From IMG/VR virus record IMGVR_UViG_3300048503_000086: a stretch of 64,000 nt of DNA; one strand, written 5' to 3'. The stretch comes from a virus. Taxonomy: Duplodnaviria; Heunggongvirae; Uroviricota; Caudoviricetes. Under the pieces are notes generated by a model that worked only from the letters and a program-made list of their open reading frames with translations, had not been told where the DNA came from and searched no databases. Both the position numbers and the translations under genes were made by a program. Below, piece by piece: positions 1-64,000 of this stretch (the stretch's first letter is position 1; every line of letters begins with the position of its first letter).

Positions 1-663
1 GTCGCCCAGGACGACCTCCGTCGCCATGACGTGGGCCTTCTTTTCCGTGGTGATGGGCTTGCCGTCCGGGCCGGGCTGCGGAGTGCTCTCGGAAACATCC
101 TTCAATTCGACTTCGGTACGCCGCATCTCGAAGAGGCCCTTGGCAAGCTGCTCCTCGACGACCTGATTGAACTCGGCCTTGCGGCTGGCCTGGTTCTCGC
201 TGGCGGACATCATCGGCCCCGTGCTCTTGATGCAGTTCGTAAGGTGCGAGCGCACGGCGTCCAGGACGTTGGCCGGGTTGGCATTGAAGTCCTGGTGCAT
301 GAGCATACGGTGCTCGTTGTCGGTCGGCAGTTGGATCTTGACGAAGCTACTGATGTGGGCCGTGCCGCCGTCGTTGAAGGTGACCCGGATCGAGTCGTCC
401 TGCGGGCCGCCCTCTTTCGTGCTCGCTGAGTAGTAGGCTTGCATGGCACGCGGGTAGGTCCAGATCGTGGCGAACCCCTTGAAGTAGTAGCCCGAGGAGT
501 CGATGATGGAGACCTTGCCGGTGATCGACTGGCAGACCTGCCAGTTCTGGGAGTCGTTGTGGCCGATCATGCCGGACCAGAGGATGCCGGTGACGATCAG
601 GACGACCATCACGGCGAGAAGGGCACAGGTGATTTTCACCTTTGCGGGAAGAGACAAGGACAT
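1..663 (-). CDS. Membrane-anchored protein, possibly SPFH/band-7-like. The 5' end is in the window; the gene runs off the window start.
   Basis: Hand-translated minus-strand frame from ATG at 663-661: MSLSLPAKVKITCALLAVMVVLIVTGILWSG... (N-terminal TM helix), then a globular region ending ...KGLFEMRRTEVELKDV. No stop before position 1. Not in the ORF track because it is truncated. Confidence 0.5.
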   Translation of the reverse strand, partial: MSLSLPAKVKITCALLAVMVVLIVTGILWSGMIGHNDSQNWQVCQSITGKVSIIDSSGYYFKGFATIWTYPRAMQAYYSASTKEGGPQDDSIRVTFNDGGTAHISSFVKIQLPTDNEHRMLMHQDFNANPANVLDAVRSHLTNCIKSTGPMMSASENQASRKAEFNQVVEEQLAKGLFEMRRTEVELKDVSESTPQPGPDGKPITTEKKAHVMATEVVLGD

Positions 664-719
664 TGGTGTAGCTCCAAAAGGAAACTTGGAATAGGTGCGT
701 CAAGCACCAGGCTCACATA

Positions 720-750
720 AAGAGTTGCGAAAACTCTCAAACTGGTTTTA
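720..750 (-). promoter_or_regulatory. Copy 1 of the conserved motif AAGAGTTGC-N13-CTGGTT (candidate phage promoter)
   Basis: Sequence aAAGAGTTGCgaaaactctcaaaCTGGTTtta. Intergenic, about 55 nt upstream of the ATG at 663. Confidence 0.5.
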
Positions 751-797
751 GCGTTCCTCGCTTTTCTTACGGGCGACGCGCCGCTTGCGCGGCTTGG

Positions 798-1052
798 TTA
801 TTTCCGACCGGAGGGTTTGTGCGGTCTGGGGATCTCCGCCGCTTGCAGATCGGCGGCGTTGGCAGCCTGCCGGGCGTCGATTTGGTCGGCGCGAAGACGA
901 GCGACGACCTCCTGGCCGCTGGCCGGCGGCGGTTCGATGACTTCGCTCACGAATCGGGTGAACCACCGGCTGCGTATCAGCAGCTTGTAGACGAGAAGCC
1001 CCAAGAAGACTATGACAAACGTTGCCAGAACTTCGATGGTTGCCATCAGCAT
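798..1052 (-). CDS. Small membrane protein (1 TM helix)
   Basis: 84 aa: MLMATIEVLATFVIVFLGLLVYKLL... AGGAG ribosome-binding site 5 nt upstream of the ATG. Confidence 0.5.
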   Translation of the reverse strand: MLMATIEVLATFVIVFLGLLVYKLLIRSRWFTRFVSEVIEPPPASGQEVVARLRADQIDARQAANAADLQAAEIPRPHKPSGRK

Positions 1053-1062
1053 GACTCCTGGT

Positions 1063-1599
1063 TCAGATTCTCGGGTTCACGTCCAGCACCTTCCCGAAAC
1101 GAGTGAAAGATGCCCTGAAGGAGGGCGCTCTTCGTCCCCAGTACACGAAGCAACAGGACATGGGTGCTCCCTTCTCGACCACCTTGCCAGCCAGCAGGAA
1201 CTTCAGCCGGGGCACCCGCAAGAAGCAAATACTCCTTGCTCTTAGGAACACGTTGTCCTGCCAATGGCGCGTGTTGGTTGCCACGGGGATGAGGGCGATG
1301 ATTTCCGACTCATGTTGCTCGTGGGCATTGCTGCACCTCAGCAGCCATTCTTTGATGCTGGTCCCGTTCGTATTCCTGCCGTAGGGCGGGTTGACGTAGA
1401 TCGTGGGGAAATCCCAGGTCTCTCGCAACCCGTTGTGTTTCGGCAGCTTGTACTCCACTTTCGCTCCGACGAGAGCGTAGTCATTGGAGCACGGGTCAAG
1501 AGCAATCCAGCCACCGAAGAAATCCCGGATGACCTGGACATACTCCGCGGGCGTATTCCAATCCTTTGTTAGTGAGGTGACGTGTCTTCCGGCGGTCAT
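1063..1599 (-). CDS. Phage-type N6-adenine DNA methyltransferase
   Basis: IYVNPPYG (NPPY catalytic motif IV); about 178 aa, a typical size for phage Dam-like methyltransferases. Confidence 0.8.
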   Translation of the reverse strand: MTAGRHVTSLTKDWNTPAEYVQVIRDFFGGWIALDPCSNDYALVGAKVEYKLPKHNGLRETWDFPTIYVNPPYGRNTNGTSIKEWLLRCSNAHEQHESEIIALIPVATNTRHWQDNVFLRARSICFLRVPRLKFLLAGKVVEKGAPMSCCFVYWGRRAPSFRASFTRFGKVLDVNPRI

Positions 1600-1639
1600 G
1601 CGGTGTTGCCGCCGATCTTATGAATTGCTTTCATTGCCT

Positions 1640-2533
1640 TCACAGCGCCTTTCCCGCGCGGCGGACGCCGGTTCGGATAAGACGGACTACCATTTCCGCG
1701 TCCTCTACGGCGGTGTGGGCGACTTTGCCCTTGATCCCGGCCCGTTCCATACAGGTCTTCGAGTCGGGCAGCCTTTCGTCCGTGCCGGGCAGCCAGTAGA
1801 AAAGGGTCGGGTCGAGGACGCGGTGGTTCAGCTTGACCGTCTGCTTGAAACCGGGCAGTCTGTCGAGAAACTGCTTGTCGAAGCTGGCAAAGTTCTTGCC
1901 CGCAGGCGTCAAGCTAGTCTTGCCATCCCAGCCCTGCGCCCGCAGCCAGGAGCAAAAGCTCTCGGCAACCTCGCCCGGCGACAGGACGGAGTTGTCGCGT
2001 GGCCCGGACAAACGTTTCAAGATTTTCGCGTTGAGGGCCAGGGCATAGGGCTCGCCGGTGTAGACGGGATGGGCGATGTAGCGGTGGAAGATCGGCAGGG
2101 TATCAAGCATACCGCCATTGTCATAGATGGCCCCGATCTCAAGAATCTGGCAGGTCTCGGGGTCAAGGCCAGTCGTCTCCAGGTCGATCGAGACATAGGG
2201 CATCTTGATCTTGGAGGGCAGTTCCTTGAGGCCCTTGCCGGCGTGGCCGTTCCAATGGCACTGGCAACACTGGAAGATTGCTTCGCTTTCTTCCCGCTGT
2301 GTGAGCACGGCATGGCATACGGGACAGTACATGATGGCCTCGACGACGATGGTGTTATGAGCTGCGAGCACGTCGCGCACCCAGCCTTCGTTCTCGCTGT
2401 GAGTAGCCCCGCAGGCACACGGGCCCACCAGCATGTCGCACGGCGTACTGCCGTTGAAGCGTCTGAAGGTCCAGTCGGCGGGCCAAGGCACCATGCCGCT
2501 GCGCAGATACTTTCGCAGGACTCGTGGGTTCAC
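1640..2533 (-). CDS. DnaQ-like (DEDDh) 3'-5' exonuclease with N-terminal zinc ribbon
   Basis: Exo I motif YVSIDLETTGLDPE; Exo III motif HTAVEDAEMV. N-terminal CxxC...CxxC pairs. GTG start with GAGAGG ribosome-binding site. Confidence 0.8.
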   Translation of the reverse strand: MNPRVLRKYLRSGMVPWPADWTFRRFNGSTPCDMLVGPCACGATHSENEGWVRDVLAAHNTIVVEAIMYCPVCHAVLTQREESEAIFQCCQCHWNGHAGKGLKELPSKIKMPYVSIDLETTGLDPETCQILEIGAIYDNGGMLDTLPIFHRYIAHPVYTGEPYALALNAKILKRLSGPRDNSVLSPGEVAESFCSWLRAQGWDGKTSLTPAGKNFASFDKQFLDRLPGFKQTVKLNHRVLDPTLFYWLPGTDERLPDSKTCMERAGIKGKVAHTAVEDAEMVVRLIRTGVRRAGKAL

Positions 2534-2922
2534 TCTGGGCCTCTCAGAAGTGTCTTGACGGCTTTGTAGTCAGCGTCTACTGTGGCTTTGTGCCACTGTA
2601 CAAAGTTCATTTCGTCCGTGGCGTCGGCCGTTGTAACCGCTATCAACCGTTGCACAGTCTCCATGTCATGCCGAAGCTGCTCAGCGGATAGAATCGCGTT
2701 GATCTGGCCGGTGCCCGGGACAACTGCGGCTTCATATTCCACCAGGAAGGAGGCGGCTAGCTCGCGGTAGATGGCGACCAGGATCTTGAGCCTCTCGCTG
2801 AGTTGCTTTATGCGGACAATGTGCCTCTCACTCAGTCGCACGGTTGCCTGAAAGGTCTCCAGTGCCTTCGTCATTTCCGGTGTGGCAGGTGTCGCTTTAG
2901 GGTCGGAGTCCAGGTTGCTCAT
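2530..2922 (-). CDS. Hypothetical protein (130 aa)
   Basis: Internal ATG at 2922 with GAGGAG ribosome-binding site. The long ORF 2530-4278 upstream of this start is RG-rich off-frame translation. Confidence 0.5.
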   Translation of the reverse strand: MSNLDSDPKATPATPEMTKALETFQATVRLSERHIVRIKQLSERLKILVAIYRELAASFLVEYEAAVVPGTGQINAILSAEQLRHDMETVQRLIAVTTADATDEMNFVQWHKATVDADYKAVKTLLRGPE

Positions 2923-3266
2923 TCCGTTTTCTCCTCGGACTCGTCCAGAGGACCGACCTCGGGGTGCGCGACCCCGAAAATCCTCAGTAGGCTTTCCAGG
3001 CACGAGGCGACGGCCCCTCGAACCTCTTGCATCTCGTGTCGCTCGACGTTGCCGTGTTCGCAGGCCAATTCCACGAGGAGTTCCTTGCGGCAAATGTCCC
3101 GGTACAAGTCGAGTGCCTGCATGACGCTGGTGGCCAGTTCGCCGGTGTGCGGCGGCTTCGTCAGGGCCTCGCACTGGCCGCCCCACCAGCCGCACGCCAG
3201 ACACAAACGGTCTGGCTCGGGCGTCACCTGGAGCGGTTTGCCGCACTTGGGACAGAATTCGCTCAT
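2919..3266 (-). CDS. Zinc-ribbon protein
   Basis: MSEFCPKCGK...CLACGWWGG. Overlaps the downstream gene by 4 nt (ATGA). Confidence 0.5.
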   Translation of the reverse strand: MSEFCPKCGKPLQVTPEPDRLCLACGWWGGQCEALTKPPHTGELATSVMQALDLYRDICRKELLVELACEHGNVERHEMQEVRGAVASCLESLLRIFGVAHPEVGPLDESEEKTE

Positions 3267-3275
3267 GGCGATCTC

Positions 3276-3656
3276 CTACTGGACCGGCCCCATGCCGGGC
3301 CCGACGTTGCGGACCAGGTTCACGTCCTGGATGCCCTTGAAGGTCAGGTTGAACTCGCGGACCGCGCGCTTGAACTCGGGGTCCCCGAAGCGCTGGCGAA
3401 TCTGTGCCAGGGCCAGTTTCACCTTGTCCTTGGAGGCTTTGGCCGCCGCACTCCGGCCGCCCATCGTGCCAGCATCGGTCTTGATCTGCTCCCGCAGGGC
3501 GGCGAGCTGCGCCTTGCCGCGGTCCTTCTGGTTTCCGACCAGCTTGAGTTGGGCGCGGGCCTCGCGCTGACCGCCGCTGGAGGCCGCCGCCTTGAGGGGC
3601 ATTACCACGTCGAGTTTGCGGGCTCGGGCAGGGTTGCTCGCTTTCGCTTTGACCAT
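3276..3656 (-). CDS. Lys/Ala-rich basic protein (possible DNA-binding)
   Basis: 126 aa. AGGAGCC ribosome-binding site upstream of the ATG. Confidence 0.5.
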   Translation of the reverse strand: MVKAKASNPARARKLDVVMPLKAAASSGGQREARAQLKLVGNQKDRGKAQLAALREQIKTDAGTMGGRSAAAKASKDKVKLALAQIRQRFGDPEFKRAVREFNLTFKGIQDVNLVRNVGPGMGPVQ

Positions 3657-3707
3657 TTTCTGGCTCCTGGTTTAGTGGTTTGCTTGTTTCCGGGCGACGG
3701 CATGAAA

Positions 3708-4100
3708 TCACACGCCTAGCTCCCGGAGGGCTTGGACTTCCTCTGCCGTGAGCTTCTTGATCGCTTGCCGCCGGGCTTTGACGAGCCCTTCGTACTCTTT
3801 CGCTTCTTGGCGGAACCGGGCGATTGCCTCTTGGTAGGCTTTGCGGCAGGCTTCCTTCGTCCCTTGGCCGGAGCCTCCGCAGGCGGCGCAGGGTACGGTG
3901 CGTCGGTTTCGGTTGCCTTCGACCGGGTACGGCGGGTCTTGCGGGTCGTAGATCCATCCTCGGCCGGAACAAGCGAGGCAGGGCCACTTGTCGGCAGGGT
4001 GCAGTCCGAGCCAGTGCTGCTTGGTGGCAAACTCTTGCAGACTTCGGTAGGGTCGGACGGGCTTGACATGCTTCCATCCGGTGCTGAAGGTGCAGGGCAT
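3708..4100 (-). CDS. Cys-rich zinc-ribbon protein with helical C-terminus
   Basis: CLACSGRG...CAACGGSG. High third-position GC. GAGGAAG ribosome-binding site 7 nt upstream of the ATG. Confidence 0.5.
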   Translation of the reverse strand: MPCTFSTGWKHVKPVRPYRSLQEFATKQHWLGLHPADKWPCLACSGRGWIYDPQDPPYPVEGNRNRRTVPCAACGGSGQGTKEACRKAYQEAIARFRQEAKEYEGLVKARRQAIKKLTAEEVQALRELGV

Positions 4101-4528
4101 TCGTCTTCCTCTTCGTAGCGCGGCGTGACGTATCGTGTGAGAAGCTCAAAGGTCTTGCGGCTGAGCTTCTTGCGAGCCCACACGGGAATCCCCGTGGGCA
4201 GCTTGCCGAAGATTTCCACCAGGCCCCGCACGCCCGTCGCTTCGCAGGCTTTGGTCCAGAGCCGCTTGTGACGTTCACAGGATTCCCGGGCCTTCGCCAA
4301 GACCTTGAAGAGGCGATGGCCGGAGTCCGTGAAGTCCCACATCGGGAAGTTCTCGCCCTCCTTGCCGCCGAAGTTCGGGACGATGATGCGGACGGTCGCC
4401 TGGTAGCGGCCAGGCATCCGCACGCCGTCGTACTCTCTGCGCCAGACGATTCGGTATCCGTCTTCGGAGAGCCAGGTCCGCCGGACCTTTCCCTTCTGGC
4501 CGCGTTTCTTCTTACGCGTGAACTCCAT
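3716..4528 (-). CDS. Hypothetical protein. The globular N-terminal ~145 aa looks real; the C-terminal half overlaps 3708-4100 in another frame and looks off-frame.
   Basis: MEFTRKKKRGQKGKVRRTWLSEDGYRIVWRREYDG... with GGGGAG ribosome-binding site. The S/P/K/R-rich tail begins exactly where ORF 3708-4100 starts. Possibly one gene split by a frameshift. Confidence 0.35.
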   Translation of the reverse strand: MEFTRKKKRGQKGKVRRTWLSEDGYRIVWRREYDGVRMPGRYQATVRIIVPNFGGKEGENFPMWDFTDSGHRLFKVLAKARESCERHKRLWTKACEATGVRGLVEIFGKLPTGIPVWARKKLSRKTFELLTRYVTPRYEEEDECPAPSAPDGSMSSPSDPTEVCKSLPPSSTGSDCTLPTSGPASLVPAEDGSTTRKTRRTRSKATETDAPYPAPPAEAPAKGRRKPAAKPTKRQSPGSAKKRKSTKGSSKPGGKRSRSSRQRKSKPSGS

Positions 4529-4667
4529 TACTTGGGCTCCCCGTGAACGCAACCGAACTCGGGACCAGGGACCAGTCCCCAGCCCTCGTCGTCTTCAATG
4601 CACATGGTTCGCACCTTTCCTAGCGGGGCGGACGAGCGCCCCGCCAGGGTTTGCTGGAGGCCGGCGA

Positions 4668-4870
4668 TCAGTAGCCCCGGCCACGATTGGCACGAGGGTG
4701 CATCGGCGAGTAGTGAGAGTGAAATGCCGGCAGGCGCGTCAGCATCTTGTGCGGTTTCTTCTCGGTTCCGCACCTTTTGGGGCACCTCTGCGGTCCCGGC
4801 TCATGGATGCCGTGGAACACCTCGAACTCAGATCCACACGCAGGGCAACGGTAATCGTAGGTAGGCAAGG
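4668..4870 (-). CDS. FmdB-family zinc-ribbon protein
   Basis: (M)PTYDYRCPACGSEFEV...CPKCG. TTG start preceded by AGGAGG 7 nt upstream. Confidence 0.5.
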
Positions 4871-4878
4871 CACACCTC

Positions 4879-5091
4879 CTAGACGATGGACTCGGTGAGC
4901 GGTTGGACCACGACACAGTTCTTCAAGTTGCGGACGGTGATCCGCCGGCCCTCGGCGTTGAAGCCGGTGATGTGGTCGTCATCGACCTGGGTGACGTTCA
5001 GCTTGTTCAGCCACATCGAACTGCCGCGGCGCACGGGGTAACAGACCGTGTCGCCGGCCGCAATGGCGCGGCCTAAGAAGTCTCGGCTCAT
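4879..5091 (-). CDS. Hypothetical protein (70 aa)
   Basis: ORF in a compact, co-oriented gene array. Confidence 0.4.
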   Translation of the reverse strand: MSRDFLGRAIAAGDTVCYPVRRGSSMWLNKLNVTQVDDDHITGFNAEGRRITVRNLKNCVVVQPLTESIV

Positions 5092-5345
5092 GCGATTCCC
5101 TCGGGAACTAAGGACTCGAAACGGGTGATAGACGACGGTGCAGGGACCTCGAAGATGTGCGCGTAAGGGGCAGACAGAGCCACCATCGCCTCATCCAAGG
5201 CCGCCTTGTAGTTGGTGACATGCTTCAGGCGGGTCCGCATCTCCCTGCTCGGCCGCCTGCCATGCATAACCAGGGCAAAGAACTCCGGCCGATACTTCGG
5301 GCTCATCTCGTGACGCTCGCAGATCGCATTCAGGTCAAGACTCAT
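5088..5345 (-). CDS. Hypothetical protein (85 aa)
   Basis: ATGA overlap with the downstream gene. Confidence 0.45.
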   Translation of the reverse strand: MSLDLNAICERHEMSPKYRPEFFALVMHGRRPSREMRTRLKHVTNYKAALDEAMVALSAPYAHIFEVPAPSSITRFESLVPEGIA

Positions 5346-5402
5346 GGTTGCGCTCCCTTGGGGTTAAGTTGCGGGGCAGCCTAGTCCGCGCTCCGCCATA
5401 CC

Positions 5403-5433
5403 AAGAGTTGCGCAATCCTGAAAACTGGTTTTC
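5403..5433 (-). promoter_or_regulatory. Copy 2 of the conserved motif
   Basis: cAAGAGTTGCgcaatcctgaaaaCTGGTTttc. Between the stop at 5437 and the start at 5345. Confidence 0.5.
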
Positions 5434-5436
5434 CGA

Positions 5437-5700
5437 TCAGCGAATTTTGTTGCGTTCGCCGATTACGGCGGCCAGCGAGCGGCAGAGAAGGTCCCAGGCG
5501 AGCAGTCGCTTCCGCGGGAAGCCGAGGATCGTGCCGTGCCGCCAGGGACGGCCTGCTTTGTCCCGCAGGTCCACGAAGTAGTTGCCTACGGCCGGTCCGC
5601 CTGTGCCGAGGTTGGTGATCGTGCCCGTTGCAAGGGTCGTCTTGCGGGCCTCACAGCCGCCGGGCCATAGTTCGATCGTTATCTTCAGCATTACCGGCAC
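5437..5700 (-). CDS. Hypothetical protein (87 aa)
   Basis: ORF track; plausible globular sequence. Confidence 0.45.
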   Translation of the reverse strand: MPVMLKITIELWPGGCEARKTTLATGTITNLGTGGPAVGNYFVDLRDKAGRPWRHGTILGFPRKRLLAWDLLCRSLAAVIGERNKIR

Positions 5701-5709
5701 CCCCGCGGA

Positions 5710-6984
5710 TCATGGCCCCTCCCAGATGGCCCGATGGACGTAGCCGCTGCGGATCAGCCCGTGTTCCGCCGCGATCTTTTCGCAGTAGCCCCTGTCGATC
5801 TCGAAAAGGGAGCAGGGCAGGCCGAGACGTTTACACACTCTCAGCGTTGTCCCCGTACCGGCGAACGGATCGACCACGACGCCCCCGGGCGGCGTCGTCA
5901 GCTTCAGGCACCGTTCGACCAACCCCTCGTTCAGTTGGGTCGGGTGCCACGGGCGGCGCTGCTTGCTGTTGCCCGTCACCCGGGTGAAATTGAAGACATC
6001 GCTTAGCGACAAGTCACCAGTGACGTGCTGCCATGTCTTCCCGTCCTTGATGCTGCGAATGTTGGCCTCCGTGACGCCGTATTGTTTGGCAAGATCGACC
6101 AGGCGGTCGGCTGATTGGTAGATATGGATTACATTTTCGGTTGTCAGTTTCGTCAGTCCATTGGCTTCGCCGGTTGGATGCTGTCCTCGTCGCTTGATTT
6201 CCTTGTCACGGTTGTTGTCTCCATCTGATCCAATGAATAGATGGTTGGGATTACAGCAGCCAGGGTTGTCACAGGTGTGCAATATAAGCTGGCCGATGGG
6301 GTCAACTCCGTGTGTCAGTCGCCACATCAGACGTGTGGCGACGTATAGCTGTTCACCGATGCGAAAGCGGCCGTAACCCGCACGCTTACCGGCAGTCCAC
6401 TCCCAGCAGTTTTCCTCATTGCATCGGTCTATTTTCGCCAGGAACCGTTCAACATCCTGCGCGGTCCAATTCGGCAGCGGCAGTGTATCACGCTCACCGT
6501 AAGCAAAGTGAGCCACATCGCCTGGCACCCGCCCGCGGGGATCAGCACGCTTGTCGCCGTTCTCCTGCCGCCAACTTGGCACGCGGATGGCGTCCGGGTA
6601 GAGCGGGGCGTCGGACCAGCGAAGTCGCAAGAGCGGCCGATGGTTGTTGCCCAGGTCGTGGTGGCTATGCTGACCGAAAGTGAACGTCTGGACGCAGGGC
6701 TTGGCCTCGATCGCGCTGCCGTGCTGGCCCTCGATCTCGGTCACGATGCGGCCTACTTGGAAGGTCCATTTCGCGTTGTAGGAGAGCCATACCGTCTTTG
6801 CCCTCGTGATGAAGCAGTTGAGCCAGCCGCGGAGCAAGTCGATGTAATCGCTCTCGGTGCGACGATCCCTGTAGGTGTCGTAGCCCAGGCCGATGTTGTC
6901 CGGCGGATCGGCGAACAAGGTGTCCACCCGATCTGCCCCGGGCATCCACTCCATGCAGTCAGCATTGACAAGCGAGTATTTCAT
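5710..6984 (-). CDS. Beta-class DNA methyltransferase (N4/N6 family) with an inserted HNH endonuclease domain
   Basis: FADPPDNIG (motif IV) at the N-terminus and VVDPFAGTGTT (motif I) at the C-terminus. Between them: CWEWTAGKRAGYGRF...HTCDNPGCCNPNHLFIGSDGDN (HNH). The true start is the internal ATG at 6984 (MKYSLVNADCMEWM), which overlaps the upstream stop (ATGA). Confidence 0.8.
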   Translation of the reverse strand: MKYSLVNADCMEWMPGADRVDTLFADPPDNIGLGYDTYRDRRTESDYIDLLRGWLNCFITRAKTVWLSYNAKWTFQVGRIVTEIEGQHGSAIEAKPCVQTFTFGQHSHHDLGNNHRPLLRLRWSDAPLYPDAIRVPSWRQENGDKRADPRGRVPGDVAHFAYGERDTLPLPNWTAQDVERFLAKIDRCNEENCWEWTAGKRAGYGRFRIGEQLYVATRLMWRLTHGVDPIGQLILHTCDNPGCCNPNHLFIGSDGDNNRDKEIKRRGQHPTGEANGLTKLTTENVIHIYQSADRLVDLAKQYGVTEANIRSIKDGKTWQHVTGDLSLSDVFNFTRVTGNSKQRRPWHPTQLNEGLVERCLKLTTPPGGVVVDPFAGTGTTLRVCKRLGLPCSLFEIDRGYCEKIAAEHGLIRSGYVHRAIWEGP

Positions 6985-7661
6985 GTTGGGTCCAGTGCGG
7001 TCTCCGGCAGGAAGTAGTGGGAGCCGATGCCCTTGACGTTGAAGATCAGGATCTCTGCGTGAAACTCCACACCGGGGAACGTGTCCAGCGGGAGCGACAC
7101 GATGCTGGTCAGCTTGGCACCGCAATCCCGCAGCCATCGCCAGCGGGTGCTCTTGCGCCGTTGATTGAGGCGCATCCCCATCGGTGCGAACATGACCGTT
7201 GGCGTCCCGTACCCGAACAGCGTGAACGTGTGCTCCAGGAAGACCTCCGGGTACAGCCTCCGGCCGCTGGCCCCGTTGAAGGGCGGATTGCAGAGTACGA
7301 GATCCGGGCGCACCATGTCCGTTTGATCTTCATACCGGCCGTGACAGAACTCATTGCAGTAGGCGCTTCCTCGGTCGTCAATGTCGCAGCCGTAGATGTA
7401 GTGGCCGCCGTTGACCCAAGGGGCGGTCAATCGGCCGGTGCCAATGGCCGGGTCCAGGACAAGATGGAACGAATCCCGGCAGCGACCGCCCCCGGCACAC
7501 GGCCCGCGAGCGGCTCGCAAGGGCCGGGCATTGCACAGCGTTGTGTAAAGGAACTGTGCAACGCTGCTCGGCGTGTAGATGTCGCTCCGCTTCGGGTTGG
7601 CGGTGTAGTCGTTTCGTTTGACGGTCAGCGGGCTCACCATTACTTTGTCTCTTCGGACCAT
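6981..7661 (-). CDS. Gamma-class N6-adenine DNA methyltransferase
   Basis: LDPAIGTGRLT (motif I) precedes LVLCNPPFNGASG (motif IV). Start ATG at 7661, or at 7640 (TAATG coupling). Confidence 0.75.
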   Translation of the reverse strand: MVRRDKVMVSPLTVKRNDYTANPKRSDIYTPSSVAQFLYTTLCNARPLRAARGPCAGGGRCRDSFHLVLDPAIGTGRLTAPWVNGGHYIYGCDIDDRGSAYCNEFCHGRYEDQTDMVRPDLVLCNPPFNGASGRRLYPEVFLEHTFTLFGYGTPTVMFAPMGMRLNQRRKSTRWRWLRDCGAKLTSIVSLPLDTFPGVEFHAEILIFNVKGIGSHYFLPETALDPT

Positions 7662-7915
7662 GTTGTCTGTCGTTTGCAGTACCGAACGGTCAGATAGGTC
7701 CCCAGCCAGTTTCCGAGCCCGTAGGCGACAATGGCCGCGGCGCACCGTTCGACGACCAACAGGGTTGACACCAGGCCAAGCATGTAAATCAGCAAGGCGA
7801 GGTGCGCGGCCCGTGCAGCATGACGGTCGCGGACGGAGTTCACGCAGAGCGCCCAGAGAATGTCGAAAACGAAGCCACACAGGAACGCCACGGCGACGAG
7901 CGAATAGGCGCTCAT
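7640..7915 (-). CDS. Small membrane protein (about 3 TM helices)
   Basis: MSAYSLVAVAFLCGFVFDILWALCV... GGGAGGA ribosome-binding site. Confidence 0.5.
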   Translation of the reverse strand: MSAYSLVAVAFLCGFVFDILWALCVNSVRDRHAARAAHLALLIYMLGLVSTLLVVERCAAAIVAYGLGNWLGTYLTVRYCKRQTTWSEETK

Positions 7916-8073
7916 AATGATCCTCCCACCTCCCCGGCCATCGCGTGGCACTCGGGGCACTCCAGGTTGGACGACTCCTCAGTCGAAAACACGGCCACCC
8001 AGGTGTGGCTGCAAACCCGGCAGCAGGCGAAGCCGCTGGCCCATTGGGGCTCGTCGCTCAACTGCTCAACCAT
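7912..8073 (-). CDS. Small zinc-ribbon protein (about 53 aa)
   Basis: Hand translation: MVEQLSDEPQWASGFACCRVCSH...CPECHAMAGEVGGSL. GGAGGG ribosome-binding site. Its stop overlaps the next start (ATGA). Confidence 0.35.
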   Translation of the reverse strand: MVEQLSDEPQWASGFACCRVCSHTWVAVFSTEESSNLECPECHAMAGEVGGSL

Positions 8074-8113
8074 CGGACCCTCCAGCCCTCGTGCTTGCTT
8101 TCAGTCATGGCGG

Positions 8114-8767
8114 TCAGACCTTGAGGCGGACACTGTAGTCGCACGATACAACGTCGTCGCGCTTCATGGCGTATCCCATGCACTTGCCCGCCAAAGCGTT
8201 GCCGAAGCGGTCAAAGACGGCCAACGACTTCAGGTTGGCTTCCTTCACAGCCGTCAGGCGGCCAAAGTGCAGTGTGAGGGACGCCCCATCGGGCCGGATG
8301 TCGCGCGTGATTCGCTTGGGATTGCCAAGATCATAGGTATATTGCCCGGTCACCAGCCTGCCGCGCCAAGACTCGAAGCAGTCGATCGACGCCTCGAACA
8401 GTGACAAGACCTTCCTGGTGTGGTCAAGAATGCCGCGAGGCGCAGTCGCGGGGGCGCTCAGCTTAGAGGTGTCCGATGGGTCCACCTCCTTGAACTCGCT
8501 TCGCCGAGGAGCCAGGCAACTGATCTGCCAGACCTGGCCCGAGGGGCCAGCCTCGTCAGCTATGTCCGGGCCAACGATGTAGTTGACGGACGTAGGCAGA
8601 TTGGACAAGTTGGTTGCCTGCGGATCGGCAAACCCGCTCAAGGAGTCAAGCAGATCCTCGACTCTCTTCTGGCGGCGTGTCTTCCGGGAGGCGGCCAAAG
8701 CGGACTTCGACGTTGACGTTGCCGTCTTGCGCGTTGACTTGCGCACCGTTTTGCGCATCTTCTTCAT
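8114..8767 (-). CDS. Hypothetical protein with basic N-terminus
   Basis: 217 aa ORF. Confidence 0.5.
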   Translation of the reverse strand: MKKMRKTVRKSTRKTATSTSKSALAASRKTRRQKRVEDLLDSLSGFADPQATNLSNLPTSVNYIVGPDIADEAGPSGQVWQISCLAPRRSEFKEVDPSDTSKLSAPATAPRGILDHTRKVLSLFEASIDCFESWRGRLVTGQYTYDLGNPKRITRDIRPDGASLTLHFGRLTAVKEANLKSLAVFDRFGNALAGKCMGYAMKRDDVVSCDYSVRLKV

Positions 8768-9029
8768 GGGTGCGTTCTCTTGAGGCGGTGAAGGACAAAG
8801 TAATAACAGGGATGAGTTCGTCAGACCCGACGAATTCGTCCTCGTCCCTGTAGCTGATGGTCAGGGCAAGACCGGTATCATCCAAGTGGTTCACAGCAGC
8901 CAGCAGCTTCTCGAAAGCCCTTACGAAGTGCTCGGGTGCCAGTTTGGACGTGCGGAGTCGTTCCAGGGCGGCGGGAAGGATCGTCTTCGGGTGCCTCTGT
9001 TGGTCAGTAGTGATACTCGCGTCCGTCAT
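8646..9029 (-). CDS. Hypothetical protein (127 aa). Its 3' end overlaps 8114-8767 by about 120 nt in another frame.
   Basis: GAGGGA ribosome-binding site at the start. The acidic C-terminal tail may be off-frame. Confidence 0.45.
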   Translation of the reverse strand: MTDASITTDQQRHPKTILPAALERLRTSKLAPEHFVRAFEKLLAAVNHLDDTGLALTISYRDEDEFVGSDELIPVITLSFTASRERTHEEDAQNGAQVNAQDGNVNVEVRFGRLPEDTPPEESRGSA

Positions 9030-9216
9030 ACCGTCCCTCGCTGTGGCAAGCGTGCCTCGTTGTGCAAATCAGGATGGCGATAAGCGGCCAGACGAAAAGC
9101 GACGGCACCAGGTTCTCGTACCACTCGGTCTTGTAGGTGGCGAACATCGCGTCCGCCTTAACGGTGACGGCGGCACCAATGATCCAAAGGCAGAGCAGGG
9201 CAATGAGCAGGTACAT
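9004..9216 (-). CDS. Small membrane protein (2 TM helices)
   Basis: MYLLIALLCLWIIGAAVTV... Confidence 0.3.
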   Translation of the reverse strand: MYLLIALLCLWIIGAAVTVKADAMFATYKTEWYENLVPSLFVWPLIAILICTTRHACHSEGRYDGREYHY

Positions 9217-9219
9217 GGT

Positions 9220-10221
9220 TCACCATTTCTTCGTGCGGACGCATTCCGCAAAAAAGTCCTCCTTCACCGATCCATCCGACATGAGGCCGCCGGCCATGTT
9301 GTCGAGTACCTCACAACGGGACCGACTTTCTTCGGGGGTCATGTCGGTAAAGACATGGCCGCTGGTAATGGCGGTCCAGCACTGGGCGACCCGCTTCACG
9401 AGGGATTCCTGATGGGCCTTGCTCACGCGACCGCGGTGGTTTGCCACGCGGAGCAGCGGCCTCACGTCGGGGCCCATGTACTTGGCGACGATCTCGTCGA
9501 TCATCAGGACGACGTTCTCATCGCCCACGGCCTCGCCCAAAAGCCAGCCGTAGAGGCAGAGCTGATCGGCGTACTCGTTGTTGCACCCCTCCATGTAGCC
9601 GGAGTTGATTAACAGGCCGTGGTAGTTCATGCCCAGGAAGTTGGCGTGCTCCTTGCAATGGCTGCGGCTCGGCTTGTCAAACAAGTAGCCATCGCGGCAG
9701 AGCATATAGCCCTTGGACGGGCTCGCCCCATACTTGGAGCAGTAGCCGTGGACTTTCCAGTCGAGGATGACGTGGATCGGTCCGTCGCCCAGATCGAGTA
9801 CGAAGCGGCAGTCCGGCTTGCCCAGGAAGGGAGCGCCGCCGATGAGCCCCTCGACCTTGAACTCGAAGCGTGGCGGCTCGATGCTTCTCTGCAAAAGGAC
9901 AAACAACTCCTCGTAGGCCCCGGTCAGCTTGTAGCACTTCCAGATATGCTTGCCGGCCTTCAGGGCGAAGTCGCGGCACTGCGGCTCGACCTGGCTCTCG
10001 AAGATCGTGCCGAACTCGAATTGCGGATTGCTGCTCACGCCGAACAGTTGCGAGTGCAGGGCGGCCTTGACGAAGGCGTCGAAGGCAGACCCTACGGCCA
10101 TCGGCGGCTCCTGTGGCAGGCGCGGTGCGGCCTTGTCCGCCAGGTAGCGCATGTAGAACTCCTCGATGTCCTTCTCGAAGAGGCTGAGGGACGAGTAGCT
10201 GAGGGATCTGGGTGTCTTCAT
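9220..10221 (-). CDS. PD-(D/E)XK-like nuclease (RecB/Cas4-like fold, putative)
   Basis: LDLGDGPIHVILDWKVHGY (D...D/E-x-K pattern); several conserved Cys; 333 aa. Confidence 0.45.
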   Translation of the reverse strand: MKTPRSLSYSSLSLFEKDIEEFYMRYLADKAAPRLPQEPPMAVGSAFDAFVKAALHSQLFGVSSNPQFEFGTIFESQVEPQCRDFALKAGKHIWKCYKLTGAYEELFVLLQRSIEPPRFEFKVEGLIGGAPFLGKPDCRFVLDLGDGPIHVILDWKVHGYCSKYGASPSKGYMLCRDGYLFDKPSRSHCKEHANFLGMNYHGLLINSGYMEGCNNEYADQLCLYGWLLGEAVGDENVVLMIDEIVAKYMGPDVRPLLRVANHRGRVSKAHQESLVKRVAQCWTAITSGHVFTDMTPEESRSRCEVLDNMAGGLMSDGSVKEDFFAECVRTKKW

Positions 10222-10224
10222 GGG

Positions 10225-10644
10225 TCAGGTCCAGAGCAGGCCCCGCAGGGCGATCAGTTTGTGGAGCATCTTGGTGTCGGTCTCGTAGTCGTCAAACTGG
10301 TCGTCGTTCTTACGCTGCCGCCACCAGGAATAGAGCGCCCGCAACTCCTGCCACTCGGTCGCTCGACGGCGGGCCTCTCCTTCGCCACAGTCCAGGTAAA
10401 GCGTGTAAACGTCCTGATGGAAGTGACCTTCTTCCTGGGTCACAAAGTCTTCAAGGATCTGGAAGGCCGCGTAGAGCAGCAGGTGGTCACGGTCGCACCA
10501 GGTCGGCCCCAGGGATTGGCAGACCACGACGTTGTAGCGGTGCCAGAGGCGGCATGTGAGCCAGTACCAGCGGTCGCGCAGCCAGCGCCGGGCGTCTCCC
10601 AACCGCCGCCAAGGGCTCCGCTTTCGCTTTTGTTGCTTGCTCAT
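10225..10644 (-). CDS. Trp-rich hypothetical protein
   Basis: 139 aa. Confidence 0.5.
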   Translation of the reverse strand: MSKQQKRKRSPWRRLGDARRWLRDRWYWLTCRLWHRYNVVVCQSLGPTWCDRDHLLLYAAFQILEDFVTQEEGHFHQDVYTLYLDCGEGEARRRATEWQELRALYSWWRQRKNDDQFDDYETDTKMLHKLIALRGLLWT

Positions 10645-10958
10645 GGCTTGTTGGGAGGTTTGGATGCGATCCCGGAGTCGGGCCTGGACTCGGGTTCAGC
10701 CGGCGGCTTGACCTTGGGCTCGACCGGCTTGATCTCGGGCTCGATTGGCTCGATCCTGGGCTCGGCCGGCGGCAGCGGCGCTGGCTCCGTGTCAGGCGGC
10801 AGCGGGAGCCGCAGTACCTCCCAGTTACCCGTGGTCGAAGGTGGCTGTGGAGCCGGTCGAATGGCCGGCTTGCCCATGACAATGGCCGCTGCGATCAAGG
10901 CCGACATCGCCATGAGGCCGAGCAGGATGCTGAGGGGGTTGTCGTTGTTCCGGTTCAT
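10641..10958 (-). CDS. Membrane-anchored protein with a Pro/Glu-rich repeat tail
   Basis: Internal ATG at 10958: MNRNNDNPLSILLGLMAMSALIAAAIV then EPRIEPIEPEIKPVEPKVKPPAEPE. The sequence upstream of this ATG is RG-rich off-frame translation. Confidence 0.5.
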   Translation of the reverse strand: MNRNNDNPLSILLGLMAMSALIAAAIVMGKPAIRPAPQPPSTTGNWEVLRLPLPPDTEPAPLPPAEPRIEPIEPEIKPVEPKVKPPAEPESRPDSGIASKPPNKP

Positions 10959-11602
10959 GTTGGCATTCCAGGTGGTGAGAAGATTCCCGTGAAGGCGGTG
11001 GCGTCCGACCAGAACTCTTTGAGGTGCGGAAGCCCGACTTTCAGGATGCAGCAGCCGCGGAGCCAGTTGAGGAGACCCTCGGGCGTGAGAACGTGGGGGT
11101 GGCAGTCGTCCGCCGGGATGTAGAGCCACTCGAAGATGCGCAGGACGCCGTGGGGCGAGACGCAGGCGACAGCATTGGCTACGACCTTGGCCGGGTCCTG
11201 GACGTGCTGGAGCACGTTGTACAGCCACACCTCGTCGAACAGGGCGTTGCCGAGGTGTTGGCTGCCCAGGGCCTCGCCCGGGGCCTGGATAAACTCGATC
11301 TTGTAGTTGGCGTATCGCCTGTGAACTGAAGGCGGCCATTCGCAGGGGTCCGCCACAACCAACCGCTTCGCACCAATGCAACGGAGCGTCATGCTGATAG
11401 GCCCTCCGCCTACGTCCAGGACGGTCTTGCCCGGCATATACAGCTCACCATTGAGTGTGCCGTAGTCCTCGAACAGTCTCATTTCGCGGCCGTACATTTC
11501 GCCTTTGCAGAACTCGCCCCAGGCCGTCATTCCCTGGCAAGTTCCCCAGTATTGCTTCTCGTGTTTCTGGGCTTCTTGCCAGCGGGTATTGGATTCAGCC
11601 AT
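10955..11602 (-). CDS. Class I SAM-dependent methyltransferase (substrate unknown)
   Basis: VLDVGGGPISMT (SAM-binding motif I). GGAGAA ribosome-binding site. Confidence 0.7.
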   Translation of the reverse strand: MAESNTRWQEAQKHEKQYWGTCQGMTAWGEFCKGEMYGREMRLFEDYGTLNGELYMPGKTVLDVGGGPISMTLRCIGAKRLVVADPCEWPPSVHRRYANYKIEFIQAPGEALGSQHLGNALFDEVWLYNVLQHVQDPAKVVANAVACVSPHGVLRIFEWLYIPADDCHPHVLTPEGLLNWLRGCCILKVGLPHLKEFWSDATAFTGIFSPPGMPT

Positions 11603-12072
11603 GCGAATTCTCCATGATGTTCGAGTGCTAACTTGTTGTAGGCTTTCGTAGCCTCGACAATGGTGTGGAAGCGACGCGACTTATAACGCCTCCCCCTTGC
11701 CATAAGTTCTGCCCGATACCGGCCTGTGAATGCCTCAAAGTAGACACCTTTTGGCCCGGCTTTATTGTTGCGGTTTGGTCCACGGTTGGATTGGTTCTCG
11801 AATCCGTCTGCCAAGCGCAGGTTAGATCGTCGGTCGTCTAGGCCATTACCGTCCCTATGGTCATAATGGCCTGGCACCATGCCTGCTCGACGCGCGACCT
11901 CTTGATGGATGAAGACAGTCCTCTTGTGGCCGGTCGAATAGTCTGTTCGGCCGCCATAAAACAGGCCCTTATCTCGTGAGCGCGCAGCGTGCCACCTCCA
12001 CCGCATCAGGTACTCGTAGTCCTGATCGTCTACCAGGGCCTCCTTGCCTTGTGTGAGCGGGATACGCTTCAT
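11527..12072 (-). CDS. HNH homing endonuclease with AP2 DNA-binding domain
   Basis: IPLTQGKEALVDDQDYEYL...HRDGNGLDDRRSNLRL, then GVYFEAFTGRYRAEL (AP2-like). Confidence 0.8.
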   Translation of the reverse strand: MKRIPLTQGKEALVDDQDYEYLMRWRWHAARSRDKGLFYGGRTDYSTGHKRTVFIHQEVARRAGMVPGHYDHRDGNGLDDRRSNLRLADGFENQSNRGPNRNNKAGPKGVYFEAFTGRYRAELMARGRRYKSRRFHTIVEATKAYNKLALEHHGEFAWLNPIPAGKKPRNTRSNTGELARE

Positions 12073-12539
12073 CGACCCTGGACCCCGTCGCTACCACTGA
12101 AGTCATAGGAGCCGCACGGTCCCGGCGGCTCGACGACCGGCTCGGCCCGCCCTTGGTGTCCGCTCGTGCCCTCCCCGGCGCGCATATCATTGGAGCCGGT
12201 CTCCCCGGTCAGGCTGGCGGCGACGATGGCCTGGGCGAGACTGTCGGTGGCGGCAGCGGCAGTACCGGCTGCGGCATTGACGGCGGCGAACTTTGCGGCG
12301 ACGGCGGCCGTCACCGGCTGCCGCTCTCCGAAGTGCCCCAGAATCTTGGCGGCAACGACCTGCTCGCGGAGGGCCGGCGGCATGTCCTCCAGCGCCTGGA
12401 TCTTCTTCAGGCAGCAGCGTTTGGCCTTCTTGCCGGAGCCACAGGGACAAGGATCGTTCCGGCCGACGTAAATCGACCCCTGTGCCGAAGCCCTCTTCCG
12501 TTTTGCCGCGACGAGTCGCTTCCTGGTCTTGGTGCTCAT
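12069..12539 (-). CDS. SEC-C metal-binding motif protein
   Basis: NDPCPCGSGKKAKRCC. Internal ATG at 12539 overlaps the upstream stop (ATGA). Confidence 0.6.
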   Translation of the reverse strand: MSTKTRKRLVAAKRKRASAQGSIYVGRNDPCPCGSGKKAKRCCLKKIQALEDMPPALREQVVAAKILGHFGERQPVTAAVAAKFAAVNAAAGTAAAATDSLAQAIVAASLTGETGSNDMRAGEGTSGHQGRAEPVVEPPGPCGSYDFSGSDGVQGR

Positions 12540-12757
12540 GGTCGTCGAGCCTTTCCAAAGGGGATTTGATGCCACAGTCGTTCGTGGAAGTAGAACAGGA
12601 TCAGCTTCACGATGAAGCAGATGAGGGTGAACACGGCACAGCCGCCCACGTTGCCAAACATGGCGAAAGCCAAGGCGAAGCAGACAAGGTTGCTGAAAGT
12701 TTCCCAAGTCAGTGCCTTGGCGACGGTACGCTTTGGTGCGCTAGGGTCGGGCTTCAT
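12536..12757 (-). CDS. Small membrane protein (2 TM helices)
   Basis: MKPDPSAPKRTVAKALTWETFSNLVCFALAFAMFGNVGGCAVFTLICFIV. GAGGGAAG ribosome-binding site. Confidence 0.5.
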   Translation of the reverse strand: MKPDPSAPKRTVAKALTWETFSNLVCFALAFAMFGNVGGCAVFTLICFIVKLILFYFHERLWHQIPFGKARRP

Positions 12758-13374
12758 TTCTTCCCTCGCTTCACGGCTCGCTTGGTAGCCAGGGGCTTCT
12801 TCCGGCCGATGTACCGGCTTGCGGACTCGACGCAAGGTTTTCCCATCCAGTTGAAGAAGTACCAGCGGTTGAGCCGGTCGATCACCGGGTCGTGGTCGAT
12901 GTGCCGCAGGTAGGTCTTCACTTCGTCCCACGTCGAGAAGATCATCTCGAAGGGGAGCGTGCCGAAGAGCCAATCCGGGCAGTTCTCGATGCCCTGAGCC
13001 ACGCGAACGAGGATGGGCTTCTTTTCCCGGTTGGCCAGGAACAACTCTTCGTAGGTGCCCGTTGCGTGAACTTGCAGGTCGATGTTCACGATCAGGAAGT
13101 CGGCCACGTCCACCATCCGCAGATCGACCGGGCGAATCTGCTTCATCTGGTTGCGGACGAACTCGAAGTCGCCGGATCGCTTCGCCTTGTGGCGCAGTTC
13201 GCGGTTTTCCAGGTCTTCGACGCCGATGTCGATGGGCTTTCGGCACGGGTCGAGCCAGAGGATGTTCAGGTCGCTCAACGAGTCGATCAGGTCTTGACGC
13301 CAGCCGATGCCGCCGTCAATCACGCGGTCCATTGCCCCGCACAGGTAGCCCCGGTTCAGGGCCAGCCGGTTCAT
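12754..13374 (-). CDS. Nucleoside 2-deoxyribosyltransferase-like protein
   Basis: MNRLALNRGYLCGAMD...HATGTYEELFLA resembles the deoxyribosyltransferase fold (P-loop-like N-terminus, catalytic Glu). Internal ATG at 13374. Confidence 0.45.
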   Translation of the reverse strand: MNRLALNRGYLCGAMDRVIDGGIGWRQDLIDSLSDLNILWLDPCRKPIDIGVEDLENRELRHKAKRSGDFEFVRNQMKQIRPVDLRMVDVADFLIVNIDLQVHATGTYEELFLANREKKPILVRVAQGIENCPDWLFGTLPFEMIFSTWDEVKTYLRHIDHDPVIDRLNRWYFFNWMGKPCVESASRYIGRKKPLATKRAVKRGKK

Positions 13375-13400
13375 GGCGGGCTTTCTCACGGCCTGTTTCT

Positions 13401-14096
13401 TCACGGGAGCAATTCCTGGAACTTGGACGAGCCGATGCGAGTGCAACCCATGTCCAGGTAACGGACTGCATCAGCGTGAGTGTTGATCCCGCCGCTGGCC
13501 TTGACTCCGCACCGATATTCGCCCCCTACGGCGTCGAGCATGATCTGCACCACGTCTGGGGTTGCTCCGTGCGGGGCGAAGCCGGTCGAGGTCTTGATGT
13601 AATCCACGCCGCAATCAGCGCACAGGCGGGAGGCGTCCCTGATCTGGGTCGGCGTGTAATAGCAAGTCTCCAAAATGGCTTTGACGATCGCCCCTCGCGG
13701 GCGGGCCTCGGCGACGATGCGGGTCAACTCCGTTCTTATTGGGCCCGGGTCGCCATCCAGGAGCCGGCCGTAGTTGACCACTACGTCGATCTCCTTCGCC
13801 CCGGAACCCATTGCCTCCACGGCCTCCACCGTCTTGGTAAACGGAGTGGTGTTGCCGTGCGGGAAACCGACAACAGCACACACTCGGTCCGTATAAAGAG
13901 TTGCAAAAGAGACAAAACTGGTTGGGACGCAGACGGATTTTATTCCGTAGCGGCTCACCATCTCGCAGGCTGCGCGCACCTCGGCCGCCGTTGCGGTGGG
14001 CTTCAACACTGCCAGGTCCAGGGAATCGGCAATGCGCTTTACAGCGGTTGAGCGGTCGTCGGGTGTGGCTTCAGGCTTGATCTGACTGTTGTTCAT
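13401..14096 (-). CDS. deoC: Deoxyribose-phosphate aldolase
   Basis: Motifs GFPHG, EIDVVVNY, VKAILETC, VKASGGI. Aligns along its full length to class I DeoC enzymes of about 220 aa. Confidence 0.85.
   Translation of the reverse strand: MNNSQIKPEATPDDRSTAVKRIADSLDLAVLKPTATAAEVRAACEMVSRYGIKSVCVPTSFVSFATLYTDRVCAVVGFPHGNTTPFTKTVEAVEAMGSGAKEIDVVVNYGRLLDGDPGPIRTELTRIVAEARPRGAIVKAILETCYYTPTQIRDASRLCADCGVDYIKTSTGFAPHGATPDVVQIMLDAVGGEYRCGVKASGGINTHADAVRYLDMGCTRIGSSKFQELLP
13896..13926 (-). promoter_or_regulatory. Copy 3 of the conserved motif, embedded in-frame inside deoC
   Basis: aAAGAGTTGCaaaagagacaaaaCTGGTTggg. Encodes ...PTSFVSFATLYT... in a variable DeoC loop. Confidence 0.45.
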
Positions 14097-14165
14097 TGCC
14101 GTTGGCAGTGGTGTTGGTTGACCTCAAAGCCGAGAAGCTGGTTACGCTTGGTCATGGCTGCGGTC

Positions 14166-14924
14166 TCAGAAGTTGGTGAAGAGAATCTCGACCTTGTTGC
14201 TGCACTCGCCCCGGCGCTCGCAGGCTCCCCGACGGGGTGTGTCCCGCGCGATCCGGTTCCAATGTGGGTAGCAACACGCAGCCGCTAGCGACTCGGACAC
14301 GATCACCTTGGCACTGGCCGAGTTCAGCAATTCGACCATTGCCGGATAGTCAACGCGGTAGCGGTACTCGTCCTCGTGGCCCACGTAGGGTGGATCGACG
14401 TAGATCAGGGCCTCGGAGTCGTTGTAGACCCGCTGGATTGCGGCCAGTGCGTCCTCGTGCAGCAGCGCGACCCCGCGCATCCGGTTGGCGGCCGGGAGCA
14501 CCCGTTGGAACCAATCGGCCCAGACTTCCTGCTTCGGCTTGTGCGGGGCCGGGCACTTGTCCAGCGACCATGTGGAAGAATTGCCATTGCCGCAGTAGAA
14601 CTGTGCGCCCTGCGCCATCAGCAGCACCGCCTGGTCGATGTCGCCCACTGGCCGCTGCCGCCAGTTGGCGGCCGTATAGGGCGTGGCCCACAACAGCGCC
14701 GCCAGTTGCTCGGGTTGCGATTTGATGGCCCGCCACATGCCCATGACCACCTCGTCCAGATCGTTAACGATCTCAACGAATGACCGCGGCTTGGCCAACA
14801 GCACGGCGGCCGAGGCGCAGCACGGCTCCATGTAAACCCGGTGCTGCGGGAAGTGGGAGACGATCCACTTGGCGATGGACGCCTTGCCGCCATATTGGCG
14901 ATAGGTGATCTTGGGCGTGGCCAT
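14166..14924 (-). CDS. dam: Dam-family (alpha-class) DNA adenine methyltransferase
   Basis: N-terminal YGGK motif and IYVDPPYVG (DPPY). Confidence 0.85.
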   Translation of the reverse strand: MATPKITYRQYGGKASIAKWIVSHFPQHRVYMEPCCASAAVLLAKPRSFVEIVNDLDEVVMGMWRAIKSQPEQLAALLWATPYTAANWRQRPVGDIDQAVLLMAQGAQFYCGNGNSSTWSLDKCPAPHKPKQEVWADWFQRVLPAANRMRGVALLHEDALAAIQRVYNDSEALIYVDPPYVGHEDEYRYRVDYPAMVELLNSASAKVIVSESLAAACCYPHWNRIARDTPRRGACERRGECSNKVEILFTNF

Positions 14925-15307
14925 CAGTCTTCGTCGCCCTCTTCCTTGGCAACGATGTCTAATGCCTCCCCCATCAGGTACTCGGCCGCCAGGGCTCCGG
15001 CCTTCTCGACGAGGACGGCGGCCCAGTGGACGATCAAAGGCTGGTCGTCGTTCAGCTTGGCCTCCTCCAAAGTGACCAGGGCTTCCAGGACCAACTTGCC
15101 TTTCTTGGTGAGATGGCCGTCATCCAGGGCGTGGGCGTCGTTTTCCTCTTCCTGGAGGGTCAGGATATTCTCCAGGGTGGCCTCAAGCTGGGCGTCCTGT
15201 GACTCCGTGGCAGCGGCCCCGCAGCCGTTACGTTGCTTCATTGCCTCCAAGAGTCCCTGGGCCTTCGTCCAAAGCTGGATCACTTCGCGTAAGGTCGCTT
15301 TATTCAT
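14924..15307 (-). CDS. Acidic hypothetical protein
   Basis: Internal ATG at 15307: MNKATLREVIQLWTKAQ... Its stop and the Dam start overlap (TGATG). Confidence 0.5.
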   Translation of the reverse strand: MNKATLREVIQLWTKAQGLLEAMKQRNGCGAAATESQDAQLEATLENILTLQEEENDAHALDDGHLTKKGKLVLEALVTLEEAKLNDDQPLIVHWAAVLVEKAGALAAEYLMGEALDIVAKEEGDED

Positions 15308-15893
15308 GGCTCGCCTCAAAGGTGAAAGTGGAGTCGATCTGGTTTCCCCATTGATCCCAGCCTGGCCGCGGCCTGCGGGCAAACAGTTCCAGGTAAGGCC
15401 CGGGGCTCTGCTCTTCGATCAGGTCGTAGAAGAAATCGGGCTTGACGCTGTGCGGTGCCCGCGGCAACAAGTAGGCTGTCGGCCGGCACGGGCCCGCCAG
15501 ACGCAGGCTTCCACGCACTGCGAACAGAAGATGCTCTGTCGCACTGCGGTAGTAGTAGCCGGTCTTCATCGACGGGCTGCCGTCCGCCTTCACCTTCACC
15601 CAGGTCAGCACCGTCTTGGGAACAAAGCCCCAGGCCCCTACAATCTCATGTGCTTCAACCAGGAACGAGTTGGTGGTCCACAGGTACAGGTGGGCGGCAT
15701 TTACTGCCGCCTCTCGCACCGGCAGGGCTTCGATCTCGCGGATGGACATGCTGCCGTAGCGGCCGGCAGAACTCACCGAGCCGGTCACTTTGTTCCAACT
15801 ATTCGGCCGATGGCCTGGAGCAGCCCGTGGACCGTCCACGTTGTCGTAGGGCCACGGCGGGTCGGCGTAGATGGTGCTATACATGGTGGCCAT
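15300..15893 (-). CDS. MT-A70 family N6-adenine methyltransferase
   Basis: IYADPPWPY (DPPW motif). Internal ATG about 15893. Confidence 0.8.
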   Translation of the reverse strand: MATMYSTIYADPPWPYDNVDGPRAAPGHRPNSWNKVTGSVSSAGRYGSMSIREIEALPVREAAVNAAHLYLWTTNSFLVEAHEIVGAWGFVPKTVLTWVKVKADGSPSMKTGYYYRSATEHLLFAVRGSLRLAGPCRPTAYLLPRAPHSVKPDFFYDLIEEQSPGPYLELFARRPRPGWDQWGNQIDSTFTFEASHE

Positions 15894-15894
15894 G

Positions 15895-16125
15895 TCAAAG
15901 TTGCATCGCGCTCTTGTAGTAGCAGGCAGGGCACAGGACAACCGGCGTGTCATCGTCAGCGATGTTGGCGTCAAAGGGATCGGCAATCGGGATGGCATCG
16001 ACGCCAATTAGCAGGGCTCCGCAGTCCCGGCAGCAGCCCTCCAGGTCGCGGAGGTCGATCCAAACGCAGCGGAAGGCCGCCGGATCGGCTTCGTACCCCA
16101 GGTAGGCCAGCTCGCCCTTTTCCAC
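15895..16125 (-). CDS. Small zinc-ribbon protein (paralog A)
   Basis: GTG start preceded by AGGAGG. GCCRDCG...CPAC. Paralogous to 16127-16375. Confidence 0.5.
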   Translation of the reverse strand: MEKGELAYLGYEADPAAFRCVWIDLRDLEGCCRDCGALLIGVDAIPIADPFDANIADDDTPVVLCPACYYKSAMQL

Positions 16126-16126
16126 G

Positions 16127-16375
16127 TCAGACCTCCTGGTTGCTGGCCTCGCGGCAGGTCTTGCACTGGACGATCTTGGTGCTGATGCCCTTGATCTCGC
16201 TGTCGTAAGGGTCAGCGGCCGGCAGGGCGTCGGTGCCCTGCAACACTTTTCCGCAGTCGCGGCAACAGCCCACAAGCTGCTGGAGGTCGTAGGTCTTGCG
16301 ATGGAATGTTGCTGGGTTGACGCAATGGCCCTTGTAGACCAATTGGCCGGGCTTCAGCGGGGTCGTCTTGGTCAT
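16127..16375 (-). CDS. Small zinc-ribbon protein (paralog B)
   Basis: VGCCRDCGKVLQG...CKTC. ATGA overlap with the upstream gene. Confidence 0.55.
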   Translation of the reverse strand: MTKTTPLKPGQLVYKGHCVNPATFHRKTYDLQQLVGCCRDCGKVLQGTDALPAADPYDSEIKGISTKIVQCKTCREASNQEV

Positions 16376-16409
16376 GGCTGGTAAAAGGACTTGATCCGCG
16401 GCGTCATGG

Positions 16410-16583
16410 TTACCTCACGATCCAGTGGTAGCAGTTGACCGGCCAACTCAAGGCCCACATCAGTTGATCGGGCGTGAGCCTGTGGTGGACCTGTTCCAGG
16501 GCCATCACCAGGGCAAACGCGCCACCGGCCCAAAAGATCAGGGTGTTGGTTATCAGGGCCAGGGTGAAGGAGATCAGTCGCAT
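16410..16583 (-). CDS. Small membrane protein (57 aa)
   Basis: Hand translation: MRLISFTLALITNTLIFWAGGAFALVMALEQV... GGGAGAA ribosome-binding site. Preferred over the junk-like track ORF 16372-16641. Confidence 0.35.
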   Translation of the reverse strand: MRLISFTLALITNTLIFWAGGAFALVMALEQVHHRLTPDQLMWALSWPVNCYHWIVR

Positions 16584-16747
16584 GGTTCTCCCGCCTCGCG
16601 GCGGTCCTTGTGTTGAAGATGTTGACGGACTTGCTTTGCACCCTTCCGCTTCAGCCGCTTGCCAATGCCTCGGCGCACGTTATGACAGCGGCTATCGGTA
16701 TCTTGCGTGCGGGCCGTGGCCATGATTTCGGCACGTTTCGTATCCAT
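16574..16747 (-). CDS. Small basic protein (57 aa)
   Basis: MDTKRAEIMATARTQ... AGGGA ribosome-binding site. Lies just downstream of motif copy 4. Confidence 0.35.
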   Translation of the reverse strand: MDTKRAEIMATARTQDTDSRCHNVRRGIGKRLKRKGAKQVRQHLQHKDRREAGEPCD

Positions 16748-16766
16748 GCCACATCCCTGCCCAATA

Positions 16767-16797
16767 AAGAGTTGCAAAACACGGTTAACTGGTTTTC
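16767..16797 (-). promoter_or_regulatory. Copy 4 of the conserved motif
   Basis: aAAGAGTTGCaaaacacggttaaCTGGTTttc, about 20 nt upstream of the ATG at 16747. Confidence 0.5.
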
Positions 16798-16938
16798 AGC
16801 GGCTTGCGAATTCTCACTGCCTTGTAGCTGTCGTACAGAACGCCCCCTTCAGCGAGCAGTGCTGTAACGCTCGGGCATTTTCCTTGCCGTAGGCCAGTAA
16901 CACCGATGGGCCGCCGGCGTTGCCCTTGCCTGTCTTCG

Positions 16939-17921
16939 TCATAGGGCGACTTGCTGAGTTCTTTGGATTCGTTGAAGGGCTTGCTCGTACACGGCCTGGT
17001 TGATCTCGGCGGCAAATGCCATTCGGCCGGCTTCCCCCGCCGCAATCGAGGCGGTGCAAAGGCCGCCGAACGGCTCCCACACCACGTCGCCCGGGTCCGA
17101 GCAACTTTTCACGAGCAACTGCATGAGTGCGAGCGGCTTCTGGTTGGGATGGACCACGCTGCCCTGGACCTTGATCCGTTCCTTGCCGCGCACCGCCGGG
17201 ACGTGCCAGACGTTGGTTACCCCGGCTTCACAGTGAAACTTCCCGCGAAGCTGCTCCCACTGTGAAGCCGCAAGGCTCGTCTCGCCGTCAACCGAAAAAT
17301 AGGGACGGCCCGAGGGGTCGCCGTGCGTGTTGGCGTAGTCCACCAGCCGTTGGAACACGTCGGGCGGCGGGAAGTACCACAGATAATCGCTGGTGAGATA
17401 CTTGCGAGTGGCGGCGTTCTTCACGCCGCACGCCTCGTTCGACTTGGCGAGAGGCAGTCCGGTCCGCCGCCATTCCGCCCGGAGCCACTGCTGGGCAGAA
17501 AGCGGAGAGTCCGCGGCGGTCAATCGGAACTGGGGTTGCCGGACGTAGTGGACGCATACCTCGGTGACAACGGGGAACTTCCGCAGCGTTTGCGTGTTCG
17601 TGTTGCCGGCGACGTGGGCCAGACCCTTGTCCCAGACGCAGCACGCCGGTAAATCCAGCCCGCGTCCCGCAGGACGGGGTGGACTTCCGCCCAGCCGACC
17701 TCCGTGTTCCATAACCAAAGCGTCGTGCTCGCGGTAGCACGGCGGGTCCATGCCGCAACGTGCGGCTCGTACCACTGGCGGAGTTGCTCCGGCCGTGCGA
17801 GGTCGCCGTCGTAGCCGCTGAGACCGTAGGGTCCATCGGAAACGATGAGCGCCGGCGAGTCCCACTGATCGTAGAAGATCAGCGCGTCCCCACGGCAGAG
17901 ATGGATCAAGGCGTCATTCAT
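16939..17921 (-). pseudogene. Beta-class N4/N6 DNA methyltransferase split by a frameshift near 17640-17655
   Basis: N-terminal part (frame of ORF 17520-18038): MNDALIH...SDGPYGLSGYDGD...TLWLWNTEVGW. C-terminal part (frame of ORF 16939-17865): ...CVWDKG...HPNQKPLALMQLLVKSCSDPGDVVWEPFGGLCTAS. The two frames overlap about 135 nt with no stop. Confidence 0.6.
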
Positions 17922-18044
17922 AGCAAGTAAGCAAGGAAGGCAATGACAGACCCGCAGGCTGCCAGAATCGAGACGGTGATGACTCAAGACGTGAAGGCAT
18001 TGACGGCTGACCACCGATGCCCACGGGCTTGCTGGCAATTGCCC

Positions 18045-18072
18045 TTGACGGTCAGGGGATTGCGCATAAAAT
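18045..18072 (+). promoter_or_regulatory. Sigma-70-like promoter for the plus-strand ParB-methyltransferase gene
   Basis: TTGACG, 16-nt spacer, TAAAAT, then AAAGGAG ribosome-binding site and ATG at 18095. Confidence 0.4.
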
Positions 18073-18094
18073 GAACCAGTGAAAAGGAGACGCT

Positions 18095-19096
18095 ATGCCT
18101 CGTACCGCTGCACGGAAAGTTGTCTACAGGCCGTTGGTCCATCTGCCTCCGTTGTCTGCCGAAGACTGCGAAGGACTCCGGGCGTCGATTGCCGTAAGCG
18201 GCGTCGTAGTGCCGATCGTCGTCTGGCCAAAGGGCAAGACCAGATTCGTCATCGACGGCTCCTATCGGAAGAAGATCGCGGATGAGCTAAGCTACGAGTG
18301 TCCTGAACTGGTCCGCTCTGATCTCACCGAGGAAGAGGCTCGGATCATGGCTCGCGCCTTGAACCTTGCCCGTCGCCAGCTTGATCGAGGGCAGAAACGT
18401 CAAATCATTGCAGACCAAGTCGAAGAAACACCCGATCGTTCGGCCCGCTGGGTCGCCAAGATGCTCGGTGTCAGTCCCCAGACTGTCGCCAGTGTCCGCG
18501 ACGAACTCCGACATAACTGTGCAGGTGCTCAAATTGAGCACCTGCACAGTTGTGTCGGTGGGGATGGCAAGTCTTATCCCTCTCATTCCTTGTCAGCGGA
18601 CATTGATCGTGTTACGCCAGTCAATCACGAACGCTACACGCCTCCCGAATTGACGAGCATGGTTCAGCGCGCCTTGTGCAAGATCGACCTCGATCCAGCT
18701 TCCAGTCGGGAGGCGAACAAGACCGTTAAGGCTGCATCCTTCTTCACGAAACAGATGGACGGGCTAAAGCAGCGGTGGCGCGGCTGCGTCTTTCTCAATC
18801 CGCCTTTTGATAATTGGCCTGCTTGGGTGGCAAAGCTGGATCAGGAAATCAAGGCCGGCCGCGTGAAGCAGGCGGTCGTTATCGGTCCGGCCAACATCTC
18901 GGCGTTTCGACCCTTGCTCAAGCACGGCGGCTATCTTTTCCTCCCGAATGAGCGGCCCAAATACTACAGTCCGGGCGACGATAAACGGATTGACCCTCCC
19001 TTTGGCTCCCTGATATGTTACGTGGGGCCAAAGCCAGCCCGTTTTCTTTCGGTGTTCGGCAAGCAGGGGTTGATCCTCAAGGCAGTCAGGCCCTGA
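18095..19096 (+). CDS. Fusion of ParB-like N-terminal domain with phage-type N6-adenine methyltransferase
   Basis: N-terminus VVPIVVWPKGKTRFVIDGSYRK (ParB/Srx fold); central HTH; C-terminus CVFLNPPFDNWPAWV (NPPF motif). The only plus-strand gene in the 1-42 kb block. Confidence 0.8.
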   Translation: MPRTAARKVVYRPLVHLPPLSAEDCEGLRASIAVSGVVVPIVVWPKGKTRFVIDGSYRKKIADELSYECPELVRSDLTEEEARIMARALNLARRQLDRGQKRQIIADQVEETPDRSARWVAKMLGVSPQTVASVRDELRHNCAGAQIEHLHSCVGGDGKSYPSHSLSADIDRVTPVNHERYTPPELTSMVQRALCKIDLDPASSREANKTVKAASFFTKQMDGLKQRWRGCVFLNPPFDNWPAWVAKLDQEIKAGRVKQAVVIGPANISAFRPLLKHGGYLFLPNERPKYYSPGDDKRIDPPFGSLICYVGPKPARFLSVFGKQGLILKAVRP

Positions 19097-20060
19097 TCTT
19101 CAGGGGCTTGCGGCAGGCTTCCAGGAAATTGCCGACAGCCTCACCGTCAAAGAAGAGGCCATTGTTCGACAGGTCCTTGGCGAGCCATGTGCCAACGCCG
19201 TGCAGCCGGCGGCCGGCGGCCATGTGCTCTGTCACACGGCTCACGGCGCGGTGCGCGGCACCGGTGCCGCCCGTTTTGCAAGACATGCTGAGGTAGAACA
19301 GGAGCAGGAAGTTCGTCGGCTTGCCGTTGCACTCGTTGTCGAGCATGTCGAGGGCAACTTGGGCGATCTGCTTCTCGTTGTCACCGACGAGCACTCGCAG
19401 GACGACGTTGTAGCTCTCGGAGAGCTTCTCGGTCAGGTCCTTGTAAGTGGCGCACTCCCAGCAGAGCAGCGACCTGAAGGCTTTCAAGGCCCCGCCCTGC
19501 GCATCGCGGTCGCTCTGAAACCACTTGATCGCGCCCGGCTTCTTCTGCCCTTCCAGTTTCACCAGCAGCCCCCCGCCGCGCGTCACACGCGCACGGGCTG
19601 CGTCCTCGGAGCAGCCTTGCAGCTCCGCAATCTCCTTGTAGCTCAGACCGTGCTCGTGGTGCAGCCGGTGGGCGTTGGCCGCGTGCTCCTTCAGCGTGTG
19701 TCCGCGCTGAGTCAGTTGCTTGTTGTTGTCCGTGAGAGAGATGTACTGGGCATTCCTCAGCGCGTTCGGGCCCTTGACAATATCAACATTGAGTCGCTCC
19801 CATCCGAGCTTGATAGCTCCGCACCTGCGTCCGAGGCCGGCGGGAATGTAGTTCACGCCATCCTCCTGGTAAACGACGATGTTGTTGGCGAAGTCCGTCC
19901 TCCCGTCAGCGAGGCAGGCCCTTGCGATTTCGTCGCCGCGGACCTTGGCGTTGTCGTGCTCCCGAGTCTGGAAGCGCGTGCTGGGGGAAAGATCGGAGAC
20001 GAGCATCTCCTGCGTTTCAACAGTGATGTGGCGGTTGCCAAAACGTCGTTTCATGGTCAA
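19086..20060 (-). CDS. ParB-like nuclease-domain protein with C-terminal sigma-region-4-like HTH
   Basis: YIPAGLGRRCGAIKLGWERLNVDIV; LSYKEIAELQGCSEDAARARVTRG. Confidence 0.65.
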   Translation of the reverse strand: MTMKRRFGNRHITVETQEMLVSDLSPSTRFQTREHDNAKVRGDEIARACLADGRTDFANNIVVYQEDGVNYIPAGLGRRCGAIKLGWERLNVDIVKGPNALRNAQYISLTDNNKQLTQRGHTLKEHAANAHRLHHEHGLSYKEIAELQGCSEDAARARVTRGGGLLVKLEGQKKPGAIKWFQSDRDAQGGALKAFRSLLCWECATYKDLTEKLSESYNVVLRVLVGDNEKQIAQVALDMLDNECNGKPTNFLLLFYLSMSCKTGGTGAAHRAVSRVTEHMAAGRRLHGVGTWLAKDLSNNGLFFDGEAVGNFLEACRKPLKIRA

Positions 20061-20105
20061 GAACTCCAGCTAAAATGTGAGGGGAGAGTGAGAGTGAGAG
20101 TGCGA

Positions 20106-20594
20106 TCAGCAGTCGGTAAGCTCGCCGGGAAGACGCTTGCCATTCCAAGGTGCCGAGTTAATGAGCCCCCTGGCATCCGCGTAGTTGTACTTGGCATCGC
20201 GGGGTACATCGTTCTCTGGGACAAAGGCATAGGTGATGCGCGGCGCTGCGGTGACATCGACCAAGAGGAAGCCGTCAAGCAGTTGCCGCGCATACTGGTA
20301 CTCCAGCTTATCGAACTTACGCCGGGTGCCGTTCTGCTTGTGCGGGTTCAAGGCGGTCCCATTCGCCGTGACCATACGGACCTGGAAGACGTAATCACCT
20401 TTGGCAATGCAGTCGCGGGGGTAGTCGGGGTCGCGGTTACGCTTCAGATCGCTGAACCGCCCCAGCAGATGCTCGAAGACAAGGAACGCAGCGGCACGCC
20501 CGTCACGGAGCGTTTGGGCCAGTCGTTTCTGGCTTACGCAGCCGAAGGCCACAGGCAGCTCGTCCGTGTAAATCGTGTCCAGCTTGAATCTCAT
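20106..20594 (-). CDS. Hypothetical protein, translationally coupled (ATGA) to the upstream gamma-class methyltransferase; speculative restriction-endonuclease partner
   Basis: 162 aa, no recognisable motif. Position and size are consistent with a small Type II endonuclease. Confidence 0.45.
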   Translation of the reverse strand: MRFKLDTIYTDELPVAFGCVSQKRLAQTLRDGRAAAFLVFEHLLGRFSDLKRNRDPDYPRDCIAKGDYVFQVRMVTANGTALNPHKQNGTRRKFDKLEYQYARQLLDGFLLVDVTAAPRITYAFVPENDVPRDAKYNYADARGLINSAPWNGKRLPGELTDC

Positions 20595-21472
20595 GCTCCA
20601 CCTTTGATCTTGAGGATGTAACGGGCAAGGAGTTGACGCTTGAGTAGCTCGTCGAGCTGGCGGGCGGACAGACTGAGCTGGTGCGTGGTCAGATCGGCCT
20701 CCTCGTGCTTGCCGAGGTTTTGGAAAGCCTCCCTGACTTCGGGGTAGGGTGTGCGGATGTAATACTTGCCCTGTCCCGTCCCGTTGCAGGCGGCCACTTT
20801 CCCGGCGGTCGCGCCGCAGCGCTGAACGATGATGTTGTAGTCATCATCCACGGTGACAATGCTGTAGAGCCCCTCGGGGTCAGCCGCAATCGCCGTGGGC
20901 CGTCGGCCGGTGCAACCCGCAGGCATCAGGAACCATTCCTGCCAGTTGCACTTGGCCTCGGTGGTCTCGAAGCCACCCTCGATCTGGCACTCATAGATCA
21001 GCTCCAGACGAGGGTTGACTGGTCCGCAGCCGTGGGCTCCGTGCATCGAGCGTGGGAGAACGAAGCAGATCCACGCTGCATACTCGGCCGCCTTATTCAG
21101 GAAGGCGCGAGCCAGGTGACCGTTACGACCGAAAGGCGGGTTGCCGACTATGATCGTTGTCTCCGGCTTCCACCTATTGACTCCAAGCGTCTTGCGGGTG
21201 GACTCCAGGAAATCACCGTGCGCGTCTGCCGATAGTTTCCTGTCGATTTCCAACGAACGGATGCGCCGGAGCGGCACGCCGGCGGCACGCAGGGCCTCCA
21301 CAAAGGCCCCCTTACCGCAGGATGGCTCGATATAGCGGCGCGCACATGCCGGATCAAGTCTCTGGATCAGCGACTCGATCAGCTTCACCGCCTTGTCGGC
21401 ATCCGTAAAATGTTGATCCAGGTCTCGTTTCACTCCACGTCCCTCCGCCGCCAGTATCGCTATACTGGCCAT
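20591..21472 (-). CDS. Gamma-class N6-adenine DNA methyltransferase
   Basis: YIEPSCGKGAFVEAL (motif I) and IIVGNPPFG (NPPF). Confidence 0.8.
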   Translation of the reverse strand: MASIAILAAEGRGVKRDLDQHFTDADKAVKLIESLIQRLDPACARRYIEPSCGKGAFVEALRAAGVPLRRIRSLEIDRKLSADAHGDFLESTRKTLGVNRWKPETTIIVGNPPFGRNGHLARAFLNKAAEYAAWICFVLPRSMHGAHGCGPVNPRLELIYECQIEGGFETTEAKCNWQEWFLMPAGCTGRRPTAIAADPEGLYSIVTVDDDYNIIVQRCGATAGKVAACNGTGQGKYYIRTPYPEVREAFQNLGKHEEADLTTHQLSLSARQLDELLKRQLLARYILKIKGGA

Positions 21473-21493
21473 AGGTGATCTTGAGCGTTGCGA

Positions 21494-21949
21494 TCACGCT
21501 GCAAACTCGCCAAAGTGCTCTTGTTCTGCTTTGCGGCGGGCCGCAGTAGCCTCACCAACAGTGTCGTAGGTGCCAAAGTTGAGAATCTTCCCGTTGGCCG
21601 TCAACCTTGCTTGCCAGCGGCCGTTTGTGTTCGCGTACACGCCCTTCACGCCGCTCCGCGCCAGCACAACATGCCTGTTCATCTGATTCTGAGCGTTGGT
21701 CGCCGGCCGCAGATTGTGCCGCATGTTGTTCAGTCGATTGCCGTCTCGGTGGTCAATCTGCTTCGCAGTTCCGTATCCGGCTCGTTCCGCCACCATTCGG
21801 TGCATCAGAATGGGCCTGCCATCGTTCCAAGTTTGAGCGTAAGGTCGCTCACGCTTCCCGGAGCAATACCACTTGAACTGACGAAGGCAGGCGTAATCCC
21901 GGTCGCTTACAGAAGCGACTTTGCCACGAGTGAGGGGAATCGTCTTCAT
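21494..21949 (-). CDS. HNH-AP2 homing endonuclease (second copy)
   Basis: MKTIPLTRGKVASVSDRDY...HRDGNRLNNMRHNLR...GVYANTNGRWQARL. ATG at 21949 overlaps the ligase stop (ATGA). Confidence 0.75.
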   Translation of the reverse strand: MKTIPLTRGKVASVSDRDYACLRQFKWYCSGKRERPYAQTWNDGRPILMHRMVAERAGYGTAKQIDHRDGNRLNNMRHNLRPATNAQNQMNRHVVLARSGVKGVYANTNGRWQARLTANGKILNFGTYDTVGEATAARRKAEQEHFGEFAA

Positions 21950-23055
21950 TCGGCGTCGCGTATCCTCCACAACCGTGCTTCTTTCGGAATGCCGTCGTCG
22001 GACAACTCTCTATACTTGAAGCTCACGATTTGGCCGATCTTAAACGACCGGCCCTGAAATGATTGAGGCATGTCCACGCCCGGGTTGGCCGAGGCGAAGA
22101 CGCCCATCTCGCCGGAGGCAAACTCGCGCTCGATGTCGGTCAGGCCGGAGAGTTCCAGCCGTTTGCCGCCGTAGTCAACGATCAAAGCACCAATTCGGCC
22201 CAGATGCTTGCTGCCCTTGTCCGTCTCCCGCCCGGATGTGAAGCCGACGATCGTCGCCTCGGCGTCGGAGAATGGTTTGTACTTGAGGATGCCCCGATGC
22301 CGCTTCGGCGTCCAAGTTGCCTGCGGATTGCGGACGACCACGCCTTCGCCGCCCTGGTCGAGCACCTTTTGCAGGAAGGCTTCGACCTGTTTGGCCGCCT
22401 CTTCCACCGTGTCGATCAGCTTCGTCTGCTGGTGCATGTAGCAGGCGGACAGGTCAGTGTTCTCCAGGGCGGTTCCCAGGAACTCCAACTCCTCGGCGAA
22501 GGTCGCCCGGCGGTTGATGAGACAGAAGTCCCCCTCGAAGTCTCCAAGTCGCCCCTTGACCCATCCTTCAACCGCCTCGTAGTTGATGGCGGCGTGCAGG
22601 TTGGCGTTCTTAATCACGCCGGAGGCAAACACCGAAGTGAGCGGCGGCGAGGAGTAGACGGCATACTGAATCTGCCGGAACCGCGGATCGGGTGTGTCGC
22701 CGCCGCAGATCGACCGGCAAAGCTGGAAGTTCCCGCGGCCAGCCCACAGCTCGCCGTCCAGCAGGCAGCACGGCAAGAGATTCAGGAACCAGTCCGGGGC
22801 GAGGATCGGATTGCCGTAGCGGCTCCACAGGCCCGTGGCGACCGGCTTGATTTTGGCCTTCATCCTGCCCGTCTTCGGGTCGATGACCGAGGCCCAGGGG
22901 ACCTCCACGGTCGGCATCCCTCGGCTCAAGCCGCCGTCCCAGAAACAGCGGGTGCCGTCGAGCTTCTCGGAGACAAGCCAGCCGGCAACGTCGTGCTTGG
23001 CCCGGTCGTAGTGGTCGGCCAGTTGCAGGAACTCGCGGCGATTCGATGATGCCAT
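21946..23055 (-). CDS. ATP-dependent DNA ligase
   Basis: SEKLDGTRC (KxDG adenylation motif I) with downstream OB-fold region. ATG at 23055 with GAGGCAC ribosome-binding site. Confidence 0.85.
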   Translation of the reverse strand: MASSNRREFLQLADHYDRAKHDVAGWLVSEKLDGTRCFWDGGLSRGMPTVEVPWASVIDPKTGRMKAKIKPVATGLWSRYGNPILAPDWFLNLLPCCLLDGELWAGRGNFQLCRSICGGDTPDPRFRQIQYAVYSSPPLTSVFASGVIKNANLHAAINYEAVEGWVKGRLGDFEGDFCLINRRATFAEELEFLGTALENTDLSACYMHQQTKLIDTVEEAAKQVEAFLQKVLDQGGEGVVVRNPQATWTPKRHRGILKYKPFSDAEATIVGFTSGRETDKGSKHLGRIGALIVDYGGKRLELSGLTDIEREFASGEMGVFASANPGVDMPQSFQGRSFKIGQIVSFKYRELSDDGIPKEARLWRIRDAE

Positions 23056-23085
23056 TGTGACGTGCCTCAACGGTGCTCAGATGGG

Positions 23086-23247
23086 TTATGATGAGAATGC
23101 GGCTCGAAGCACTCGTTCGACCCGTTCATCCTCGCGGCGAACGTGTAAACGCCGCTCGACCTGGATCGGCCGGCTGTAGACGATCAGACCGGGGCACCAA
23201 GCGGCATGTTCCAAGTAGCGGGTGCTGATGAATTCGACCGTCTGCAT
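23086..23247 (-). CDS. Small hypothetical protein (53 aa)
   Basis: MQTVEFISTRYLEHAAWCPG... AAGAGGGG ribosome-binding site. Lies 37 nt downstream of motif copy 5. Confidence 0.35.
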   Translation of the reverse strand: MQTVEFISTRYLEHAAWCPGLIVYSRPIQVERRLHVRREDERVERVLRAAFSS

Positions 23248-23621
23248 TCGCAACCCCTCTTGGTTGACTGCCCTTGTCCAAATAAAGAGTTGCAAAATAC
23301 GGCCAACTGGTTTTCAGCGTTACTCGCATTTTCAGCCGTGCCGACTCTAGGCGATGGCCTCACCTCTGGCCTGAACTCCGGCTTGGGCTCTGGGCGGGGC
23401 CCTGGTTCAGGCCACTTGGGGTGCGGAATCCGGTGCTTAGCGAGCAGGTCTTCACACCGGCGAATGTATTCGTCGCGCACACCCAGGGCACGTTGCAGAC
23501 TGTCAGCCGTTTCGCAGACCGCGATGAACCCTTCATGCTCCCGGGCGATCTCCCGGGCGTGGTCGATCTCCGCCAGGACGACAAACGCAAGCACTAGGAC
23601 GAGGATCAAGATTCTCTGCAT
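23184..23621 (-). CDS. Signal-peptide / Pro-rich protein. The 3' extent is uncertain because the ORF runs through motif copy 5 and the small gene at 23086-23247.
   Basis: MQRILILVLVLAFVVLAEIDHAREIAREHEGF... then PEPGPRPEPKPEFRPEVRP. Confidence 0.3.
   Translation of the reverse strand: MQRILILVLVLAFVVLAEIDHAREIAREHEGFIAVCETADSLQRALGVRDEYIRRCEDLLAKHRIPHPKWPEPGPRPEPKPEFRPEVRPSPRVGTAENASNAENQLAVFCNSLFGQGQSTKRGCECRRSNSSAPATWNMPLGAPV
23285..23315 (-). promoter_or_regulatory. Copy 5 of the conserved motif
   Basis: aAAGAGTTGCaaaatacggccaaCTGGTTttc. Confidence 0.5.
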
Positions 23622-24217
23622 GACTTGTGCTCTCTTTGATAAGCCAGTAGCCGGCCGAAACACTCAACCAGATAGAGGGACGTGCAGGAATGCCCCAGCC
23701 TGTTCCAGGGGCGCGGCACCAGGACGACGTGACCATCATTGCCGGGCTGCTCGAAGAGATCCGTATTCGCCTCACTATCGTCTACCAGCAGGGCGTCGGG
23801 GCGCGCGAAGAGCCATTTGCGGGGTGTGATGGCGTACTGCCGGTGCATCCACGGCGGGAAGTGCTTCTGAATCCACTGGACCTTGCCGGCCGCACAATCA
23901 GGGTCTTTCGTGGGACTGGTGGCAATGATGATGTTCTCCCGCCCGACCAGCCGCTCGCATTGCTCCAGCAGCCAGGGGAACTCCGGCGTCTCCGGCACGG
24001 AAGCCCAGTCGTCTCGCGTGAACGACTGCCAGAACGAGGGCCGAGTGAACCGCTTCTCGCCCAGCAGCCGATTGGCGATGTCGGCAAGATCAAACACCGA
24101 GCCTGCGGGCAGATCGCCGTAATCCGTAGGACTGACCTTGCAGCCCACAAGCGTCAGGAAGTACATGGACAGCGTATTGCACACGTCGTCCAGGTCGAGG
24201 TAGATTCGGCGGATCAT
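23606..24217 (-). CDS. 5'(3')-deoxyribonucleotidase (NT5C / HAD-like)
   Basis: IYLDLDDV (HAD motif I, DxDxV); LLVDDS. Confidence 0.7.
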   Translation of the reverse strand: MIRRIYLDLDDVCNTLSMYFLTLVGCKVSPTDYGDLPAGSVFDLADIANRLLGEKRFTRPSFWQSFTRDDWASVPETPEFPWLLEQCERLVGRENIIIATSPTKDPDCAAGKVQWIQKHFPPWMHRQYAITPRKWLFARPDALLVDDSEANTDLFEQPGNDGHVVLVPRPWNRLGHSCTSLYLVECFGRLLAYQREHKSCRES

Positions 24218-24924
24218 TTGCTGCCCTTCTTGATATGCCTTAACTCGGCCTTGGCCAGCGTGCGTTGGTACAGCCCTTCCTTCATGCGGTACGTGGAAGC
24301 CAGCGACATGCCGATGGCATCCGCAATCTCTTGCAGCGAGTAGCCGGCCTCACGCATTTCGACGTAGGTTCGCTCCTCCTGGCGGCAACAGCAGGATGCG
24401 ATCAGATCACGCATCTCCAAGACGGAATCGTCGCCGTCGCAAAGAGATGTCTCAGGCAAGATGCCGGAAGGCAGCATCGCCTTGATCCGCTTGCCATTGG
24501 CCGTCGCCTTCCACTGCGTCCCATGCGGGATGCGGATCATGGGTTCCGCCTCGGCAAATTGTCCCAAGCGGGAGGCAACCGCCACGCCGATGTACTCGAC
24601 AGGCGCAGTGACGCCGCACCCTTTCTCCGCCATGAGGTTTACAGCCGCCACCAGGCCCATGAAGCCGACACTTGTCAGATCATCCCGCAAATAGCCGTAC
24701 TCGGGAAAATCGCGGATGTAGGCACTCACTTTTGACACAACCAGCGGCATGTTGCCCTCAATCATCTGGCGACGTGCTTCCAAATCGCCCGCCGCCACCC
24801 TCGGCGCAAGCGCCAGATTGCCCTCTGTGCTCAGCGGCGGGGTCATCTGGGAAATGAGTTCAGTGTTGTATTGGCTCACGATCACTCTTTCGGAAGGAGA
24901 ATGGCGTCCATGCGCCAGGCGCAC
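24214..24924 (-). CDS. Sigma-70-family RNA polymerase sigma factor
   Basis: Region 2: AAGDLEARRQMIEGNMPLVVSKVSAYIRDF...LRDDLTSVGFMGLVAAVNLM. Region 4 HTH: YSLQEIADAIGMSLASTYRMKEGLYQRTLAKAEL. Confidence 0.8.
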   Translation of the reverse strand: MRLAHGRHSPSERVIVSQYNTELISQMTPPLSTEGNLALAPRVAAGDLEARRQMIEGNMPLVVSKVSAYIRDFPEYGYLRDDLTSVGFMGLVAAVNLMAEKGCGVTAPVEYIGVAVASRLGQFAEAEPMIRIPHGTQWKATANGKRIKAMLPSGILPETSLCDGDDSVLEMRDLIASCCCRQEERTYVEMREAGYSLQEIADAIGMSLASTYRMKEGLYQRTLAKAELRHIKKGSK

Positions 24925-25382
24925 AAAGGCTGGAAGCCGTGAAGATCGAAATCGAACCAGGCGTACTCGAAACCGTCCGGGTCATAGATGTGTCCACGGT
25001 CGTAGGCGACCATGTGGCCGCTGTGGGCACCCTGCCCCTCAAGGACGCCGCGCGTCGTGCAAAGCGTGTCGTAGAAGCGGTTCGTCCGGTCGTGGTCGCT
25101 AAGATGGTGGCCGGCGTAGGTCCGACCACGCACGTCGCGCAGCATCGGGCAGAATTCGATCGGCGTCACGGCGAGGCCGCGCTTCAGGCACAGATCAATC
25201 AACTCCTGGATGTGAAAACCACGGCGGCCTTCCAGGCCGGCCGGACCGGGAGCTTCCTGCCAGAGCACTTCGCCGCCGTCATGGCCCAACTCGTCGAGCA
25301 GGGCGCTGACGGGCATATCCAGCACAATCGCAAACGACGTTGGCACACACTGCCAGCGTTCAGGCTTTCGCTGTAGGCGCAT
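24882..25382 (-). CDS. Hypothetical protein (possible Cys/His peptidase)
   Basis: 166 aa; contains WQCVPTSFAIVL and a later GHMVAYDRGH. Confidence 0.45.
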   Translation of the reverse strand: MRLQRKPERWQCVPTSFAIVLDMPVSALLDELGHDGGEVLWQEAPGPAGLEGRRGFHIQELIDLCLKRGLAVTPIEFCPMLRDVRGRTYAGHHLSDHDRTNRFYDTLCTTRGVLEGQGAHSGHMVAYDRGHIYDPDGFEYAWFDFDLHGFQPLCAWRMDAILLPKE

Positions 25383-25424
25383 AGCATCCCTCAGTTGGTG
25401 ACTTATGACGGGGGTGGGAACCGG

Positions 25425-25838
25425 CTAATCGAGTTGCGCGCGCTCCAGCGCTTCGCGGTCTAGCTCGTCAAGCAGTGCGCCGATGTCAGGAATCTGGCCC
25501 CATGACTCTTTCCAATACTCGCGCCAGTTGGGCCGCTTGAACAACTTGCCGTATTCGGCTTCATTGGCGGCAGTGAGTATCCAGATGCCAATTCCTTTGG
25601 CGTCCCACAGAGGCCACTTCTGTTTCTGTGCCTTCGTGAAGGTGTAGTGCTTGGGCTGCTTGCAGTCGATCCAGCGTGTGCCCCACTTCTCGTGGGCGAC
25701 AAACAAGTCAGGGAAGCCGGTCTGATAAAGGTTTCCGTGGGTATGCTCAACCATCCAGCCGCGGGCTTTCAGAAAGCCGATGAGGGCTTGCTGGATATAC
25801 CACTCGGGACCGTGGGCCGGCTGCCGGATCTTCCTCAC
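25425..25838 (-). CDS. VRR-NUC domain nuclease
   Basis: PEWYIQQALIGFLKARGW...GFPDLFVAHEKWGTRWIDCKQPKH. Confidence 0.6.
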   Translation of the reverse strand: MRKIRQPAHGPEWYIQQALIGFLKARGWMVEHTHGNLYQTGFPDLFVAHEKWGTRWIDCKQPKHYTFTKAQKQKWPLWDAKGIGIWILTAANEAEYGKLFKRPNWREYWKESWGQIPDIGALLDELDREALERAQLD

Positions 25839-28336
25839 CGCATCTCCTTGGCCCGGATCTTCACCGTGTCGGCCATGCCTTTCTTCTCGGCCCAGTTCTG
25901 CATTTCCTTGTGCCAGGTAATGCCGATCAGGGGCACCTTGGGGCGGAAGCTCTCCACGTTCTCTCGCACGACATCGACGATGGTGTCGCCCAATTCCGGC
26001 CGGGTGACGCAGAGCAACTCGTCGTGGACGTTCATAATCATCAGCCGCAGCTCATGGACGCCCGCAGGCTGCAATTCCCACAGCTTTCGCTGGACGGCTT
26101 TCGTGATCTGGGCACCGGGGCTCTGGATTTCGTGGTTCGCCGCCGCCCGCATATTGGCAGCCTGCATGGCGAACGACGCACCGTAGAGGGCAGAGGAGAC
26201 TGCGCCGCCGGCCGTCTGGACACGATCGCGCCGCACGACCTTCACCTTGACGCCGGCCCAGTTCTTGGGTGGCTTGCGGGCCAGGTCAAAGAGCGCCTTG
26301 CAAATCTTGTTTTCCAGGCTGAAGTAGCGGCGGAACCCCAGGAAGGACTCGATGTACTCGGCCGGGTCCGCCCAGACCACCGCAGAGCCAAGGCCGCCCG
26401 GCTGCTTCATGGAGCAGAAGGCGTCGAACGTCTTCTGTCGGGCCTTGGGGATGCCCGGGAACTTCCTGAAAAATCCCTCCTCGGCACGCTGGGCGACTTC
26501 CGGCGAGAGACCGAACTTGCCCACAAGGGTGTTCCAGTCGCCGCCGTAGATCATGCCGAAGACGCCCTGCTTGCCCTTGGTGTACATATCGAACTCGGTG
26601 TCGGCCGAGGCCAAGATGTCTTCGTAGGTCTTGCCGGGGTACATCTCCATGCCGAACAGGGCATGGATCTTCTTCCCACTGCACAAGGCCGCGCGCAGGG
26701 ACGGGTCGTTGTACACGGCGTCCGCCAGCGTCACCTCGAAGGAATCAAAGTCGCCGCCGCAGAGGATGTAGCCGTACCAGGAAAGCGGGAACATTCGGCG
26801 CACGTCCTTGGTGTGCTTGATGCCCTGCGGGTTCAGGCCGTCTGCACCGGCCATGCGGCTCGACAGTGTGCCGATCACAACGAACGAGGCGTGGAACTTG
26901 CCGGCCAGGAGCAGCTTCTGGTAGAGTTCCACCTCCTTGGCGGCGATCTTCACGTCGAGGATCTTGCCGGCGCGCAGCGCGGCAGGGTGCCGCCCGACCC
27001 GCATGACGCCCGTGCCCCCGCAGCGGGGACATTGTGGATCGGTCTGTTCCACGCACCTCGTACAGGGTTCGTCTTCAGCGACCTCCCATTCGCGGATGGC
27101 TTCGAGGTTGGCCTTCTTCGTGGAAGCCTCCAGGATGATGCCTTCCGTCTCGTCCATCGCGGCGGTGACGTAGCCGCGGACTTCACCCGGCTTGTTGATG
27201 TTCACCGGGGCGTTGTCCACGACGGCCTGGGCCTTTGCCAGCAGCCCCTTCATGCCGGGGATGTCGATCTGGAAGCCGTGCCAGCGGACGACCGGGACCA
27301 TGCAGGCCAGGATCGAATCATCGTCGCCCGGCGGCGGGTCGCCAAAGTGGTGGTCCAGGGCCCGCGTGTAAACGATGTCGTCGTTGGCGTACTCGCGGGC
27401 GTCCGGCCGGGTCGCCCAGTGCTCGATGTGCTTGCCGATCACGCCCGGCCAGGCGTAGCCCAGCAGCCTGTCTACGCCGGCCTTCGGCTTCTTGGGGCGT
27501 TCATCGTCGTCGTGCGTATCACCCAACTGGGCGTCCAGACCGGCGAGCATCACGGGCTCTTCGTTCAGAACCTGGACGCTCCCCTTCTTCTTGCCCCACA
27601 CCTCCCAGTTCTTTTCTGGCGACGACACGGCCAACGCCGTGGGCGCATAGCCCAACTCGTAGGGCCGCCAAGAAGTCTGCGGCTCTACGTCCTTGAAGTG
27701 GAACTTGGGCTTGAAGCCCATCGCGTGCTCGGCCAGGAACTTGAGACCGCCGGCAGGGTTGAAGCGCAGCACCACGTCCTTGAACTCGGTGTCAAGGTCG
27801 CCGAAGCGATCCTTGCGGTCGAAGACTTGCCAGCGGGGAGCGTCGGGGTCGGCCGACTTGGCGAAATAGATACTGTCGAGCTGGATACGACGTTCCAGCT
27901 CACCAGCCAGCGCGTAGGCGAGTGCGGTGGGGACCCGTTTGATGCGGATGTCTTCACGGGCCATGAGGGCCTGGTAGGGACCCTTGCGGCTGTGCAGCAG
28001 CAAGTCCAGGGCTGAAGCGGGCTTGACGGAGGGGCCATCCTGACCCTTGGGCTCAAGCAGGGCGATCTCGTTGACGTGCTCCTGCGGAATCCAGTCCGGG
28101 TCGCAGAGGCGGAAGATCGTGTAGAGCTTGACGATGTGAAACCAGTCGAACGACAAATTGAAGCCCACCACGCACCCCTCGCATAGCCACTCAATGAGAT
28201 CGAGCGTCGTGCGAACGGGATTCCGCCAGACTTCGTGAAGATGGATCGGACCTTCACCTTCGGCGTACTGCAACAGGACTGCCATGCTGTGCAGGCCGCA
28301 GGTTTCCGAATCGAGGTAACGCTTAATCAACGGCAT
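25835..28336 (-). CDS. Family A DNA polymerase with N-terminal 3'-5' exonuclease
   Basis: Exo I LDSETCGL; pol motif A GGDFDSFEVTL; motif B KGKQGVFGMIYGG; motif C MNVHDELL. 833 aa. Confidence 0.9.
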   Translation of the reverse strand: MPLIKRYLDSETCGLHSMAVLLQYAEGEGPIHLHEVWRNPVRTTLDLIEWLCEGCVVGFNLSFDWFHIVKLYTIFRLCDPDWIPQEHVNEIALLEPKGQDGPSVKPASALDLLLHSRKGPYQALMAREDIRIKRVPTALAYALAGELERRIQLDSIYFAKSADPDAPRWQVFDRKDRFGDLDTEFKDVVLRFNPAGGLKFLAEHAMGFKPKFHFKDVEPQTSWRPYELGYAPTALAVSSPEKNWEVWGKKKGSVQVLNEEPVMLAGLDAQLGDTHDDDERPKKPKAGVDRLLGYAWPGVIGKHIEHWATRPDAREYANDDIVYTRALDHHFGDPPPGDDDSILACMVPVVRWHGFQIDIPGMKGLLAKAQAVVDNAPVNINKPGEVRGYVTAAMDETEGIILEASTKKANLEAIREWEVAEDEPCTRCVEQTDPQCPRCGGTGVMRVGRHPAALRAGKILDVKIAAKEVELYQKLLLAGKFHASFVVIGTLSSRMAGADGLNPQGIKHTKDVRRMFPLSWYGYILCGGDFDSFEVTLADAVYNDPSLRAALCSGKKIHALFGMEMYPGKTYEDILASADTEFDMYTKGKQGVFGMIYGGDWNTLVGKFGLSPEVAQRAEEGFFRKFPGIPKARQKTFDAFCSMKQPGGLGSAVVWADPAEYIESFLGFRRYFSLENKICKALFDLARKPPKNWAGVKVKVVRRDRVQTAGGAVSSALYGASFAMQAANMRAAANHEIQSPGAQITKAVQRKLWELQPAGVHELRLMIMNVHDELLCVTRPELGDTIVDVVRENVESFRPKVPLIGITWHKEMQNWAEKKGMADTVKIRAKEMR

Positions 28337-28381
28337 AGCGGTAGCTTGGGGTAGTGCTCAGTGCTGAAGAGTGAAACGGAA

Positions 28382-28573
28382 TCAGGCAGCTTCGATGCGG
28401 GGCCCGCCGGCCTCGGCCATAGCGCCCTCTTCGAGCAAGGTCGCCCTCGCGGCCCGCATTTGCTTCAGCGATGCGAACATGCCCCGCATGTCCCACTCCA
28501 ACACACATTCGATGAACACCTCGTAGGCAAGCGCCAACGTCTTCCAGGCTTCGCACTCGTGTCTCAGATTCAT
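28382..28573 (-). CDS. Hypothetical protein (63 aa)
   Basis: Internal ATG at 28573 with GAGGAA ribosome-binding site. Confidence 0.4.
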   Translation of the reverse strand: MNLRHECEAWKTLALAYEVFIECVLEWDMRGMFASLKQMRAARATLLEEGAMAEAGGPRIEAA

Positions 28574-28590
28574 GGTTTCCTCGGTTCTTG

Positions 28591-28725
28591 GAGGGCTCCC
28601 GGCACGTCGCATGACTGCCCGCCAGCCACGGTGGGCGTTACCATTACGGCCGGGCTACGGTCCATCCCAGTCAACAGCCATGCGGTTATGGGTTCAGCGC
28701 ATGTCCGCGCAGACCGGGAGCCCTC
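28591..28725. repeat. 12-bp inverted repeat (GAGGGCTCCCGG / CCGGGAGCCCTC) separated by about 111 nt, in the 5' leader region
   Basis: Read directly from the sequence. The spacing is too large for a terminator; possible RNA structure or binding-site pair. Confidence 0.3.
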
Positions 28726-28769
28726 TTGACCATCATTCGCGGATCAGGTGCCGGCATCCGACACCTGGA

Positions 28770-29147
28770 CTAGAACACGTCGTAGGTCCAGCCGGGGCCG
28801 ATGACACTGGCCGCAATGACAGGAGCGGACATCAAGTTGCCGTTGCGAAAGCGTATGAACATCTGAAGCGTTCGGCCGATCCAGGCGTCCAGGCCGACGT
28901 TGGCATCCAGGGCATAGACGCCTCGTAGGTACTGGCCCACGGTGGACTCCCGTAGGAGGGGCAAGGTGCTGCTCACTTCCACCAGACCGGAAGCGGGGTT
29001 GAGTACGGTGATCTCGAAGAGGTGGTTATCAGTCTCAACCATGATCTTGGTGCCCTTCCTTTGCCGTGTCAGGTCGATTCCTGGCTGGGCTTTCAGGGCC
29101 TTGAGAGCTTCTTCAGGGGTCGGCAGTGCAGGCATCATTCGCTCCAC
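28770..29147 (-). CDS. Hypothetical protein
   Basis: Probable ATG at 29138 (MMPALPTPEE...) with GGAGCGA ribosome-binding site. Lies immediately downstream of motif copy 6. Confidence 0.5.
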   Translation of the reverse strand: MERMMPALPTPEEALKALKAQPGIDLTRQRKGTKIMVETDNHLFEITVLNPASGLVEVSSTLPLLRESTVGQYLRGVYALDANVGLDAWIGRTLQMFIRFRNGNLMSAPVIAASVIGPGWTYDVF

Positions 29148-29148
29148 A

Positions 29149-30012
29149 TTAAGAGTTGCAAAACGACCCTTTCTGGTTTTCCTCTTCGATGTCTTTTATC
29201 AACGCGGCGTCGTCAATCTCAGCCATCGCCCAGGCCAGCGCCCGGGTAGCCAGCCCGTTGACCCCAGCCTCAAACATTCTGAGGATCATCGCATTGATCT
29301 GCTCTTTGGTGCGGCGAAACCGGAAGCGACGCTTGTACGTTTCATCGAGTCCCGGCAACTTGCCGCTCGATCCCCGCCGCCGGGCCTCCGCCGTTTTCTC
29401 GGCAAGGAACAACTGCTCCTCCGGCGCTTCCTTGTACAGCCGCTCGATCGAGACCTGCGACAAGAGGCCGTTGGCAGCCATCTCTTGGATTTCGACCGGG
29501 AGATCCAGCAGCCGGAAGCGTGCCGCAATCCACTTCGTGGGCCGATGCAATTCCTTATTGGCCTGCCGAAGCGACACGCCGTCAGGGTACAGACGCTTGA
29601 GCGCGATGGCCTCTTGCAGCATGTTCAGGTCTTTACGCTCCAGATTCTCCGTGAAGTTGAGCAGGCGGGCCTGGTAGTCCGTCAACTCGTGTCGGACCAT
29701 CGCCGGAATGTTTGCCCACTTCAGAAAGAACTCGACCGCTCGAAATCGCCGGTGGCCGGCAATCAGGCGATAGTCAAAACCCGAAGGCACAGTGCCCACG
29801 ACCTCGACCGTGGGCTGCACCACGACGGGAAAATCGAGGCCCCTTAGCTCGACACCCCCTCCCTTTTGGCGAATGCTCTCGGCCAATTCCGAGACCGACT
29901 CCAGCGTGAACTGCCCTCGGCAGTTGAAATCGGCATCGTAGTAGATGCGGCTCAACGGCAGAGCGAACACGTCATATTCCTGGAGTCTCTCCGCCACCGG
30001 CCGTCTCCCCAA
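29149..30012 (-). CDS. ParB/Spo0J-family protein
   Basis: YRLIAGHRRFRAVEF (the GHRRxxA ParB box) plus a downstream HTH region. Confidence 0.75.
   Translation of the reverse strand: MGRRPVAERLQEYDVFALPLSRIYYDADFNCRGQFTLESVSELAESIRQKGGGVELRGLDFPVVVQPTVEVVGTVPSGFDYRLIAGHRRFRAVEFFLKWANIPAMVRHELTDYQARLLNFTENLERKDLNMLQEAIALKRLYPDGVSLRQANKELHRPTKWIAARFRLLDLPVEIQEMAANGLLSQVSIERLYKEAPEEQLFLAEKTAEARRRGSSGKLPGLDETYKRRFRFRRTKEQINAMILRMFEAGVNGLATRALAWAMAEIDDAALIKDIEEENQKGSFCNS
29151..29181 (-). promoter_or_regulatory. Copy 6 of the conserved motif. It overlaps the stop codon of the upstream parB-like gene.
   Basis: tAAGAGTTGCaaaacgaccctttCTGGTTttc. Confidence 0.5.
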
Positions 30013-30015
30013 CGC

Positions 30016-30792
30016 TCATTCCAGGACGATGTTGTTCGGAATCGGGCCGTGATCCCAGTCGTAGACCCGCACCGAGTCGCCGGTGATGTTGACGAAGCTG
30101 TTCATCTGGGTACACCAGGAGCCCGAGTTGTAGTACCATTCCCCCTGACGCCCAGGGGTGTGCGTATGGCCGCCAATCACGATCTCGCACTCGCCGTTGT
30201 CCACGGGCTGCTTCAGACCGGCGATCAGTTCTTGATCCCGCGGCTTCTTGCCCCAAAGCCACTCGTGGAAGGCGACCATCTTTTCCAGGCTGCCGACAAA
30301 CAGGTCCTCGATGCTTGATCGCCCCTTCATGGGGCCGCCGTTCTTGTCCTCCAGCAGCCCCGTGATCGTGGCCAGAATGCGGCTGAAATCGGGCATCTCG
30401 TTGGAGCAATACTTATCGGCCTCGTGGCCGTGCATGATCTTGATCCGCCGGCGGCCGTTATTCAGAACGAACGGACCGCACAAGGTGTCGAACAGCGGGT
30501 GATTCAGGAAGTGCGTGCCGGTGAAGTGGAGCAAGTCAATGTCGTGATTGCCCACAACGTAAATGGCGTGCATCGCCGCCAGGCGATCCAACAAGGGGCC
30601 ATAGTGCTCGACGGACCGGCTGAAGTTGCACTGCCAGAGATCGAACAAGTCGCCCGCAATAATCAAGCGGCCGTCTTGCTGCTCCACGAAGTTCAGGAAG
30701 CGATCGAACTGCTTCGGCCGATCGTTCCACGCGAAGCGGTCGCGGGGGCCGCCGTCGCACAGGTGGAGATCAGAGACTACGAAATGATTCAT
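30016..30792 (-). CDS. Calcineurin-like metallophosphoesterase
   Basis: VSDLHL, IIAGDLFD, VVGNHD, IMHGH, GGHTH. Confidence 0.8.
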   Translation of the reverse strand: MNHFVVSDLHLCDGGPRDRFAWNDRPKQFDRFLNFVEQQDGRLIIAGDLFDLWQCNFSRSVEHYGPLLDRLAAMHAIYVVGNHDIDLLHFTGTHFLNHPLFDTLCGPFVLNNGRRRIKIMHGHEADKYCSNEMPDFSRILATITGLLEDKNGGPMKGRSSIEDLFVGSLEKMVAFHEWLWGKKPRDQELIAGLKQPVDNGECEIVIGGHTHTPGRQGEWYYNSGSWCTQMNSFVNITGDSVRVYDWDHGPIPNNIVLE

Positions 30793-30806
30793 CGGACCTC
30801 TCCAGA

Positions 30807-31097
30807 CTATTCAGGGTTCTTGCGGCACTTCTCCCGCAACTCGGCGATCACGTCCTCAAGGGTCTTGTATTCGCCGCGCTCATAGGCTTCGATGCACCGC
30901 CGCTCCATCTCGGCGTCGTACTTGACCACCACGTCGTCCGTGGCGAAGTGCATACCGAACCACTCCCACCAAACGGTGAAGTGCAATTGGTGCTGTGCGT
31001 CCCAGTACCAGTTGCGACGGCAGAGCGGCACGAGGGTCTGAAAGAGGAATACGAAGTCGGACAAGAACGTGACCAGGGGCAGGACGATGCGGAACAT
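30807..31097 (-). CDS. Small membrane protein
   Basis: Internal ATG at 31097 with AAGGAGA ribosome-binding site: MFRIVLPLVTFLSDFVFLFQTLV... Confidence 0.5.
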   Translation of the reverse strand: MFRIVLPLVTFLSDFVFLFQTLVPLCRRNWYWDAQHQLHFTVWWEWFGMHFATDDVVVKYDAEMERRCIEAYERGEYKTLEDVIAELREKCRKNPE

Positions 31098-31110
31098 AGT
31101 TGTCTCCTTC

Positions 31111-31548
31111 TTATCGGTGGCCTCCGCCGCCATGACTGCCACCGCCACGTGGACCAGGGGCAGGACCAGGACGCGGACCCGGAGTGTAGCGCGGCTCGGG
31201 CCGTCGCGGTTCGGGCCGCGGTTCCGGCCGTCGCGGTTCGGGTCGCATTCCAGGGCGGTCGCCTGGCACGATGATGGGCGGTCCGACAATGACAGGCGGC
31301 TCTACGACGATGGGCGGTTCCACCACAATGGGCGGCTCGAAAGCCGGTGGCTGGAGAATGACAGGAGGCCGGATGACCGGCGTGACAATCACGGAGCCGT
31401 CAGGGATCAGGAACCTGCTGCCGTCCGGCGTCACGAGAATTGAGCCGTTGGGAACGGTGACCGTGTCAGCCTTGACAGGCGTGCATGTTCCCAGAACAAG
31501 CAGCAGCAAGACAATCAAGAGAACGATGCCGAAGGTGAAGCGAATCAT
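31111..31548 (-). CDS. Secreted Pro-rich repeat protein
   Basis: Signal peptide MIRFTFGIVLLIVLLLLVLGTC; repeats EPPIVVEPPIVVEPPVIV and PEPRRPEPRPEPRRPEPR. Confidence 0.5.
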   Translation of the reverse strand: MIRFTFGIVLLIVLLLLVLGTCTPVKADTVTVPNGSILVTPDGSRFLIPDGSVIVTPVIRPPVILQPPAFEPPIVVEPPIVVEPPVIVGPPIIVPGDRPGMRPEPRRPEPRPEPRRPEPRYTPGPRPGPAPGPRGGGSHGGGGHR

Positions 31549-31889
31549 GGTTGGTCAATCTCCAGTTTGGCAAAGACAATCTTGCGCATGTCGTCAAGGT
31601 GGTGTTGTGTGGCCTCCAGGCAGCCCGCGCTGGCCTTGGCCTCCGTCGGCCGCAGGCCGCAGGACCATAGCTGGTTCATCAGGGCCTGGGCCTCCTCGCG
31701 GAACAATCGAAAGGTCGGCTCGACCTGCGCACCCTGGGGAATCGTGGTATCGAATTCCAAGGGCTTGCAGATGCGCCGCCGCTCACCGTTGTGATGGCGG
31801 ACAAGGACAAAGCTCATGCACTCGTCGTACCACGGCACGTTGAAGGCCGCGGCGCTAATGAAATCGTGGAACTCGGGCAGTTCACGCAC
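31545..31889 (-). CDS. Hypothetical protein
   Basis: GTG at 31889 with GAGGAGAGAGG ribosome-binding site. Confidence 0.4.
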   Translation of the reverse strand: MRELPEFHDFISAAAFNVPWYDECMSFVLVRHHNGERRRICKPLEFDTTIPQGAQVEPTFRLFREEAQALMNQLWSCGLRPTEAKASAGCLEATQHHLDDMRKIVFAKLEIDQP

Positions 31890-32172
31890 AGCCTCTCTCC
31901 TCGTGCATCGCGGCGTAGTGATCGAGCAGCTTCTGTAGCACTTGGTCATCCGACAGGGTACTCAGCTTGAAGAGGCGGACGGGCTGCTGCTCGCCGATCA
32001 GGACCTCGCGGTACTGAACCTTCTGAAATGGAGGCGGTACTTCAACGCGCAGAGGCACCGCGAGCGGGACGGGCCTCTTCGGTGGCACGCAGGCATAGAG
32101 CACCGTCAACCGATCGTCCACGGTTCGGACACAGCCGTCCATCGGACCGCCAATCAGTACGGCGCGCTTCAT
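31882..32172 (-). CDS. Hypothetical protein (96 aa)
   Basis: ORF track; globular-looking. Confidence 0.5.
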   Translation of the reverse strand: MKRAVLIGGPMDGCVRTVDDRLTVLYACVPPKRPVPLAVPLRVEVPPPFQKVQYREVLIGEQQPVRLFKLSTLSDDQVLQKLLDHYAAMHEERGCA

Positions 32173-32639
32173 GGCAGCTTCCTATGGCTCAATGCCGCCC
32201 GGTAGACACGTTCCAGTGCGGTGGCCAGCCTGGGATTGTTCTCGTGGTCAAAGCATGGGCACGTCTCCGGGACGTAGACCGAGATCGAGCACCCGCACTT
32301 CAACGGGACGGTCACGTAGTCGCCATCCTTCGTCCGCTTCGGGTCATCGTTCAACGGCTCGTTCAGGTCCCGCTCGGACGACAAAACCAGCGCCTTGAGA
32401 TTCTCCAAGGCACGGCCGAGATCAGGATAGTACCTTCCACAGCAGTCCGTGTTGGAGCGAATCCGCAGCGTGCAGCCGCAGTGCAACGTCACCCGCAAGT
32501 AGGCCGGCGTCTCGGGGACATACGGCACGACAGGGGGCTTGAGAAACGGATTGGCGGCCGGCCTGTCGCAGCCGTTCAGGAGCACGAAGCCCAGCACCGC
32601 CAGCAGAACCAGCGTTATGAGACATCCACAGCCTCGCAT
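32169..32639 (-). CDS. Putative lipoprotein
   Basis: Signal peptide plus lipobox (LLNGC); paired Cys clusters. Confidence 0.55.
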   Translation of the reverse strand: MRGCGCLITLVLLAVLGFVLLNGCDRPAANPFLKPPVVPYVPETPAYLRVTLHCGCTLRIRSNTDCCGRYYPDLGRALENLKALVLSSERDLNEPLNDDPKRTKDGDYVTVPLKCGCSISVYVPETCPCFDHENNPRLATALERVYRAALSHRKLP

Positions 32640-32642
32640 AGG

Positions 32643-32855
32643 TCACCTCACGTTTTGCAGCAGGAAGTCCACAAGCCCCTGCGGGTCAAATCGAAGCTCG
32701 TCGCCCGTGTCCAACACAATCATGCCAGGCGGAAAGACGACCCTCGCAACACCATTGATCGCGGTGATGGTCGTACTCGCCAGGTCGATGCTCTCGATCC
32801 GTTCACCGTCACGCCAGTGTTCAATTGCGCATTGCATTGGAGCCTCTACATCCAA
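32643..32855 (-). CDS. Hypothetical protein (70 aa)
   Basis: ORF track. Confidence 0.4.
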   Translation of the reverse strand: MDVEAPMQCAIEHWRDGERIESIDLASTTITAINGVARVVFPPGMIVLDTGDELRFDPQGLVDFLLQNVR

Positions 32856-33160
32856 AGATGAATCAGCCAGCCCAGCGTTGTGGAAGCCAATGCGCCTGCG
32901 AGAGACTGCCAGACGTTACACTTCGCCTCAAGCCGATGAAGCCCCAGCAACACGACAAGGGCCAAGGTCAGGCCGATAGCAGCGAGGATGCCGATAGGCG
33001 GCAGGCCCAAAGGCACAACGAACCAGAGCCACAGCTTCGTCACGCACCAAGCCCTGACAATAACCGCCGCGGCGAGCATGAGGATGGATGTGAAAGTGAT
33101 CGCGCCGACGCCGGCCGCGACAATCGCTTCCAGCTTCTTGAACTCTTCGTTGTTCTTCAT
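32846..33160 (-). CDS. Membrane protein (about 3 TM helices)
   Basis: AIVAAGVGAITFTSILMLAAAVIV... Confidence 0.5.
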   Translation of the reverse strand: MKNNEEFKKLEAIVAAGVGAITFTSILMLAAAVIVRAWCVTKLWLWFVVPLGLPPIGILAAIGLTLALVVLLGLHRLEAKCNVWQSLAGALASTTLGWLIHLWM

Positions 33161-33302
33161 GGGAGACCCAGGGAGTGGAGGAGAGGGTTAGGACTTCAGC
33201 GGTCCAATATCCCGGCCGCCGTCGATCAGGCATCATTTGGGCCATTCCTTTCGGCCGGATACTTGAGCTTGCAGTTGAGACGCCAGGCGACGCCGTGCTT
33301 GG

Positions 33303-33830
33303 CTAGACAATCAGGGCCATCTGTTCGCCGTGCCCTCTTCGGAAATGCACGGCTCCACAGGCCCATCCAAATCCGAAGCCCACAGCGCGACCCGTCCACG
33401 GTGCGTAAACCTCGACAATCCCGCCATAGCGCTTAACCATCAACAACCGTTTCCGGCTGCCGAAGACCTTGGCGATCGGCAAGAGGTAGACCACGTTGGC
33501 CGCCAACGCGAAACTGTGCTCAAGCCACGCATTGAGGATCGAGTAAGGTGGGTTGCCGATAATCCAGTCCACGGGCTGCTTCCAATCGAAGAAGTCTCGG
33601 CCCTCTCTGATCTCGCACCACAGACACTCCGGCACATGGCGGCTAAACGCACGATCGCCAGCGCAGGGGTCCAGCACCTTTCCTGTTGGCCGATAGCGAC
33701 GAACGATCGCCGCGGCGACATGATCGGGCGTAAAGACCACATCTCGATCCTTGAAGTCCTTCGAGTTGTCAGACCGCAGGTGCGTCATCGGCAAGAACTC
33801 AAGGTCGTATAGTGAACAGGCATTGGGCAC
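33303..33830 (-). CDS. Small gamma-class N6-adenine DNA methyltransferase
   Basis: VLDPCAGDRAF (motif I) precedes WIIGNPPY (NPPY). Confidence 0.75.
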   Translation of the reverse strand: MPNACSLYDLEFLPMTHLRSDNSKDFKDRDVVFTPDHVAAAIVRRYRPTGKVLDPCAGDRAFSRHVPECLWCEIREGRDFFDWKQPVDWIIGNPPYSILNAWLEHSFALAANVVYLLPIAKVFGSRKRLLMVKRYGGIVEVYAPWTGRAVGFGFGWACGAVHFRRGHGEQMALIV

Positions 33831-33842
33831 AGGAGCCTCGGA

Positions 33843-35161
33843 TTAGCCACGCAGGAGTCCAACGTCCCGGCCGCCGTCGATCAGGTAGCGCTTGGGACCA
33901 TTCTTCTCGGCTGCGTGCCTCAGCTTGCAGTTGAGACGCCACGTCACACCATGCTTCGGATTAACGCCGTGGAGCCATTGGGCCGGCTCGCGGTAGCCAG
34001 AAAACGAGTTGTAGGAATAGCTATCGGTGCCGACCCAGGCACCGTTTACCATCATTTCGCCATCAATGTCCGAGAGGGTTGCGGCGGCATGATGGTGGCC
34101 AATGCAGTAGTACCGAATGCGCTGGCCGCCGGCCGCCGCACCCAGGGCGACGAGGCCCTTTTGCCGGCGGACCAACCCGTACCAAGGAATTCCGAGGTTC
34201 CCCCGCACATCGTCACCGTGCGCGACATTGAAGCCCACGCCGCCGATATTGATGTTGGCCGACCAGGCATCAGGAATCTGGAAGCTGACGTTCTCCAAGC
34301 CGCGGCAATGCAACCGCGCGATCTCGGCGATTAGGTAATCGAAGTTGTCGTGGGCACCGCCGTAGTCCTTCTTGACTGTTCGGCGGCCGTGGTTGCCGGC
34401 CAGGTACAGGACGTTGACACTCTCGAAATGGGCCGCAAGATCGCGCAACATCAGAGCGTGCAACTGACCAATGGCCAGGCAGTTCTTGAACGTGTTGCGG
34501 TAGTAGGACCGCTGCGTGGCGTTGTGGATCTCGCCGCTGGTGAAGTCCCCATAGGCCAGCACCGTCAGCGTGGGGAACTGGAACTTGGGCACCAGGGTGT
34601 CCTGGGTCCACTCGATCACGGTGTCCACCAGCCGCTCGGCGCGGGCACAGGAGATCGGGAAGTTGTACTCCTCCAGGCCGCCCACCTCCTCCGGCCGCAC
34701 GACCTGATCGTGGTGGCCATCCGAGAGGTGCAGCACGCAGGCTTCCGTGATCTGGGCCTTGCGGCGGAAGTCCAGCGCCGGCGGCAGGGCCGTGAAGGGC
34801 TTGATCCGCTGTTCCATCTCACCCACGATGGCCTTGAACAGGCCAGCGACCTTGGCCCCGGCCTTGACCTTCTGCCGCTCGCGGTTCCGCTCGTCGGTCA
34901 GGTGAACGATCTCCGACTCCAGCTCCAGGATGCGGTTGTTCGTCGGATCATAGTCGGGCTCCGGCTTCCGCTGACCGCCGGCCTTCTTGGGACAGGGTTG
35001 CGCATCGTCGGGCCAGGGCACATCCTTGTGGAGGCGGCCGGTGGCGATGTCCGAGACCACCGAGCGGCTGACCTTGAATTGCTTGGCGATTCTTGGCTGG
35101 GTGACCCCTCGGCCACTTGTGCCTTGATGGCGGCGACTCTCTTATCGGATAACTTCGTCAT
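33843..35161 (-). CDS. Metallophosphoesterase (Mre11/SbcD-like or phosphatase) with an N-terminal HTH that is disrupted by a 1-nt frameshift in a C4 homopolymer near 35105-35108
   Basis: VLHLSDGHHD, AYGDFTSGE, LAGNHG, HGDD, GHHH. Upstream frame gives MTKLSDKRVAAIKAQVAEG, then the shifted frame gives VTQPRIAKQFKVSRSVVSDIATGR (HTH). Confidence 0.6.
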
Positions 35162-35173
35162 GGTGTTCCTTCG

Positions 35174-35332
35174 TCAGTCATAGGCCCGCGCGTCGAGGGG
35201 CTTGTCGTGAGACTCTGGATTCTGCTTGGCCTTCCGCCGGTTACGTCGATGGAGGGCCTTCTTGAACTCGCGCTTTCGACCCGCCGAGCCCACGGCACGG
35301 GCGGCCTTCTTCCAAGCGTGTGGGCGTCCCAT
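35174..35332 (-). CDS. Small basic protein (52 aa)
   Basis: MGRPHAWKKAARAVGSAGRKREFKKALHRRNRRKAKQ... Confidence 0.35.
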   Translation of the reverse strand: MGRPHAWKKAARAVGSAGRKREFKKALHRRNRRKAKQNPESHDKPLDARAYD

Positions 35333-35372
35333 AGGTGCCTGAAGCCTCCTTGACGGGGAGGCAGCGGGATCA

Positions 35373-36235
35373 TCAGGCGGCTGGCCTGTAGATCGCACTG
35401 TCCCCACTGTCGTCGTCAGCGTTGTCGCCGCCCTCGTCGTCGGGGTTCAACACGCAAGCGCCTGAGTAGTCGGGAGGCAACTTCTCCGTGCCGTCCGTAA
35501 GCTTGGGAACGGCCGCCACCGGAGTCTCGGGATTCAGGGCCCACAGGATGCCCATCTTCTTGGCCCAAGGAATGATCCGACGCATCGGAATGATGAAGTT
35601 CAGACCAGGACCGGCACCCTGGGTCAGCATTCCGATGTACTTGCCGTCTTCCAGATAGACGCCGCCGCCAGACGAGCCGGGGTAGCCCATCACGGTAGTC
35701 TGCTCGAACATCTTGCCGGTCTTGAGCAGGTCACGGTCGGTCTGCGAAATGATGCCGAGGCTTACCGAGTCATAGGTGCCCAGCGTGCAACCGACGTGAA
35801 TCAGCTTCGTTCCGATCTGCTGGATCGAACCCGTCAGATCAAACTTCGCACTGACCGTCGTAGGCCGGAAGTTGTCTTGCAGAACTTCCAAGAGGGCCAG
35901 GTCTTCCCCGTCGTCCGGGTCGCTGTAGGCAATGACCTTGGCCTCGATGTCCGACTTGCCGATCGCACGGCCGCCATCGCGGAATTCCTGCTTGATCGTC
36001 GGATTCTTGAACGTGCCGTCCGGCTGCATGAGATGCTGGACGACGTGCCCTGCCGTCCAGATGTAGGTGCGGGTGACCTCCCGACCTGGCGGGTCACCAG
36101 GACTCCGGTGCCGAGGCCCTTGCCGACATCGACGAGGCAGGTTGTGGCTTGCAGCTTGTCGTAGACATTGGCGAAGGCCGTGCCCGCAAACAGCAGCACA
36201 GCGCACAGAGACAGAATCACGGAACGAGACTTCAT
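35373..36235 (-). pseudogene. Trypsin-like (S1) serine protease with signal peptide, disrupted by a 20-nt insertion
   Basis: N-terminal frame: MKSRSVILSLCAVLLFAGTAFA...GKGLGTGVLVTRQ. C-terminal frame: REVTRTYIWTAGHVV...GYPGSSGGGVY. Removing the 20 nt between the two 10-bp GCGGGT(G/C)ACC direct repeats (36069-36098) restores ...VLVTRTYIWTAGHVV... Confidence 0.55.
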
Positions 36236-36277
36236 GTTGCAAGGCTCCAGATGCAGGGTTTGGACTTCACGCGGGTT

Positions 36278-36590
36278 TCACACGAGAGCGGTGTCCCGCT
36301 CGACTTCAAGCAGGCTGTCGTATTCGGGGGCCAGCCGAGAAATCAGGGCCTCGTAGAGGATGTCGCCCAAGAGTTCGGCGTCAGACGATTCGCTGCCCAC
36401 CTCTACGTGAACAACCAGGCAGACGCCTTCGTCATGCTCACCGTCGTCGGGAAGCCTGAAGCTGACCGCCTCCACGCGATCCCAGGGGCGACCGTAGAAA
36501 GCTCGCTTCAGGAGCAAGTAATGACGGCGCGAGTCGGGTTGACCTTCCAGTAGCCGTGGTACAGCCGCAGGTCGTAAGTCATGCGGTTCA
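36278..36590 (-). pseudogene. Small hypothetical protein with a 1-nt frameshift near 36520
   Basis: MNRMTYDLRLYHGYWKVNPTR in one frame, then HYLLLKRAFYGRPWDRVEAV... in the next. Confidence 0.3.
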
Positions 36591-36639
36591 TGTCCGGTAC
36601 TCCTCGAACTCGCCTTCTTTCGTGGCGGCGTCGTCCCAA

Positions 36640-39600
36640 TCAACGCCTTCCATCACTTCGCCCATCGTCATCAGCTCCAGCTTCCGGTTGGCGCGGATCA
36701 CGTCGAGCACGCGGCCGTCGCTCGGCAAATGGATCAGATCGACGATGGTGCAGCCCAAGTTCATCGTCCATGCCCAATGCGATGGATGCGGTCCTCGCTC
36801 TGGTGCGGTATTCCGGCTTATAGGAGTTGGACCAGTAGACCGCCATGCGGGCCTCCACCAGCGTCAGGCTCATGCCGCCCGACTCGGGATTGGCCACGAA
36901 GGCAACCGCGATGGTTCACCTCCCTGTTGGCCCAGTAGTCCAGCGGCTCTTCCGTCACGGGCGAGTCATGGGCTGTCGTGCGGCAGGACTTGGAAGTTGC
37001 CCTGGTCGCAGCGCACCACGTCCCACTTTTCCTTCACACAGCTTGACGATGCGATCCACCGAGCCGGTGAAGCCGGCGAACACCACGATGCGGCCCGTCT
37101 CCTCGTTCTCGTCCAAGAGCATCTTCAGGCGGCGTCCTTCGGGCAGGCAACCTCGCGGGTCGTGCGGACCATCTTGGCACTTCCTTCGTGCCGCCGCACG
37201 CGGGCAGGCACCGTCTGCTTGACCAGCCGGGCCTATGACCTCTTCCGGGAGCAGATCGATGCCGGGATAGACGTGGCTCCGGGTCTTCCGGGTCCAGCCA
37301 GATCCGTCACCGTGCCATCCGTGCAATGCGTGCAGCGGGTCATGCCGTCCTGCTGCCTCGCGGTACTGGAAGCCGTCGCTCAGCTCGCGCAGGAGGTCAT
37401 GCCCGTCACGGCGTTGGGTGCCGCTTCCACAAGGGCCTCGGCCACGCGCAGTGTGCTGGCGGTCGGCTTGCAGACGATCTTGCGGTATCGCTTCTCGGGC
37501 AGGTCAGGCAGTCCTTCTTGTGCTTGATGACCACCAGCCCTTGAGCCGTTCGTAGAGGTAGGCGACCTCGTTCTTGCTGGGCGTGAACGGTGGTACTCGG
37601 GGTCGGTCAAGCCGTCCAGTTCGTGCGGCCCCTCCTCACGACGTCTCGCCGCACTGGCGCATTTCCGATTCGTCGTCCTTCCAGCCGATGCGCTTCTTGA
37701 AGGCCGGTCGTCGAATTGCTGATCGACCATGAAGGCCAGCCGCTCTTCCATCGCCCGGCGGCTGCCCTCGCGCAGGAAGCCGGGCCAGGCGATCTCGCAC
37801 TGGCTCCACCAGTCCACGGGCGTCTTGGGCGACGGCGTGCCGGACATCTCGATCACGTAGCCTGCTCCAGGCCGTACTTCTCGCGGATCATGTCCGCGAG
37901 CTTTGGCAGGCGCGGGAGCGCTGCGAGGTGTCGTTCTTGCACCGGCTCGATTCATCGCCACGAAGGCCGTGCGGGGCAAGGTCTGCGAGCCTCCCACTCG
38001 TCCATCACGCGGACCAGCCCCTCGTAGGTGAAGAACTCGACCTGGAATGCGGTCGAAGGGGAACCCCACATGCGGAACTCGCGCTTGATGTTCGGCAGGC
38101 TGGTCTTCGGGCCGCCCAGAACCAGATCGACGCCCGACTTTCTCGATCACCTCTTGGGCCGGCCAGGGTCTTGCCGGTGCCCATTTCGGCCGCCGAAATC
38201 TGGTAGTGGTAGGTCAGGCCGGCATCGGCCAGGTCCATTTGCATGTCTGCGGCATCAGCGGTCAACGGCCGGTACTCGTGCCGCACCAGCGGCCGGTCGA
38301 ACCAGGCGTAACACGTCCTCGCCGCAGAGATAACCGATCTGGAAGCGGTTGCGCTGGCAGTCGTCCACCGACCAGACCTTTGATCTTGGCGTACTCGCCC
38401 TCGTCGTCGTAGCCGTGGAAGTGCGCGCCGCGCATGGCCTTGACTTCCGCCATCAGCCCATAGCGCGTCTTCGTGCCGACTCTTGCCGTCCCAGAAATAG
38501 ATGCGGCCGTCCTTCTTCTCCAAGGCGACCGGCACGCGAATCCGCGTGCCGCTGGATGTCTGGGCCTCGACTTTCACGGATTCAAGCGACATGCAATCTG
38601 AGGCCTCGGGCGATCTCGCAGTTATGCTCGTCAACTCGACGCCGATCGAGCGGCGGCCGAGCCGCTGGGCGGCCAAGAGCGTGGTGCCGCTGCCGGCAAA
38701 CGGGTCCAGAATCACGCCGCCATCGGGGTCGAAAGCAGCGTGAGCAGAGTATTCCATCAGGGCCAGCGGCTTGACCGTGGGTGGTCGTTGCCTCGTCCCG
38801 CGCTCCTTCCGAGTCGCCTTGGCACAGTAGAAGAACCGGCTCGCTCCGCCTGTGTCGCCGTAGCTCACCTGAACGTCGCCGGCCTTGCCGAGACCGCCGT
38901 GATAGCCGTCGCCGGACTTCGTGCGGACGCAGTTGGTGCCGCTGGTGAGCGTGCCGGTCTGAGCATCCAATTGGCGGCGGCCTCTTCGTCCAAGAGCAGA
39001 TTCGCCGGCCAGCGGCCCGGACTCATGAACTGGGCCCCTTCACGGCGACCGCTTCGATGCTCGACTCAGCCAGCTGTTTGCCGTCAAGCTCGTCCCGTTC
39101 CGCGCGTTGTACTTGTAGCCGGGGTTTCGCCGATGCGGGAGGCGTCGATGTTCATGCCCGCCACGCCCCAGGTCAGGGCGTTGTGGGCAATCGTGCCGTC
39201 CAGCGGCTTCATCGCCAGGACGATTGGCTCCCAGGCCGGCTTCAGGGCCATCGCCCAGCCGGTCCACCTCGCGGCCTCGGGAGTGGCCGGGGCGGTTATC
39301 TGCGCGGCGCGAAGCCGAGCGTCCGTGCCGGGGGCATGGAGTCCGTTGCCGCCGCCGTAGCACCCGTTCCCCTTGCCCTCGTGCAAGTGATAGCCGGGAC
39401 GGTCCAGCTTGTCGCCAATGACCTCGCGCTCCGCGCCTTTCGACTTGTCGATCAGCTTGCCGATGTCGCCGCACTTGGGCATCCCCTGCCCATAGAGCCA
39501 CATCAGCGCGTCCCGAATCTCCCAGCCGGCGTCTTCGATTGCACAGTCAGCCGGTGATAGGTCCGCGTGCCGCCAAAGGCGAGCAAGAGCACCGGGCTTG

Positions 39601-39792
39601 CACACGCGGGCAATGGCCCGCCAATACTCGGGTCCGGGAACCTCGTGGTCCCAGTCCTTCTCCATGAAGCTGAGTCCGTAGGGCGGGTCCGTCACCACGA
39701 AGTCCACCGCACGCCTCGGGCAAGGCCGGCAGCACATCGCGCAGATCGCCGTCGTAGAGGGCGATGTTGCCGTCTGTGTGGTAAGGTCTCAA
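36640..39792 (-). pseudogene. Remnant of a large fusion of a beta-class DNA methyltransferase with an SNF2-family helicase (resembling the P1 anti-restriction protein DarB), broken by several frameshifts
   Basis: Pieces in different frames: MRPYHTDGNIALYDGDLRDVLPALPEA | AVDFVVTDPPYG...NIDASRI | SRFFYCAKA...HPTVKPLALMEY...ILDPFAGSGTT | AAEMGTGKT (helicase motif I) | MSGTPSPKTPVDWWSQ (SNF2 motif III region) | LLDENEETGRIVVFAGFTGSVDRIV (helicase C). Confidence 0.5.
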
Positions 39793-39842
39793 GGATCGCC
39801 TTTCGTGGCTGTCGAGCAGGCCAATGCGTTGAACGCCACATC

Positions 39843-39873
39843 AAGAGTTGCAAAACGCAGAAAACTGGTTTGG
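39843..39873 (-). promoter_or_regulatory. Copy 7 of the conserved motif
   Basis: cAAGAGTTGCaaaacgcagaaaaCTGGTTtgg, upstream of the methyltransferase-helicase remnant. Confidence 0.5.
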
Positions 39874-39879
39874 CCGACC

Positions 39880-40407
39880 TCAACGATTTCTCTTGTCTTC
39901 CAGGTAGAAGGTCTGCTGGTCCGGCGCGGTCCGGGCGCAGAAGTCGGTCCACACGCTCAAGTCCGCAGCCTCAAAGAGGGTGAAGATCCGGTTGAAGCAC
40001 TGCCGCACCGGCATCGTGGCAGTCGGATCGCTGCCCGATCTGACGGCATCCCGCCACTGGGCCAACGTCCCGGTTATGACGGCAATCTGGATGTTGTTGG
40101 CAATCGTGTTCGCCACGACGAAGGGCATACCCGCAGCACACTGCAAGATCGCCAGCATGTCGCGTTCGTCGGCGGCAACGAAGACACTGAAGCTGACGTG
40201 GGCAAGTAGACTCGGGACAAAACCCACCGGAGCCTTGGCGTCGCGCATCGCCGCCAAGTAGCTCAGAAAACGCTCGGCATCCGACAACTCACGCGGGCAC
40301 AAGTCGGCCTTGTCCGTCAGGCTGTACCCCAGCGCGCGGTGGCTCAAGCCCAAGAAGGTCGTGAAGTCGATGGTCGGCTTGTTAATCAGGACGGCATCCG
40401 GCTTCAT
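39880..40407 (-). CDS. Hypothetical protein
   Basis: Internal ATG at 40407: MKPDAVLINKPTIDFTTFLG... Confidence 0.5.
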   Translation of the reverse strand: MKPDAVLINKPTIDFTTFLGLSHRALGYSLTDKADLCPRELSDAERFLSYLAAMRDAKAPVGFVPSLLAHVSFSVFVAADERDMLAILQCAAGMPFVVANTIANNIQIAVITGTLAQWRDAVRSGSDPTATMPVRQCFNRIFTLFEAADLSVWTDFCARTAPDQQTFYLEDKRNR

Positions 40408-40443
40408 GGCACTGCGACCCCGCAAAGGAGGAAAAAAGACAAT

Positions 40444-40552
40444 AGACACCGCCGGGACTCGAACCCGGACGCACCGAAAGCTGACGACGAGGCTTTATGG
40501 GATGAATCTGTGTGCTCGCGCAGACGGTGTTGCTGCCTTACAACACGGTGTC
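40444..40552 (-). other. tRNA-like element: canonical T-arm plus a 7-bp acceptor pairing, but 109 nt with no clear anticodon arm. Possibly the 3' end of a host tRNA (attachment-site core) or an unusual tRNA.
   Basis: Minus strand: ...GGTGCGT-CCGGG-TTCGAGT-CCCGG-CGGTGTC-T. The 5' strand GACACCG pairs with CGGTGTC about 100 nt upstream. Confidence 0.25.
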
Positions 40553-40752
40553 TTCGAGGGCCGCAGGCGGTGCGCGCCGCCTGCGGCTGCGGACGAAAGA
40601 CCCACCGAGAGTGAGCGTGCCCTGTGGCAGAGGCCCGATGGGTTTACTGATCTACTCGCCCATGATGCACGTCACCGTCGAACGGGAGCGGTGCGGCGAG
40701 TGTGATAACCCTGCCGGCGGCCTTGCGGCTGACCCGGCAGGGAGCCGATGCG

Positions 40753-41493
40753 CTAGCGGGCGCGGGCCTTCTTGCCCTCGGGCTCCTTCACGGTCTCGAC
40801 GCCATCGCCCTTGCAGTTGATGAACCGCGTGATCTCCTTCACGATCTGGTCCTTCGAGGGCAGCTTGGGGAACGGCTGGGCGCACTTCACGATGACGGGC
40901 ACGTGCCAGGAATACGTGCCCTTCTCGACGAGCCGGCTCTTGAGCGTCAACGGCAGCGGGCCGTGGGGCTCCAGGTCGGCGACATCGTTGCCAGCGGCCT
41001 TCTGGCGGGCGATGTCGGTGGCCGTCAGCGGCAGGAACGGGTAGACCTTCTTGGCTTCGCTCCGCGTGCTCTTCGTGCCGCAGAAGAACTCCAGGAAGCG
41101 GTTGGTGCTCCGCTCGTAGACGAGGAAGCTGGGGCCGTACATGCAGTGCGACTCCTTTTCCAGCGACTGCGCCGCGATCCGCTTGAACTCATCCGACTCG
41201 GGATCGTAGTTGACGATCAGGGCGTCGCTGTCGGTCATGTCGATGGCCTTCGGCCGGCGTGCCAGCGGGATGATGTGGATGGTGTCGGTCAGGTCGGCGA
41301 CCTCTTCGCCATCGGGAATGCCGTAGTGGCCGGGGCGGACCTGGCCCTTGTTGACGGCCTTGCCCTTGGTGTACAGTTGCAGGCGGCCGATGAAGTCGGC
41401 GCTCTTGGCCAGTTCGATGAACTGATCGTCAGTTCCGAGCTGGGTGGAGGGAAGTTGCGCAAGATCGACGGGGACCAGCGAGCTGTCGGACAT
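40753..41493 (-). CDS. Hypothetical protein (246 aa)
   Basis: ORF track. Confidence 0.5.
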   Translation of the reverse strand: MSDSSLVPVDLAQLPSTQLGTDDQFIELAKSADFIGRLQLYTKGKAVNKGQVRPGHYGIPDGEEVADLTDTIHIIPLARRPKAIDMTDSDALIVNYDPESDEFKRIAAQSLEKESHCMYGPSFLVYERSTNRFLEFFCGTKSTRSEAKKVYPFLPLTATDIARQKAAGNDVADLEPHGPLPLTLKSRLVEKGTYSWHVPVIVKCAQPFPKLPSKDQIVKEITRFINCKGDGVETVKEPEGKKARAR

Positions 41494-41585
41494 GAGTGTG
41501 CCTCAGAGTTGAAACGAGAATAGGGGCGTGGACAGGAACAGGAAAAGCAAGCTGCAAACGCGGCCGGTGATGACAGGGTGTTACT

Positions 41586-42494
41586 TCATGGTTCGGTCTC
41601 CTCGGTAAAGTGCCTCCTCATACGCTCCCGTAGCTTTCCTCTCTGCTCTTCAAGACTGTTGGCGTCGAGGTGCATGATCCACTCCAGGCAGGCGTTCCAA
41701 CCGTCGACCGCCGTCCGTGCATTCCTGGCGGCAAGCATCATGGGCCCGGCATCGGGTCTTTCTTTCTCGGCCAGAACTTCCCGCAGGTTGCGAAGGTGGG
41801 CGACGGGCGTGAACTCGTTGTTGAACAGCACGTCCAGCTTTCCTTGCCGCGCCGCCTCGCGCTGCTGCTTAATGAAGGCAGCGACCGTGACCTTGAACAC
41901 GTGGACGGGAGCCGTCCTGGCAAGATCAAGAAACCGGTGCTGTTGGCTGCGAAGGACGCGAGACAGCACGTAGCCCGACATCAAAGGGATCTCCCCGCGG
42001 TCCACGGCCTTCTGCACCTGGGGTTGCAGACGCAGGAGACCCAGTTGCTCTCCGATCCAATGCGGACTCTTGTGGATCAGCCCTTGTAGTCGCGCGTGCG
42101 ACATGCCGGGGTTGGCGTCCAGGATCTTCTTCAACTGCCTTGCAAAGTCGGTTGCCTTGGTGGTCGGCCGTATGGCATTGGCTTGAATCTGCGCGGCCAC
42201 AACCATTTCATCGGTCATGCCGTACCGGACCAGGCAGGGCACAGGCGATAGCTCCAACTCCTGGTAAGCGGTGTAGCGGTACATGCCGTCCACCACTTCC
42301 CACTTGCCGGGAAAACGGGGCGAGGGCCTGACGCAGATCGAGTTCAGCGGGCCGTTGGCCGCCAGCGAGTCTCGCAACTCGATGTACTCCAGCGACTCCT
42401 TTTCCACCAATCGGAGCAGCAGGCGGGTCTCGTGGATGTCGCAGAGCGGAATGTCACGAGACTCGATCTTCACGGTGGACTCCGGGATCAACAA
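41586..42494 (-). CDS. ParB-like nuclease-domain protein
   Basis: ICVRPSPRFPGKWEVVDGMYRYTAYQELEL (ParB/Srx-like N-terminal domain). Confidence 0.7.
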   Translation of the reverse strand: MLIPESTVKIESRDIPLCDIHETRLLLRLVEKESLEYIELRDSLAANGPLNSICVRPSPRFPGKWEVVDGMYRYTAYQELELSPVPCLVRYGMTDEMVVAAQIQANAIRPTTKATDFARQLKKILDANPGMSHARLQGLIHKSPHWIGEQLGLLRLQPQVQKAVDRGEIPLMSGYVLSRVLRSQQHRFLDLARTAPVHVFKVTVAAFIKQQREAARQGKLDVLFNNEFTPVAHLRNLREVLAEKERPDAGPMMLAARNARTAVDGWNACLEWIMHLDANSLEEQRGKLRERMRRHFTEETEP

Positions 42495-42496
42495 CT

Positions 42497-42590
42497 ACAC
42501 CTACAGGAGATGTCAAAAACGGGCGGTTTTTTCAGAAAAGGGGCACCGTTTGTGAAAAAAACACTCGTATCTGACATCTCCTGTAGGTGT
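42497..42590. repeat. Perfect 19-bp inverted repeat (ACACCTACAGGAGATGTCA / TGACATCTCCTGTAGGTGT) flanking a 56-bp AT-rich spacer, in the divergent intergenic region
   Basis: Read directly from the sequence. Confidence 0.7.
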
Positions 42591-42630
42591 AGCTATGCCA
42601 CCGACTTCCACGCCGGCTCTCAGCGCCGGA

Positions 42631-42695
42631 AAGCGTGTAAACGCATCTATCGGGGCTAGACGATCCTCTCTCAAGAGCGTGTAAACGCATCTATC
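42631..42695. promoter_or_regulatory. Two 20-bp direct repeats (AGCGTGTAAACGCATCTATC) spaced about 46 bp, each with internal dyad GCGT-N4-ACGC. Candidate operator or iteron sites next to the primase gene.
   Basis: Read directly from the sequence; lies just upstream of the plus-strand operon start. Confidence 0.5.
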
Positions 42696-42703
42696 AGCCC
42701 ACA

Positions 42704-43399
42704 ATGAAAACAAGACCCATCCCTCCGCTCACACGCAAGGAAATCAACCGATTCTGGTTGCGTGTTGAAATTAGTGGACCTGACGAATGCTGGGAGTGGC
42801 AAAGAAGGAGAGACGACGATGGCTACGGGCTCATAAAGTTCCGCCACAAAATGTTCCGGGCACATCGAGTGGCATTCTTTCTTACCTTTGGTCAGCCGAT
42901 ACCCGACCTGCTCATTTGTCACAGTTGTGATAATCCGGGATGCTGCAATCCGAGACATCTTTGGCAAGGCACGGCAGCAGACAACAATGCTGACCGCAGT
43001 AGAAAGGGCAGAACGAAAAGGCAGCTCGGCGAAGAGCACGGGCTGACAACACTCACGAACGCAATGGTCACTCAGATCCTATTATCTGACGCAACACAGG
43101 TGGCTCTTGCCGGACAGTTCGGTGTCTCCTGTACGTCAATCAAGAACATTCACTGCGGTCGAACATGGGCCAATGTAGCACCTGACACTGCACGCCGGAC
43201 GGTAGGTAGACTGCCATCGCACACCTGTCGCGGTGAAAAGTGCCACACGGCCAAGCTCAAGGCCAGTGACATCCCGCTGATTAGGTCGTCAAAAGAAACA
43301 AACTGCCATCTCGCCGCACAATTCAATGTTTCGGATGTCGCCATCAGCTACGCCCGTAATGGCAAGACCTGGAAGCACGTCGTACAAGGAACGCCATGA
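42704..43399 (+). CDS. HNH endonuclease with NUMOD-like repeats
   Basis: ECWEWQRRRDDDGYGLIKF...HSCDNPGCCNPRHLWQGT. Same HNH type as the domain inserted into the methyltransferase at 5710-6984. Confidence 0.8.
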   Translation: MKTRPIPPLTRKEINRFWLRVEISGPDECWEWQRRRDDDGYGLIKFRHKMFRAHRVAFFLTFGQPIPDLLICHSCDNPGCCNPRHLWQGTAADNNADRSRKGRTKRQLGEEHGLTTLTNAMVTQILLSDATQVALAGQFGVSCTSIKNIHCGRTWANVAPDTARRTVGRLPSHTCRGEKCHTAKLKASDIPLIRSSKETNCHLAAQFNVSDVAISYARNGKTWKHVVQGTP

Positions 43400-46116
43400 A
43401 AGTCACTGAAGCCATCAAAGTCTTCCTCAACGCCAGGAAGCTGCCCGCCAACGCCGATCTGGTTGCGCGCTGGAGCGCCTGCATGGAGACCCAACTGAAT
43501 GTCGCCGCGGGCAATGGCGAGCCTGTCGAAGGCAAACGGACGACCTACAGCGATGGGATCAATGAATGGTGGAACATTCGCCTGCCGAAGAACGCCAACA
43601 GCGACCCATCCTGGGACGACTACGAGCTTCGATTTCCATTCGAGCTTCACGCCGAGGGAATCGGGTGTACGGGCTGGGACTGGGCAGCACGCCGATCTCG
43701 TTGGTGCGCGTTTGATTTTGACAGTCTCACCACGCACGCCAGGGGCATCGGCGTTACCGACGAGGAACTGGAGAAGATCAAGCTGGCGGCCGAGGCCCTA
43801 CCCTATGTTGAGACCAGGTTGAGTACGGGCGGAAAAGGCATCCACCTCTATTGCTACTTTGATGACGCCGGCGTCCCCACAGACAACCACACCGAGCACG
43901 CCGCCCTGGCTCGCTGTGTACTGGGAATGATGTCTTCGGACACCGGCTTCGACTTCGCCTCGCAGATCGACTGCTGCGGAGGGGTCATGTGGCTGTGGCA
44001 CCGCAAGATGACCGCCGAGAATGGCGGCCTGTCTCTCGTGAAGCCAGCCACCAAGACGCTCTCCGTCTCCGGTCTGCCGGCCAATTGGCACGATCACATT
44101 GAAGTCGTGACCAAGAAGCGGAGCAAAGTGCGTGTAAACGAGGTGGCCGAGGACGACCTTGACCCGTTCGAGGCCCTGGCAACATCCCGCAAGATCATTC
44201 CCCTGGACGACGGCCACAAGGCCCAGATCGAAAGCCTGATGCGGTCCGGCTTCACCACGCTTTGGATCGCCGACCACCACCTGCTCCAGACGCACACCTG
44301 CGCGCTGGCCAAGCTGATGGGCGAGGCTGACCTGAAGCTGGTCGGCTACTTCCACACCATCTCCGAAGGCAAGAATCCGGGGTCACCCAACTGTTTCCTC
44401 TTCCCGCTCCCCAGCGGGGCCTGGAAGGTCTACCGCTTCTCGCCCGGGATCGCCGAGGCCGAGACCTGGACCCAGGACGGCAACGGGTGGACGACCTGCT
44501 ACTTCAACCGCACACCGGACCTTTCCGTCGCCGCCAAGGCCCACGGTGCCCTCGAAGACCCAGACAAGATAGGCGAGTTCGTATTCCATGATGCTGCAAG
44601 GGCTCTGGAGGCGGCCGAGGCCCTGGGCCAGAAGATCACCCTCCTCGACGAGATGATGGACCGCGAAACCCGGCTCAAGTCCGGCAGGGACGGCCGGCTC
44701 GTCGTCGAGATCGAGAAGAGAGAAGAAGACGCCCCCATGCCGGGGTGGTTCGCCAAGAAGGGCAAGTGGTCTCGCATCTTCGACGTGAAGACCGACTCCA
44801 AGAAGTCCGACGAACTGGGCTTCAGCGAACACGACAACGTTCTCCGCGAGCTGGAGACCCCGGCTAAGGAATTCGCCGGCTGGGTCATCCACAAGGGCGG
44901 CGAGTGGGTCCGCGAGCCGCCGGCCAACGTGAAGATGCTCTTGCAGAGCCGCGGTTTCGACAAACCCGAGGCCGAGGCCATCATGGGCGGCGCGATCGGC
45001 AAGAGCTGGCGGCTGGTGAACCTGCCCTTCCACGAAGAGTATCCCGGCGGCCGGCAATGGAACATGGACGCCGCCCAGTTGCGCTATGAGCCGGCAATTC
45101 TGGGCGATGAAGAGCAGCCGAGCCACGCACATTGGGACAAGGTTCTCAACCATATCGGCCAGGAGTTGAACGCCGGGCTCCGTGAGTCGCTCTGGGCGCA
45201 GAAGGCAGGAATGAAGACGGGGGCTCAGTATCTATTGGCCTGGATCGCCTGCATGATCCGCTACCCTTTCTCGCCGCTGCCCTACCTGTTCCTCTACGGC
45301 CCGGAGAACAGCGGCAAGTCGATCTTCCACGAGGCCATCGCCCTCTTGATGACCAAGGGCTGCGTGCCGGCCGACCGGGCGTTGACCAGCGCCAGCGACT
45401 TCAACGGGGAACTGGCCAACTGCATCCTGGCGGTCGTCGAGGAAAAAGACATCTCCAAGGCCAAAGGGGCACTGGCCAAGATCAAGGAATGGGTCACGGC
45501 CCGCAACCTGTCCATCCGCAAGATGCGGACCGACAGCTACACGCAGCCCAACACGACCCACTGGGTCCAATGCGCCAACCGCCGGGAGAACTGCCCCATC
45601 TTTCCCGGCGACACGCGGATCACCGTGATCCATGTGCCGGACCTTCTGCCGGACCAGGAAATCCCCAAGGAGAAGCTGATCGAGCGTCTTACGGAAGAGG
45701 CCCAGCACTTCATGTACAGCCTGATGAACATGGAACTGCCGGAGGTGGTGGGGCGGCTGCGGCTCCCCATCGTGATTACCGACAGCAAGCTGCGGAGCGA
45801 GGAAGACAACCGCGATGCGTTCGAGGAATTCCTTGCCGACAACTGCTTCGAGGCCCCGGGGGCCTTAATGCCTTTCAAGGACCTGTTCGACAAGTTCTAC
45901 GAGTCACTGACCGTGAACGAGAAGGGCGAGTGGACAAAGCAGAGGGCGATCAAGAAGCTGCCCTCGCGGTTCCCCACGGGAAACGGTCCCGGCAACAAGA
46001 AGTATGTTGCCAACATCTCCCTTGAAGAAGTGACCTCTCCCGACGCAAAGCCCCTTCTGTACTTGGAGGGCAAGTTCGTTACACAGCCGCAAGAGCCACC
46101 GGAGGCCCAGCCATGA
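43396..46116 (+). CDS. DNA primase/helicase (prim-pol N-terminus with D5/P4-type SF3 helicase)
   Basis: 906 aa; Walker A LFLYGPENSGKS; N-terminal primase-polymerase-like region. Confidence 0.8.
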   Translation: MKVTEAIKVFLNARKLPANADLVARWSACMETQLNVAAGNGEPVEGKRTTYSDGINEWWNIRLPKNANSDPSWDDYELRFPFELHAEGIGCTGWDWAARRSRWCAFDFDSLTTHARGIGVTDEELEKIKLAAEALPYVETRLSTGGKGIHLYCYFDDAGVPTDNHTEHAALARCVLGMMSSDTGFDFASQIDCCGGVMWLWHRKMTAENGGLSLVKPATKTLSVSGLPANWHDHIEVVTKKRSKVRVNEVAEDDLDPFEALATSRKIIPLDDGHKAQIESLMRSGFTTLWIADHHLLQTHTCALAKLMGEADLKLVGYFHTISEGKNPGSPNCFLFPLPSGAWKVYRFSPGIAEAETWTQDGNGWTTCYFNRTPDLSVAAKAHGALEDPDKIGEFVFHDAARALEAAEALGQKITLLDEMMDRETRLKSGRDGRLVVEIEKREEDAPMPGWFAKKGKWSRIFDVKTDSKKSDELGFSEHDNVLRELETPAKEFAGWVIHKGGEWVREPPANVKMLLQSRGFDKPEAEAIMGGAIGKSWRLVNLPFHEEYPGGRQWNMDAAQLRYEPAILGDEEQPSHAHWDKVLNHIGQELNAGLRESLWAQKAGMKTGAQYLLAWIACMIRYPFSPLPYLFLYGPENSGKSIFHEAIALLMTKGCVPADRALTSASDFNGELANCILAVVEEKDISKAKGALAKIKEWVTARNLSIRKMRTDSYTQPNTTHWVQCANRRENCPIFPGDTRITVIHVPDLLPDQEIPKEKLIERLTEEAQHFMYSLMNMELPEVVGRLRLPIVITDSKLRSEEDNRDAFEEFLADNCFEAPGALMPFKDLFDKFYESLTVNEKGEWTKQRAIKKLPSRFPTGNGPGNKKYVANISLEEVTSPDAKPLLYLEGKFVTQPQEPPEAQP

Positions 46117-46280
46117 CGATCCTGGTCTACAAGATCACCGGCAGGCACACCCGCTCGATTGCGACAGCGACCCTCGTGGATCAAGTCGAGACGGGCAAAA
46201 TGCCCGACGACCAGATCGCGTTCGCTGAAGAACACGGCGGCGACTTCATCGAAGTGGCCGCAGAAACGGCAGGTGCTTGA
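46113..46280 (+). CDS. Small hypothetical protein (55 aa)
   Basis: ATGA overlap with the primase stop. Confidence 0.4.
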   Translation: MTILVYKITGRHTRSIATATLVDQVETGKMPDDQIAFAEEHGGDFIEVAAETAGA

Positions 46281-46522
46281 TGGCACAATTCATCCCGCAT
46301 GGCGGCGCGGTGTATGAAGTCCGCGCGGTGTTGGACATCGGTGACCTGCAACAGTTCGTCGGCGGCTTCGTGCGGTTCTTGGACATCGGCTTTGGGAACC
46401 ACGTCGTCTGCCACGAGGATGCTGAACTCGTCTACAGCAAGAACGCGCTGGCATCATCCCTATCCCAGCGGCCCGTTCACGGGCCTGCGATCATCTGTCG
46501 AATGAAAGAACTGGAGCTATGA
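46280..46522 (+). CDS. Hypothetical protein (80 aa)
   Basis: TGATG coupling; MAQFIPHGGAVYEV... Confidence 0.45.
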   Translation: MAQFIPHGGAVYEVRAVLDIGDLQQFVGGFVRFLDIGFGNHVVCHEDAELVYSKNALASSLSQRPVHGPAIICRMKELEL

Positions 46523-46977
46523 TGAAGTACAACATGACCGACAGCGGCAAGCGGCAGCAATTCGGCAGCAACCTCGCCATTCGAGACACGGCGGACGACA
46601 AGCCGCGCCCCGATCTGATCTCGCCTTTCGCCGAAGAGCGCCAGGGCCAATGGCTCCGCATGGGGGCCGCCAAGTATGCCGAACGCAACTGGGAACGCGG
46701 AATGCCCTTCACCCGCTGCGTCGCCTCGCTCAAGCGACACGTCATGCGATACCAGCAGGGCAAACGCGACGAGGACCACCTGGCCGCCATCATGTTCAAC
46801 GCAATGGCCCTGATCCACTACGAGGAGATGATCGAGCGCGGCCTGCTCCCGTCCGAACTGAACGACATGCCAGTCTACGGCAAGCCGGCGGCCAAGAAGA
46901 ATAAGAGCCGTCGCAGGCCCGCGGCCATGAAGAAACACAATCCGCGCAAGCCGGCCTCCCCCCACGAAGAGGCGTAG
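46519..46977 (+). CDS. Hypothetical protein
   Basis: 152 aa with a basic C-terminal tail. Confidence 0.5.
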   Translation: MMKYNMTDSGKRQQFGSNLAIRDTADDKPRPDLISPFAEERQGQWLRMGAAKYAERNWERGMPFTRCVASLKRHVMRYQQGKRDEDHLAAIMFNAMALIHYEEMIERGLLPSELNDMPVYGKPAAKKNKSRRRPAAMKKHNPRKPASPHEEA

Positions 46978-47018
46978 GTGAGTCCTACATGGCTTTGCCC
47001 GCATAGGCATCGGAATTC

Positions 47019-47049
47019 TGGAACCAGTTAGCCGGTTTCTGCAACTCTT
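47019..47049 (+). promoter_or_regulatory. Copy 9 of the conserved motif, inverted on the plus strand so that its orientation matches the plus-strand genes
   Basis: gaAACCAGttagccggtttctGCAACTCTTtaa, 33 nt upstream of the ATG at 47082. Confidence 0.5.
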
Positions 47050-47081
47050 TAAGAGGGCGGGCAGCACCTTGAGCACAGACC

Positions 47082-47696
47082 ATGAAAACCTACTCCTCGC
47101 TCGTGACCTGCAACGGCAATCTGTTGGTCTCCATCGACCTGGAGACAACCGGCACCCAGCCGGGCTACCACGAGATCATCCAGATCGCCATTGTGCCGCT
47201 GAACAGCGACATTCGCCCCATCGCGGAGTTACCGGTCTTCTACACCAACATGAAACCGAAGTTCCCGCGCCGCGCGGAGAAATCGGCCACTGCCAAACAC
47301 GGCATTACGATTTCCGACCTGCTGCAAGCGCCGGAGCCGGAAAAGGTCGAGGACATGCTGGTGGAGTGGTTCGAGCGGCTGGAACTGCCCTTCGGCAAAG
47401 TGCTCGTCCCGCTCGCCCACAATTGGGCCTTCGAGTCCAGCTTCCTGAAGGCATGGCTGGGGTGCCCGATGGTGGACCGCATCTTCCACTCGCACGCCCG
47501 GGACGGGATGCTCACTGCCATTGCGCTCAACGACCGGGCGGCCTTCGCCGGAGAGCCGGAGCCCTTTAACCGGGTGGGTCTCGGCTCCATCTGCCACAAA
47601 CTGGGGATCGTCAACACGAAGGCGCACGACGCCCTGGCCGACGCCTATGCCGGGGCCGAGGTGTACCGCGCAATGGCCCTGGGAATGGTGGGATAA
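47082..47696 (+). CDS. DnaQ-like 3'-5' exonuclease (second copy)
   Basis: VSIDLETTG (Exo I); HDALADAYA (Exo III). Confidence 0.8.
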   Translation: MKTYSSLVTCNGNLLVSIDLETTGTQPGYHEIIQIAIVPLNSDIRPIAELPVFYTNMKPKFPRRAEKSATAKHGITISDLLQAPEPEKVEDMLVEWFERLELPFGKVLVPLAHNWAFESSFLKAWLGCPMVDRIFHSHARDGMLTAIALNDRAAFAGEPEPFNRVGLGSICHKLGIVNTKAHDALADAYAGAEVYRAMALGMVG

Positions 47697-48061
47697 TGAG
47701 CGCAGAACCACGACCCGACCTGGCAGCCATCGAACTTACGCTCCCGCCGCCCGGCCCAAAGGACACGGAGCGGACCTTCCAACGCCCAATCTTCGAGCCC
47801 AATGGTGCGATCACCTACCCGAAGACTCAAGGCGACTGGGAGCCGCCGCAGGACATTAGCGGCTACGTCCGTGACCCCGACAACAAGTGGCGGTTCCTGC
47901 CACTCTGGCTACCCTGCGGCCTGCGGTCGCAGATGGCCTTCTTGAAGCCAAACTGCGGCTGCATCGACATCATCATGCGCTGCAACAACCCACAGGCACC
48001 CGTGTACGGTGAACGACTGTCCCACACCGTCTGTGAATCGTGCCCGAGGAGAGTAACATGA
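47696..48061 (+). CDS. Cys-rich hypothetical protein
   Basis: TAATG coupling. Paralog of 48058-48615 (GYVRDPDNKWRF vs GYVRDNQNPRVF). Confidence 0.5.
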   Translation: MSAEPRPDLAAIELTLPPPGPKDTERTFQRPIFEPNGAITYPKTQGDWEPPQDISGYVRDPDNKWRFLPLWLPCGLRSQMAFLKPNCGCIDIIMRCNNPQAPVYGERLSHTVCESCPRRVT

Positions 48062-48615
48062 AAGAACCCTGCACCGACTGTCCCCCGATCGCAATCCCGT
48101 TGCCGGGCAGCCAGCGGCCTGTAGCACCTGTCTCGACCGTCATTCTCAACTTCGGCGGCCCGCAGCAGCACTCCCATCGGTTGGTGGCGCAGGCCATCCC
48201 GGCCGACGCCGACCTGGCGCACGGGCGTCCCGCGTGCCATGACGACGGCTCGCTGGAGTTCCCCGTGGAAGGGCACCGGGACATCCACGGATACGTGCGG
48301 GACAACCAGAACCCGCGCGTCTTCCATCCGGCATGGCCGGAATGCGTCTACCGGGTGCTGCGCGTGACTGCGGACAAGCAGCTTGTCGTCACCGGACACT
48401 GCAATGGACCGCTAGCGGCACGCACGCGGCAGCCACTCACTACAGACATTTGCCAGGTGTGCCCCGCCCGGCGTGCCCACGTCACCCGGACGCTGCCTAA
48501 GAATGCCGATGAAATCAATGCTGCCGTGAGAGTCAGGTTGAAGCCTATTGATAGAACTGTGAGTGAGCCATCCCCGCCCGGTCAGCCTGGCTCATCATCA
48601 GCTTCAGTACCTTAG
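48058..48615 (+). CDS. Cys-rich hypothetical protein (paralog)
   Basis: ATG at 48058 with GAGGAGAG ribosome-binding site and ATGA overlap. The C-terminal tail may be over-extended. Confidence 0.5.
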   Translation: MKEPCTDCPPIAIPLPGSQRPVAPVSTVILNFGGPQQHSHRLVAQAIPADADLAHGRPACHDDGSLEFPVEGHRDIHGYVRDNQNPRVFHPAWPECVYRVLRVTADKQLVVTGHCNGPLAARTRQPLTTDICQVCPARRAHVTRTLPKNADEINAAVRVRLKPIDRTVSEPSPPGQPGSSSASVP

Positions 48616-49120
48616 TCTCAGCGAAGTCCACCAACTTCGAGCGGACAACGTGAACGCCAAACTGCCGCAACTCTTTGCGGACCGCCTTAGTCAACGTCGT
48701 GGTCAACGTGTCGTCTGCAATCCCCTTCATGATCTCGTCATAAGCGTGCGTGGCGATCACCCGCACAACGGCAGATTGCGTCAGGTCGTTAATGGTCGAG
48801 TCACAATCCCAATTGACCCGGCCGATAGCCTGCACAATGTCTCGAACTCGATAGACCACGAGTGTCTTAATCGTGACCTTCCTGCCGTCCTTCGTCGTAA
48901 GAACTTGGTCAGGGAGGCTGAGCGTCTGGCGGGCCGTGACCAGGACTTCCACCTCGGTCGTCAGGGGCCAGTACCAGTGCAAGCCCGGCGGCATGGCCTT
49001 GACCTTCCAGCCATGCACCCACTTCACCCCGGCATGAGTCGCCCGGACAATGACGATGCGAGGACAAAAACGAAAGACCGCCTCGATCAGTTGATTGAGC
49101 CACGCGAAGGCAGATTCCAT
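48545..49120 (-). CDS. SPFH/band-7 domain protein
   Basis: KDGRKVTIKTLVVYRVRDIVQAIGRV...AVRKELRQFGVHVVRSKLVDFAE. Confidence 0.65.
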   Translation of the reverse strand: MESAFAWLNQLIEAVFRFCPRIVIVRATHAGVKWVHGWKVKAMPPGLHWYWPLTTEVEVLVTARQTLSLPDQVLTTKDGRKVTIKTLVVYRVRDIVQAIGRVNWDCDSTINDLTQSAVVRVIATHAYDEIMKGIADDTLTTTLTKAVRKELRQFGVHVVRSKLVDFAETKVLKLMMSQADRAGMAHSQFYQ

Positions 49121-49225
49121 CGTAGGATCTCCAGAAAGAGAAAGGGTGTCCAGGCGTAAGCCGGGGCACCCTTTCGTCGTTTACGGCGTGCTGCGGGTCC
49201 CATTAGGGACCCTTTGGGAAAGCCG

Positions 49226-49498
49226 TCAGGGAATCGGGCACGGAGCGTCGGGGTCCGGGTTCGGACTGCCGGGCTGCAAAAGCTGCCGGCTGCGCGACGC
49301 CTCTCTCACGCTCATCAGCGTGCTCTTGAGATCGGATCTGCGAGGGTCGATGGAGTCCAGATCATGGGAGGCGCGAGCGGCCCGCGCCGCCTCCCGAGCG
49401 TCTTGAATGTCCCGGCCGACATCGTCAGGATTGCGGCCCTGGGCCTCAATCAAGGCGATGCCCGGCGTCGGGTTACTGGCCTTGGTTACGTTTTGCAT
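49226..49498 (-). CDS. Small-protein paralog 1 (MQNVxK...IxLIEAQGR family)
   Basis: MQNVTKASNPTPGIALIEAQGRNPDDVGRDIQDAR...DAPCPIP. AAGGAAG ribosome-binding site. Confidence 0.5.
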   Translation of the reverse strand: MQNVTKASNPTPGIALIEAQGRNPDDVGRDIQDAREAARAARASHDLDSIDPRRSDLKSTLMSVREASRSRQLLQPGSPNPDPDAPCPIP

Positions 49499-49515
49499 GG
49501 ATGCTCTTCCTTGGG

Positions 49516-49812
49516 CTACACGATGGGTTGTGGAGACGGGGCGGCCGTATCCGTGGCCACGGTCTTGGGGTAAGTCGCCAGGGCCGGCTCGCCTCCCCAC
49601 TCCCCGCCCCGCCTGTCCACGACCGCCTGCCTCATGGCCAGCAGCTTGCGTTGGACGGGCGTGTGGTCCACTGGCAAAGCGCGTTGGCGGACTTCCGCCT
49701 TGTGCCGAGCGTCCTGAACGTCCTGGTAGACCTCATCGTGACTGCGGCCCTGGGCCTCGATCATCACGATGTCCGGCGAGGCGCTGTTGGTGTTACCTAC
49801 GTACTGGGTCAT
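49516..49812 (-). CDS. Small-protein paralog 2
   Basis: MTQYVGNTNSASPDIVMIEAQGRSHDEVYQDVQDAR... Confidence 0.5.
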   Translation of the reverse strand: MTQYVGNTNSASPDIVMIEAQGRSHDEVYQDVQDARHKAEVRQRALPVDHTPVQRKLLAMRQAVVDRRGGEWGGEPALATYPKTVATDTAAPSPQPIV

Positions 49813-49900
49813 GGTCGCCTCGCGTCAGGGGATCGGACAACCCCATGACTGCGGCCTTGGGCCGCAATCATGGTGATGTCTGGGTGTCCCCTTCGTCTTG

Positions 49901-50179
49901 TCAGGGAATCGGGCACGGGGCATCCGTGTCCGGGGTCGTACCGATGGTGGGCGTCAGATCACGCTGGGCGTGCGCCTTCATCATCATGGCCTTCAACCTG
50001 TCCTTGACCCCGGAGGTGAGGGTGCCGGAGGGTGCCGCTTCGTGCGACAACCGCGCCGCCGCCACCGTCTGCCGGGCATTCTGGATGTCCTGGTGGACAG
50101 CGTCGCTGTCGCGGCCCTGGACCGGAATCAGCACGATGTCCGGCGAGGGGCTGGTGACGGGTTTTCCTACGTTCTGCAT
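49901..50179 (-). CDS. Small-protein paralog 3
   Basis: MQNVGKPVTSPSPDIVLIPVQGRDSDAVHQDIQNAR...DAPCPIP. GAAGGGA ribosome-binding site. Confidence 0.5.
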   Translation of the reverse strand: MQNVGKPVTSPSPDIVLIPVQGRDSDAVHQDIQNARQTVAAARLSHEAAPSGTLTSGVKDRLKAMMMKAHAQRDLTPTIGTTPDTDAPCPIP

Positions 50180-50243
50180 GGGAATGTCCCTTCTTGCGTG
50201 AGCAGCGATCGGTGCCTGGTCCACGAGACCGGCACAAGGTCGC

Positions 50244-50492
50244 TTACTCGGTGGCGCTGTCCGGCACGCTGGCCACGCCGGCGGCCTCGTTGACCTTCTG
50301 GCTGACGGGCTTCCAGCCGTCCTGGCCATAGACCTGAGCCTGGTCCCGCTCGGGAACCTGCCCCGTCGCCTTGTTGTACTCGTTGAGCGACTTGGCCATC
50401 GCCACGTCACGGTCCGTCTGGTCGCCCGTCGCGCCCTGGGCCTGGATCAGCACGGTGTCGGGGCACTTGCCCAAAGTTCCGATGTTCTGCAT
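50244..50492 (-). CDS. Small-protein paralog 4
   Basis: MQNIGTLGKCPDTVLIQAQGATGDQTDRDVAMAK... Confidence 0.45.
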   Translation of the reverse strand: MQNIGTLGKCPDTVLIQAQGATGDQTDRDVAMAKSLNEYNKATGQVPERDQAQVYGQDGWKPVSQKVNEAAGVASVPDSATE

Positions 50493-50578
50493 CTTCGTAC
50501 TCGCTTTCTGAAACAGAGAAAACAACACAACACAAACGGAAGCGGACCTACATCGGCCCACCTCTCACTCGCACTACG

Positions 50579-50758
50579 CTACTTCTTGCGATGCTTGGCG
50601 AACTGCGCCAGCCGCTTGGCCAACGCAACCTGCCGGTTGGTCGTCGCATCCTTGTGGGGCTTGGCCTCGAACTGGGAGAGCGTCATGCCCGCCGCCTTGG
50701 CCTTCGCCGTCAACGCCCCGGGGTGCTTGATCGCCCCCTGAATCCACTTGTCAGCCAC
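50579..50758 (-). CDS. Small basic protein (about 60 aa)
   Basis: GTG start preceded by AGGAGG. (V)ADKWIQGAIKHPGALTAKAKAAGMTLSQFEAKPHKD... Confidence 0.35.
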   Translation of the reverse strand: MADKWIQGAIKHPGALTAKAKAAGMTLSQFEAKPHKDATTNRQVALAKRLAQFAKHRKK

Positions 50759-50781
50759 GAGATGCCTCCTTCACGAAAAGG

Positions 50782-53700
50782 TTAGTAAACGATCGCCGAA
50801 ACCAGGGACGCAACAGTGCTCGCGTCGGTCTGAATTGCCGTGAACTGGGCCGAATTCAGCGTGACTCCCCACGCCTGAGACACAAAAGGCGCGATGAGAG
50901 TCACGGTACTGGCCATGCCGAGGGCCAGGTTCGACACGTCGGCCGCCAACCGGGCAACGTCCGTCCCAAGCCGAGTGGCCGCCGTCACAATCGCAGTCGT
51001 CGAGCCTACCGAGATGCCGCGCACCACATTGGCCACGGCATCCAGTTGCACGGTCGCTGCCGATCCCGGCACGTTGTAGAGGTAGTCCGACATGGCGGGT
51101 GTGTACGCGGCCTCGGCCTTCGCAAGATCCATCTTCAGGGCATACGTCGCGCTGGTGTTCGTGGGGTCGATCACCGGGGCACCGACCTGGCCCAGGCTAA
51201 AGAAATCCCCCAGGTAGCCAAAGTTCTTGGGACCGGGATTCTTGCTGTCCATGATCTTCGTCGTGGAAAGGTCGATCACCACGCTCACCGGGAGCGGGGT
51301 GTCGGAGATCACCGACTCCTCCAAGTAGTCCAGGGCCAGATCCAACAGCGCAGGCGTTCCCACGGTGTAGCTGGTATACTGGTTGGGAAGGACCACCGGC
51401 TGTGCCGCAAAACCCGTGTCCCCCGGCGTGGGGTCGCCCCAGTCGGGATGGGGACCGAAGATCACGTTCGGGCCGCCGACAAAGACCCCCTGGGCGATAG
51501 GCCGCACGCCGCCGGCGGGCACCGTCGAGCCGTTGCCCGTCAGGCTGCCGTTGGGGCCGACCGGGATGTAGTAGCTCGCCGAGGGCAACTGGCCGACCGG
51601 AAGGAGGCCGTTGGCGTTCATGCCGATGCCGCCGCCCCCGAAGCCCACCGTCTCCGTCACCGAGGGCGGCCAGGTGGTCGTGGTCGGCAAGGCCGAAGGC
51701 CAGTAGTAGGGGAACTGGACCATCGCCCCGGCGTTCACGGGGCACTCGCACTCGAAGTCGATGCTGTTCTCGGCCGAATTGTAGGCGGCCTTCTGCACCA
51801 GCACGGGCACGGCCGCCGAAGCCACCGCCCCCGGGACATCAAACGTCACGCAGTCGAAGGTCTCCAGGTTGAGCTTGTTCAAGAACGCGCGGAACCTGAT
51901 CCGCTTCCAGATCATGGAGTAACGGATGAGCCAGAAAGTGGCCATCTTGAGGATGATGTCCGGCTGATTGAAGATCCACCAGTCGTAGTCCTTCTCCCAG
52001 AGCCCATAGCGCGAGACATTGTGCCGCAAGACGATCAACTGCTCCTGCTGCTCTCCCGGCTCGGGGGCGTAGCCCATCCGCCACTTGACGTTCATCTTGG
52101 TGACCAGGTTCTCCGTGTCCGTGGAGGCGATCTCCATGCCGTGCTCGGAGTCGATGTCGCTGACGGTGATCGTGTCCACCGGCGTGGGCTCTTCCGGCAG
52201 GTAGGTGAGGTAGACCACCTCGTTCTCGATCCAGATCGCACAGCGGCACTGGAAGGCGATGTCCTTGAGCACTTGCAGCACATTCTTGCGCTCCAGCAAG
52301 GGGAAGTTGGCCGGGAAAGGGGCCAGCATCGTGCGGCAGTGGTTGAAGGAGGTCGCGTCCCAGGTGAGGTCCGTGTAGTTCTCGATCAGGTACTCCAGGA
52401 TGTCCACGATGTTCGGGCCGACCGACGACTGGAATGTGACGTAAAGCTGGTCCGACCAGCCCGTGATCCAGTTGCTGTTCAAGTCCTGATAGACCATCAG
52501 GGAGAGCCGCTGCTGGAGGACGATCTGCACGGCCGTAATGCTGCCGTACTGGACGGTCTCGACCGTGTACCAGCTCGGCGGCACCACGTTCAGCACCCGC
52601 TGGCCGTTGACCGTCTGGAACGCCTTGACGCAGAGCACCTGGCCGGGCACGATGGAGGCGATGAAATTGCAGCCCTGGTTGACGCCCAACTGGACCTTGG
52701 CTCCGGCGTCCGCCCAGAACTGCTTGGCGGTCAGCGTCGGCGGCTTCACGATGGGGTTGGTGGGCACCGTGAGGATCACGACCGCCTCGTCCAGCACGCA
52801 GGGGTTCGGAGCCGCAGGGGCAGCGCCGGGGGTGATCGGCACGCCCAAGGCGCTAGTCATGCTCAGCGTGCCGGTGGCGACCTCCGTGTTGAAGTTGATA
52901 ACATCACCCAGGCTGCCGCAGGGGATGTTGGCGGTAAAGTGCAGCGTGGCCGCCGGCGGCGGATTCAGCAGCGGGCAATCAATCAGGTGCTGCGCCGCCT
53001 TCAGTTCCGCGTTGGCCACTTCCAGGTTGTAGCGCACGATCACCTGCGGGTCCTCCGCGGAGGCGATCGTGAAAAGCTCGCCCTGGAACGACCCCGTAAG
53101 GTAGGCGCTGCCCAGGGTGATCTGAACTTGCTGGTTCTGCGGGAAGTCCTCTCCTCCCAGGATGTGGATCGGATTGGCCCCGGTATACCCGGCCAGCTCC
53201 GACAACTGCCGGGCGCGGGTAGCCAACATGCAGGCTTCCTTCTTGTTCAGCAGGAATTCCTCGTTGGCCATCTGGTTGGAAATCGCCTGGGCCATCTCCC
53301 GGTACTGCTGGTACTGGACAGGGTCCACGTCCTCCCAGAGGTCGGCCGCCTGGTTGTAGACGTTCAACTGCTGGCCCTGCTTCCAGAGGCCGAACAGCGT
53401 GGAGGGGTCGAAATCCGTGCCGTTGGCGTACAGCGGCAGGATCTCGCCGGTCCAGGTCACGAACCCCACGGGGTCCAAGGTCACGCCCTCGATGGCCATG
53501 TTGACTTCCAGGGCGGCGTAGTCGATGACCTCGCCGAAGACCATCGGCCAGGGCTTGCCGATCATCTCGCTGGGGATGTAGGGAAAGCTGCCCTCCTCCA
53601 CCGAGAAGCCGACTTCCAGGTTCTCCAGCGGCGAGACGATGGTGACCTTCAGGGTCCGGTCGCGCTCGTTCCAGGTCACCGGCGTATTGATCCGCCCGGC

Positions 53701-54048
53701 GAACACCAGGAACTTGTCGGACAGATCCAGCCCCGTGAACCACTGATAGATGCGGACGTGGACGTTGTAGATGTCGTAGGCGTCGAAGATCGCCTTGAGC
53801 GATCCGTCCGTATCGTCCAGCGTCAAGGCCACCTGCGCCGAGCTGCCGTTGAAGGCGAGGTCCAGCACGTCGTCCAGGTCGCCCAGGTCCACGATCTTGC
53901 CGGGGATGGGCGGTGGCCCGGGAAGATCCCGGTCGGCGTAAGACTGCGTGGCAGCACCCTTGTACCAGTCGATCTCGACGATCGAGATCGGCTCAGTCCC
54001 GTACTGGGCGGCGAGCTTGGCCAGGCCGTTGCTGGAAATCGTTCGCAT
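50782..54048 (-). CDS. Large tail protein (1088 aa; host-specificity / central tail-fibre-like)
   Basis: Size, position between the tail-fibre genes and the tape measure, and the motif-8 copy in its 5' leader. Confidence 0.65.
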   Translation of the reverse strand: MRTISSNGLAKLAAQYGTEPISIVEIDWYKGAATQSYADRDLPGPPPIPGKIVDLGDLDDVLDLAFNGSSAQVALTLDDTDGSLKAIFDAYDIYNVHVRIYQWFTGLDLSDKFLVFAGRINTPVTWNERDRTLKVTIVSPLENLEVGFSVEEGSFPYIPSEMIGKPWPMVFGEVIDYAALEVNMAIEGVTLDPVGFVTWTGEILPLYANGTDFDPSTLFGLWKQGQQLNVYNQAADLWEDVDPVQYQQYREMAQAISNQMANEEFLLNKKEACMLATRARQLSELAGYTGANPIHILGGEDFPQNQQVQITLGSAYLTGSFQGELFTIASAEDPQVIVRYNLEVANAELKAAQHLIDCPLLNPPPAATLHFTANIPCGSLGDVINFNTEVATGTLSMTSALGVPITPGAAPAAPNPCVLDEAVVILTVPTNPIVKPPTLTAKQFWADAGAKVQLGVNQGCNFIASIVPGQVLCVKAFQTVNGQRVLNVVPPSWYTVETVQYGSITAVQIVLQQRLSLMVYQDLNSNWITGWSDQLYVTFQSSVGPNIVDILEYLIENYTDLTWDATSFNHCRTMLAPFPANFPLLERKNVLQVLKDIAFQCRCAIWIENEVVYLTYLPEEPTPVDTITVSDIDSEHGMEIASTDTENLVTKMNVKWRMGYAPEPGEQQEQLIVLRHNVSRYGLWEKDYDWWIFNQPDIILKMATFWLIRYSMIWKRIRFRAFLNKLNLETFDCVTFDVPGAVASAAVPVLVQKAAYNSAENSIDFECECPVNAGAMVQFPYYWPSALPTTTTWPPSVTETVGFGGGGIGMNANGLLPVGQLPSASYYIPVGPNGSLTGNGSTVPAGGVRPIAQGVFVGGPNVIFGPHPDWGDPTPGDTGFAAQPVVLPNQYTSYTVGTPALLDLALDYLEESVISDTPLPVSVVIDLSTTKIMDSKNPGPKNFGYLGDFFSLGQVGAPVIDPTNTSATYALKMDLAKAEAAYTPAMSDYLYNVPGSAATVQLDAVANVVRGISVGSTTAIVTAATRLGTDVARLAADVSNLALGMASTVTLIAPFVSQAWGVTLNSAQFTAIQTDASTVASLVSAIVY

Positions 54049-54102
54049 GGCAAGACCTCAAACGTGCGATGGGGACGTGCAATGGGCGCGAGGCCCCGCT
54101 AT

Positions 54103-54133
54103 AAGAGTTGCAAGAACGGCGGAACTGGTTTCC
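54103..54133 (-). promoter_or_regulatory. Copy 8 of the conserved motif
   Basis: tAAGAGTTGCaagaacggcggaaCTGGTTtcc, 55 nt upstream of the ATG at 54048. Confidence 0.5.
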
Positions 54134-54151
54134 AGAATTCCGCGGACGCCT

Positions 54152-54556
54152 CTAGGCGGTTTGCAGCACTCCCTCGAATTCCAGCTCAATGGCCTGTTCC
54201 TCCCCGCGAAGCAAGGGCGGCCGTGCAGGGGCACCTCGTTCGGGGGTGTCAAGCTCGAAGGGATTACTGGTGAAGTAGCCGACCCAGTTCCGCCCCAAGT
54301 GGTCCAGCACGTAAATCTTCGAGGCGAAGTAGGACTGGATGAAGGCCCGCAGTTCCAGACCCTTGTTGCGAGTCAATTGGAAGGTCCACTTCAGCCTCCG
54401 CCGGCCGCCCTTGGTCTTGACGTAGGTCCGACGTGTGCCATCCATCGCCCGCTTCACGATCACCGCATCGGTCAGGTTCATGGCATCGCTGAACTTCGGC
54501 TCGGGGAGAACCGTCAAGGTCTGCAACGTCGGATAGGGGGCTTGGAGATAGAACAT
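54152..54556 (-). CDS. Tail-associated hypothetical protein
   Basis: 134 aa. Its C-terminus resembles the C-terminus of 54578-56176. Confidence 0.5.
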   Translation of the reverse strand: MFYLQAPYPTLQTLTVLPEPKFSDAMNLTDAVIVKRAMDGTRRTYVKTKGGRRRLKWTFQLTRNKGLELRAFIQSYFASKIYVLDHLGRNWVGYFTSNPFELDTPERGAPARPPLLRGEEQAIELEFEGVLQTA

Positions 54557-54577
54557 GATCGACTCCCACTGCTGAGC

Positions 54578-56176
54578 CTACGACACCAGTTGACCCTCAA
54601 ACTCCAAGCCAGCCGTGAAGCTGTACTTGCTGTCTTCCACCACTGGGTCATTGGGATTGGTGATGACACCGACCCAGTAATGGCCTTCCCAATCCGACAG
54701 GCCGATCTCCAGCCCGATGTGGTTCAGCATGAACTCCAGCAGGGCTTCGGCCTGCGTGGGCGTGAGCGCGGAAAAGGTCAGCACCAGGGTCTCCGTCTTC
54801 GGCCACATGGGGTCCGCGTAGACGATTAGCGTGCCGCCTCGCGTCTCGCGGCAGATGCGGTTGAACTGCAAGCGATCCTTGTTGCCGAACTCCGGGTCGC
54901 GCAGCGCCAGCGTGTCCGTAGCCGTTCCCGTGGATGGGTAGACCAGGGTGAAGGTCCCCGGTGCCGCCAGGTTGGGACCGGCCAAGGTGGCCGCGGGCGG
55001 CGTGGGATTGCCGGCCGTGCCCGCCCCGATGAAGGGTCGATAGTCCCTCTTCACCAGTCCAAAGGGCAGCGTGTAGCTGAAGGACTGCTCAATGACGATG
55101 TTGTCCTCGGCCGACAACAGCCGCACGACCACCACCGAGGCCCGGTCGCCGATGGTCAGCGGATCGGTGGTCGGCCTGCCGACGGCGACCAGAGCCATGT
55201 CGCCCAATTCAATCGCGTCAACGACATCGGGCGAAGGGCTCTTGACGGCCGCATCACTGAGGCTGAGGGCGTCCGTTGCCGCAAGCGCGATCGCCGTAGA
55301 ACGGATGACGCCGACCTGGATCGACTCGCCGAAGGAGAGCCGATCGGTTACGCTCTGAGCGCTGTGCCAGATGACCTCCGAGTTGCTGTCCTGCAAGCCC
55401 GTGTAAACGGTCCGCGAGACATTGTTCGTCGAATCCCAGACCTGGTCCGACGTTTGCAGCACGTCCACTGCGCCGGCGTAGATCGGGCCGATCTCATTGG
55501 CCGCATCGGCAATGCCAATCGCATCGGTGACCTGGAGGCTCCAGTGTTTCTGCTGCCAGACGGCCGTCGAATCCTGGACAGGTATCTGGTCGATCACGTC
55601 CAGGTGCTGGCTGGTGTCGTGGCCGGCGGCCGTATCCACCAGCGACAGCACGTCGGTCGCACCGGCCTGGATCACAGGGTTGGAGCCGGCCGCCGTGTCC
55701 GCCAGCGACAGCATGTCAGTCGCGCCGGCGTGGATCACAGGGTTGAAGCCGGCCGCCGTATCCGCCACCACAATGAAATCGGTGGCCTGCGGGCTGCCTA
55801 TTTTCTGGACCGTCGCACTCTGGGAGACCGTCAGCGGATCGGTGACATTCTTGCCGCTCGGGCCGATGGCATCCTCATGGAGCGACAGGCTATCGGTCGC
55901 ACCGACGATGTAGACCCAGGCAGATTGGGCCTGGTCCGCAACCGCCAAGGCGTCGGCCGCCGTCCGTGAGGCGACATGACACACCACAGCTTGATCGCCG
56001 AGCGAGAGAGCGGAGAGGGTGGAGCGAGCGGCAGCGTGCCCGACGTTTGCGGCATCGTTCAACGTCAGGGGATCTAGGGCGCTGGCGGTGTGCGCACTGA
56101 CCACCGTGTCCTGACCAAGGACAATGTTGCCCAGTTCCGCGTTGGCGACACCCAGCCGGCCGGTAGTTGCAGCCAT
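54578..56176 (-). CDS. Tail protein with internal tandem peptide repeats
   Basis: Repeats of about 20 aa: ...AGATDMLSLADTAAGSNPVIQAGATDVLSLVDTAAGHDT... Confidence 0.6.
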   Translation of the reverse strand: MAATTGRLGVANAELGNIVLGQDTVVSAHTASALDPLTLNDAANVGHAAARSTLSALSLGDQAVVCHVASRTAADALAVADQAQSAWVYIVGATDSLSLHEDAIGPSGKNVTDPLTVSQSATVQKIGSPQATDFIVVADTAAGFNPVIHAGATDMLSLADTAAGSNPVIQAGATDVLSLVDTAAGHDTSQHLDVIDQIPVQDSTAVWQQKHWSLQVTDAIGIADAANEIGPIYAGAVDVLQTSDQVWDSTNNVSRTVYTGLQDSNSEVIWHSAQSVTDRLSFGESIQVGVIRSTAIALAATDALSLSDAAVKSPSPDVVDAIELGDMALVAVGRPTTDPLTIGDRASVVVVRLLSAEDNIVIEQSFSYTLPFGLVKRDYRPFIGAGTAGNPTPPAATLAGPNLAAPGTFTLVYPSTGTATDTLALRDPEFGNKDRLQFNRICRETRGGTLIVYADPMWPKTETLVLTFSALTPTQAEALLEFMLNHIGLEIGLSDWEGHYWVGVITNPNDPVVEDSKYSFTAGLEFEGQLVS

Positions 56177-56212
56177 GTTATCACCTCACCCGGGTGTCGA
56201 TAAAGGAGGCCA

Positions 56213-57868
56213 CTAAAGTACGACCGTCGTGCCATTCGCGTTCAAGCCGCTGTACAGATTCGTGACCTCGGTCGAAGTGAGGGCCCGGTTGTAGATGCGC
56301 AGGTCGCACAGGTTGCCGATGAAGGGCATGTTCGACAAGGTGCTCTCGCCAGTGCCTAGCTCCACAAACCCGGTGGCCGTGCTGATATTCGATCCACTGG
56401 CGGTGCCCGTCGTTTGGAGCACTCCGTCCAAGTAGAACAGCACCTGGGAGTTCGCCGTAAAGCCGCTGGGCACGATCCAGACACCGTGGTGCCAGGTGTC
56501 GGCAGTGATCGTGCTGGTGGAGACGACACTGCCCGAATAGCAGTTCAGGCCCAGGCCCGAAGGCTGCATGTAGATATTGATGTTCTTCCCGGAGCTGCTT
56601 TGGCCATAGCAAAAGGCGACGTTGCTACGGGTGGTGCTCCAGGTGGAAGGGCACTTGAACCAGACGGAAATGGTTCTCGGTGCCGTGGACAATGGTAGGG
56701 GCCAGTCGCAAACGCCGCCGCTCTTATAAACGTCATCGGAGCCGTTGAACAGGGCGCTACGCCAGGCAGGGTTCGTCAGGGCGGTGGGCACGTCCGTGGA
56801 GACGGTCGGATAGCCGGACGACGGGTTCAGACAAATCTGGAAACCCGAGGAGTCCGCGTAGCCGCCCGTGGTGACCGTCTCATTCAGCTTGTACCAGCCG
56901 ACCAGGCCGGCCTCGGGCTGGCCGCTGGGCGCTCCCTCGTCCCAGGCCAGCAATACCACCGATGTAGGAGTGGAGTTGACCGTCGAGCAATAGAAGACCA
57001 GTTGGTCGGGCTCGTAGCCGCTGGGACTAAAGGTGGTGTCGGTGGGGGCGGCGCAGCCGTAGACCGGAATCCAATCGACCCCGTTGTTGGAGATGTAAAA
57101 GCCGCAACCCGTCTCACCGTTCTCCGAGGTGCAGCGGACCGCCTTCAGCCAAAGGCGATCGGTGGGAGAGATGGTTGTCAATGCCAACTTGGCAGGCGTC
57201 GTGCTATCCGCGGTCGCTGGGGCACGAACCGTGATGCTCGGGCCCGCAGACGACCAGAGCACCAGCTCGGCCTGCCCGTGCGTACTGTCGCGGAAGCCGA
57301 TCCCTACCAGGCCGGCCGTGCCGTAGTTGATGTAGGTCGCCGCATCCACACAGGCCACCAGCGTAACCACGCCGTTGGTGGCGCTAGGCATGGGCCGGGT
57401 CAGGTACACGCCCTCGTAGCTGCTGCCGCCGGTCTTGGCGATCGTCAGCGCGTTGCCGGTCTGCGTGACCGTGGTGTCACTGTGCGAGTCCACCTTCGTA
57501 AAATCGCTGACAACCAGGGCAGTGCCGGAGGAGTTCACGATGCGAAGGGGAGGCTGAACTGCCGCCCAGGAGCAATTGTCCGCCAGGAAAGTCTGCAAAC
57601 TGCCCGCTGTCAGGATCACGAGGACCGGCGCAGCGGAGGCGTGCGTGGCGGCCGTAGTGCCTTCGATGCCCCGCGTGACGGTCAAGGTCGTGCCGGCGCA
57701 GCCGGTGCAGAGCATGACTTCGCTGTCCACCAGCAGGCGAAAGTCACCCGTGGCCGGAAGCGCGGCGGCGCTGGCGACCGTCAGGGTCGTCGCCGTGGTC
57801 GAGGTGATGGCGGCCGACAGCGTCGTGGCTGCCGCATCGACAAGTTGCTCACGTCGTACCGCCATCAT
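56213..57868 (-). CDS. Tail fibre with C-terminal LamG/concanavalin-like domain
   Basis: Conserved N-terminal module (ATTLTVASAAALPATGDFRLLVDSEVMLCTG...TVTRGIEGTTAATHAS). C-terminus: WFKCPSTWS...LFYLDGVLQ...DLRIYNRALTSTEVTNLYSG. Confidence 0.7.
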   Translation of the reverse strand: MMAVRREQLVDAAATTLSAAITSTTATTLTVASAAALPATGDFRLLVDSEVMLCTGCAGTTLTVTRGIEGTTAATHASAAPVLVILTAGSLQTFLADNCSWAAVQPPLRIVNSSGTALVVSDFTKVDSHSDTTVTQTGNALTIAKTGGSSYEGVYLTRPMPSATNGVVTLVACVDAATYINYGTAGLVGIGFRDSTHGQAELVLWSSAGPSITVRAPATADSTTPAKLALTTISPTDRLWLKAVRCTSENGETGCGFYISNNGVDWIPVYGCAAPTDTTFSPSGYEPDQLVFYCSTVNSTPTSVVLLAWDEGAPSGQPEAGLVGWYKLNETVTTGGYADSSGFQICLNPSSGYPTVSTDVPTALTNPAWRSALFNGSDDVYKSGGVCDWPLPLSTAPRTISVWFKCPSTWSTTRSNVAFCYGQSSSGKNINIYMQPSGLGLNCYSGSVVSTSTITADTWHHGVWIVPSGFTANSQVLFYLDGVLQTTGTASGSNISTATGFVELGTGESTLSNMPFIGNLCDLRIYNRALTSTEVTNLYSGLNANGTTVVL

Positions 57869-57877
57869 GCACCTCGC

Positions 57878-59560
57878 TTACAAAGCCACCGCCGAGCCGT
57901 CGGCGTTCAAGCCGTTGTAAAGGTTTCCGATCCCGGTCGAGGTGAGGGCAGTGTTGTAGACCCGCACGTCGCAGACCTTGCCCGGAAAGTAGTTGCTCGC
58001 AGCCGGGCTGCGGCCGAAGAAGACGTTGCCAGGCTGCGTGTTCACCACGTGGGTGTCGCTGTGCCCTGTGGTCGTTAGCAGCGCGCCGTCCAGGTAAAAG
58101 ACGATCTGGGCGTTGCTGGTGCAACTCGTGGGCACGACCACCGCCAAGTGGTGCCAGCCGGTGTCCGGCCACGTCGAGCCGGAGAAATTGGTCCCCGGGG
58201 TCACGGTCGCGGTGGCGTTACCGCCATTAACGTCAAGTTCCAGGCCGGCCGTGGCCAGCGACAATTGGAAAAACTGTCCCGAAGCGTTGTAGCCCCAGCC
58301 CAAGAGCGCATACTCCGAGGGGATGGCACCGGCCGAAGCACACTTGAACCACAGCGAGAGCGTGCGCGGCGTGCTGCCCAAGGGCAGCAACTCCCAGTCC
58401 GTGGTCTGGGTGTAGTTCGATGTCCCGTTGAAGTCCAAGGTCTGCCGGCCGGGCAGCGCGCTGGGTGAGTCCAGAGTCGTTGTGGGGGTGGCAACCTGGC
58501 CGCCACTGATCGTGGCGTAGATCCGCTGGTGCAATTCCGCCGGCCCGTGGTCGAAAAGCGTCGCTTGGACGGGATTCTCGTTGCAGGGATACCAGCTCAC
58601 CAGGCCCGACTCCGCCACGTTGGCTCCCTCGTCCCAAGCCAGCAGGTTCGCTGCACTGGGATAGGGGCTGTTCGCCAGGTCCACGAAGATCAGGCTGTCC
58701 GGTGCGGTGCTGAAGAAGTCGCTCACCCGCTGAGAAAGGAGCGCCATCCAATTGATGCCAGTGTCCGAAATGCTGTAGCTGTAGCCGTCGCCCGTGTAAC
58801 AAATCCGCATCCACAGGTGTGGCGTGGGGCCGAGGTTGGCGGTGCCGGATGTGCCGTAGCCGTAGACCACGCCGGAAGACCCGCCGCTGGTGGTCGTTGG
58901 GGCGCTGAACTGCGTGATGTACAAGAAAGCACCCATGACGTTCATGGGCTGGTAGATGAAAGCGACGGCCTTGCCCGTGGACGAGCAGTACAGTCCCACG
59001 CCAACTTCCAAGTAGCCCCCGTACAGCCCCATGCCGTCCACACAGGCCGTCAGCACCGCGGGGCGCTGAGACGGCAGCGGGCGTATCATCCAGGTGCCAA
59101 ACGCCTGGCTGGCCATGCCGTTACGTGCGACCGTAATCGCCGTGCCCCTTTGCTTGACGACAGGCGGCGGTCCGACGCTGACCACGCCGAAGCTGGCCGT
59201 CGTCAAGGGGTTTCCCGAAGCGTCCACAAGCCGCAGGGGCGGTCGCTGGCCGGCCAGAGGAACATTGTCACCGAGAAGTGCCTGAAGGGCCCCCTGGGTC
59301 AAGACGTTGACCACGGCAACGCCGCTGGCATGGCTTGCCGCCGTCGTCCCTTCCACTCCGCGGACCACCGTCAGGGTCGTGCCCGAGATGGCCGTGCAAA
59401 GCATCATCTCCAGCTCGACCAGCAGGCGGAAGTCGCCACTGGCGGGAAAGAGGCTGGCGCTGGCCACGCTCAGCGTCGTGGCCGAACTGCTCAGGGCGCT
59501 GGTCAACGTCGTGGCGGCGTTATTCATCAGTAGCTCGCGGCTGCTCATGATTCGCTCCAA
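57878..59560 (-). CDS. Tail fibre paralog 2 (LamG-like C-terminus)
   Basis: Same N-terminal module as 56213-57868. C-terminus: LWFKCASAG...VFYLDGALL...DVRVYNTALTSTGIGNLYNG. Confidence 0.7.
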   Translation of the reverse strand: MERIMSSRELLMNNAATTLTSALSSSATTLSVASASLFPASGDFRLLVELEMMLCTAISGTTLTVVRGVEGTTAASHASGVAVVNVLTQGALQALLGDNVPLAGQRPPLRLVDASGNPLTTASFGVVSVGPPPVVKQRGTAITVARNGMASQAFGTWMIRPLPSQRPAVLTACVDGMGLYGGYLEVGVGLYCSSTGKAVAFIYQPMNVMGAFLYITQFSAPTTTSGGSSGVVYGYGTSGTANLGPTPHLWMRICYTGDGYSYSISDTGINWMALLSQRVSDFFSTAPDSLIFVDLANSPYPSAANLLAWDEGANVAESGLVSWYPCNENPVQATLFDHGPAELHQRIYATISGGQVATPTTTLDSPSALPGRQTLDFNGTSNYTQTTDWELLPLGSTPRTLSLWFKCASAGAIPSEYALLGWGYNASGQFFQLSLATAGLELDVNGGNATATVTPGTNFSGSTWPDTGWHHLAVVVPTSCTSNAQIVFYLDGALLTTTGHSDTHVVNTQPGNVFFGRSPAASNYFPGKVCDVRVYNTALTSTGIGNLYNGLNADGSAVAL

Positions 59561-60456
59561 GCCAGGAGGCTGCCCGAAGTCTGCTGGGCATTGTTGCTGC
59601 CGACCATGAAGAACGCCTGGTTGAAGAGGTCGCCGCTGTGGGTGTAATAGTCAGCAGACGTGGTGAGCACCAGCCAGTTCACTCCGTCCGCGGAGACCGA
59701 GTAGGTCGCCGTGTGGCTCGCGTCAATGGTGATCTTCATCCACGCCCGCGAGATGCGGCAAGTAGATGCAAGACTCAGCAGCCAGGTGCTCTCCGTGTCA
59801 GAATCCGTCCAGCCGGCGACGCCGATGTTGGAATTTGCAGCCGGGCAATAGACAATGCCGTAGGCATCTCCGTAGACGGAGTCGCAGAGCCCGATGCCGA
59901 GATAGTTCACGTTGGGTGATACGTCGTCGATGTTAATACCGCCGACGCAAGCGATTATCGTGCAGGGGCGGTTGGCCGTCAGCGCTCGAAGCAACCAGGT
60001 CCCGTGGTAAGCGCCGCCGGTCGGTTGCGTGAGGATCTGGATTTGGTTGCCAACCTGCCGTGCGGCCCCGATGTTGCTCTTGTCGTTGATGGTAAAATTG
60101 CCGAGCGTCAAAGGGTTTCCGTTGATGTCCAGCAGCCGGAACGACGGCCGGCTGATGGCCGCCAAGGGCACGCTATCCTGCAAGAGAGCAGTCAGACCGC
60201 CGGCCGTCAGGATGTGCGCCACGACCGCCGCGCTGGCGTGCGAGGCCGCCGTCGTGCCCTCGATGCCGCGGGTCACCGTCAGCGTGATGCCCGAGACGCC
60301 CGTGCAAAGCAGCAACTCGGTATCAATAATCAGGCGGAAGTTGCCACAAGCCGGAAAGGAAGCGTTGCTGGCCACGGTGATCGTCGCATCCGACGACCTC
60401 GCCGCAGAGGCAAGGGTCGTGGCCGCCAGGTTCGTAAACTGCTCGCGTGGGGCCAT
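59545..60456 (-). CDS. Tail fibre paralog 3 (shared N-terminal module, distinct C-terminus)
   Basis: ATTLASAARSSDATITVASNASFPACGNFRLIIDTELLLCTG...TVTRGIEGTTAASHAS. Confidence 0.65.
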   Translation of the reverse strand: MAPREQFTNLAATTLASAARSSDATITVASNASFPACGNFRLIIDTELLLCTGVSGITLTVTRGIEGTTAASHASAAVVAHILTAGGLTALLQDSVPLAAISRPSFRLLDINGNPLTLGNFTINDKSNIGAARQVGNQIQILTQPTGGAYHGTWLLRALTANRPCTIIACVGGINIDDVSPNVNYLGIGLCDSVYGDAYGIVYCPAANSNIGVAGWTDSDTESTWLLSLASTCRISRAWMKITIDASHTATYSVSADGVNWLVLTTSADYYTHSGDLFNQAFFMVGSNNAQQTSGSLLAWSES

Positions 60457-60530
60457 TGCGTCACCTGGGGAAAAGCGGGCCGGGGGCCGGTTGGAAGGCC
60501 GGCCCCCAACCCGGCGAGGGAGAGATCAGG

Positions 60531-61151
60531 CTAGGCGGTGACGGAGTAGGTGATCTTCAACTGGTCACCACTCTGAACGGCCACGTCACCGCTGGTGAAG
60601 GCGGCTGCGGACCAGAGCGTTGCACCGCTGCCGCTGGTGTGGTCGCCCTTCGTCTGGCAAATACTGTTGCCGCCCACGAGGAAGAGGCCCTTGATCGTGC
60701 CCGTCGCCGTGATGTCGAAGACCGAGGCGGTCGAATTGGCGACCGCGGCCACGTGAGAAGTGACCGAGACCGCGCCCGAGGTCCAGACCGGACGGGTGGC
60801 GCTACTGCCGCTGTTGAGGTCGTCGGTGTAGGCGGTGTTCTCCCGCCAGCCGTTGGTCCCGGCAAGCTGGCCGTAGGAGTCGCCCTGGGCGTAGGCGGTG
60901 AAGCTCACGCTGTCCACCAGGCCCATCCAGTAGGACGTGATCTGCGTGACCGAATGGAACATCACGCCCAACAGTGCCGTGCGGCCCTCGTCGGTGATGT
61001 AGTTGGGCGCTTCGTACTCCGCGATCAGCTTCCCGTCGCGCCAATGCTCGACGTGGTATAGGCCATGCGGCTCCAGCTTGTCGCTGACCGGCTTCGCGGG
61101 GCGGACCAGTTCGACGCTGGCCCGCTGGCCCACATTCAAGGTGTCCTTCAT
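60531..61151 (-). CDS. Hypothetical tail/baseplate-associated protein
   Basis: 206 aa, located in the tail gene block. Confidence 0.5.
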   Translation of the reverse strand: MKDTLNVGQRASVELVRPAKPVSDKLEPHGLYHVEHWRDGKLIAEYEAPNYITDEGRTALLGVMFHSVTQITSYWMGLVDSVSFTAYAQGDSYGQLAGTNGWRENTAYTDDLNSGSSATRPVWTSGAVSVTSHVAAVANSTASVFDITATGTIKGLFLVGGNSICQTKGDHTSGSGATLWSAAAFTSGDVAVQSGDQLKITYSVTA

Positions 61152-61177
61152 GGTGAACCTCCTTCAAGGATTGATTG

Positions 61178-63996
61178 CTAAAGGATTGAGGAGCCGCGCC
61201 GAAGTTCCCGGCGGAGTTCCGTGGCGATCGACCTGCCCGTTTGACGAGCCGAGCCGCCGCCGCTGACGCTCACGTTGATGTCGCCCACGTTGGTCACACT
61301 GCCGCCGTGGGTGTGATAGCTGGGCCTGACCCCAGCGTTCATGGCCGTCAGTTGCGAGGAAAACTTCCGTGCGCTGCCGGCGTTGATGACCATCTCGCCG
61401 GGGCTGAGCATGGCGCGGACGGTATCCGTGCCGCGCGGGAAACCGCCACCGGCGAGGAAGTTCCAGATGGCCCCGCCCCGGGCCTGTGCCGTCTGGGGAT
61501 TCAATTGGCCGGCGACGATCGGCACTTGCACGCCGTCGTAAGCGGCTTTCAGGATCTTCACCTGCTCGGCCCAGGCCGCGGTCCTGGCAGCCGCCTTGGA
61601 TGTCTCCGCCGCCGCCTGACCCGTATTCGCGCCAACATCCTTGGTGGCGTCTGCGAGATCCTGTGAGGCGGACACTCTCCCTGGCAGCGTATCGTTCAAT
61701 TGCCGCAAGTGGCTCTCACCGGCGACTGCGGGCCCTTGGTCTTTGTCCCTGATCTGCTGCTGAGTCTTCCGACGCTGCTCTTCGAGTTCCGTAATTCTCT
61801 GGAGCCGCTCGACGTTCGTACTGATGAGCCCTTCGGTTTCCCCAGCGCCGCTAAGAGGAAAAGCGTTATACCCTTGGGCCTTTGCCTTCCAGGCTTCCAC
61901 CTGGTCCTTCGTGATCGTCTCAGGCATCGTGGACGCATTGCGGATCTCTCCCAATGTCCGATACCGATCCTCCATCATTTCGCGCGTTTCCTTGGGACTG
62001 TCGCCGGTGAAGATGCTCCCGAAGTGAATCTTCGTCATCTCCCACATCCGCTTGTCCCAGCGATTGACGTTGGTCTCGCTGCTCCCTTGGACAAGCTCCC
62101 TGGTCTTGTTGATCTCACGCTGTAGGCTCTGCTCGTTGGCCTTCAGACTCTGGTAATCGGTGCTGGCCTTTTGCTGGTCCTTCAGCTTCTGCTCCGCCGC
62201 CGCGCGGGCCTGCTGCACCGTCTTGTCCTTCATCTCCTCCATGCTCAGGCCCGCAACCTTGGCGTAGATCGGAATGATGCCCAGGCCGTGCGTGATCTGC
62301 TCGTTCAACTTCGCCAGCGTTCCGGGGGCCGCTCTCATGTCCCTGATCTGCACGTCGGTGACGCCGGCCTTCATGTTGTCCGCCATCTTGCTCCGCAAGC
62401 TGGCATAGTCCAGAAGCTTGGAGGCGTCCCACTTTTGGCTGAAGGCCAGCTCCAGGAAGTTCGAGGTGTCCTGGGCGAAGGCCGCAGCATCCTTGGTCCG
62501 ATGTTCCGCGCTCTTCAGGTTGCCCTTCTCGTCGTACTGATTGGCTTCCTTGGCAATCTGCTTGGCCAAGACCCGCATCTGGTTGGCCTGCTGCTCTTCC
62601 TTGGCGGCGGCCTGAGCGGCGGCCTGGGCCTGCTCCGCTTTGACCTTGCGAATGGCCTCCTCGTACTGGAGTCGCGTCCCCAGCAGATTTTCGATCGTTT
62701 GCTCGGCCTCCTCCTGAAGCCGGATGTCCCCGGACGCCTTGGCCGCGGAAGCGGCCAACTGGGCGTATGCCTCCGCCCGCTTGAGGGTTAAGTCCGCCTT
62801 TTCCTGGTTCTCCGGCGAGGCCAGGTCCGAGCTGTTGCCGGCCTCATAGCCGCCGATCAAAGCGGGAGCCCCCGCCACGCTGACCGCCAGGCTCTTGGAC
62901 CGCGCCAGATAGGCCGCCTCCTCCGCACGCGCCGCCTCCTTGGCGTCCTTGTACGCCGCGGCCTTCTTCTTCAAGTCAACATCAAACCGCGTGTCGGCCA
63001 GCTTTGCTTGAAGATCGAGGGTCCTTTTCTGGGACTTCTCGATGTCCTTCTCGTCTTCCTTCGCCAGGTCACGCAGTAGGTGGGAGCCCTTTTCCTTGGC
63101 GGAGATCAATTGCTCCATCGTGGACTTGGTGCTGGCGACCAGGTCTCCGTCAGACTTCTTGGCGGCGTCAAGCTCGTCGTCGTAGACCTTGCTGACCTGC
63201 GCGATGTACTGGAGACCGCGCTGCACGATCTTGCCGTACAGCTCGTCGCTTGCGCGAATCCGCTCCCGATTGGCCGCGTCCTTCTTCTTGATCTCCTCGT
63301 CTTGCTCGGCCTCAAACTGCCTGGCGGCCTCCGCCGTCGCCCTCGTGCATCTTGGTGTCCACGAAATTGAAAGTCGCCCAGCCCGCCAAGACGGTCATCG
63401 CCCCGGAAGCGGCAAAACCAAAAGCCTTCATCTCGAACGTGGCGGCCTTGGCCTGCATCGAGGGCGAGGGCAAAATAGGTCCCAATCGCCGTGATCGCGC
63501 CTACGAAAACCGTCGCCGGTCCGATGACGGCGCTGATGGCGGACTTGAGCGTGCCCACGCCGCCCACGAAATCCACGATCTTGGCGAGGCTCTGCACAAG
63601 ACTCTCGCCGAGGTCCGTGGCGATGTAAGTCTTCAGGTCATTGATTTCTTTGTTGAGCCTGAAGGCGTCGGTGGCCTTGAACTTCGCACTCTCACTCTCC
63701 AGCAGCGCCGCACCGGACTTCCTCATGTTGTCATAGCCGGCTGCCGCCGCGTTGGCATTGGGTCCCGTGTCCGTGAGGATCGCGTTAAGGGCCCGGACAT
63801 TCGGGATCAGCTTCAGAATGCTCTGGAGATCGTTGTCCTGGCTGTTGGCCAGCGCTTGCAGCGCACCGATCAGGCCGCCCGACATGGCGATGAACTGCTC
63901 CCCGGAGTCGGCACCGAAGTTCTTCTTGAGGGCCTCGTGCAAGGGTCCAGAATCCTTGGCCAAGGCCACCATGACAGTACTCTGCGTTGATACCAC
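61178..63996 (-). CDS. Tail tape measure protein with at least two frameshifts near 63330-63450. The gene may continue beyond the window end.
   Basis: N-terminal frame (63106-63996): ...AMSGGLIGALQALA...TLKSAISAVIGPATVFVGAITAIGTYFALALDAGQ. Middle frame: GFAASGAMTVLAGWATFNFVDTKMHEGDGGG. C-terminal 682-aa frame (61178-63226) is coiled-coil and helix-rich. Confidence 0.65.
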
Positions 63997-64000
63997 TGCT

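Follow-up and report, generated by a model that had tools for sequence, protein, structure and literature searches.

A repeated two-block motif and a divergent sigma factor gene in a phage genome: candidate promoters for a phage-directed RNA polymerase

The window analyzed here, a 64-kb stretch of phage DNA, carries nine copies of a two-block motif and encodes a divergent sigma factor of the sigma-70 family (Table 1). Searching the window for AAGAGTTGC-N13-CTGGTT, we found nine exact matches where none is expected. The plus-strand matches start at 720, 5403, 13896, 16767, 23285, 29151, 39843 and 54103, and the sole minus-strand match of the pattern lies at 47022-47049; an earlier note on this DNA had placed this inverted copy at 47019, which is the start of a longer 31-nt form of the same copy. 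The pattern was absent from 100 dinucleotide-preserving shuffles of the window. Tolerating two mismatches added a single site at chance level (10322), and in a weight-matrix scan the nine copies scored 39.9-54.5 bits with no other site in the window above 15 bits and no degenerate extra copies, so that the nine-copy set is sharply bounded. As first described, the spacer measures 13 nt in every copy and all nine are oriented with the local genes. The exact 14-mer AAGAGTTGCAAAAC, thought to occur nine times, was found only three times, the invariant parts being AAGAGTTGC and CTGGTT. A search of the window for other over-represented bipartite motifs yielded none.

Table 1. Motif copies and the sigma factor gene in the window
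Feature	Coordinates	Strand	Predicted transcription start	Context
Copy 1	713..768	−	714 (G)	AACCAG at 742-747; GCAACTCTT at 720-728; upstream of gene with ATG at 663
Copy 2	5396..5451	−	5397	Upstream of 85-aa gene, ATG at 5345
Copy 3	13889..13944	−	13890	Internal to DeoC-family aldolase gene 13401-14096
Copy 4	16760..16815	−	16761	Upstream of small ORF, ATG at 16747
Copy 5	23278..23333	−	23279	Gap between nucleotidase operon and small gene (ATG at 23247) with DNA ligase (21946-23070)
Copy 6	29144..29199	−	29145	Overlaps last codons of ParB-like gene 29149-30012
Copy 7	39836..39891	−	39837	Upstream of gene with ATG at 39737
Copy 8	47001..47056	+ (only + copy)	47055	Upstream of RNase T-type exonuclease gene 47082-47696
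Copy 9	54096..54151	−	54097	Upstream of 1088-aa gene 50782-54048, tail-fibre / virion region
Sigma gene	24214..24879	−		Divergent member of the sigma-70 family on profile and fold evidence; candidate reader of the nine copies

Each of the nine copies is followed by a start codon at a distance of 12-105 nt. Seven are intergenic, in agreement with the earlier note; the distances of 13-55 nt given there for these copies proved too narrow, since their likely start codons follow after 19-105 nt, within 57 nt for six of the seven. The genes behind the copies belong to replication and nucleotide metabolism (DNA polymerase, ligase, exonuclease, small unknown genes) and include at least one tail gene. 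Copy 6 heads the operon that runs from 28770 through the DNA polymerase gene (25835-28336) to the sigma gene, and with its start at 29145 the mRNA would open with GGAG. The sites of copies 5 and 6 are syntenic in relatives. An additional upstream sequence, CGGAATTCTGG, is common to copies 8 and 9.

The conserved unit is longer than the 31 bp originally reported and covers about 56 nt when an A-rich tract upstream and an invariant G downstream are added. In the direction of transcription it consists of the A-tract, aAACCAGTT, seven variable bases, TTTTGCAACTCTTtAT and, six bases later, the G, position-wise conservation forming two blocks around the 7-nt variable core. The A-rich tract lies 16-21 nt upstream of AACCAG, with A at p-17 in eight of nine copies and an excess of A/T tracts by resampling (P<5e-5), while the G at p34, 6 nt downstream of CTCTT, is present in all nine and followed by another G in eight. 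Judged from the sequence, this arrangement fits a bacterial promoter of the form -35 / 17 nt / TGn / -10 / 6 nt / +1, a parse that excludes sigma-54, as the earlier note had argued. The predicted -35 element is aAAACC, followed by AGTT, and the predicted 17-nt spacer turns T-rich in its last bases; at -15/-14 stands the TG known from extended -10 promoters. The predicted -10 hexamer, AACTCT, retains the A of position -11 and the T of position -7; after it, a 6-nt discriminator (TtATnn) leads to the putative transcription start at the G, a purine. The A-rich tract would fall at about -54 to -49, where UP elements have their distal subsite, and may play an UP-like role.

Read from the GTG at 24879, the sigma gene product has 221 amino acids. 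The longest ORF reaches 24924, the end given to the gene earlier, but the true start is probably 24879. The assignment to the sigma-70 family held: the ORF matched PHROG 351 (3.5e-10), and the profile of its family, compared with the PDB, aligned with region 2 only of SigF, SigA, RpoD and RpoS, best with SigF (E 2.4e-12). Furthermore, the AlphaFold model of the protein, at a pLDDT of 78.5, is built of two helical domains and retrieved only sigma factors as top Foldseek matches, and 16 of 17 family members matched TIGR02937. A single-sequence Pfam search of the ORF reported the HTH only and missed the sigma family, and tblastn against cultivated phage genomes found no relative. The phage sigma varies most in the stretch that aligns with regions 2.3-2.4 of sigma-70.

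Relatives of the phage, which probably infects Planctomycetota, have in common the gene order ParB - DNA polymerase - sigma - nucleotidase - ligase. Upstream of their DNA polymerase operon and ligase we found sites that share this architecture and its register but have clade-specific elements, all on the strand of the sigma gene. Variant V1, AACCAG...GC-AACTCT, accompanies sigmas at least 65% identical to that of the window; V2, AACCAG...(A/T)C-GTCTCT, sigmas of 53-60% identity; V3, CGCGCAcAAc...AC-GACTCT, of 46-52%; V4, TCCAAA...GC-AGTCTA, of 42-45%; and V5, TCCAAA...GC-TAGTAT, a sigma of 31% identity. At the position equivalent to Q437, V1 sigmas have S or C, V2 sigmas R, V3 sigmas N and V4 sigmas T. 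The V1 and V2 sigmas differ in the region 4.2 helix, though AACCAG is used by both. Exact scans across IMG/VR, run for V1, V2, V3 and V4, returned for each at least roughly 90-120 stretches; among the matches listed nearly all contigs were hit once, and the only multi-copy contig per scan was a carrier of the cognate sigma (V1, 10 copies; V2, at least 3; V3, 5; V4, at least 3). The motif co-varies with the sigma clade across relatives, an argument that rests on about five independent variants and a pattern also expected from shared descent with any phage- or host-encoded reader. In several more distant clades (e.g. L161, L166, L169), a search for a repeated motif found none.

The copy inside the DeoC-family gene permits a comparison within one protein. 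In the window this copy has the V1 form; a relative (L095) has V2 at the same codons. The flanking protein is identical in both (SVCVPTS...RVCAVVGFPHGN), whereas the downstream half encodes 10 residues that are unlike between the two, FVSFATLYTD in the window and LVRFTSLLLG in the relative, suggesting that selection acts on the DNA here.

Given the identity of the sigma, the promoter geometry, the co-variation with sigma clade and the lineage-specific multi-copy occurrence, we consider it probable that the host multisubunit RNA polymerase core, carrying the phage sigma, uses the nine copies as promoters, in line with the earlier proposal of a phage-directed polymerase. Recognition of the -35 half would fall to the C-terminal helix-turn-helix domain of the sigma, and that of the TG plus the -10 half to its region 2. 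With copy 6 upstream of the sigma's own operon, positive feedback could set in after early transcription has yielded the first sigma. As the sigma gene lies downstream of one copy, another promoter or read-through is required to start such a loop; a sigma-70 consensus scan for this promoter stayed at chance level and identified none.

The position of the sigma gene behind a copy would be simplest if a pre-existing host sigma fired that copy. A host sigma, e.g. an alternative or ECF sigma of Planctomycetota, might read all nine, the phage sigma serving other, unrecognised promoters. ECF (group 4) sigma promoters combine a -35 AAC with a -10 CGT, and ECF sigmas are known to form natural families in which the sigma/promoter pairs are distinct from one another. 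The ECF family is reviewed in PMC7826278; its classification leaves out phage sigmas. The upstream half of the motif contains AAC, typical of ECF -35 elements, the present sigma is likewise small and two-domained, and the V2 relatives show AAC-N17-CGTC, the classic ECF layout. However, the -10 half in the window is GCAACTCT, not CGTC, and the present sigma finds its best sequence matches in RpoS and the group 3 sporulation sigmas, not in ECF models. Against a host reader, the variants switch between close phages with common gene order, tracking the phage sigma clade, and among the matches listed each occurs in several copies only on the contig that encodes the cognate sigma. The window lacks another over-represented motif for the phage sigma, and the -10 is more canonical exactly where region 2.3-2.4 of the phage sigma is more canonical, the V5 sigma keeping the canonical YWIRR and being paired with the most canonical -10, TAGTAT. 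We regard reading by a host sigma as unlikely.

That the blocks are no promoter but a site for another phage activator or repressor, such as one of two ParB/HTH proteins, beside weak host-sigma-A promoters we consider quite improbable. ParB-like HTH proteins are encoded in the window (29149-30012 and 19086-20060), and copies 47022 and 54103 have a partly palindromic, operator-like extension around the upstream half. ParB sites, however, are normally palindromic and clustered, whereas the motif has no symmetry, always points with transcription and matches exactly a -54 to +2 holoenzyme footprint with TG, A -11, T -7 and the G start in register; the copies also lack accompanying sigma-70-consensus hexamers. 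A signal outside transcription initiation (mobile miniature repeat, RNA element such as a processing site, terminator or small-RNA target, replication or packaging signal) might be suggested by a dispersed, highly conserved repeat with one intragenic copy, yet is highly improbable. Conservation stops within ~56 nt, the sequences on either side are unrelated, and neither terminal inverted repeats nor target-site duplications were found at the copies, which are syntenic in diverged relatives and not at variable insertion points. No shared RNA structure (fold z-scores -1.15 to +1.74) or Rfam family was found, which also speaks, in agreement with the earlier note, against a terminator, and a fixed-length 7-nt variable core is typical of protein-DNA recognition over two half-sites.

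Promoters for the phage sigma would have well-known parallels in mechanism; the consensus found here is new. Phage sigmas such as SPO1 gp28 (middle) and gp33/34 (late) and T4 gp55 displace the host sigma on host core and direct it to non-host hexamers. The nine copies are bipartite (-35 and -10) like the promoters of Bacillus phage SPO1, but their consensus is unrelated to those of SPO1 and T4, and the 64 kb show a single class and a single sigma, where SPO1 and T4 run a temporal cascade of separate classes. T4 gp55, unlike the present sigma with its C-terminal HTH domain, is without a -35-reading domain and requires the sliding clamp. Extended -10 (TGn) recognition involves contacts by H455/E458 of sigma-70 region 3.0 and Q437/T440 of region 2.4. 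The motif resembles extended -10 promoters of group 1-3 sigmas in T -15, G -14, A -11, T -7, the 17-nt spacer and the 6-nt discriminator, and the present sigma keeps IRIPH, aligned with IRIPVH of sigma-70. In contrast, AACTCT matches TATAAT at only 2/6 bases, and the tryptophan dyad of region 2.3 is missing (YIGVAVA vs YATWWIR of sigma-70). In phiEco32, whose sigma is gp36, and Salmonella phage 7-11, the few promoters are highly conserved, one standing upstream of the sigma gene itself; phiEco32 has six near-invariant ones, intergenic and ahead of middle/late operons, with a consensus related to but shifted from that of 7-11 (PMC4331800). Like phiEco32, the present phage is of lytic type, its sigma is a divergent member of the sigma-70 family, and a candidate phage-specific promoter stands upstream of the sigma gene. 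The phiEco32 consensus is one 9-bp extended -10-like element, tAATGTAtA, and lacks a -35 half, whereas here -35-like and -10-like blocks are both invariant and joined by an upstream A-tract; the two have no sequence similarity, the host phylum, here probably Planctomycetota, differs, and an anti-sigma was not identified in the 64-kb window. In a 113.8-kb relative, the ~50 kb outside the window contain only one further copy, so that most structural genes would lie in very long operons or under another promoter class.

Searching the 64-kb window with AAGAGTTGC-N13-CTGGTT, we found nine matches, eight on the plus strand and one on the minus strand, exactly as the earlier note had described this bipartite pattern, and dinucleotide-preserving shuffles of the window gave no match in 100 out of 100 trials. 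Its statement that a 14-mer recurs nine times was not literally so, AAGAGTTGCAAAAC being present three times. Allowing two mismatches added a single, unrelated site, and when the nine copies were made into a weight matrix they scored 39.9-54.5 bits while the rest of the window stayed at or below 15 bits, indicating a set with sharp bounds, as is usual for phage-specific promoters. Numbering in the direction of transcription from the first A of AACCAG (p1) revealed an A-rich tract at p-21 to p-16 (p-17 is A in eight of nine copies; A/T excess P<5e-5 by resampling, in a genome of 62% G+C), a block aAACCAGTT at p-1 to p8, seven unconserved positions at p9 to p15, a second block TTTTGCAACTCTTtAT at p16 to p31, and G at p34 in all nine copies and at p35 in eight. 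The spacing between the two blocks is identical throughout, and outside ~56 nt the flanks of the copies are unrelated.

A single register fits all nine copies: aAAACC / 17 nt / AACTCT / 6 nt / G. The -35 hexamer aAAACC takes p-2 to p4, T at -15 and G at -14 (p19 and p20) are in the style of an extended -10, and the -10 hexamer AACTCT (p22 to p27) keeps A at -11 and T at -7, the most conserved positions across the sigma-70 family. A 6-nt discriminator leads to the predicted start, G at p34, and the A-tract maps to -54 to -49, which is occupied in E. coli promoters by the distal UP-element subsite. The register was also kept by 32 of the 33 sites listed over five motif variants (V1, that of the window, to V5), the odd one being a search-pattern artefact. 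Read from sequence, the blocks, geometry and placement of the motif are those of a sigma-70-family bipartite promoter with a predicted start.

The motif was compared with other classes of signal. The ECF layout (-35 AAC and -10 CGT(C), ~16-17 nt apart) is matched in its AAC but not in the downstream half, which reads GCAACTCT; CGTC occurs there in V2 relatives only. A sigma-54 promoter (-24/-12; GG and GC exactly 10 nt apart, TGGCAC-N5-TTGCW) does not fit, as GC is at p20-21 with TT 12 nt upstream in eight of nine copies, and the GG-N10-GC spacing is absent. A T7-type promoter (a continuous ~20-bp block with a phage RNA polymerase) was discarded given that the motif is bipartite and that no RNA polymerase gene was found in ~40 window ORFs scanned, nearly all ORFs of at least 300 aa included. 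Fold z-scores ran from -1.15 to +1.74 without a shared fold and Rfam gave no matches, which speaks against an intrinsic terminator or structured RNA, and a MITE-like repeat is contradicted by conservation that ends at ~56 nt in unrelated flanks and by sites that are syntenic across diverged relatives. The earlier exclusion of sigma-54 and of a terminator thus stands, and the longer mobile repeat with target-site duplications, named at the time as a way to overturn the promoter reading, was not found.

We determined gene context by frame-by-frame stop and start analysis combined with Pfam and PHROG; GC3-based gene calls picked shadow ORFs on the plus strand and were discarded as unreliable. All nine copies are co-oriented with local genes and lie 12-105 nt upstream of plausible starts. 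The genes near the eight plus-strand copies are mostly on the minus strand and the reversed copy lies in the sole plus-strand block (42.7-47.7 kb), so that all nine point with local transcription, in agreement with the earlier note. Seven copies are intergenic, one is at a gene 3' end and one is intragenic. The intergenic copies lie 0-50 nt past the upstream stop codon, with likely start codons 19-105 nt downstream (within 57 nt in six of the seven); seven had been counted before as well, with a distance of 13-55 nt that did not hold. The mRNA predicted from copy 29151 would begin GGAGCGAAUGAUG, a Shine-Dalgarno at its 5' end.

Coordinates of the motif copies, of genes near them and of other elements (in the window unless a locus of a relative, L-number, is given)
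Feature	Position	Strand	Remarks
Motif copy	720	+	
Motif copy	5403	+	
Motif copy	13896	+	inside DeoC-family aldolase gene 13401-14096
Motif copy	16767	+	
Motif copy	23285	+	upstream of a small gene and DNA ligase
Motif copy	29151	+	overlaps last codons of ParB-like gene 29149-30012; operon with family-A DNA polymerase 25835-28336, sigma and 5'-nucleotidase
Motif copy	39843	+	
Motif copy	47022-47049	-	upstream of RNase T-type exonuclease
Motif copy	54103	+	upstream of 1088-aa gene adjoining tail-fibre genes
Sigma gene	24214-24879	-	
Extra CGGAATTCTGG	47001-47030, 54122-54151		copies 47022 and 54103
RNase T/DnaQ-type exonuclease genes	1640-2533, 47082-47696		
DNA methyltransferase genes	5710-7137, 14166-14924, 16939-17865, 38005-38970		39084-39737 weakly
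Divergent gap	42495-42703		between minus- and plus-strand gene blocks
Inverted repeat	42495-42592		
Direct repeat AGCGTGTAAACGCATCTATC	42632-42651, 42676-42695		
10-mer CGTGTAAACG	10402, 23142, 27365, 42634, 42678, 44131, 55400	+	
TGTCAAAAACGCCGTTTTTTTTCAGA	L059:2300-2325		
CAACTGTCTCGCACTACGCGCC(C)ATG element	L161:15860-15906, L163:14225-14260, L167:16330-16372, L171:15750-15787, L172:14870-14907		
Ribosomal protein S21 homologue (PF01165)	L095:16162-16350		
tRNA-like genes	L092:~3515-3590, L167:~4010-4085		

The proposed reader of the nine copies is the sigma encoded behind copy 29151. That this ORF encodes a sigma factor, as had been claimed, was confirmed along four lines: PHROG (sigma family 351 at 3.5e-10); a profile of 17 homologues against PDB, which matched region 2 of SigF (2.4e-12), SigA, RpoD, RpoS, SigK and FliA and essentially nothing but sigma region 2; Foldseek against PDB, in which the best matches of the AlphaFold model were sigma factors almost without exception; and TIGR02937 (generic sigma-70), matched by 16 of the 17 family members. 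The model (pLDDT 78.5) has N-terminal and C-terminal helical domains and a disordered, low-confidence linker. Homologues begin at the residue equivalent to window position 24879, giving a protein of 221 aa. Scores of the family in the TIGR02937 search were far below every curated equivalog cut-off, placing this sigma in no named subfamily; the best sequence matches are SigE/F/G/K and RpoS, and 5 of the 17 members match Sigma70_ECF of Pfam, at best with 1.7e-4. Single-sequence Pfam returned only a sub-threshold IclR HTH, and by itself would have led to wrongly rejecting the sigma call. The family comprises at least 148 clusters at 50% identity (E <=1e-30) in metagenomes (1.84-billion-protein library). 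ORF 19086-20060, considered as a second sigma, has a weak Sigma70_r4_2 match but is ParB-like by PHROG and was dropped as a candidate.

To see how motif and sigma vary together we turned to relatives. IMG/VR contig 3300041955_001975 (113.8 kb) is 91-97% identical to the window over most of its length, with one 1.5-kb block at 87.5%, and carries nine homologous copies and one more outside the window (L059). This is the single further copy in the ~50 kb outside the window, so that transcription of most structural genes must rely on long operons or a different signal. More distant relatives have in common the gene order phosphoesterase - ParB - DNA polymerase - sigma - nucleotidase - ligase, and in front of the polymerase operon and of the ligase their syntenic sites show the same architecture and register in other letters. 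De novo motif searches in distant relatives (exact gapped 6-mers, ungapped self-comparison and three-way cliques) recovered V1-V5 and gave nothing convincing in L161, L164, L166, L169, L173 and others; single syntenic sites (TAGATAG-, TATAGAG- or TAGGAGTAGG-like, one per locus) were not counted as evidence. Copies of V1-V5 are all on the strand of the sigma gene, nearly all with G at p34 and an A-rich tract upstream, and V1, V2, V3 and V5 correspond to one sigma cluster each. Two loci misplaced in the UPGMA sigma tree because of frameshifted sigma genes in the assemblies (L154 and L101) were excluded from the clade argument. Among 50,697 cultivated phage records, megablast with the primase gene and tblastn with sigma found no relatives, and DNA polymerase matches in cultivated phages were all below 30% identity, leaving us without a usable annotated relative.

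Motif variants, their sigmas, and the residue equivalent to Q437 of sigma-70 beside the base at -12
Variant	Motif	Sigma identity to that of the window	Loci	Q437 equivalent	Base at -12
V1	AACCAG-N13-GC-AACTCT	>=65%	11 loci	S or C	A
V2	AACCAG-N13-(A/T)C-GTCTCT	53-60%	L095, L102, L160	R	G
V3	CGCGCAcAAc...AC-GACTCT	46-52%	6 loci	N	G
V4	TCCAAA...GC-AGTCTA	42-45%	L115, L165	T	A
V5	TCCAAA...GC-TAGTAT / TAGTTA	31%	L148, L149	R	T

Exact scans of IMG/VR for V1-V4 returned ~90-120 or more stretches each, nearly all on single-match contigs, which is chance level, and the sole multi-copy contig in each scan was a carrier of the cognate sigma (10, at least 3, 5 and at least 3 copies, respectively). With five variants, each in a single sigma clade, the motif co-varies with sigma, and within IMG/VR it is confined, in multi-copy form, to contigs with the cognate sigma. 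Examining the sigmas, we found that YATWWIRQAITR aligns with YIGVAVASRLGQ of sigma-70 regions 2.3-2.4 and is the most variable stretch of sigma. Q437 of sigma-70 contacts -12, and the pairing of its equivalent with the base at -12 is suggestive of a link between sigma and motif. The V5 sigma keeps the canonical YWIRR and is paired with the most canonical hexamer, TAGTAT, and its pairing breaks a simple residue-to-base code; V1 and V2 both have AACCAG, yet the region 4.2 helices of their sigmas differ. Given these two exceptions and the few independent variants, we read the pattern as suggestive, not conclusive.

The intragenic copy offered a further comparison. It encodes approximately residues 58-70 of the DeoC-family aldolase, whose Pfam match spans residues 29-211. 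The aldolases of the window and of the V2 relative L095 are 65% identical and agree fully in the residues flanking the motif (SVCVPTS ... RVCAVVGFPHGN); its downstream half encodes ten residues that differ almost completely (FVSFATLYTD in the window, LVRFTSLLLG in L095) because the underlying DNA is TTTTGCAACTCTTTAT in one of the two genomes and CTTTACGTCTCTCTTAT in the other. The motif therefore changed variant within a conserved enzyme gene, and it did so together with the intergenic copies of that genome. Judged from these sequences, selection acts on the DNA of the motif, a claim for which the DeoC copy is the sharpest test.

Together, we think it probable that the nine copies serve as promoters at which host core polymerase initiates with the phage sigma bound to it. 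Under their control would be the operons for replication and nucleotide metabolism and one or more tail operons, and copy 29151, heading the operon of sigma itself, would provide positive feedback on sigma. A layout of this kind is documented in phiEco32 and 7-11 (PMC4331800). It is unlikely that a host alternative sigma reads the motif, which accompanies the phage sigma across the variants. A site for another phage regulator beside host-type promoters is a slightly poorer prospect, the asymmetry and geometry of the motif arguing against it, and that the motif is no transcription signal at all is very improbable.

The host of these phages is probably in the Planctomycetota, since sigma relatives with surrounding phage genes are found in four genome bins of this phylum (L154, L155, L156 and L157): one of Pirellulales (94% identity, at the end of a 699-kb contig), two of Thermoguttaceae and one of Planctomycetaceae. 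Three of the four are on contigs of 0.14-1.07 Mb, and their occurrence in bins possibly reflects prophage or episomal states. To our knowledge, hardly any phages are known from Planctomycetota and genetic tools for them are scarce, and a strong, self-contained sigma/promoter pair could serve as a tool there. Phage-encoded sigma factors with promoters of their own are textbook biology; the phage sigma with cognate promoters is thus the known part, and what is new is the consensus, the sigma family and the phylum in which the host probably lies. As promoter classes go, this one is remarkably complete and clearly delimited (UP-like tract, -35, TG, -10 and predicted start), is tied to a sigma family that has no name in any curated model, and makes the nine operons of the window annotatable. 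AACTCT, GTCTCT, GACTCT, AGTCTA and TAGTAT each come with a diverged sigma, which renders the residue-base question testable by swaps.

A bolder reading, which we put forward tentatively as quite possible, is that of a diversifying system in which both promoter halves were rewritten in concert genome-wide at least five times with changes in sigma regions 2.4 and 4.2, even inside the conserved aldolase gene at the cost of amino-acid changes. If true, it would provide natural, mutually orthogonal sigma/promoter pairs, a natural experiment on the evolution of -12/-11 and -35 specificity, and the first described transcription programme of Planctomycetota-associated phages.

Several other features were seen in these genomes. 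Copies 47022 and 54103 have in common an extra CGGAATTCTGG directly upstream of AACCAG, which makes the -35 half partly palindromic (CTGGaaCCAG), and TTCT(T)GC in place of TTTTGC; they may be a separately regulated, perhaps late, subclass. Five more distant relatives carry a different upstream element, CAACTGTCTCGCACTACGCGCC(C)ATG, running straight into the start codon, and a related ..CAACTGCGGAGA.ACCCTGCGCCTATG precedes the gene before sigma in more distant relatives; the former may represent a further class of promoter or leader in these clades. An S21 homologue is present in one relative, and tRNA-like genes, of which the window has none, occur in the same region in two. Besides its family-A DNA polymerase the window encodes two RNase T/DnaQ-type exonucleases, and at least four DNA methyltransferase genes in 64 kb, of which 5710-7137 seems to be split by an HNH endonuclease domain or fused to one; their number suggests heavy genome methylation.

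Scans for sigma-70 consensus promoters and terminators in 22-31 kb and 39-48.5 kb were at or below chance, and early promoters were not found there. The divergent gap is low in GC (~52%) and contains an inverted repeat whose two arms of 47 nt are 85% complementary and flank a 4-nt centre, with TGTCAAAAACGGGCGGTTTTTTCAGA in each arm; the gap is a candidate for an origin or for a region of divergent early promoters. A sequence similar to TGTCAAAAACGGGCGGTTTTTTCAGA, TGTCAAAAACGCCGTTTTTTTTCAGA, is found in L059, where the tenth promoter copy follows ~65 nt downstream. The perfect 20-nt direct repeat, its copies 44 nt apart, is directly upstream of the first plus-strand gene (ATG 42704) and could be an operator or iteron pair. 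The 10-mer CGTGTAAACG occurs seven times in the window (0.06 expected), always on the same strand regardless of gene direction and five times within coding regions, and looks like a strand-fixed DNA-level signal that has nothing to do with the promoter motif and may act in replication, recombination or packaging.

Follow-up and report, generated by a model that had tools for sequence, protein, structure and literature searches.

Amino-methyltransferase genes of five families form a dense mosaic in a probable prophage of Planctomycetota

Introduction

Bacillus phages SPbeta and phi3T carry a multispecific C5-cytosine enzyme, in which several target-recognition domains are combined in one protein, and fusions of a ParB/Srx domain with a methyltransferase occur in phages and prophages. 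The 64-kb stretch of viral DNA analyzed here (the window) bears comparison with both. As for SPbeta and phi3T, the phage would gain protection against several restriction specificities, but with many separate amino-methyltransferase genes; no C5 methyltransferase is present in the window. One of these genes, M7 (Table 1), has a ParB-like domain N-terminal to its methyltransferase domain, in analogy to the ParB/Srx fusions, although the catalytic part belongs to the small PF05869 type instead of PF01555, and the ParB assignment comes from sub-threshold profile matches.

Solitary ('orphan') DNA methyltransferases directed against host restriction are known from lactococcal 936-type phages (PMC4190342). 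In a survey of gut phages, methyltransferases were present in 34%, and 72% of these methyltransferase-bearing phages had just one (PMC10477858), while the four methyltransferases of Cellulophaga phage phi18:1 were deemed noteworthy (PMC11946311). Like these orphan enzymes, the genes in the window lie in a tailed-phage replication module, include members of the Dam/D12, beta N6_N4 and gamma families, mostly lack an adjacent restriction gene, and vary in presence among related phages. Unlike them, they are packed much more densely, with eight intact and three damaged loci of DNA-methylase type from five Pfam families across ~39 kb, and they belong to an uncultivated lineage with a probable Planctomycetota host. 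The load is far above that in the survey and in phi18:1, in keeping with the extreme repertoire proposed in the initial annotation; the collection is unusually large, yet of a kind already known.

Prophage-borne Type II restriction-modification systems have been described in the Nitratiruptor temperate phages NrS-2 and NrS-3 (PMC9723563). A similar arrangement is seen here for M8, which forms a translationally coupled pair with R, a small restriction-enzyme-like gene, in what is most likely a temperate phage. Unlike the Nitratiruptor systems, R and M8 lie within a 4-kb mobile block that also holds another methyltransferase gene and one for an HNH endonuclease. Overall, we consider it probable that the element is a prophage with a mosaic of amino-methyltransferases of five families, most of which serve self-methylation against restriction, and with one restriction-modification cassette.

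Results

The window most likely belongs to a tailed phage, temperate or integrated as a prophage, with Planctomycetota (Pirellulales/Thermoguttaceae) as hosts. The phage-type genes include PolA, ligase, a DUF5906 primase-helicase and Laminin_G_3 tail proteins, with PHROG annotations in agreement, and 25 related IMG/VR contigs were found. PolA relatives are embedded in the chromosome of a 4.2-Mb Thermoguttaceae MAG, and further ones, one of them 99% identical, lie within 290–700-kb contigs of Pirellulales and Planctomycetota genome bins. Because members of the lineage sit within Pirellulales/Thermoguttaceae bin chromosomes, prophage status is probable. Neither an integrase nor an attachment site was seen within the 64-kb window, and we infer integration of its own copy from the relatives.

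Table 1. Methyltransferase loci and associated genes in the window
Locus	Feature	Position	Strand	State	Motifs or matches
M1	Small phage-type N6-adenine methyltransferase (PF05869)	1063–1599	-	intact	NPPY
M2	Beta-class N6/N4 methyltransferase with HNH insertion	5710–6984	-	intact	PF01555, HNH_3
M3	Gamma-type N6-adenine methyltransferase catalytic domain, ~219 aa	6981–7640	-	intact	DPAIGTG, NPPF
	Class I SAM-dependent methyltransferase	10955–11602	-		Methyltransf_11 (E=1.2e-6), Methyltransf_23 (E=3.2e-6)
	HNH (AP2-type) homing endonuclease adjoining the SAM methyltransferase gene	11527–12072	-		phrog_99 (E=1.2e-29)
M4	Alpha-class D12 (Dam-type) N6-adenine methyltransferase	14166–14924	-	intact	DPPY
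M5	MT-A70 family methyltransferase	15300–15893	-	intact	DPPW
Relic	Relic of another PF05869 methyltransferase	16823–16957	-	damaged	locally built HMM
M6	Beta-class methyltransferase, disrupted	16939–17921	-	damaged	motif IV DGPY, HPNQKP, FGGLCT
M7	ParB/Srx-like N-terminal domain and PF05869 methyltransferase	18095–19096	+	intact	NPPF
R	Probable Type II restriction endonuclease, 162 aa	20106–20594	-		PADLOC REase_II PDLC03550
M8	Gamma-type N6-adenine methyltransferase with its own C-terminal domain	20591–21472	-	intact	EPSCGKG, NPPF
	HNH (AP2-type) homing endonuclease	21494–21970	-		phrog_99 (E=1.6e-33), PADLOC HEase
M9	Gamma-type methyltransferase catalytic domain, ~161 aa	33303–33788	-	intact	DPCAGD, NPPY
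	SNF2-like helicase gene, broken	36603–38592	-		frameshift-aware alignment to L018 helicase
M10	Beta-class methyltransferase, broken	38609–39792	-	damaged	DPPY, PTVKP, FAGSGTT
	Free-standing HNH homing endonuclease of the M2-insertion type	42704–43399	+		phrog_1872 (E=3.5e-31), phrog_59 (E=1.2e-30)

The initial annotation had listed about ten DNA methyltransferase genes of four classes. Each named ORF exists, with its position as listed or shifted by no more than a few codons, and profile, structure or context evidence bears out both the number of loci and their diversity, placing them in amino-methyltransferase families; the set comprises five Pfam families, not four classes. Pfam support was counted as direct when the score exceeded the curated Pfam cut-off, and PHROG methyltransferase families match all six ORFs supported in this way, as well as M8 and M9 (33303–33830 as first annotated). 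The relic at 16823–16957 is an eleventh locus, absent from the earlier list; beyond it and the listed loci, no additional methyltransferases were found in the window. Most of the set appear to be solitary enzymes with (D/N)PP(Y/F/W) motifs. Among ORFs of at least ~45 aa scanned from 1 to 41.5 kb, outside the broken cassette at 36.8–39.8 kb, no restriction-enzyme or defence model other than that for R was matched; small unannotated ORFs adjoining the other methyltransferases could be undetected restriction partners.

Both PF05869 proteins exceed the cut-off of 28.1 bits, M1 with 50.1 bits (E=3.3e-13) and M7 with 30.8 bits (E=2.9e-7), and both match phrog_111 (E=7.3e-25 and 6.3e-21, respectively). 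The TIGR01712 match of M1 (E=2e-8) falls under that model's cut-off, as does the match of the M7 N-terminus to TIGR00180 parB_part (E=8e-7), a region that also matches ParB-like PHROGs. In the relic, ~370 nt have been lost internally, leaving the first few and the last ~35 codons of a gene that is retained as an intact 169-aa counterpart in L004 (17455–17961) and also in L018 (L numbers denote relatives of the window). M4 is supported by PF02086 (47.6 bits, E=2.3e-12) and by phrog_56 over residues 12–251 (E=1.1e-28), and its copies in L004, L018 and L006 are 80–94% identical. M5 matches PF05063 over its full length (82.3 bits, E=5.3e-23) and phrog_359 (E=1.3e-51); the MT-A70 copy in L004 is truncated at the N-terminus and frameshifted. 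The SAM-dependent methyltransferase, already recognized as such, is a Methyltransf_11/23 protein outside the DNA methyltransferase families, with a match to phrog_3603 (function unknown) and weak similarity to CmoB/UbiG.

The beta-class enzyme M2 matches PF01555 with 86 bits (E=4.9e-24) and HNH_3 with 25.1 bits (E=1.4e-5). Its HNH homing-endonuclease insertion of 173 aa lies in frame at ~6001–6519 between 7-nt repeats (GCGATGT), and is missing in the 96%-identical L029 and L030 and in L012. As for phage homing-endonuclease insertions of the free-standing I-HmuI type, the HNH/NUMOD-like module has a free-standing counterpart of its own type, here at 42704–43399. Unlike inteins, it has neither a Cys/Ser start nor a His-Asn end, and M2 shows no sign of an intron; the segment is a domain inserted in frame. 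M2 itself belongs to the core genes of the whole lineage. Its motif IV, DPPD, is kept in all relatives and aligns with the DPPY of solved beta-class methyltransferases. For M6, the PF01555 match (48 bits, E=2e-12) covers the C-terminal half only (16939–17865). The frameshift noted earlier is real in the sequence: relative to the intact genes of L004 and L022, in which the pieces form a single 326-aa ORF, one G is lost from a GGG run near 17648, and L001 carries the same deletion. Catalytic competence is uncertain both for M2, in which DPPD for DPPY removes the aromatic residue, and for M6 with DGPY.

M3, the stop of which overlaps the start of M2 (ATGA), gave no direct Pfam or PHROG match. It has 185 homologues; its family profile finds HsdM (7.7e-6) and M.TaqI at motifs I and IV, and the top folds for its AlphaFold model (pLDDT 85.1) are HsdM, CamA, PacII, BseCI and TaqI. 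M9 matches phrog_799 (E=1.9e-26) and PF02384 at 18.9–19.2 bits, slightly below the cut-off of 20.4. M8 has no Pfam match of its own, and is matched by phrog_5172 (E=1.2e-29), phrog_799 (E=6.9e-11) and the PADLOC model MTase_II PDLC03255 (E=2.7e-14). Its family profile finds METTL5 (3.9e-9) and TaqI (4.9e-6), and the folds found for its AlphaFold model (pLDDT 90.6) are Erm, KsgA, METTL5, TaqI and HsdM; as modeled, the fold is equally near rRNA m6A methyltransferases and M.TaqI.

Several of M3, M8 and M9, together with the SAM-dependent methyltransferase, might instead target RNA or protein, in which case the DNA methyltransferases would number about five. In addition to the missing or sub-threshold Pfam matches, the best solved-structure sequence matches of the M8 family are METTL5 and its archaeal homologues, the top fold is Erm/KsgA, JGI labels several homologues 'predicted RNA methylase', and no target-recognition domain is recognisable in M3 and M9 (160–220 aa). 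We regard such targets as rather unlikely, however: the 45 best structural matches of the M3 model are DNA adenine methyltransferases, PF02384 is matched by 21 of 30 sampled M3 homologues and 19 of 30 M9 homologues, and M8 aligns along almost its whole length with a PADLOC Type II methyltransferase model and has a restriction-enzyme-like ORF coupled to it.

This ORF, R, aligns through residues 10–133 with positions 11–133 of the 160 in PDLC03550 (E=1.3e-10), and its start overlaps the stop of M8 (ATGA). L043 shows the same arrangement, with an M8 homologue (39% identity) whose stop is overlapped by an R-like ORF (30% identity), and the M8 homologues of L042 and L044 have no R partner. R gave no Pfam, NCBIfam or PDB match, and a catalytic motif was not identified. 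R and M8 probably form a Type II restriction-modification cassette, the R assignment coming, unlike in NrS-2 and NrS-3, from a single PADLOC model and a single case of conserved synteny. The earlier suggestion that some of the enzymes are orphan partners of lost restriction-modification systems does not extend to M8, because the overlapping 162-aa ORF matches a Type II restriction-enzyme model.

The region 36640–39792, initially described as a methyltransferase–helicase remnant, contains two adjacent genes, which are separate ORFs in L018 and L040. M10 is matched by PF01555 on the fragment 38005–38970 (E=4.4e-14), and frameshift-aware alignment with the L018 methyltransferase gives 258/406 identities and ~9 frameshifts; an intact orthologue of 412 aa is present in L040. 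The helicase is a separate 655-aa gene in relatives where it is intact (L003/L040, L004, L018, L036 and L038), and its alignment with that of L018 shows 491/664 identities, ~33 frameshifts and one in-frame stop. Its Helicase_C and SNF2 Pfam matches are weak, and PADLOC gives a ZorD-like SNF2 match.

The sequence of this cassette is indeed broken, but decay is a less likely cause than assembly: we favor, with moderate confidence, an artefact of the assembly consensus as the source of the ~57 frameshifting indels at 36.4–39.7 kb, possibly through a strain-variable cassette that was collapsed or poorly polished in long-read data. All of the indels fall within the divergent cassette, between flanks that are identical. 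Compared with the window, another assembly of this haplotype (L001/L039) has 42 indels and 89 mismatches in the cassette and zero differences in the flanks examined (36.0–36.4 and 39.6–41.6 kb), and L002 shows 3 mismatches and 0 gaps over 15.2 kb. The indel-to-substitution ratio of ~1:2 and transition/transversion ratio of ~0.9 are noise-like, frame-corrected amino-acid identity is 74% with only the one in-frame stop, and L001 has scattered indels in other regions too. The close relatives' assemblies use 'contig_N' names typical of long-read assemblers, from which we infer the link to such data. On the other hand, 34 frameshifting indels are common to both assemblies, which requires systematic error or common descent, and the remainder of the window is without such errors. 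A search for more copies of the cassette haplotype found none. If the artefact explanation is correct, the phage has nine intact methyltransferases.

Discussion

Based on family membership, anti-restriction self-methylation is a plausible function for the solitary enzymes. The replication and nucleotide-metabolism module would have gathered amino-methyltransferase genes of five families, and after infection or induction their products would methylate adenine N6, and possibly cytosine N4, at differing short motifs on the phage DNA, which could then escape restriction in the hosts it encounters. M8 would be the modification enzyme of a compact Type II cassette in which R cuts unmethylated incoming DNA, leaving the lysogen protected or 'addicted'. 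Horizontal acquisition of cassettes would keep the load high, while deletion and frameshift prune it.

Because the element is probably a prophage, the same enzymes could also methylate the chromosome of the lysogen. A CcrM/Dam-like epigenetic regulation of the lysogen or the phage life cycle (replication timing, packaging, gene expression), in place of restriction evasion, would be consistent with this probable prophage state, with the presence of Dam-type and CcrM-like families, and with the altered catalytic motif of a protein as central to the lineage as M2. It is nevertheless quite improbable, since it explains neither the need for so many different families nor the differences in the set among near-identical relatives.

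At the methyltransferase positions, whole genes have been gained, lost or replaced between relatives that share ~95% DNA identity, and HNH homing endonucleases neighbor or interrupt several of the methyltransferase genes. An additional PF01555 gene next to DeoC is present in L029 and L030, within a 4.2-kb block. Such turnover would also be expected if the genes were selfish cargo, i.e., restriction-modification remnants and homing-endonuclease passengers that hitch-hike in a recombination-prone region with little or no protective effect, and the high count would then be a product of frequent insertion instead of selection for many specificities. The methyltransferases are interspersed with HNH endonucleases (four genes or insertions), 3 of the 11 loci in the window are damaged, as is MT-A70 in L004, and the surviving restriction-modification pair could serve as an addiction module. 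Even so, we judge selfish cargo to be an unlikely alternative to self-methylation: eight ORFs are intact with canonical or family-conserved motifs, and the M2, M4, M9 and M10 types are kept in relatives down to 60–80% PolA identity, which suggests purifying selection. The 4-kb block at 18.0–21.98 kb, delimited by blastn against L004, from which it is missing, consists of M7, an HTH protein, R, M8 and, at its edge, the HNH gene at 21494–21970. M7 is the sole plus-strand gene of this block.

Methyltransferase families encoded in the window

Within ~39 kb, the window holds eight intact and three damaged genes of amino-methyltransferase families, with four HNH elements interspersed among them. The initial annotation had placed about ten DNA methyltransferase genes of four architectural classes at 1063–39792. 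Profile searches, structure or homologue evidence do assign the listed ORFs to methyltransferase families, although these are five Pfam families rather than four classes. Six ORFs (M1, M2, M4, M5, M6 and M7; M-numbers denote the methyltransferase loci in the table) pass the curated Pfam thresholds directly. The PHROGs profiles concur for these six, and add M8 (phrog_5172 and phrog_799) and M9 (phrog_799, E=1.9e-26). Neither M1 nor M7 attains the cut-off of the stricter NCBIfam equivalog, TIGR01712 (33.9 and 28.9 bits, respectively, vs 97). The ORF at 10955–11602, which had been listed as a SAM-dependent methyltransferase outside the DNA enzymes, is indeed a class I SAM methyltransferase of generic type, and does not qualify as a DNA enzyme. 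Among the other ORFs of the window, PHROGs and our own family HMMs detect no further methyltransferase except a relic directly downstream of M6, and a motif scan reveals no C5-cytosine enzyme in the window. With trimmed envelopes, an HMM match at 16023–16169 was discarded as contamination.

Coordinates and profile assignments of the methyltransferase loci and associated features (scores in bits, given against the Pfam cut-off)
Feature	Coordinates	Strand	Pfam family	Score vs cut-off	Motif or remark
M1	1063–1599	−	PF05869	50.1 vs 28.1	YVNPPYG
M2	5710–6984	−	PF01555	86 vs 26.7	plus HNH_3; motif IV at 6880–6900
HNH insertion in M2	6001–6519				173 codons
M3	6981–7640	−
Nucleotide-salvage genes	12754–14096, 23606–24217, 46519–46977
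M4	14166–14924	−	PF02086 D12 (Dam)	47.6 vs 22	YVDPPYVG; phrog_56, residues 12–251
M5	15300–15893	−	PF05063 MT-A70	82.3 vs 23.9	YADPPWPY; profile 1–172/172
Relic downstream of M6	16823–16957
M6	16939–17865 (locus to 17921)	−	PF01555	48 vs 26.7	C-terminal half only
Variable 4-kb block	17999–21977
M7	18095–19096	+	PF05869	30.8 vs 28.1	FLNPPFD
R	20106–20594	−			162 aa
M8	20591–21472	−
M9	33303–33788 (also given as 33303–33830)	−
104-aa gene	36508–36643
SNF2-like helicase	36603–38592	−
M10	38609–39792	−	PF01555	53.4 vs 26.7	DPPY
Free-standing HNH gene	42704–43399	+
Small neighbouring ORFs	49226–50758

Small gamma-type enzymes and a probable restriction–modification pair

M3, M8 and M9 fall below the Pfam cut-offs when searched with their own sequences; M3 and M8 give no match, and M9 scores 18.9–19.2 bits vs 20.4 for PF02384. 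For M3, the PHROGs profiles are likewise without a match. All three present motif I (xxGxG) followed by motif IV (NPPY/F), and these motifs are invariant in the respective families. M3 has 185 homologues, which form a well-conserved family of ~200-aa proteins, and a PF02384 match was obtained for 21 of 30 sampled members; the corresponding figure for M9 is 19/30. At motifs I and IV, the M3 family profile matches M.TaqI and the HsdM subunits of type I systems, and the best structural matches to the AlphaFold model of M3 (pLDDT 85.1) are HsdM, CamA, PacII, BseCI and TaqI.

The assignment of M8 is less one-sided. In profile comparison, the M8 family comes nearest to METTL5, an rRNA m6A methyltransferase (3.9e-9), followed by M.TaqI (4.9e-6), and the model of M8 (pLDDT 90.6) matches the TaqI and HsdM folds, but equally Erm, KsgA and METTL5. 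The protein also matches the PADLOC Type II methyltransferase model (MTase_II, E=2.7e-14) nearly end to end. PDB matches of M8 to TALE repeats were dismissed as weak repeat matches that had been summed. Indirect support for the view that M8 may act on DNA comes from its coupling to the restriction-enzyme-like ORF R, the start of which overlaps the M8 stop by 4 nt (ATGA).

R has no sequence match in Pfam, NCBIfam or the PDB. Nearly its full length is covered by a match to PDLC03550, the PADLOC model for Type II restriction enzymes (REase_II, E=1.3e-10). M8 thus adjoins a putative restriction endonuclease gene, the arrangement expected of a Type II restriction–modification (R-M) system. At a distant locus (L043; L-numbers denote related loci and contigs), a methyltransferase 39% identical to M8 is overlapped by a downstream ORF with 30% identity to R, while two other M8 homologues lack a partner ORF. 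Because of the PADLOC matches and the recurrence at L043, M8 and R are probably a Type II R-M cassette, and such a pair may protect or stabilise the lysogen. Apart from the pair, the restriction and defence models of PADLOC gave no match to any ORF that was scanned from 1 to 41.5 kb. The suggestion that some of the methyltransferases are orphan partners of lost R-M systems does not suit M8, which has a restriction-enzyme-like ORF coupled to it; for the other methyltransferases, Pfam, NCBIfam and PADLOC detect no restriction partners. We envisage that most of the methyltransferases would be solitary DNA enzymes that protect the phage DNA from host restriction.

Beta-class genes and damaged loci

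None of the three PF01555 genes has an uninterrupted frame of ordinary type: M2 carries an HNH insertion, M6 a 1-nt deletion, and M10 about nine frameshifts. They also differ at motif IV, (D/S)PP(Y/F/W), where only M10 has the aromatic residue (DPPY), M2 and M6 having DPPD and DGPY, respectively. Relatives conserve both variants, which occupy the position of DPPY in alignments with solved beta-class enzymes. The M2 family, a beta-class methyltransferase family and the most widely retained one in the lineage, shows DPPD(N/A) in all relatives (L012, L029–L032, L034 and L035), including those with polymerase identity as low as 60%. Judging from these residues, the catalytic activity of M2 and M6 may be altered or absent.

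The M2 frame is open, with the homing-endonuclease insertion (HNH/NUMOD-like) placed in frame and flanked by a 7-nt repeat, GCGATGT. The insertion is missing from the 96%-identical L029 and L030, and appears to be recent. An HNH module of this type also occurs as the free-standing HNH gene. An intein or intron was considered and rejected, since the insert is in frame, has no Cys/Ser...His-Asn termini and is bordered by the repeat.

M6 had been described as a frameshifted beta-class gene, and this is borne out by comparison with L004 and L022, where the two frames constitute one 326-aa ORF; one G is missing from a GGG run near 17648 in the window as well as in the independent assembly L001. The adjacent relic is the remainder of a 169-aa PF05869 gene with ~370 nt deleted internally, which is intact in L004 (17455–17961) and L018. 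The third damaged locus, 36603–39792, had been taken for a methyltransferase–helicase remnant at 36640–39792. We rejected the fusion, because L018 and L040 carry two separate ORFs, i.e., a methyltransferase of 399–412 aa followed by an SNF2-like helicase of 655–656 aa.

An indel-rich two-gene cassette

Frameshift-aware alignment of this cassette (M10 and the helicase) with the L018 proteins gives ~9 frameshifts in the methyltransferase and ~33 in the helicase, at frame-corrected identities of 64% and 74%, respectively, and with one in-frame stop only. Compared with L040, which has identical flanks, the window shows 67 indels, of which 57 are frameshifting, and all lie within 36.4–39.7 kb, a stretch that coincides with a divergent allele of the cassette. 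The helicase is intact in L003/L040, L004, L018, L036 and L038. Between the window and a second assembly with the same allele (L001/L039), there are 42 indels and 89 mismatches in the stretch, and none in the flanks compared (0.4–2 kb); another relative, L002, differs from the window by three mismatches and no gaps over 15.2 kb. The differences between the two copies of the broken allele have a weak codon-position bias and a transition/transversion ratio of ~0.9, and indels stand to substitutions as ~1:2 at a divergence >100x that of the flanks. This is not the pattern of ordinary pseudogene decay.

A consensus artefact in a strain-variable cassette is in our judgement the more likely cause, an attribution that we make with some confidence. 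The frameshifting indels are divided into 34 common to the window and L039, 24 confined to the window and 15 confined to L039. No sequence motif emerged at the private indels, 19/32 of which adjoin an identical base. Because 34 indels are shared by both assemblies, we retain a second reading, in which two near-identical prophage genomes from different samples carry a pseudogene cassette undergoing real, sharply localised indel hypermutation; we regard this as improbable. Scans with 30-mers of metagenome contigs and viral contigs returned no more copies of the broken haplotype, and an exact look-up of its 58-aa C-terminal fragment found no copy. The cassette anomaly is the only element of the window that could prove truly unusual, and the preferred explanation, a consensus artefact, carries a practical warning that "pseudogenes" in heavily variable cassettes of metagenome assemblies may be of this kind.

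Two smaller irregularities were observed in the same region. Bordering the indel-rich stretch, a 104-aa gene immediately downstream of the helicase has a 1-nt deletion at 36513 that is present in the window only, relative to L001 and L003. In L001 (locus 3171–4273; window 34629–34943), three extra 1-nt indels split an exonuclease gene whose frame is intact in both the window and L003, and this assembly therefore has scattered indel errors or mutations beyond the cassette.

Variation among relatives and comparison with other phages

The methyltransferase content shifts between genomes that are otherwise ~95% identical. The variable 4-kb block comprises M7, the R-M pair, an AP2-type HNH gene and a gene for a 324-aa Sigma70_r4/HTH protein. 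L001 and L002 share this block, whereas the 95%-identical L004 has 39 nt in its place. In L029 and L030, an extra PF01555 gene lies beside DeoC within a 4.2-kb block, and the MT-A70 gene of L004 is truncated. Such cassette exchange would keep the methyltransferase repertoire changing. About nine methyltransferase loci are found over the ~39 kb available for L004/L030, compared with one or two per 22 kb in relatives at 60–65% polymerase identity, and the high load is therefore a trait of the subclade, with the window at its upper end.

It is well established that phages carry solitary methyltransferases and that prophages carry R-M systems (PMC4190342, PMC9723563). Among 8,848 gut phages surveyed, a methyltransferase was present in 34%, and most of these (72%) had a single one (PMC10477858), and a phage with four has been singled out as notable (PMC11946311). 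Our limited literature search returned no report of a count comparable to that of the window, the surveys and cases extending up to four. Within the reach of that search, the window is therefore an extreme example of a known phenomenon, the same in kind as other phage methyltransferase collections but different in number. If the eight intact genes are active, the lineage would rank among the most heavily self-methylating phages described, and would offer a natural collection of compact amino-methyltransferases, some with just 160–220 aa, from a phylum, Planctomycetota, in which hardly any phages or R-M enzymes have been characterised. Near-identical relatives with differing gene sets, junctions marked by HNH elements and an R-M pair that has survived make the lineage a good system for studying gain and loss of methylation specificity.

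Phage lineage and host

The window has a G+C content of ~61%, and is nearly all minus-strand coding from 1 to 42.5 kb. It encodes a family A DNA polymerase (PolA), an ATP-dependent ligase, a DUF5906 primase-helicase, two DnaQ-like exonucleases, ParB-like and sigma-like proteins, the nucleotide-metabolism enzymes DeoC, NT5C and a MazG-like protein, and large tail proteins with Laminin_G_3 domains. Based on the replication, nucleotide-metabolism and tail genes, we conclude that the window is part of a tailed phage genome; since no capsid or terminase gene was recognised within it, the genome probably extends past the window. Megablast of window positions 1–25 kb gave no nucleotide match to cultured phages, and PolA is only ~25% identical to that of any cultured phage. 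IMG/VR contains 25 related contigs of 10–149 kb.

Relatives of the polymerase sit within genome bins of Planctomycetota, for which few phages have been characterised. L036 is located at 1.50 Mb in the 4.2-Mb chromosome of a Thermoguttaceae MAG, and L038, with a 99% identical PolA, lies within a 699-kb Pirellulales contig. A relative 96% identical to window positions 1–14 kb is found at the end of a 378-kb contig. L034 and L035 were likewise observed inside chromosomes or large contigs of Planctomycetota bins. Chromosomal integration is thus seen for relatives only, and not for the window itself, where no integrase or tRNA gene was found. Because L036, L038, L034 and L035 are embedded in host contigs, the lineage appears temperate, and the element most likely inhabits Pirellulales/Thermoguttaceae as a temperate phage or prophage.

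The nucleotide-salvage genes of the window comprise a nucleoside 2-deoxyribosyltransferase-like gene (a weak match) and those for DeoC aldolase, the 5'-3' deoxyribonucleotidase NT5C and the MazG-like pyrophosphohydrolase; nothing found alongside them points to a non-canonical base pathway. Upstream of a 1088-aa tail gene, several small neighbouring ORFs have a common N-terminal motif, MQNV...P.IV.IEAQGR..D.V..D.QDAR, and look like tandem paralogues.

Follow-up and report, generated by a model that had tools for sequence, protein, structure and literature searches.

The deoC gene and the element inside it

The window, by which the whole 64,000-nucleotide stretch of viral DNA analysed here is meant, carries on its minus strand a gene of the deoxyribose-phosphate aldolase family, and it is within this gene that the element under study is found. 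The features of the locus are the following:

13401..14096, minus strand: deoC, deoxyribose-phosphate aldolase family, 231 aa, the gene that houses the element
13934..13943, minus strand: upstream A-tract ATAAAATCCG, written in the rare codons ATA-AAA and then TCC-G (I52 K53 S54 V55)
13893..13923, minus strand: core of the deoC-internal element, running from codon 58 (third base) to codon 68
13888..13892, minus strand: predicted transcription start zone, at most about 5 nt past CTCTT-TAT, extrapolated from the motif copy at 29143-29202
12754..13374, minus strand: first gene downstream of the element, with a weak Nuc_deoxyri_tr2 match below the Pfam cut-off

The product of deoC belongs to the DeoC/LacD family (Pfam PF01791, E = 7.7e-15, 55.6 bits against a cut-off of 23.8, residues 29-211), and the catalytic Lys/Asp columns D104, K168 and K199 are invariant among the aligned DeoC homologues. 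Downstream of the gene at 12754..13374, whose start lies 450-520 nt past the element, the DUF2061 and SEC-C-motif genes follow without intergenic gaps.

In the preliminary description of this DNA, a 31-mer was placed at 13896-13926 and regarded as a copy of a conserved motif lying in frame inside deoC. The 31-mer, AAAGAGTTGCAAAAGAGACAAAACTGGTTGG, does exist and does fall within the intact minus-strand reading frame 13401..14096; it starts one base earlier, however, and occupies 13895-13925 of the plus strand. The codons that it was said to encode, about 55-68, were roughly right, the segment actually being P58-T69 (PTSFVSFATLYT). The motif had also been written on the strand antisense to the genes, and it is the reverse complement that gives the biologically meaningful reading. 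On that strand the core consists of AACCAG (13918-13923), a 13-nt spacer, GCAACTCTT (13896-13904) and TAT (13893-13895). The deviation described at the 3' end, GTTGG in place of GTTTT, is correct and corresponds on the gene strand to CCAACCAG as against AAAACCAG elsewhere; despite it, the invariant AACCAG is retained in the deoC copy.

A motif family across the window

When the full 29-mer and its internal 14-mer TTGCAAAAGAGACA were used as queries, each matched only its own site in the window. The flank AAGAGTTGCAAAA recurs, and it was solely by k-mer sharing of this flank that the family was revealed. The conserved family that had been proposed is real, with eight copies in the window besides the one in deoC:

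712-771, minus strand: intergenic copy
5395-5454, minus strand: intergenic copy, 8.5 kb from deoC and the first one met downstream of it along the transcribed strand
16759-16818, minus strand: intergenic copy, the next upstream of deoC, 2.9 kb off
23277-23336, minus strand: intergenic copy preceding a small ORF and the DNA ligase gene, its position conserved in relatives
29143-29202, minus strand: copy overlapping the final ~11 codons of the ParB-like gene 29149..30012 together with its stop codon
39835-39894, minus strand: intergenic copy
46998-47057, plus strand: intergenic copy of the plus-strand gene block, where the orientation flips with the genes
54095-54154, minus strand: intergenic copy upstream of a 1088-aa gene

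The copy at 29143-29202 is a second case in which the motif overlaps a coding sequence.

All nine sites share one layout on the gene strand, namely an A-tract, about 10-15 nt, (G)AAAACCAG(TT), 7 variable bases and TTTTGCAACTCTT-tAT-gtGG, which may be shortened to A-tract ... AACCAG-N13-GCAACTCTT-tAT. In deoC, the A-tract ATAAAATCCG corresponds to the (A)AAA..CG element that precedes AACCAG by some 15 nt in the intergenic copies. The spacing of AACCAG-N13-GCAACTCT, or of its lineage variants, is identical in all copies of the window and in the four lineages described below. According to a gene map based on GC3 (minus strand at 0.8-42.5 and 50.2-63.2 kb, plus strand at 43.4-49.8 kb), every copy is co-oriented with the local genes (nine of nine), the single plus-strand copy included, and for the eight copies outside deoC the start codon lies 13-106 nt past CTCTT. 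At 29143-29202 the GGAG of the downstream gene begins 6 nt, and its ATG 13 nt, past CTCTT, so that a transcript containing this ribosome-binding site must start no more than about 5 nt past the conserved block.

A weight matrix was trained on the eight non-deoC copies only and then applied to the deoC site, which scored 31 bits over 60 nt and 39 bits when only the 41-nt core was counted; the other copies, each left out in turn, range from 16.6 to 53.1 bits, and elsewhere in the 64 kb, on both strands, nothing rose above 5 bits with this matrix. That the deoC copy is a non-functional look-alike, arisen by chance or surviving as a decaying relic, is very unlikely, given that by our own arithmetic only about 6e-5 chance hits of at least 31 bits are expected in 128,000 positions. 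The deoC copy has no A-run 5' of AACCAG and no GTGG-like start region, and in the leave-one-out comparison it is outscored by six of the eight other copies; it may for these reasons be a weak promoter.

Several known kinds of signal were considered for the family and set aside. The nine copies have no consensus RNA structure (zero consensus pairs and no inverted repeat) and match no Rfam family and no tRNA, which speaks against a terminator or an RNA-structure reading. By inspection there is no GG-N10-GC of the sigma-54 type. Canonical sigma-70 elements (TTGACA/TATAAT at proper spacing) are likewise absent from the motif, and a consensus scan of 11-18 kb gave no sigma-70-consensus promoter and no intrinsic terminator on the gene strand, nor any gene-strand site near deoC. 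Taken together, the co-orientation, the position and the two blocks at fixed spacing suggest that the motif is a phage-specific promoter, here a predicted one.

The motif could instead be the binding site of another phage protein, such as a repressor or activator, a ParB-like protein or an anti-termination factor. The window has three ParB-like genes, parS sites are often located within genes, and a co-evolving DNA-binding protein would also produce the co-variation between lineages that is described below. Such a reading is nevertheless improbable, since the motif lacks symmetry (neither an inverted repeat nor consensus pairing is seen), stands in strict co-orientation directly upstream of start codons with its two blocks at fixed spacing, and varies together with the sigma gene. 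A ParB site of the parS type in particular was rejected, because a palindrome is required there and the nine copies are orientation-dependent and have no inverted repeat.

Protein and DNA constraint at the segment

The 120 best DeoC homologues were aligned with the protein of the window, and a separate alignment of 25 sequences (24 homologues and the window) was also used. It was found that no homologue of either set has a gap or an insertion at residues 55-75. The segment is an ordinary VCV-xx-xx-V-xx-A stretch of the family, aligned residue for residue, and was re-coded, not inserted. The earlier suggestion of a short mobile element, carrying the motif and inserted in frame into a tolerant loop of DeoC, fails on this observation. 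Although the motif is repeated and A/T-rich within a GC-rich genome, as would suit such an element, none of the 120 homologues has an indel there and neither terminal repeats nor pairing were found, which leaves the insertion scarcely credible. Of the anomalies for which a check of the loop had been proposed, then, that of length is absent, and that of content is real and consists of T59 and of codons ending in A or T.

At position 59, proline is found in 98 of the 120 homologues and threonine in the window, and the ACC codon of T59 supplies the central bases of AACCAG. Position 65 is alanine in 115 of the 120 (96%); four homologues with threonine there carry the Thr65 codon of the ACG-type lineages L020 and L023. 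In the stretch IKSVCVPTSFVSFATLY, the third base is A or T in 11 of 17 codons, where the genome averages 3.2 per 17 codons, and the codon-choice likelihood of the stretch falls within the lowest 0.3% of 14,839 windows of 17 codons. Where the amino acid is invariant across four lineages, the same rare codon is kept at 5 of 11 positions in the element and at 3 of 107 elsewhere (Fisher p = 1.3e-4), the conserved rare codons being ATA, AAA, TCC, AGT and TTT. If an identical codon of any kind is counted at invariant residues, the proportions become 7 of 11 and 47 of 107 (p = 0.18, not significant); this generic test is uninformative, as the strong GC3 bias makes codons identical everywhere.

These results bear on the look-alike in both directions. 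The generic codon-identity test gives it some room, and since the neighbouring VCV...V..A residues are conserved in the family, part of the DNA identity between lineages would be expected of a look-alike as well. Against it, rare codons are retained across four lineages and the residues break with the family consensus at just those places where the motif calls for it. By the retention of rare codons and the rank of codon choice, the conservation of DNA at the segment exceeds what the protein requires.

Co-variation of the embedded copy with the motif variant of each lineage

Metagenomic relatives are numerous. One of them, L001, is a 113.8-kb IMG/VR contig whose DeoC is 94% identical to that of the window; the element is kept there, the sole change falling in the variable spacer. 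Three more distant syntenic lineages (L016-L019/L026, L020-L022 and L023), which were retrieved by exact-protein look-up, have a DeoC 67-68% identical to that of the window. All four lineages, among which DeoC is 67-85% identical, keep the element at the same codons of deoC.

The consensus of the motif differs by lineage, and the deoC-internal copy has the same form as the intergenic copies of its own genome. In the window and L001, where at least eight intergenic copies read GCAACTCTT, the deoC copy also reads GCAACTCTT. In the L016 lineage, all six intergenic copies (from L016 and IMGVR_3300038456_000063) read GCAACTCTC, as does the copy in deoC (GCAACTCTC). In the L020 lineage, where the contig offers just one intergenic copy for comparison, both are ACGACTCTC, and Ala65 is replaced by Thr, so that F-A-T-L becomes F-T-T-L. 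In L023, two intergenic copies and the deoC copy are ACGTCTCTC, and Thr66 is replaced by Ser, giving F-T-S-L. Between L016 and L020, the bases that set the promoters apart are the very ones at which the deoC-internal sites differ, at the cost of an alanine that is 96% conserved. As the four lineages are related, this co-variation amounts to roughly three evolutionary changes. That the deoC site follows each genome's variant is a further point against a look-alike. Concerted evolution of the repeats by gene conversion may also explain why the copies match.

In some 30 more distant syntenic phages, with a DeoC 45-60% identical, the motif is absent from deoC; at the segment these phages, whose genomes have a GC content of about 61-64%, have 0-3 codons of 13 ending in A or T, and carry the family-consensus residues AP..V..A. 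It had been proposed that the match would be mere convergent codon usage if no transcript began here and relatives lacking the motif had an identical DeoC loop; in fact the residues of such relatives differ and their codons are GC-rich. Among them is L037, whose peptide PSSFV resembles the PTSFV of the window and is yet written in GC-rich codons, with no motif in deoC, which again counts against a look-alike. A promoter motif, TTTACGACTCTCTATGTG, does occur twice in L037, once at a site some 0.95 kb upstream of deoC. For the outgroups L024 and L025 it was considered whether the promoter had been relocated to the spacer between the DUF2061 and SEC-C genes, but the similarity was too weak for such a claim. 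As judged from these comparisons, the constraint at the segment is absent in relatives that do not have the promoter motif embedded in deoC.

A phage sigma factor as candidate reader

A gene that could supply the reader of the motif lies elsewhere in the window:

24214..24924, minus strand: sigma-70-family factor, 236 aa, candidate reader of the motif

By itself, its product gives only weak Pfam matches to HTH and Sigma70_ECF families. A profile built from the 236-aa protein and four orthologues, compared with the PDB, matched SigF (1L0O_C, E = 3e-11) and also many SigA, RpoS and RpoD entries across region 2, the match to region 4 being weak. In over 30 related loci the gene is conserved, with the NT5C and ligase genes as its neighbours.

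Between L016 and L020, DeoC is 85% identical and the sigma factors are 58% identical, and the sigma factors pair as window with L016 (64%) and L020 with L023 (73%), the same two groups as those of the GCAA and ACG variants of the -10 block. The predicted promoter variants thus track the relatedness of the sigma factors, not that of DeoC. The same positions distinguish the two groups within the helix that aligns with sigma-70 region 2.4: ..S/C-R/Q-L-G/I-Q-F.. stands in one and ..R-E-L-G-E-L.. in the other. In sigma factors it is region 2.4 that touches the -10 element at its upstream end, and we infer that this contact may apply to the differences between the two phage groups. The evidence that would pair the factor at 24214..24924 with the motif is circumstantial. 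The geometry GAAAAC-N17-C(G/A)(A/T)C with an upstream A-tract, which resembles ECF/group-3 promoters with an UP element, favours a host RNA polymerase directed by the phage sigma factor.

The alternative is that the promoters, the deoC copy included, are read not by a sigma-directed host enzyme but by a single-subunit phage RNA polymerase like that of T7. The downstream block does extend to the predicted start site, as in T7-type promoters, and the L020/L037 variant TTTACGACTCTCTATG (the ACGACTCTCTATG variant) matches at 12 of 13 positions the T7 promoter core TAATACGACTCACTATAG. Moreover, T7-like promoters encode their specificity where the differences between lineages fall here. With the window's own variant, however, the agreement with T7 falls to 8 of 13 positions; the invariant AACCAG, set 13 nt before the block, and the A-tract further up are features that T7-type promoters are not known to have, and a conserved sigma gene is present. 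In searches of Pfam and PHROGs, no RNA polymerase family was matched by the 36 window proteins covered (the ORFs of at least about 137 aa on the GC3-based gene map, outside 36.2-39.1 kb), and tblastn with the T7 enzyme gave no match in the window or in another 1.8 Mb from related loci. As the genome reaches beyond the window (the contig of a relative measures 113.8 kb), a T7-type enzyme may be encoded outside it, which makes for a minor rival. On balance, a reader of the T7 type is improbable.

Proposed mechanism

The preferred reading, to which we assign a probability of about 70%, is that the deoC element is a functional internal promoter, the ninth copy of the phage's own promoter. The earlier suggestion of an internal promoter for the downstream genes has strong comparative support from positional conservation, rare codons and co-variation; the promoter remains a prediction made from sequence. 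From the same comparisons we infer its identity, its reader, its start site and the genes that it would serve, as follows. The segment 13888-13947 on the minus strand, corresponding to codons 52-69 of deoC, would be a working copy in which the A-tract ATAAAATCCG is placed like an UP element, AACCAG acts as a -35-like element, and, past the fixed 13-nt spacer, (T)TTTGCAACTCTT-TAT forms a long -10-like block. Initiation would take place a few nucleotides past TAT, at about 13889-13892, most likely by host RNA polymerase carrying the sigma-70-family factor encoded at 24214..24924. The transcripts would then cross the last two thirds of deoC and enter the Ndt-like gene, the DUF2061 gene, the SEC-C-motif gene and those beyond.

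The arrangement of the genes is compatible with this internal promoter. From the copy at 16759-16818 to that at 5395-5454 there are 11.4 kb of minus-strand genes, which the deoC copy divides into 2.9 and 8.5 kb, and the downstream block has no other promoter copy for these 8.5 kb. In relatives, deoC overlaps both of its neighbours (for example, 9174-10016, 10001-10750 and 10747-11391 in L016), and the genes are contiguous through the SEC-C-motif gene. No intergenic room is left there, and the element would drive the downstream block from within deoC. An N-terminally truncated DeoC, begun at the in-frame GTG72 located 13 nt past CTCTT, is not favoured, as it would be missing the first two barrel strands.

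Because the same bases would encode both protein and promoter, the sequence of DeoC at this helix would be shaped by the promoter, and when promoter specificity shifts in a lineage the codons, and some of the amino acids, would shift too. More tentatively, and with less than even confidence, it may be proposed that the embedded promoter is retargeted whenever the sigma module changes, that switching of specificity thereby drives the replacement of amino acids in a viral enzyme, and that the whole represents an undescribed sigma/promoter system of planctomycete-associated phages, with a -10 block all but identical to the core of the T7 promoter.

Relation to known systems

It is well established that promoters can lie inside coding sequences, and phage sigma factors with private promoters are likewise a known kind. 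The dual use of one stretch as protein code and as transcription signal therefore appears to be a known arrangement, although one rarely documented so clearly as the comparisons suggest here. What the present case would add is a lineage-specific consensus that is tracked by the embedded copy at the cost of conserved residues.

The closest parallel is the FliA/sigma-28-dependent motA promoter of gamma-proteobacteria, which lies inside flhC and constrains two residues of FlhC; in species that vary at those residues, it has been relocated to the intergenic region (Fitzgerald, Smith, Lapierre and Wade, bioRxiv 10.1101/188474). Both are promoters of an alternative-sigma type that serve, or in our case are predicted to serve, a downstream gene from inside the upstream coding sequence, with residues constrained and with the constraint lost in relatives that have no promoter at that place. 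They differ in that the gene housing the element here is a phage metabolic enzyme, and in that the consensus varies by lineage, with the embedded copy following it and the residues changing. The flhC/motA promoter was tested experimentally, whereas the deoC element is a predicted promoter.

Phage sigma factors with their own middle or late promoters include gp28 and gp33/34 of SPO1, gp55 of T4 and gp36 of phiEco32. As in those systems, a sigma-70-family protein is found here together with a phage-specific motif, unlike the host consensus, that is repeated before blocks of genes. The SPO1 sigma cascade is mentioned in PMC13401047. The present sigma factor differs in being of a new, uncharacterised family, for which SigF, SigA and RpoS are the nearest solved structures, at profile level only, and its pairing with the motif is conjectural.

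The ECF promoters of B. subtilis, read by sigma-X, sigma-W and sigma-M, have the form AAC-N16/17-CGxC. A comparable form, GAAAAC-N17 followed by CGAC in L020, CGTC in L023 and CAAC in the window, is seen here, with the predicted start about 7 nt further. The phage factor, however, keeps an 'IRIP' segment resembling region 3.0 and has a length of about 230 aa, which places it nearer to group 3, and a conserved CTCT(T/C) follows the -10 core here, for which ECF promoters have no known counterpart. Some T7 promoters also lie inside coding sequences. The likeness to promoters of this type consists of a phage-specific promoter block of about 20 nt abutting the start and of the core ACGACTC.CTAT common to the L020/L037 variants; the differences are the upstream blocks and the sigma gene present here, and that no such polymerase was found in the searches made.

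If the start site is confirmed, the element would provide a clean natural viral example of one stretch of DNA carrying two codes, in which the promoter code prevails over protein conservation (P59 lost, A65 replaced) and follows the type of the sigma factor. The analysis also gives a predicted promoter consensus and a candidate sigma factor for an uncultured phage family, which helps to annotate its transcription units, and it carries the caution that odd residues or codon usage inside viral genes can flag regulatory signals.

Distribution and possible host

Megablast of 12-18 kb against GenBank phages gave nothing, and tblastn with the DNA polymerase gave remote matches only, with less than 30% identity; it follows that there is no close cultured relative. 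In a profile search, a 94%-identical copy of the sigma factor was found in a Pirellulales MAG, where it lies at the end of a contig of 698.7 kb, and weaker relatives were found in MAGs of Planctomycetaceae, Planctomycetia and Thermoguttaceae. These matches are a hint that the phage family may be linked to Planctomycetota. The exact DeoC protein is also found on JGI metagenome contigs.

Overlap of the predicted promoter with coding sequences

The copy of the predicted promoter that lies inside deoC is followed, 13 nt past the CTCTT of its -10-like block, by an in-frame GTG preceded by GGA, which is codon 72 of deoC (window 13883, minus strand). In principle, a transcript from this predicted internal promoter could yield, through GTG72, an N-terminally truncated DeoC of 160 amino acids; alternatively, such a transcript could in principle allow translational coupling to the gene after deoC. 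A second overlap of the predicted promoter with coding sequence was found at the end of a ParB-like gene:

29143-29202, minus strand: motif copy covering the 3' end of the ParB-like gene 29149..30012, where it takes in the final ~11 codons along with the TAA stop

Downstream of this copy, the GGAG/ATG of the next gene follows within 6-13 nt, which bounds the predicted start site.

One of the promoter variants among the relatives, TTTACGACTCTCTATG, shares 12 of 13 aligned positions with the core of the T7 promoter, TAATACGACTCACTATAG, and it occurs in the following loci:

L037 (a more distant relative), 1422 and 9048: promoter variant
L020 (which keeps the element inside deoC), 1585: promoter variant
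L080 and L083: promoter variant

Neither the window nor 1.8 Mb of related loci yielded a T7-like RNA polymerase, and the likeness may be a coincidence or the result of convergence.

Sigma factor and possible host

A profile search against PDB sequences identified a phage-encoded sigma factor gene, whose product matched SigF, SigA and RpoS with E-values down to 3e-11, while not being caught at standard Pfam thresholds:

24214-24924, minus strand: sigma-70-family factor, 236 aa

More than 30 related viral loci keep this gene. A 94%-identical copy was located in a Pirellulales MAG (L141, CAWJKP010000005.1), in the last 5.9 kb of a 698.7-kb contig, and weaker relatives occur in further Planctomycetota MAGs (L142-L145). 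Taken together, these sigma genes suggest a planctomycete as the host of the phage. The position at the contig end in L141 possibly reflects integration, or a binning or assembly join.

Gene content and the divergent region

The load of DNA methyltransferase genes is unusually high, comprising Dam, N6_N4 fused to HNH, D12-class, MT-A70 and other kinds, and genes for an NT5C nucleotidase, DeoC and an Ndt-like protein are found alongside them:

1063-1599, 5710-7137, 14166-14924, 15300-16007, 16939-17865 and 39084-39737, all minus strand: DNA methyltransferases
23606-24217: NT5C nucleotidase
13401-14096: DeoC
12754-13374: Ndt-like

This combination suggests extensive modification of the DNA together with salvage of deoxynucleotides.

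A divergent region separates the minus-strand genes from the plus-strand block:

42493-42700: divergent region with a long inverted repeat
~42706-43398, plus strand: HNH-like ORF

The arms of the repeat (ACAACTACACCTACAGGAGATGTCA / TGACATCTCCTGTAGGTGTAGCT) enclose a spacer of ~50 nt with many A and T runs; past them, AGCGTGTAAACGCATCTATC occurs twice as direct copies, followed by the HNH-like ORF. This may be an origin, or it may have a regulatory function.

In the crude gene map, no clean ORF was found at 36242-39084, where several long ORFs overlap in different frames and carry helicase/methylase-like peptide fragments. Frameshifts or the decay of a gene may account for this, as may a weakness in the map itself.

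Features of related and outgroup phages

In the outgroup phages L024 and L025, several genes are directly preceded by a conserved leader, GTCTGAGAC.CTG(C/T)GCC(C)ATG:

L024, 794-834 and 8075-8165: conserved leader
L025, 2265-2316 and 8890-8993: conserved leader

Both also have in common, in the DUF2061/SEC-C spacer (L024, 11544-11697; L025, 11999-12166), a ~60-nt element that is absent from the motif-bearing clade. Precomputed Pfam labels mark two further genes, one of them in L023, a relative with the element inside deoC:

L023, 9638-9826: homologue of ribosomal protein S21, located shortly upstream of deoC
L025, 19439-20311: IS605 OrfB/Cas12f-like TnpB gene
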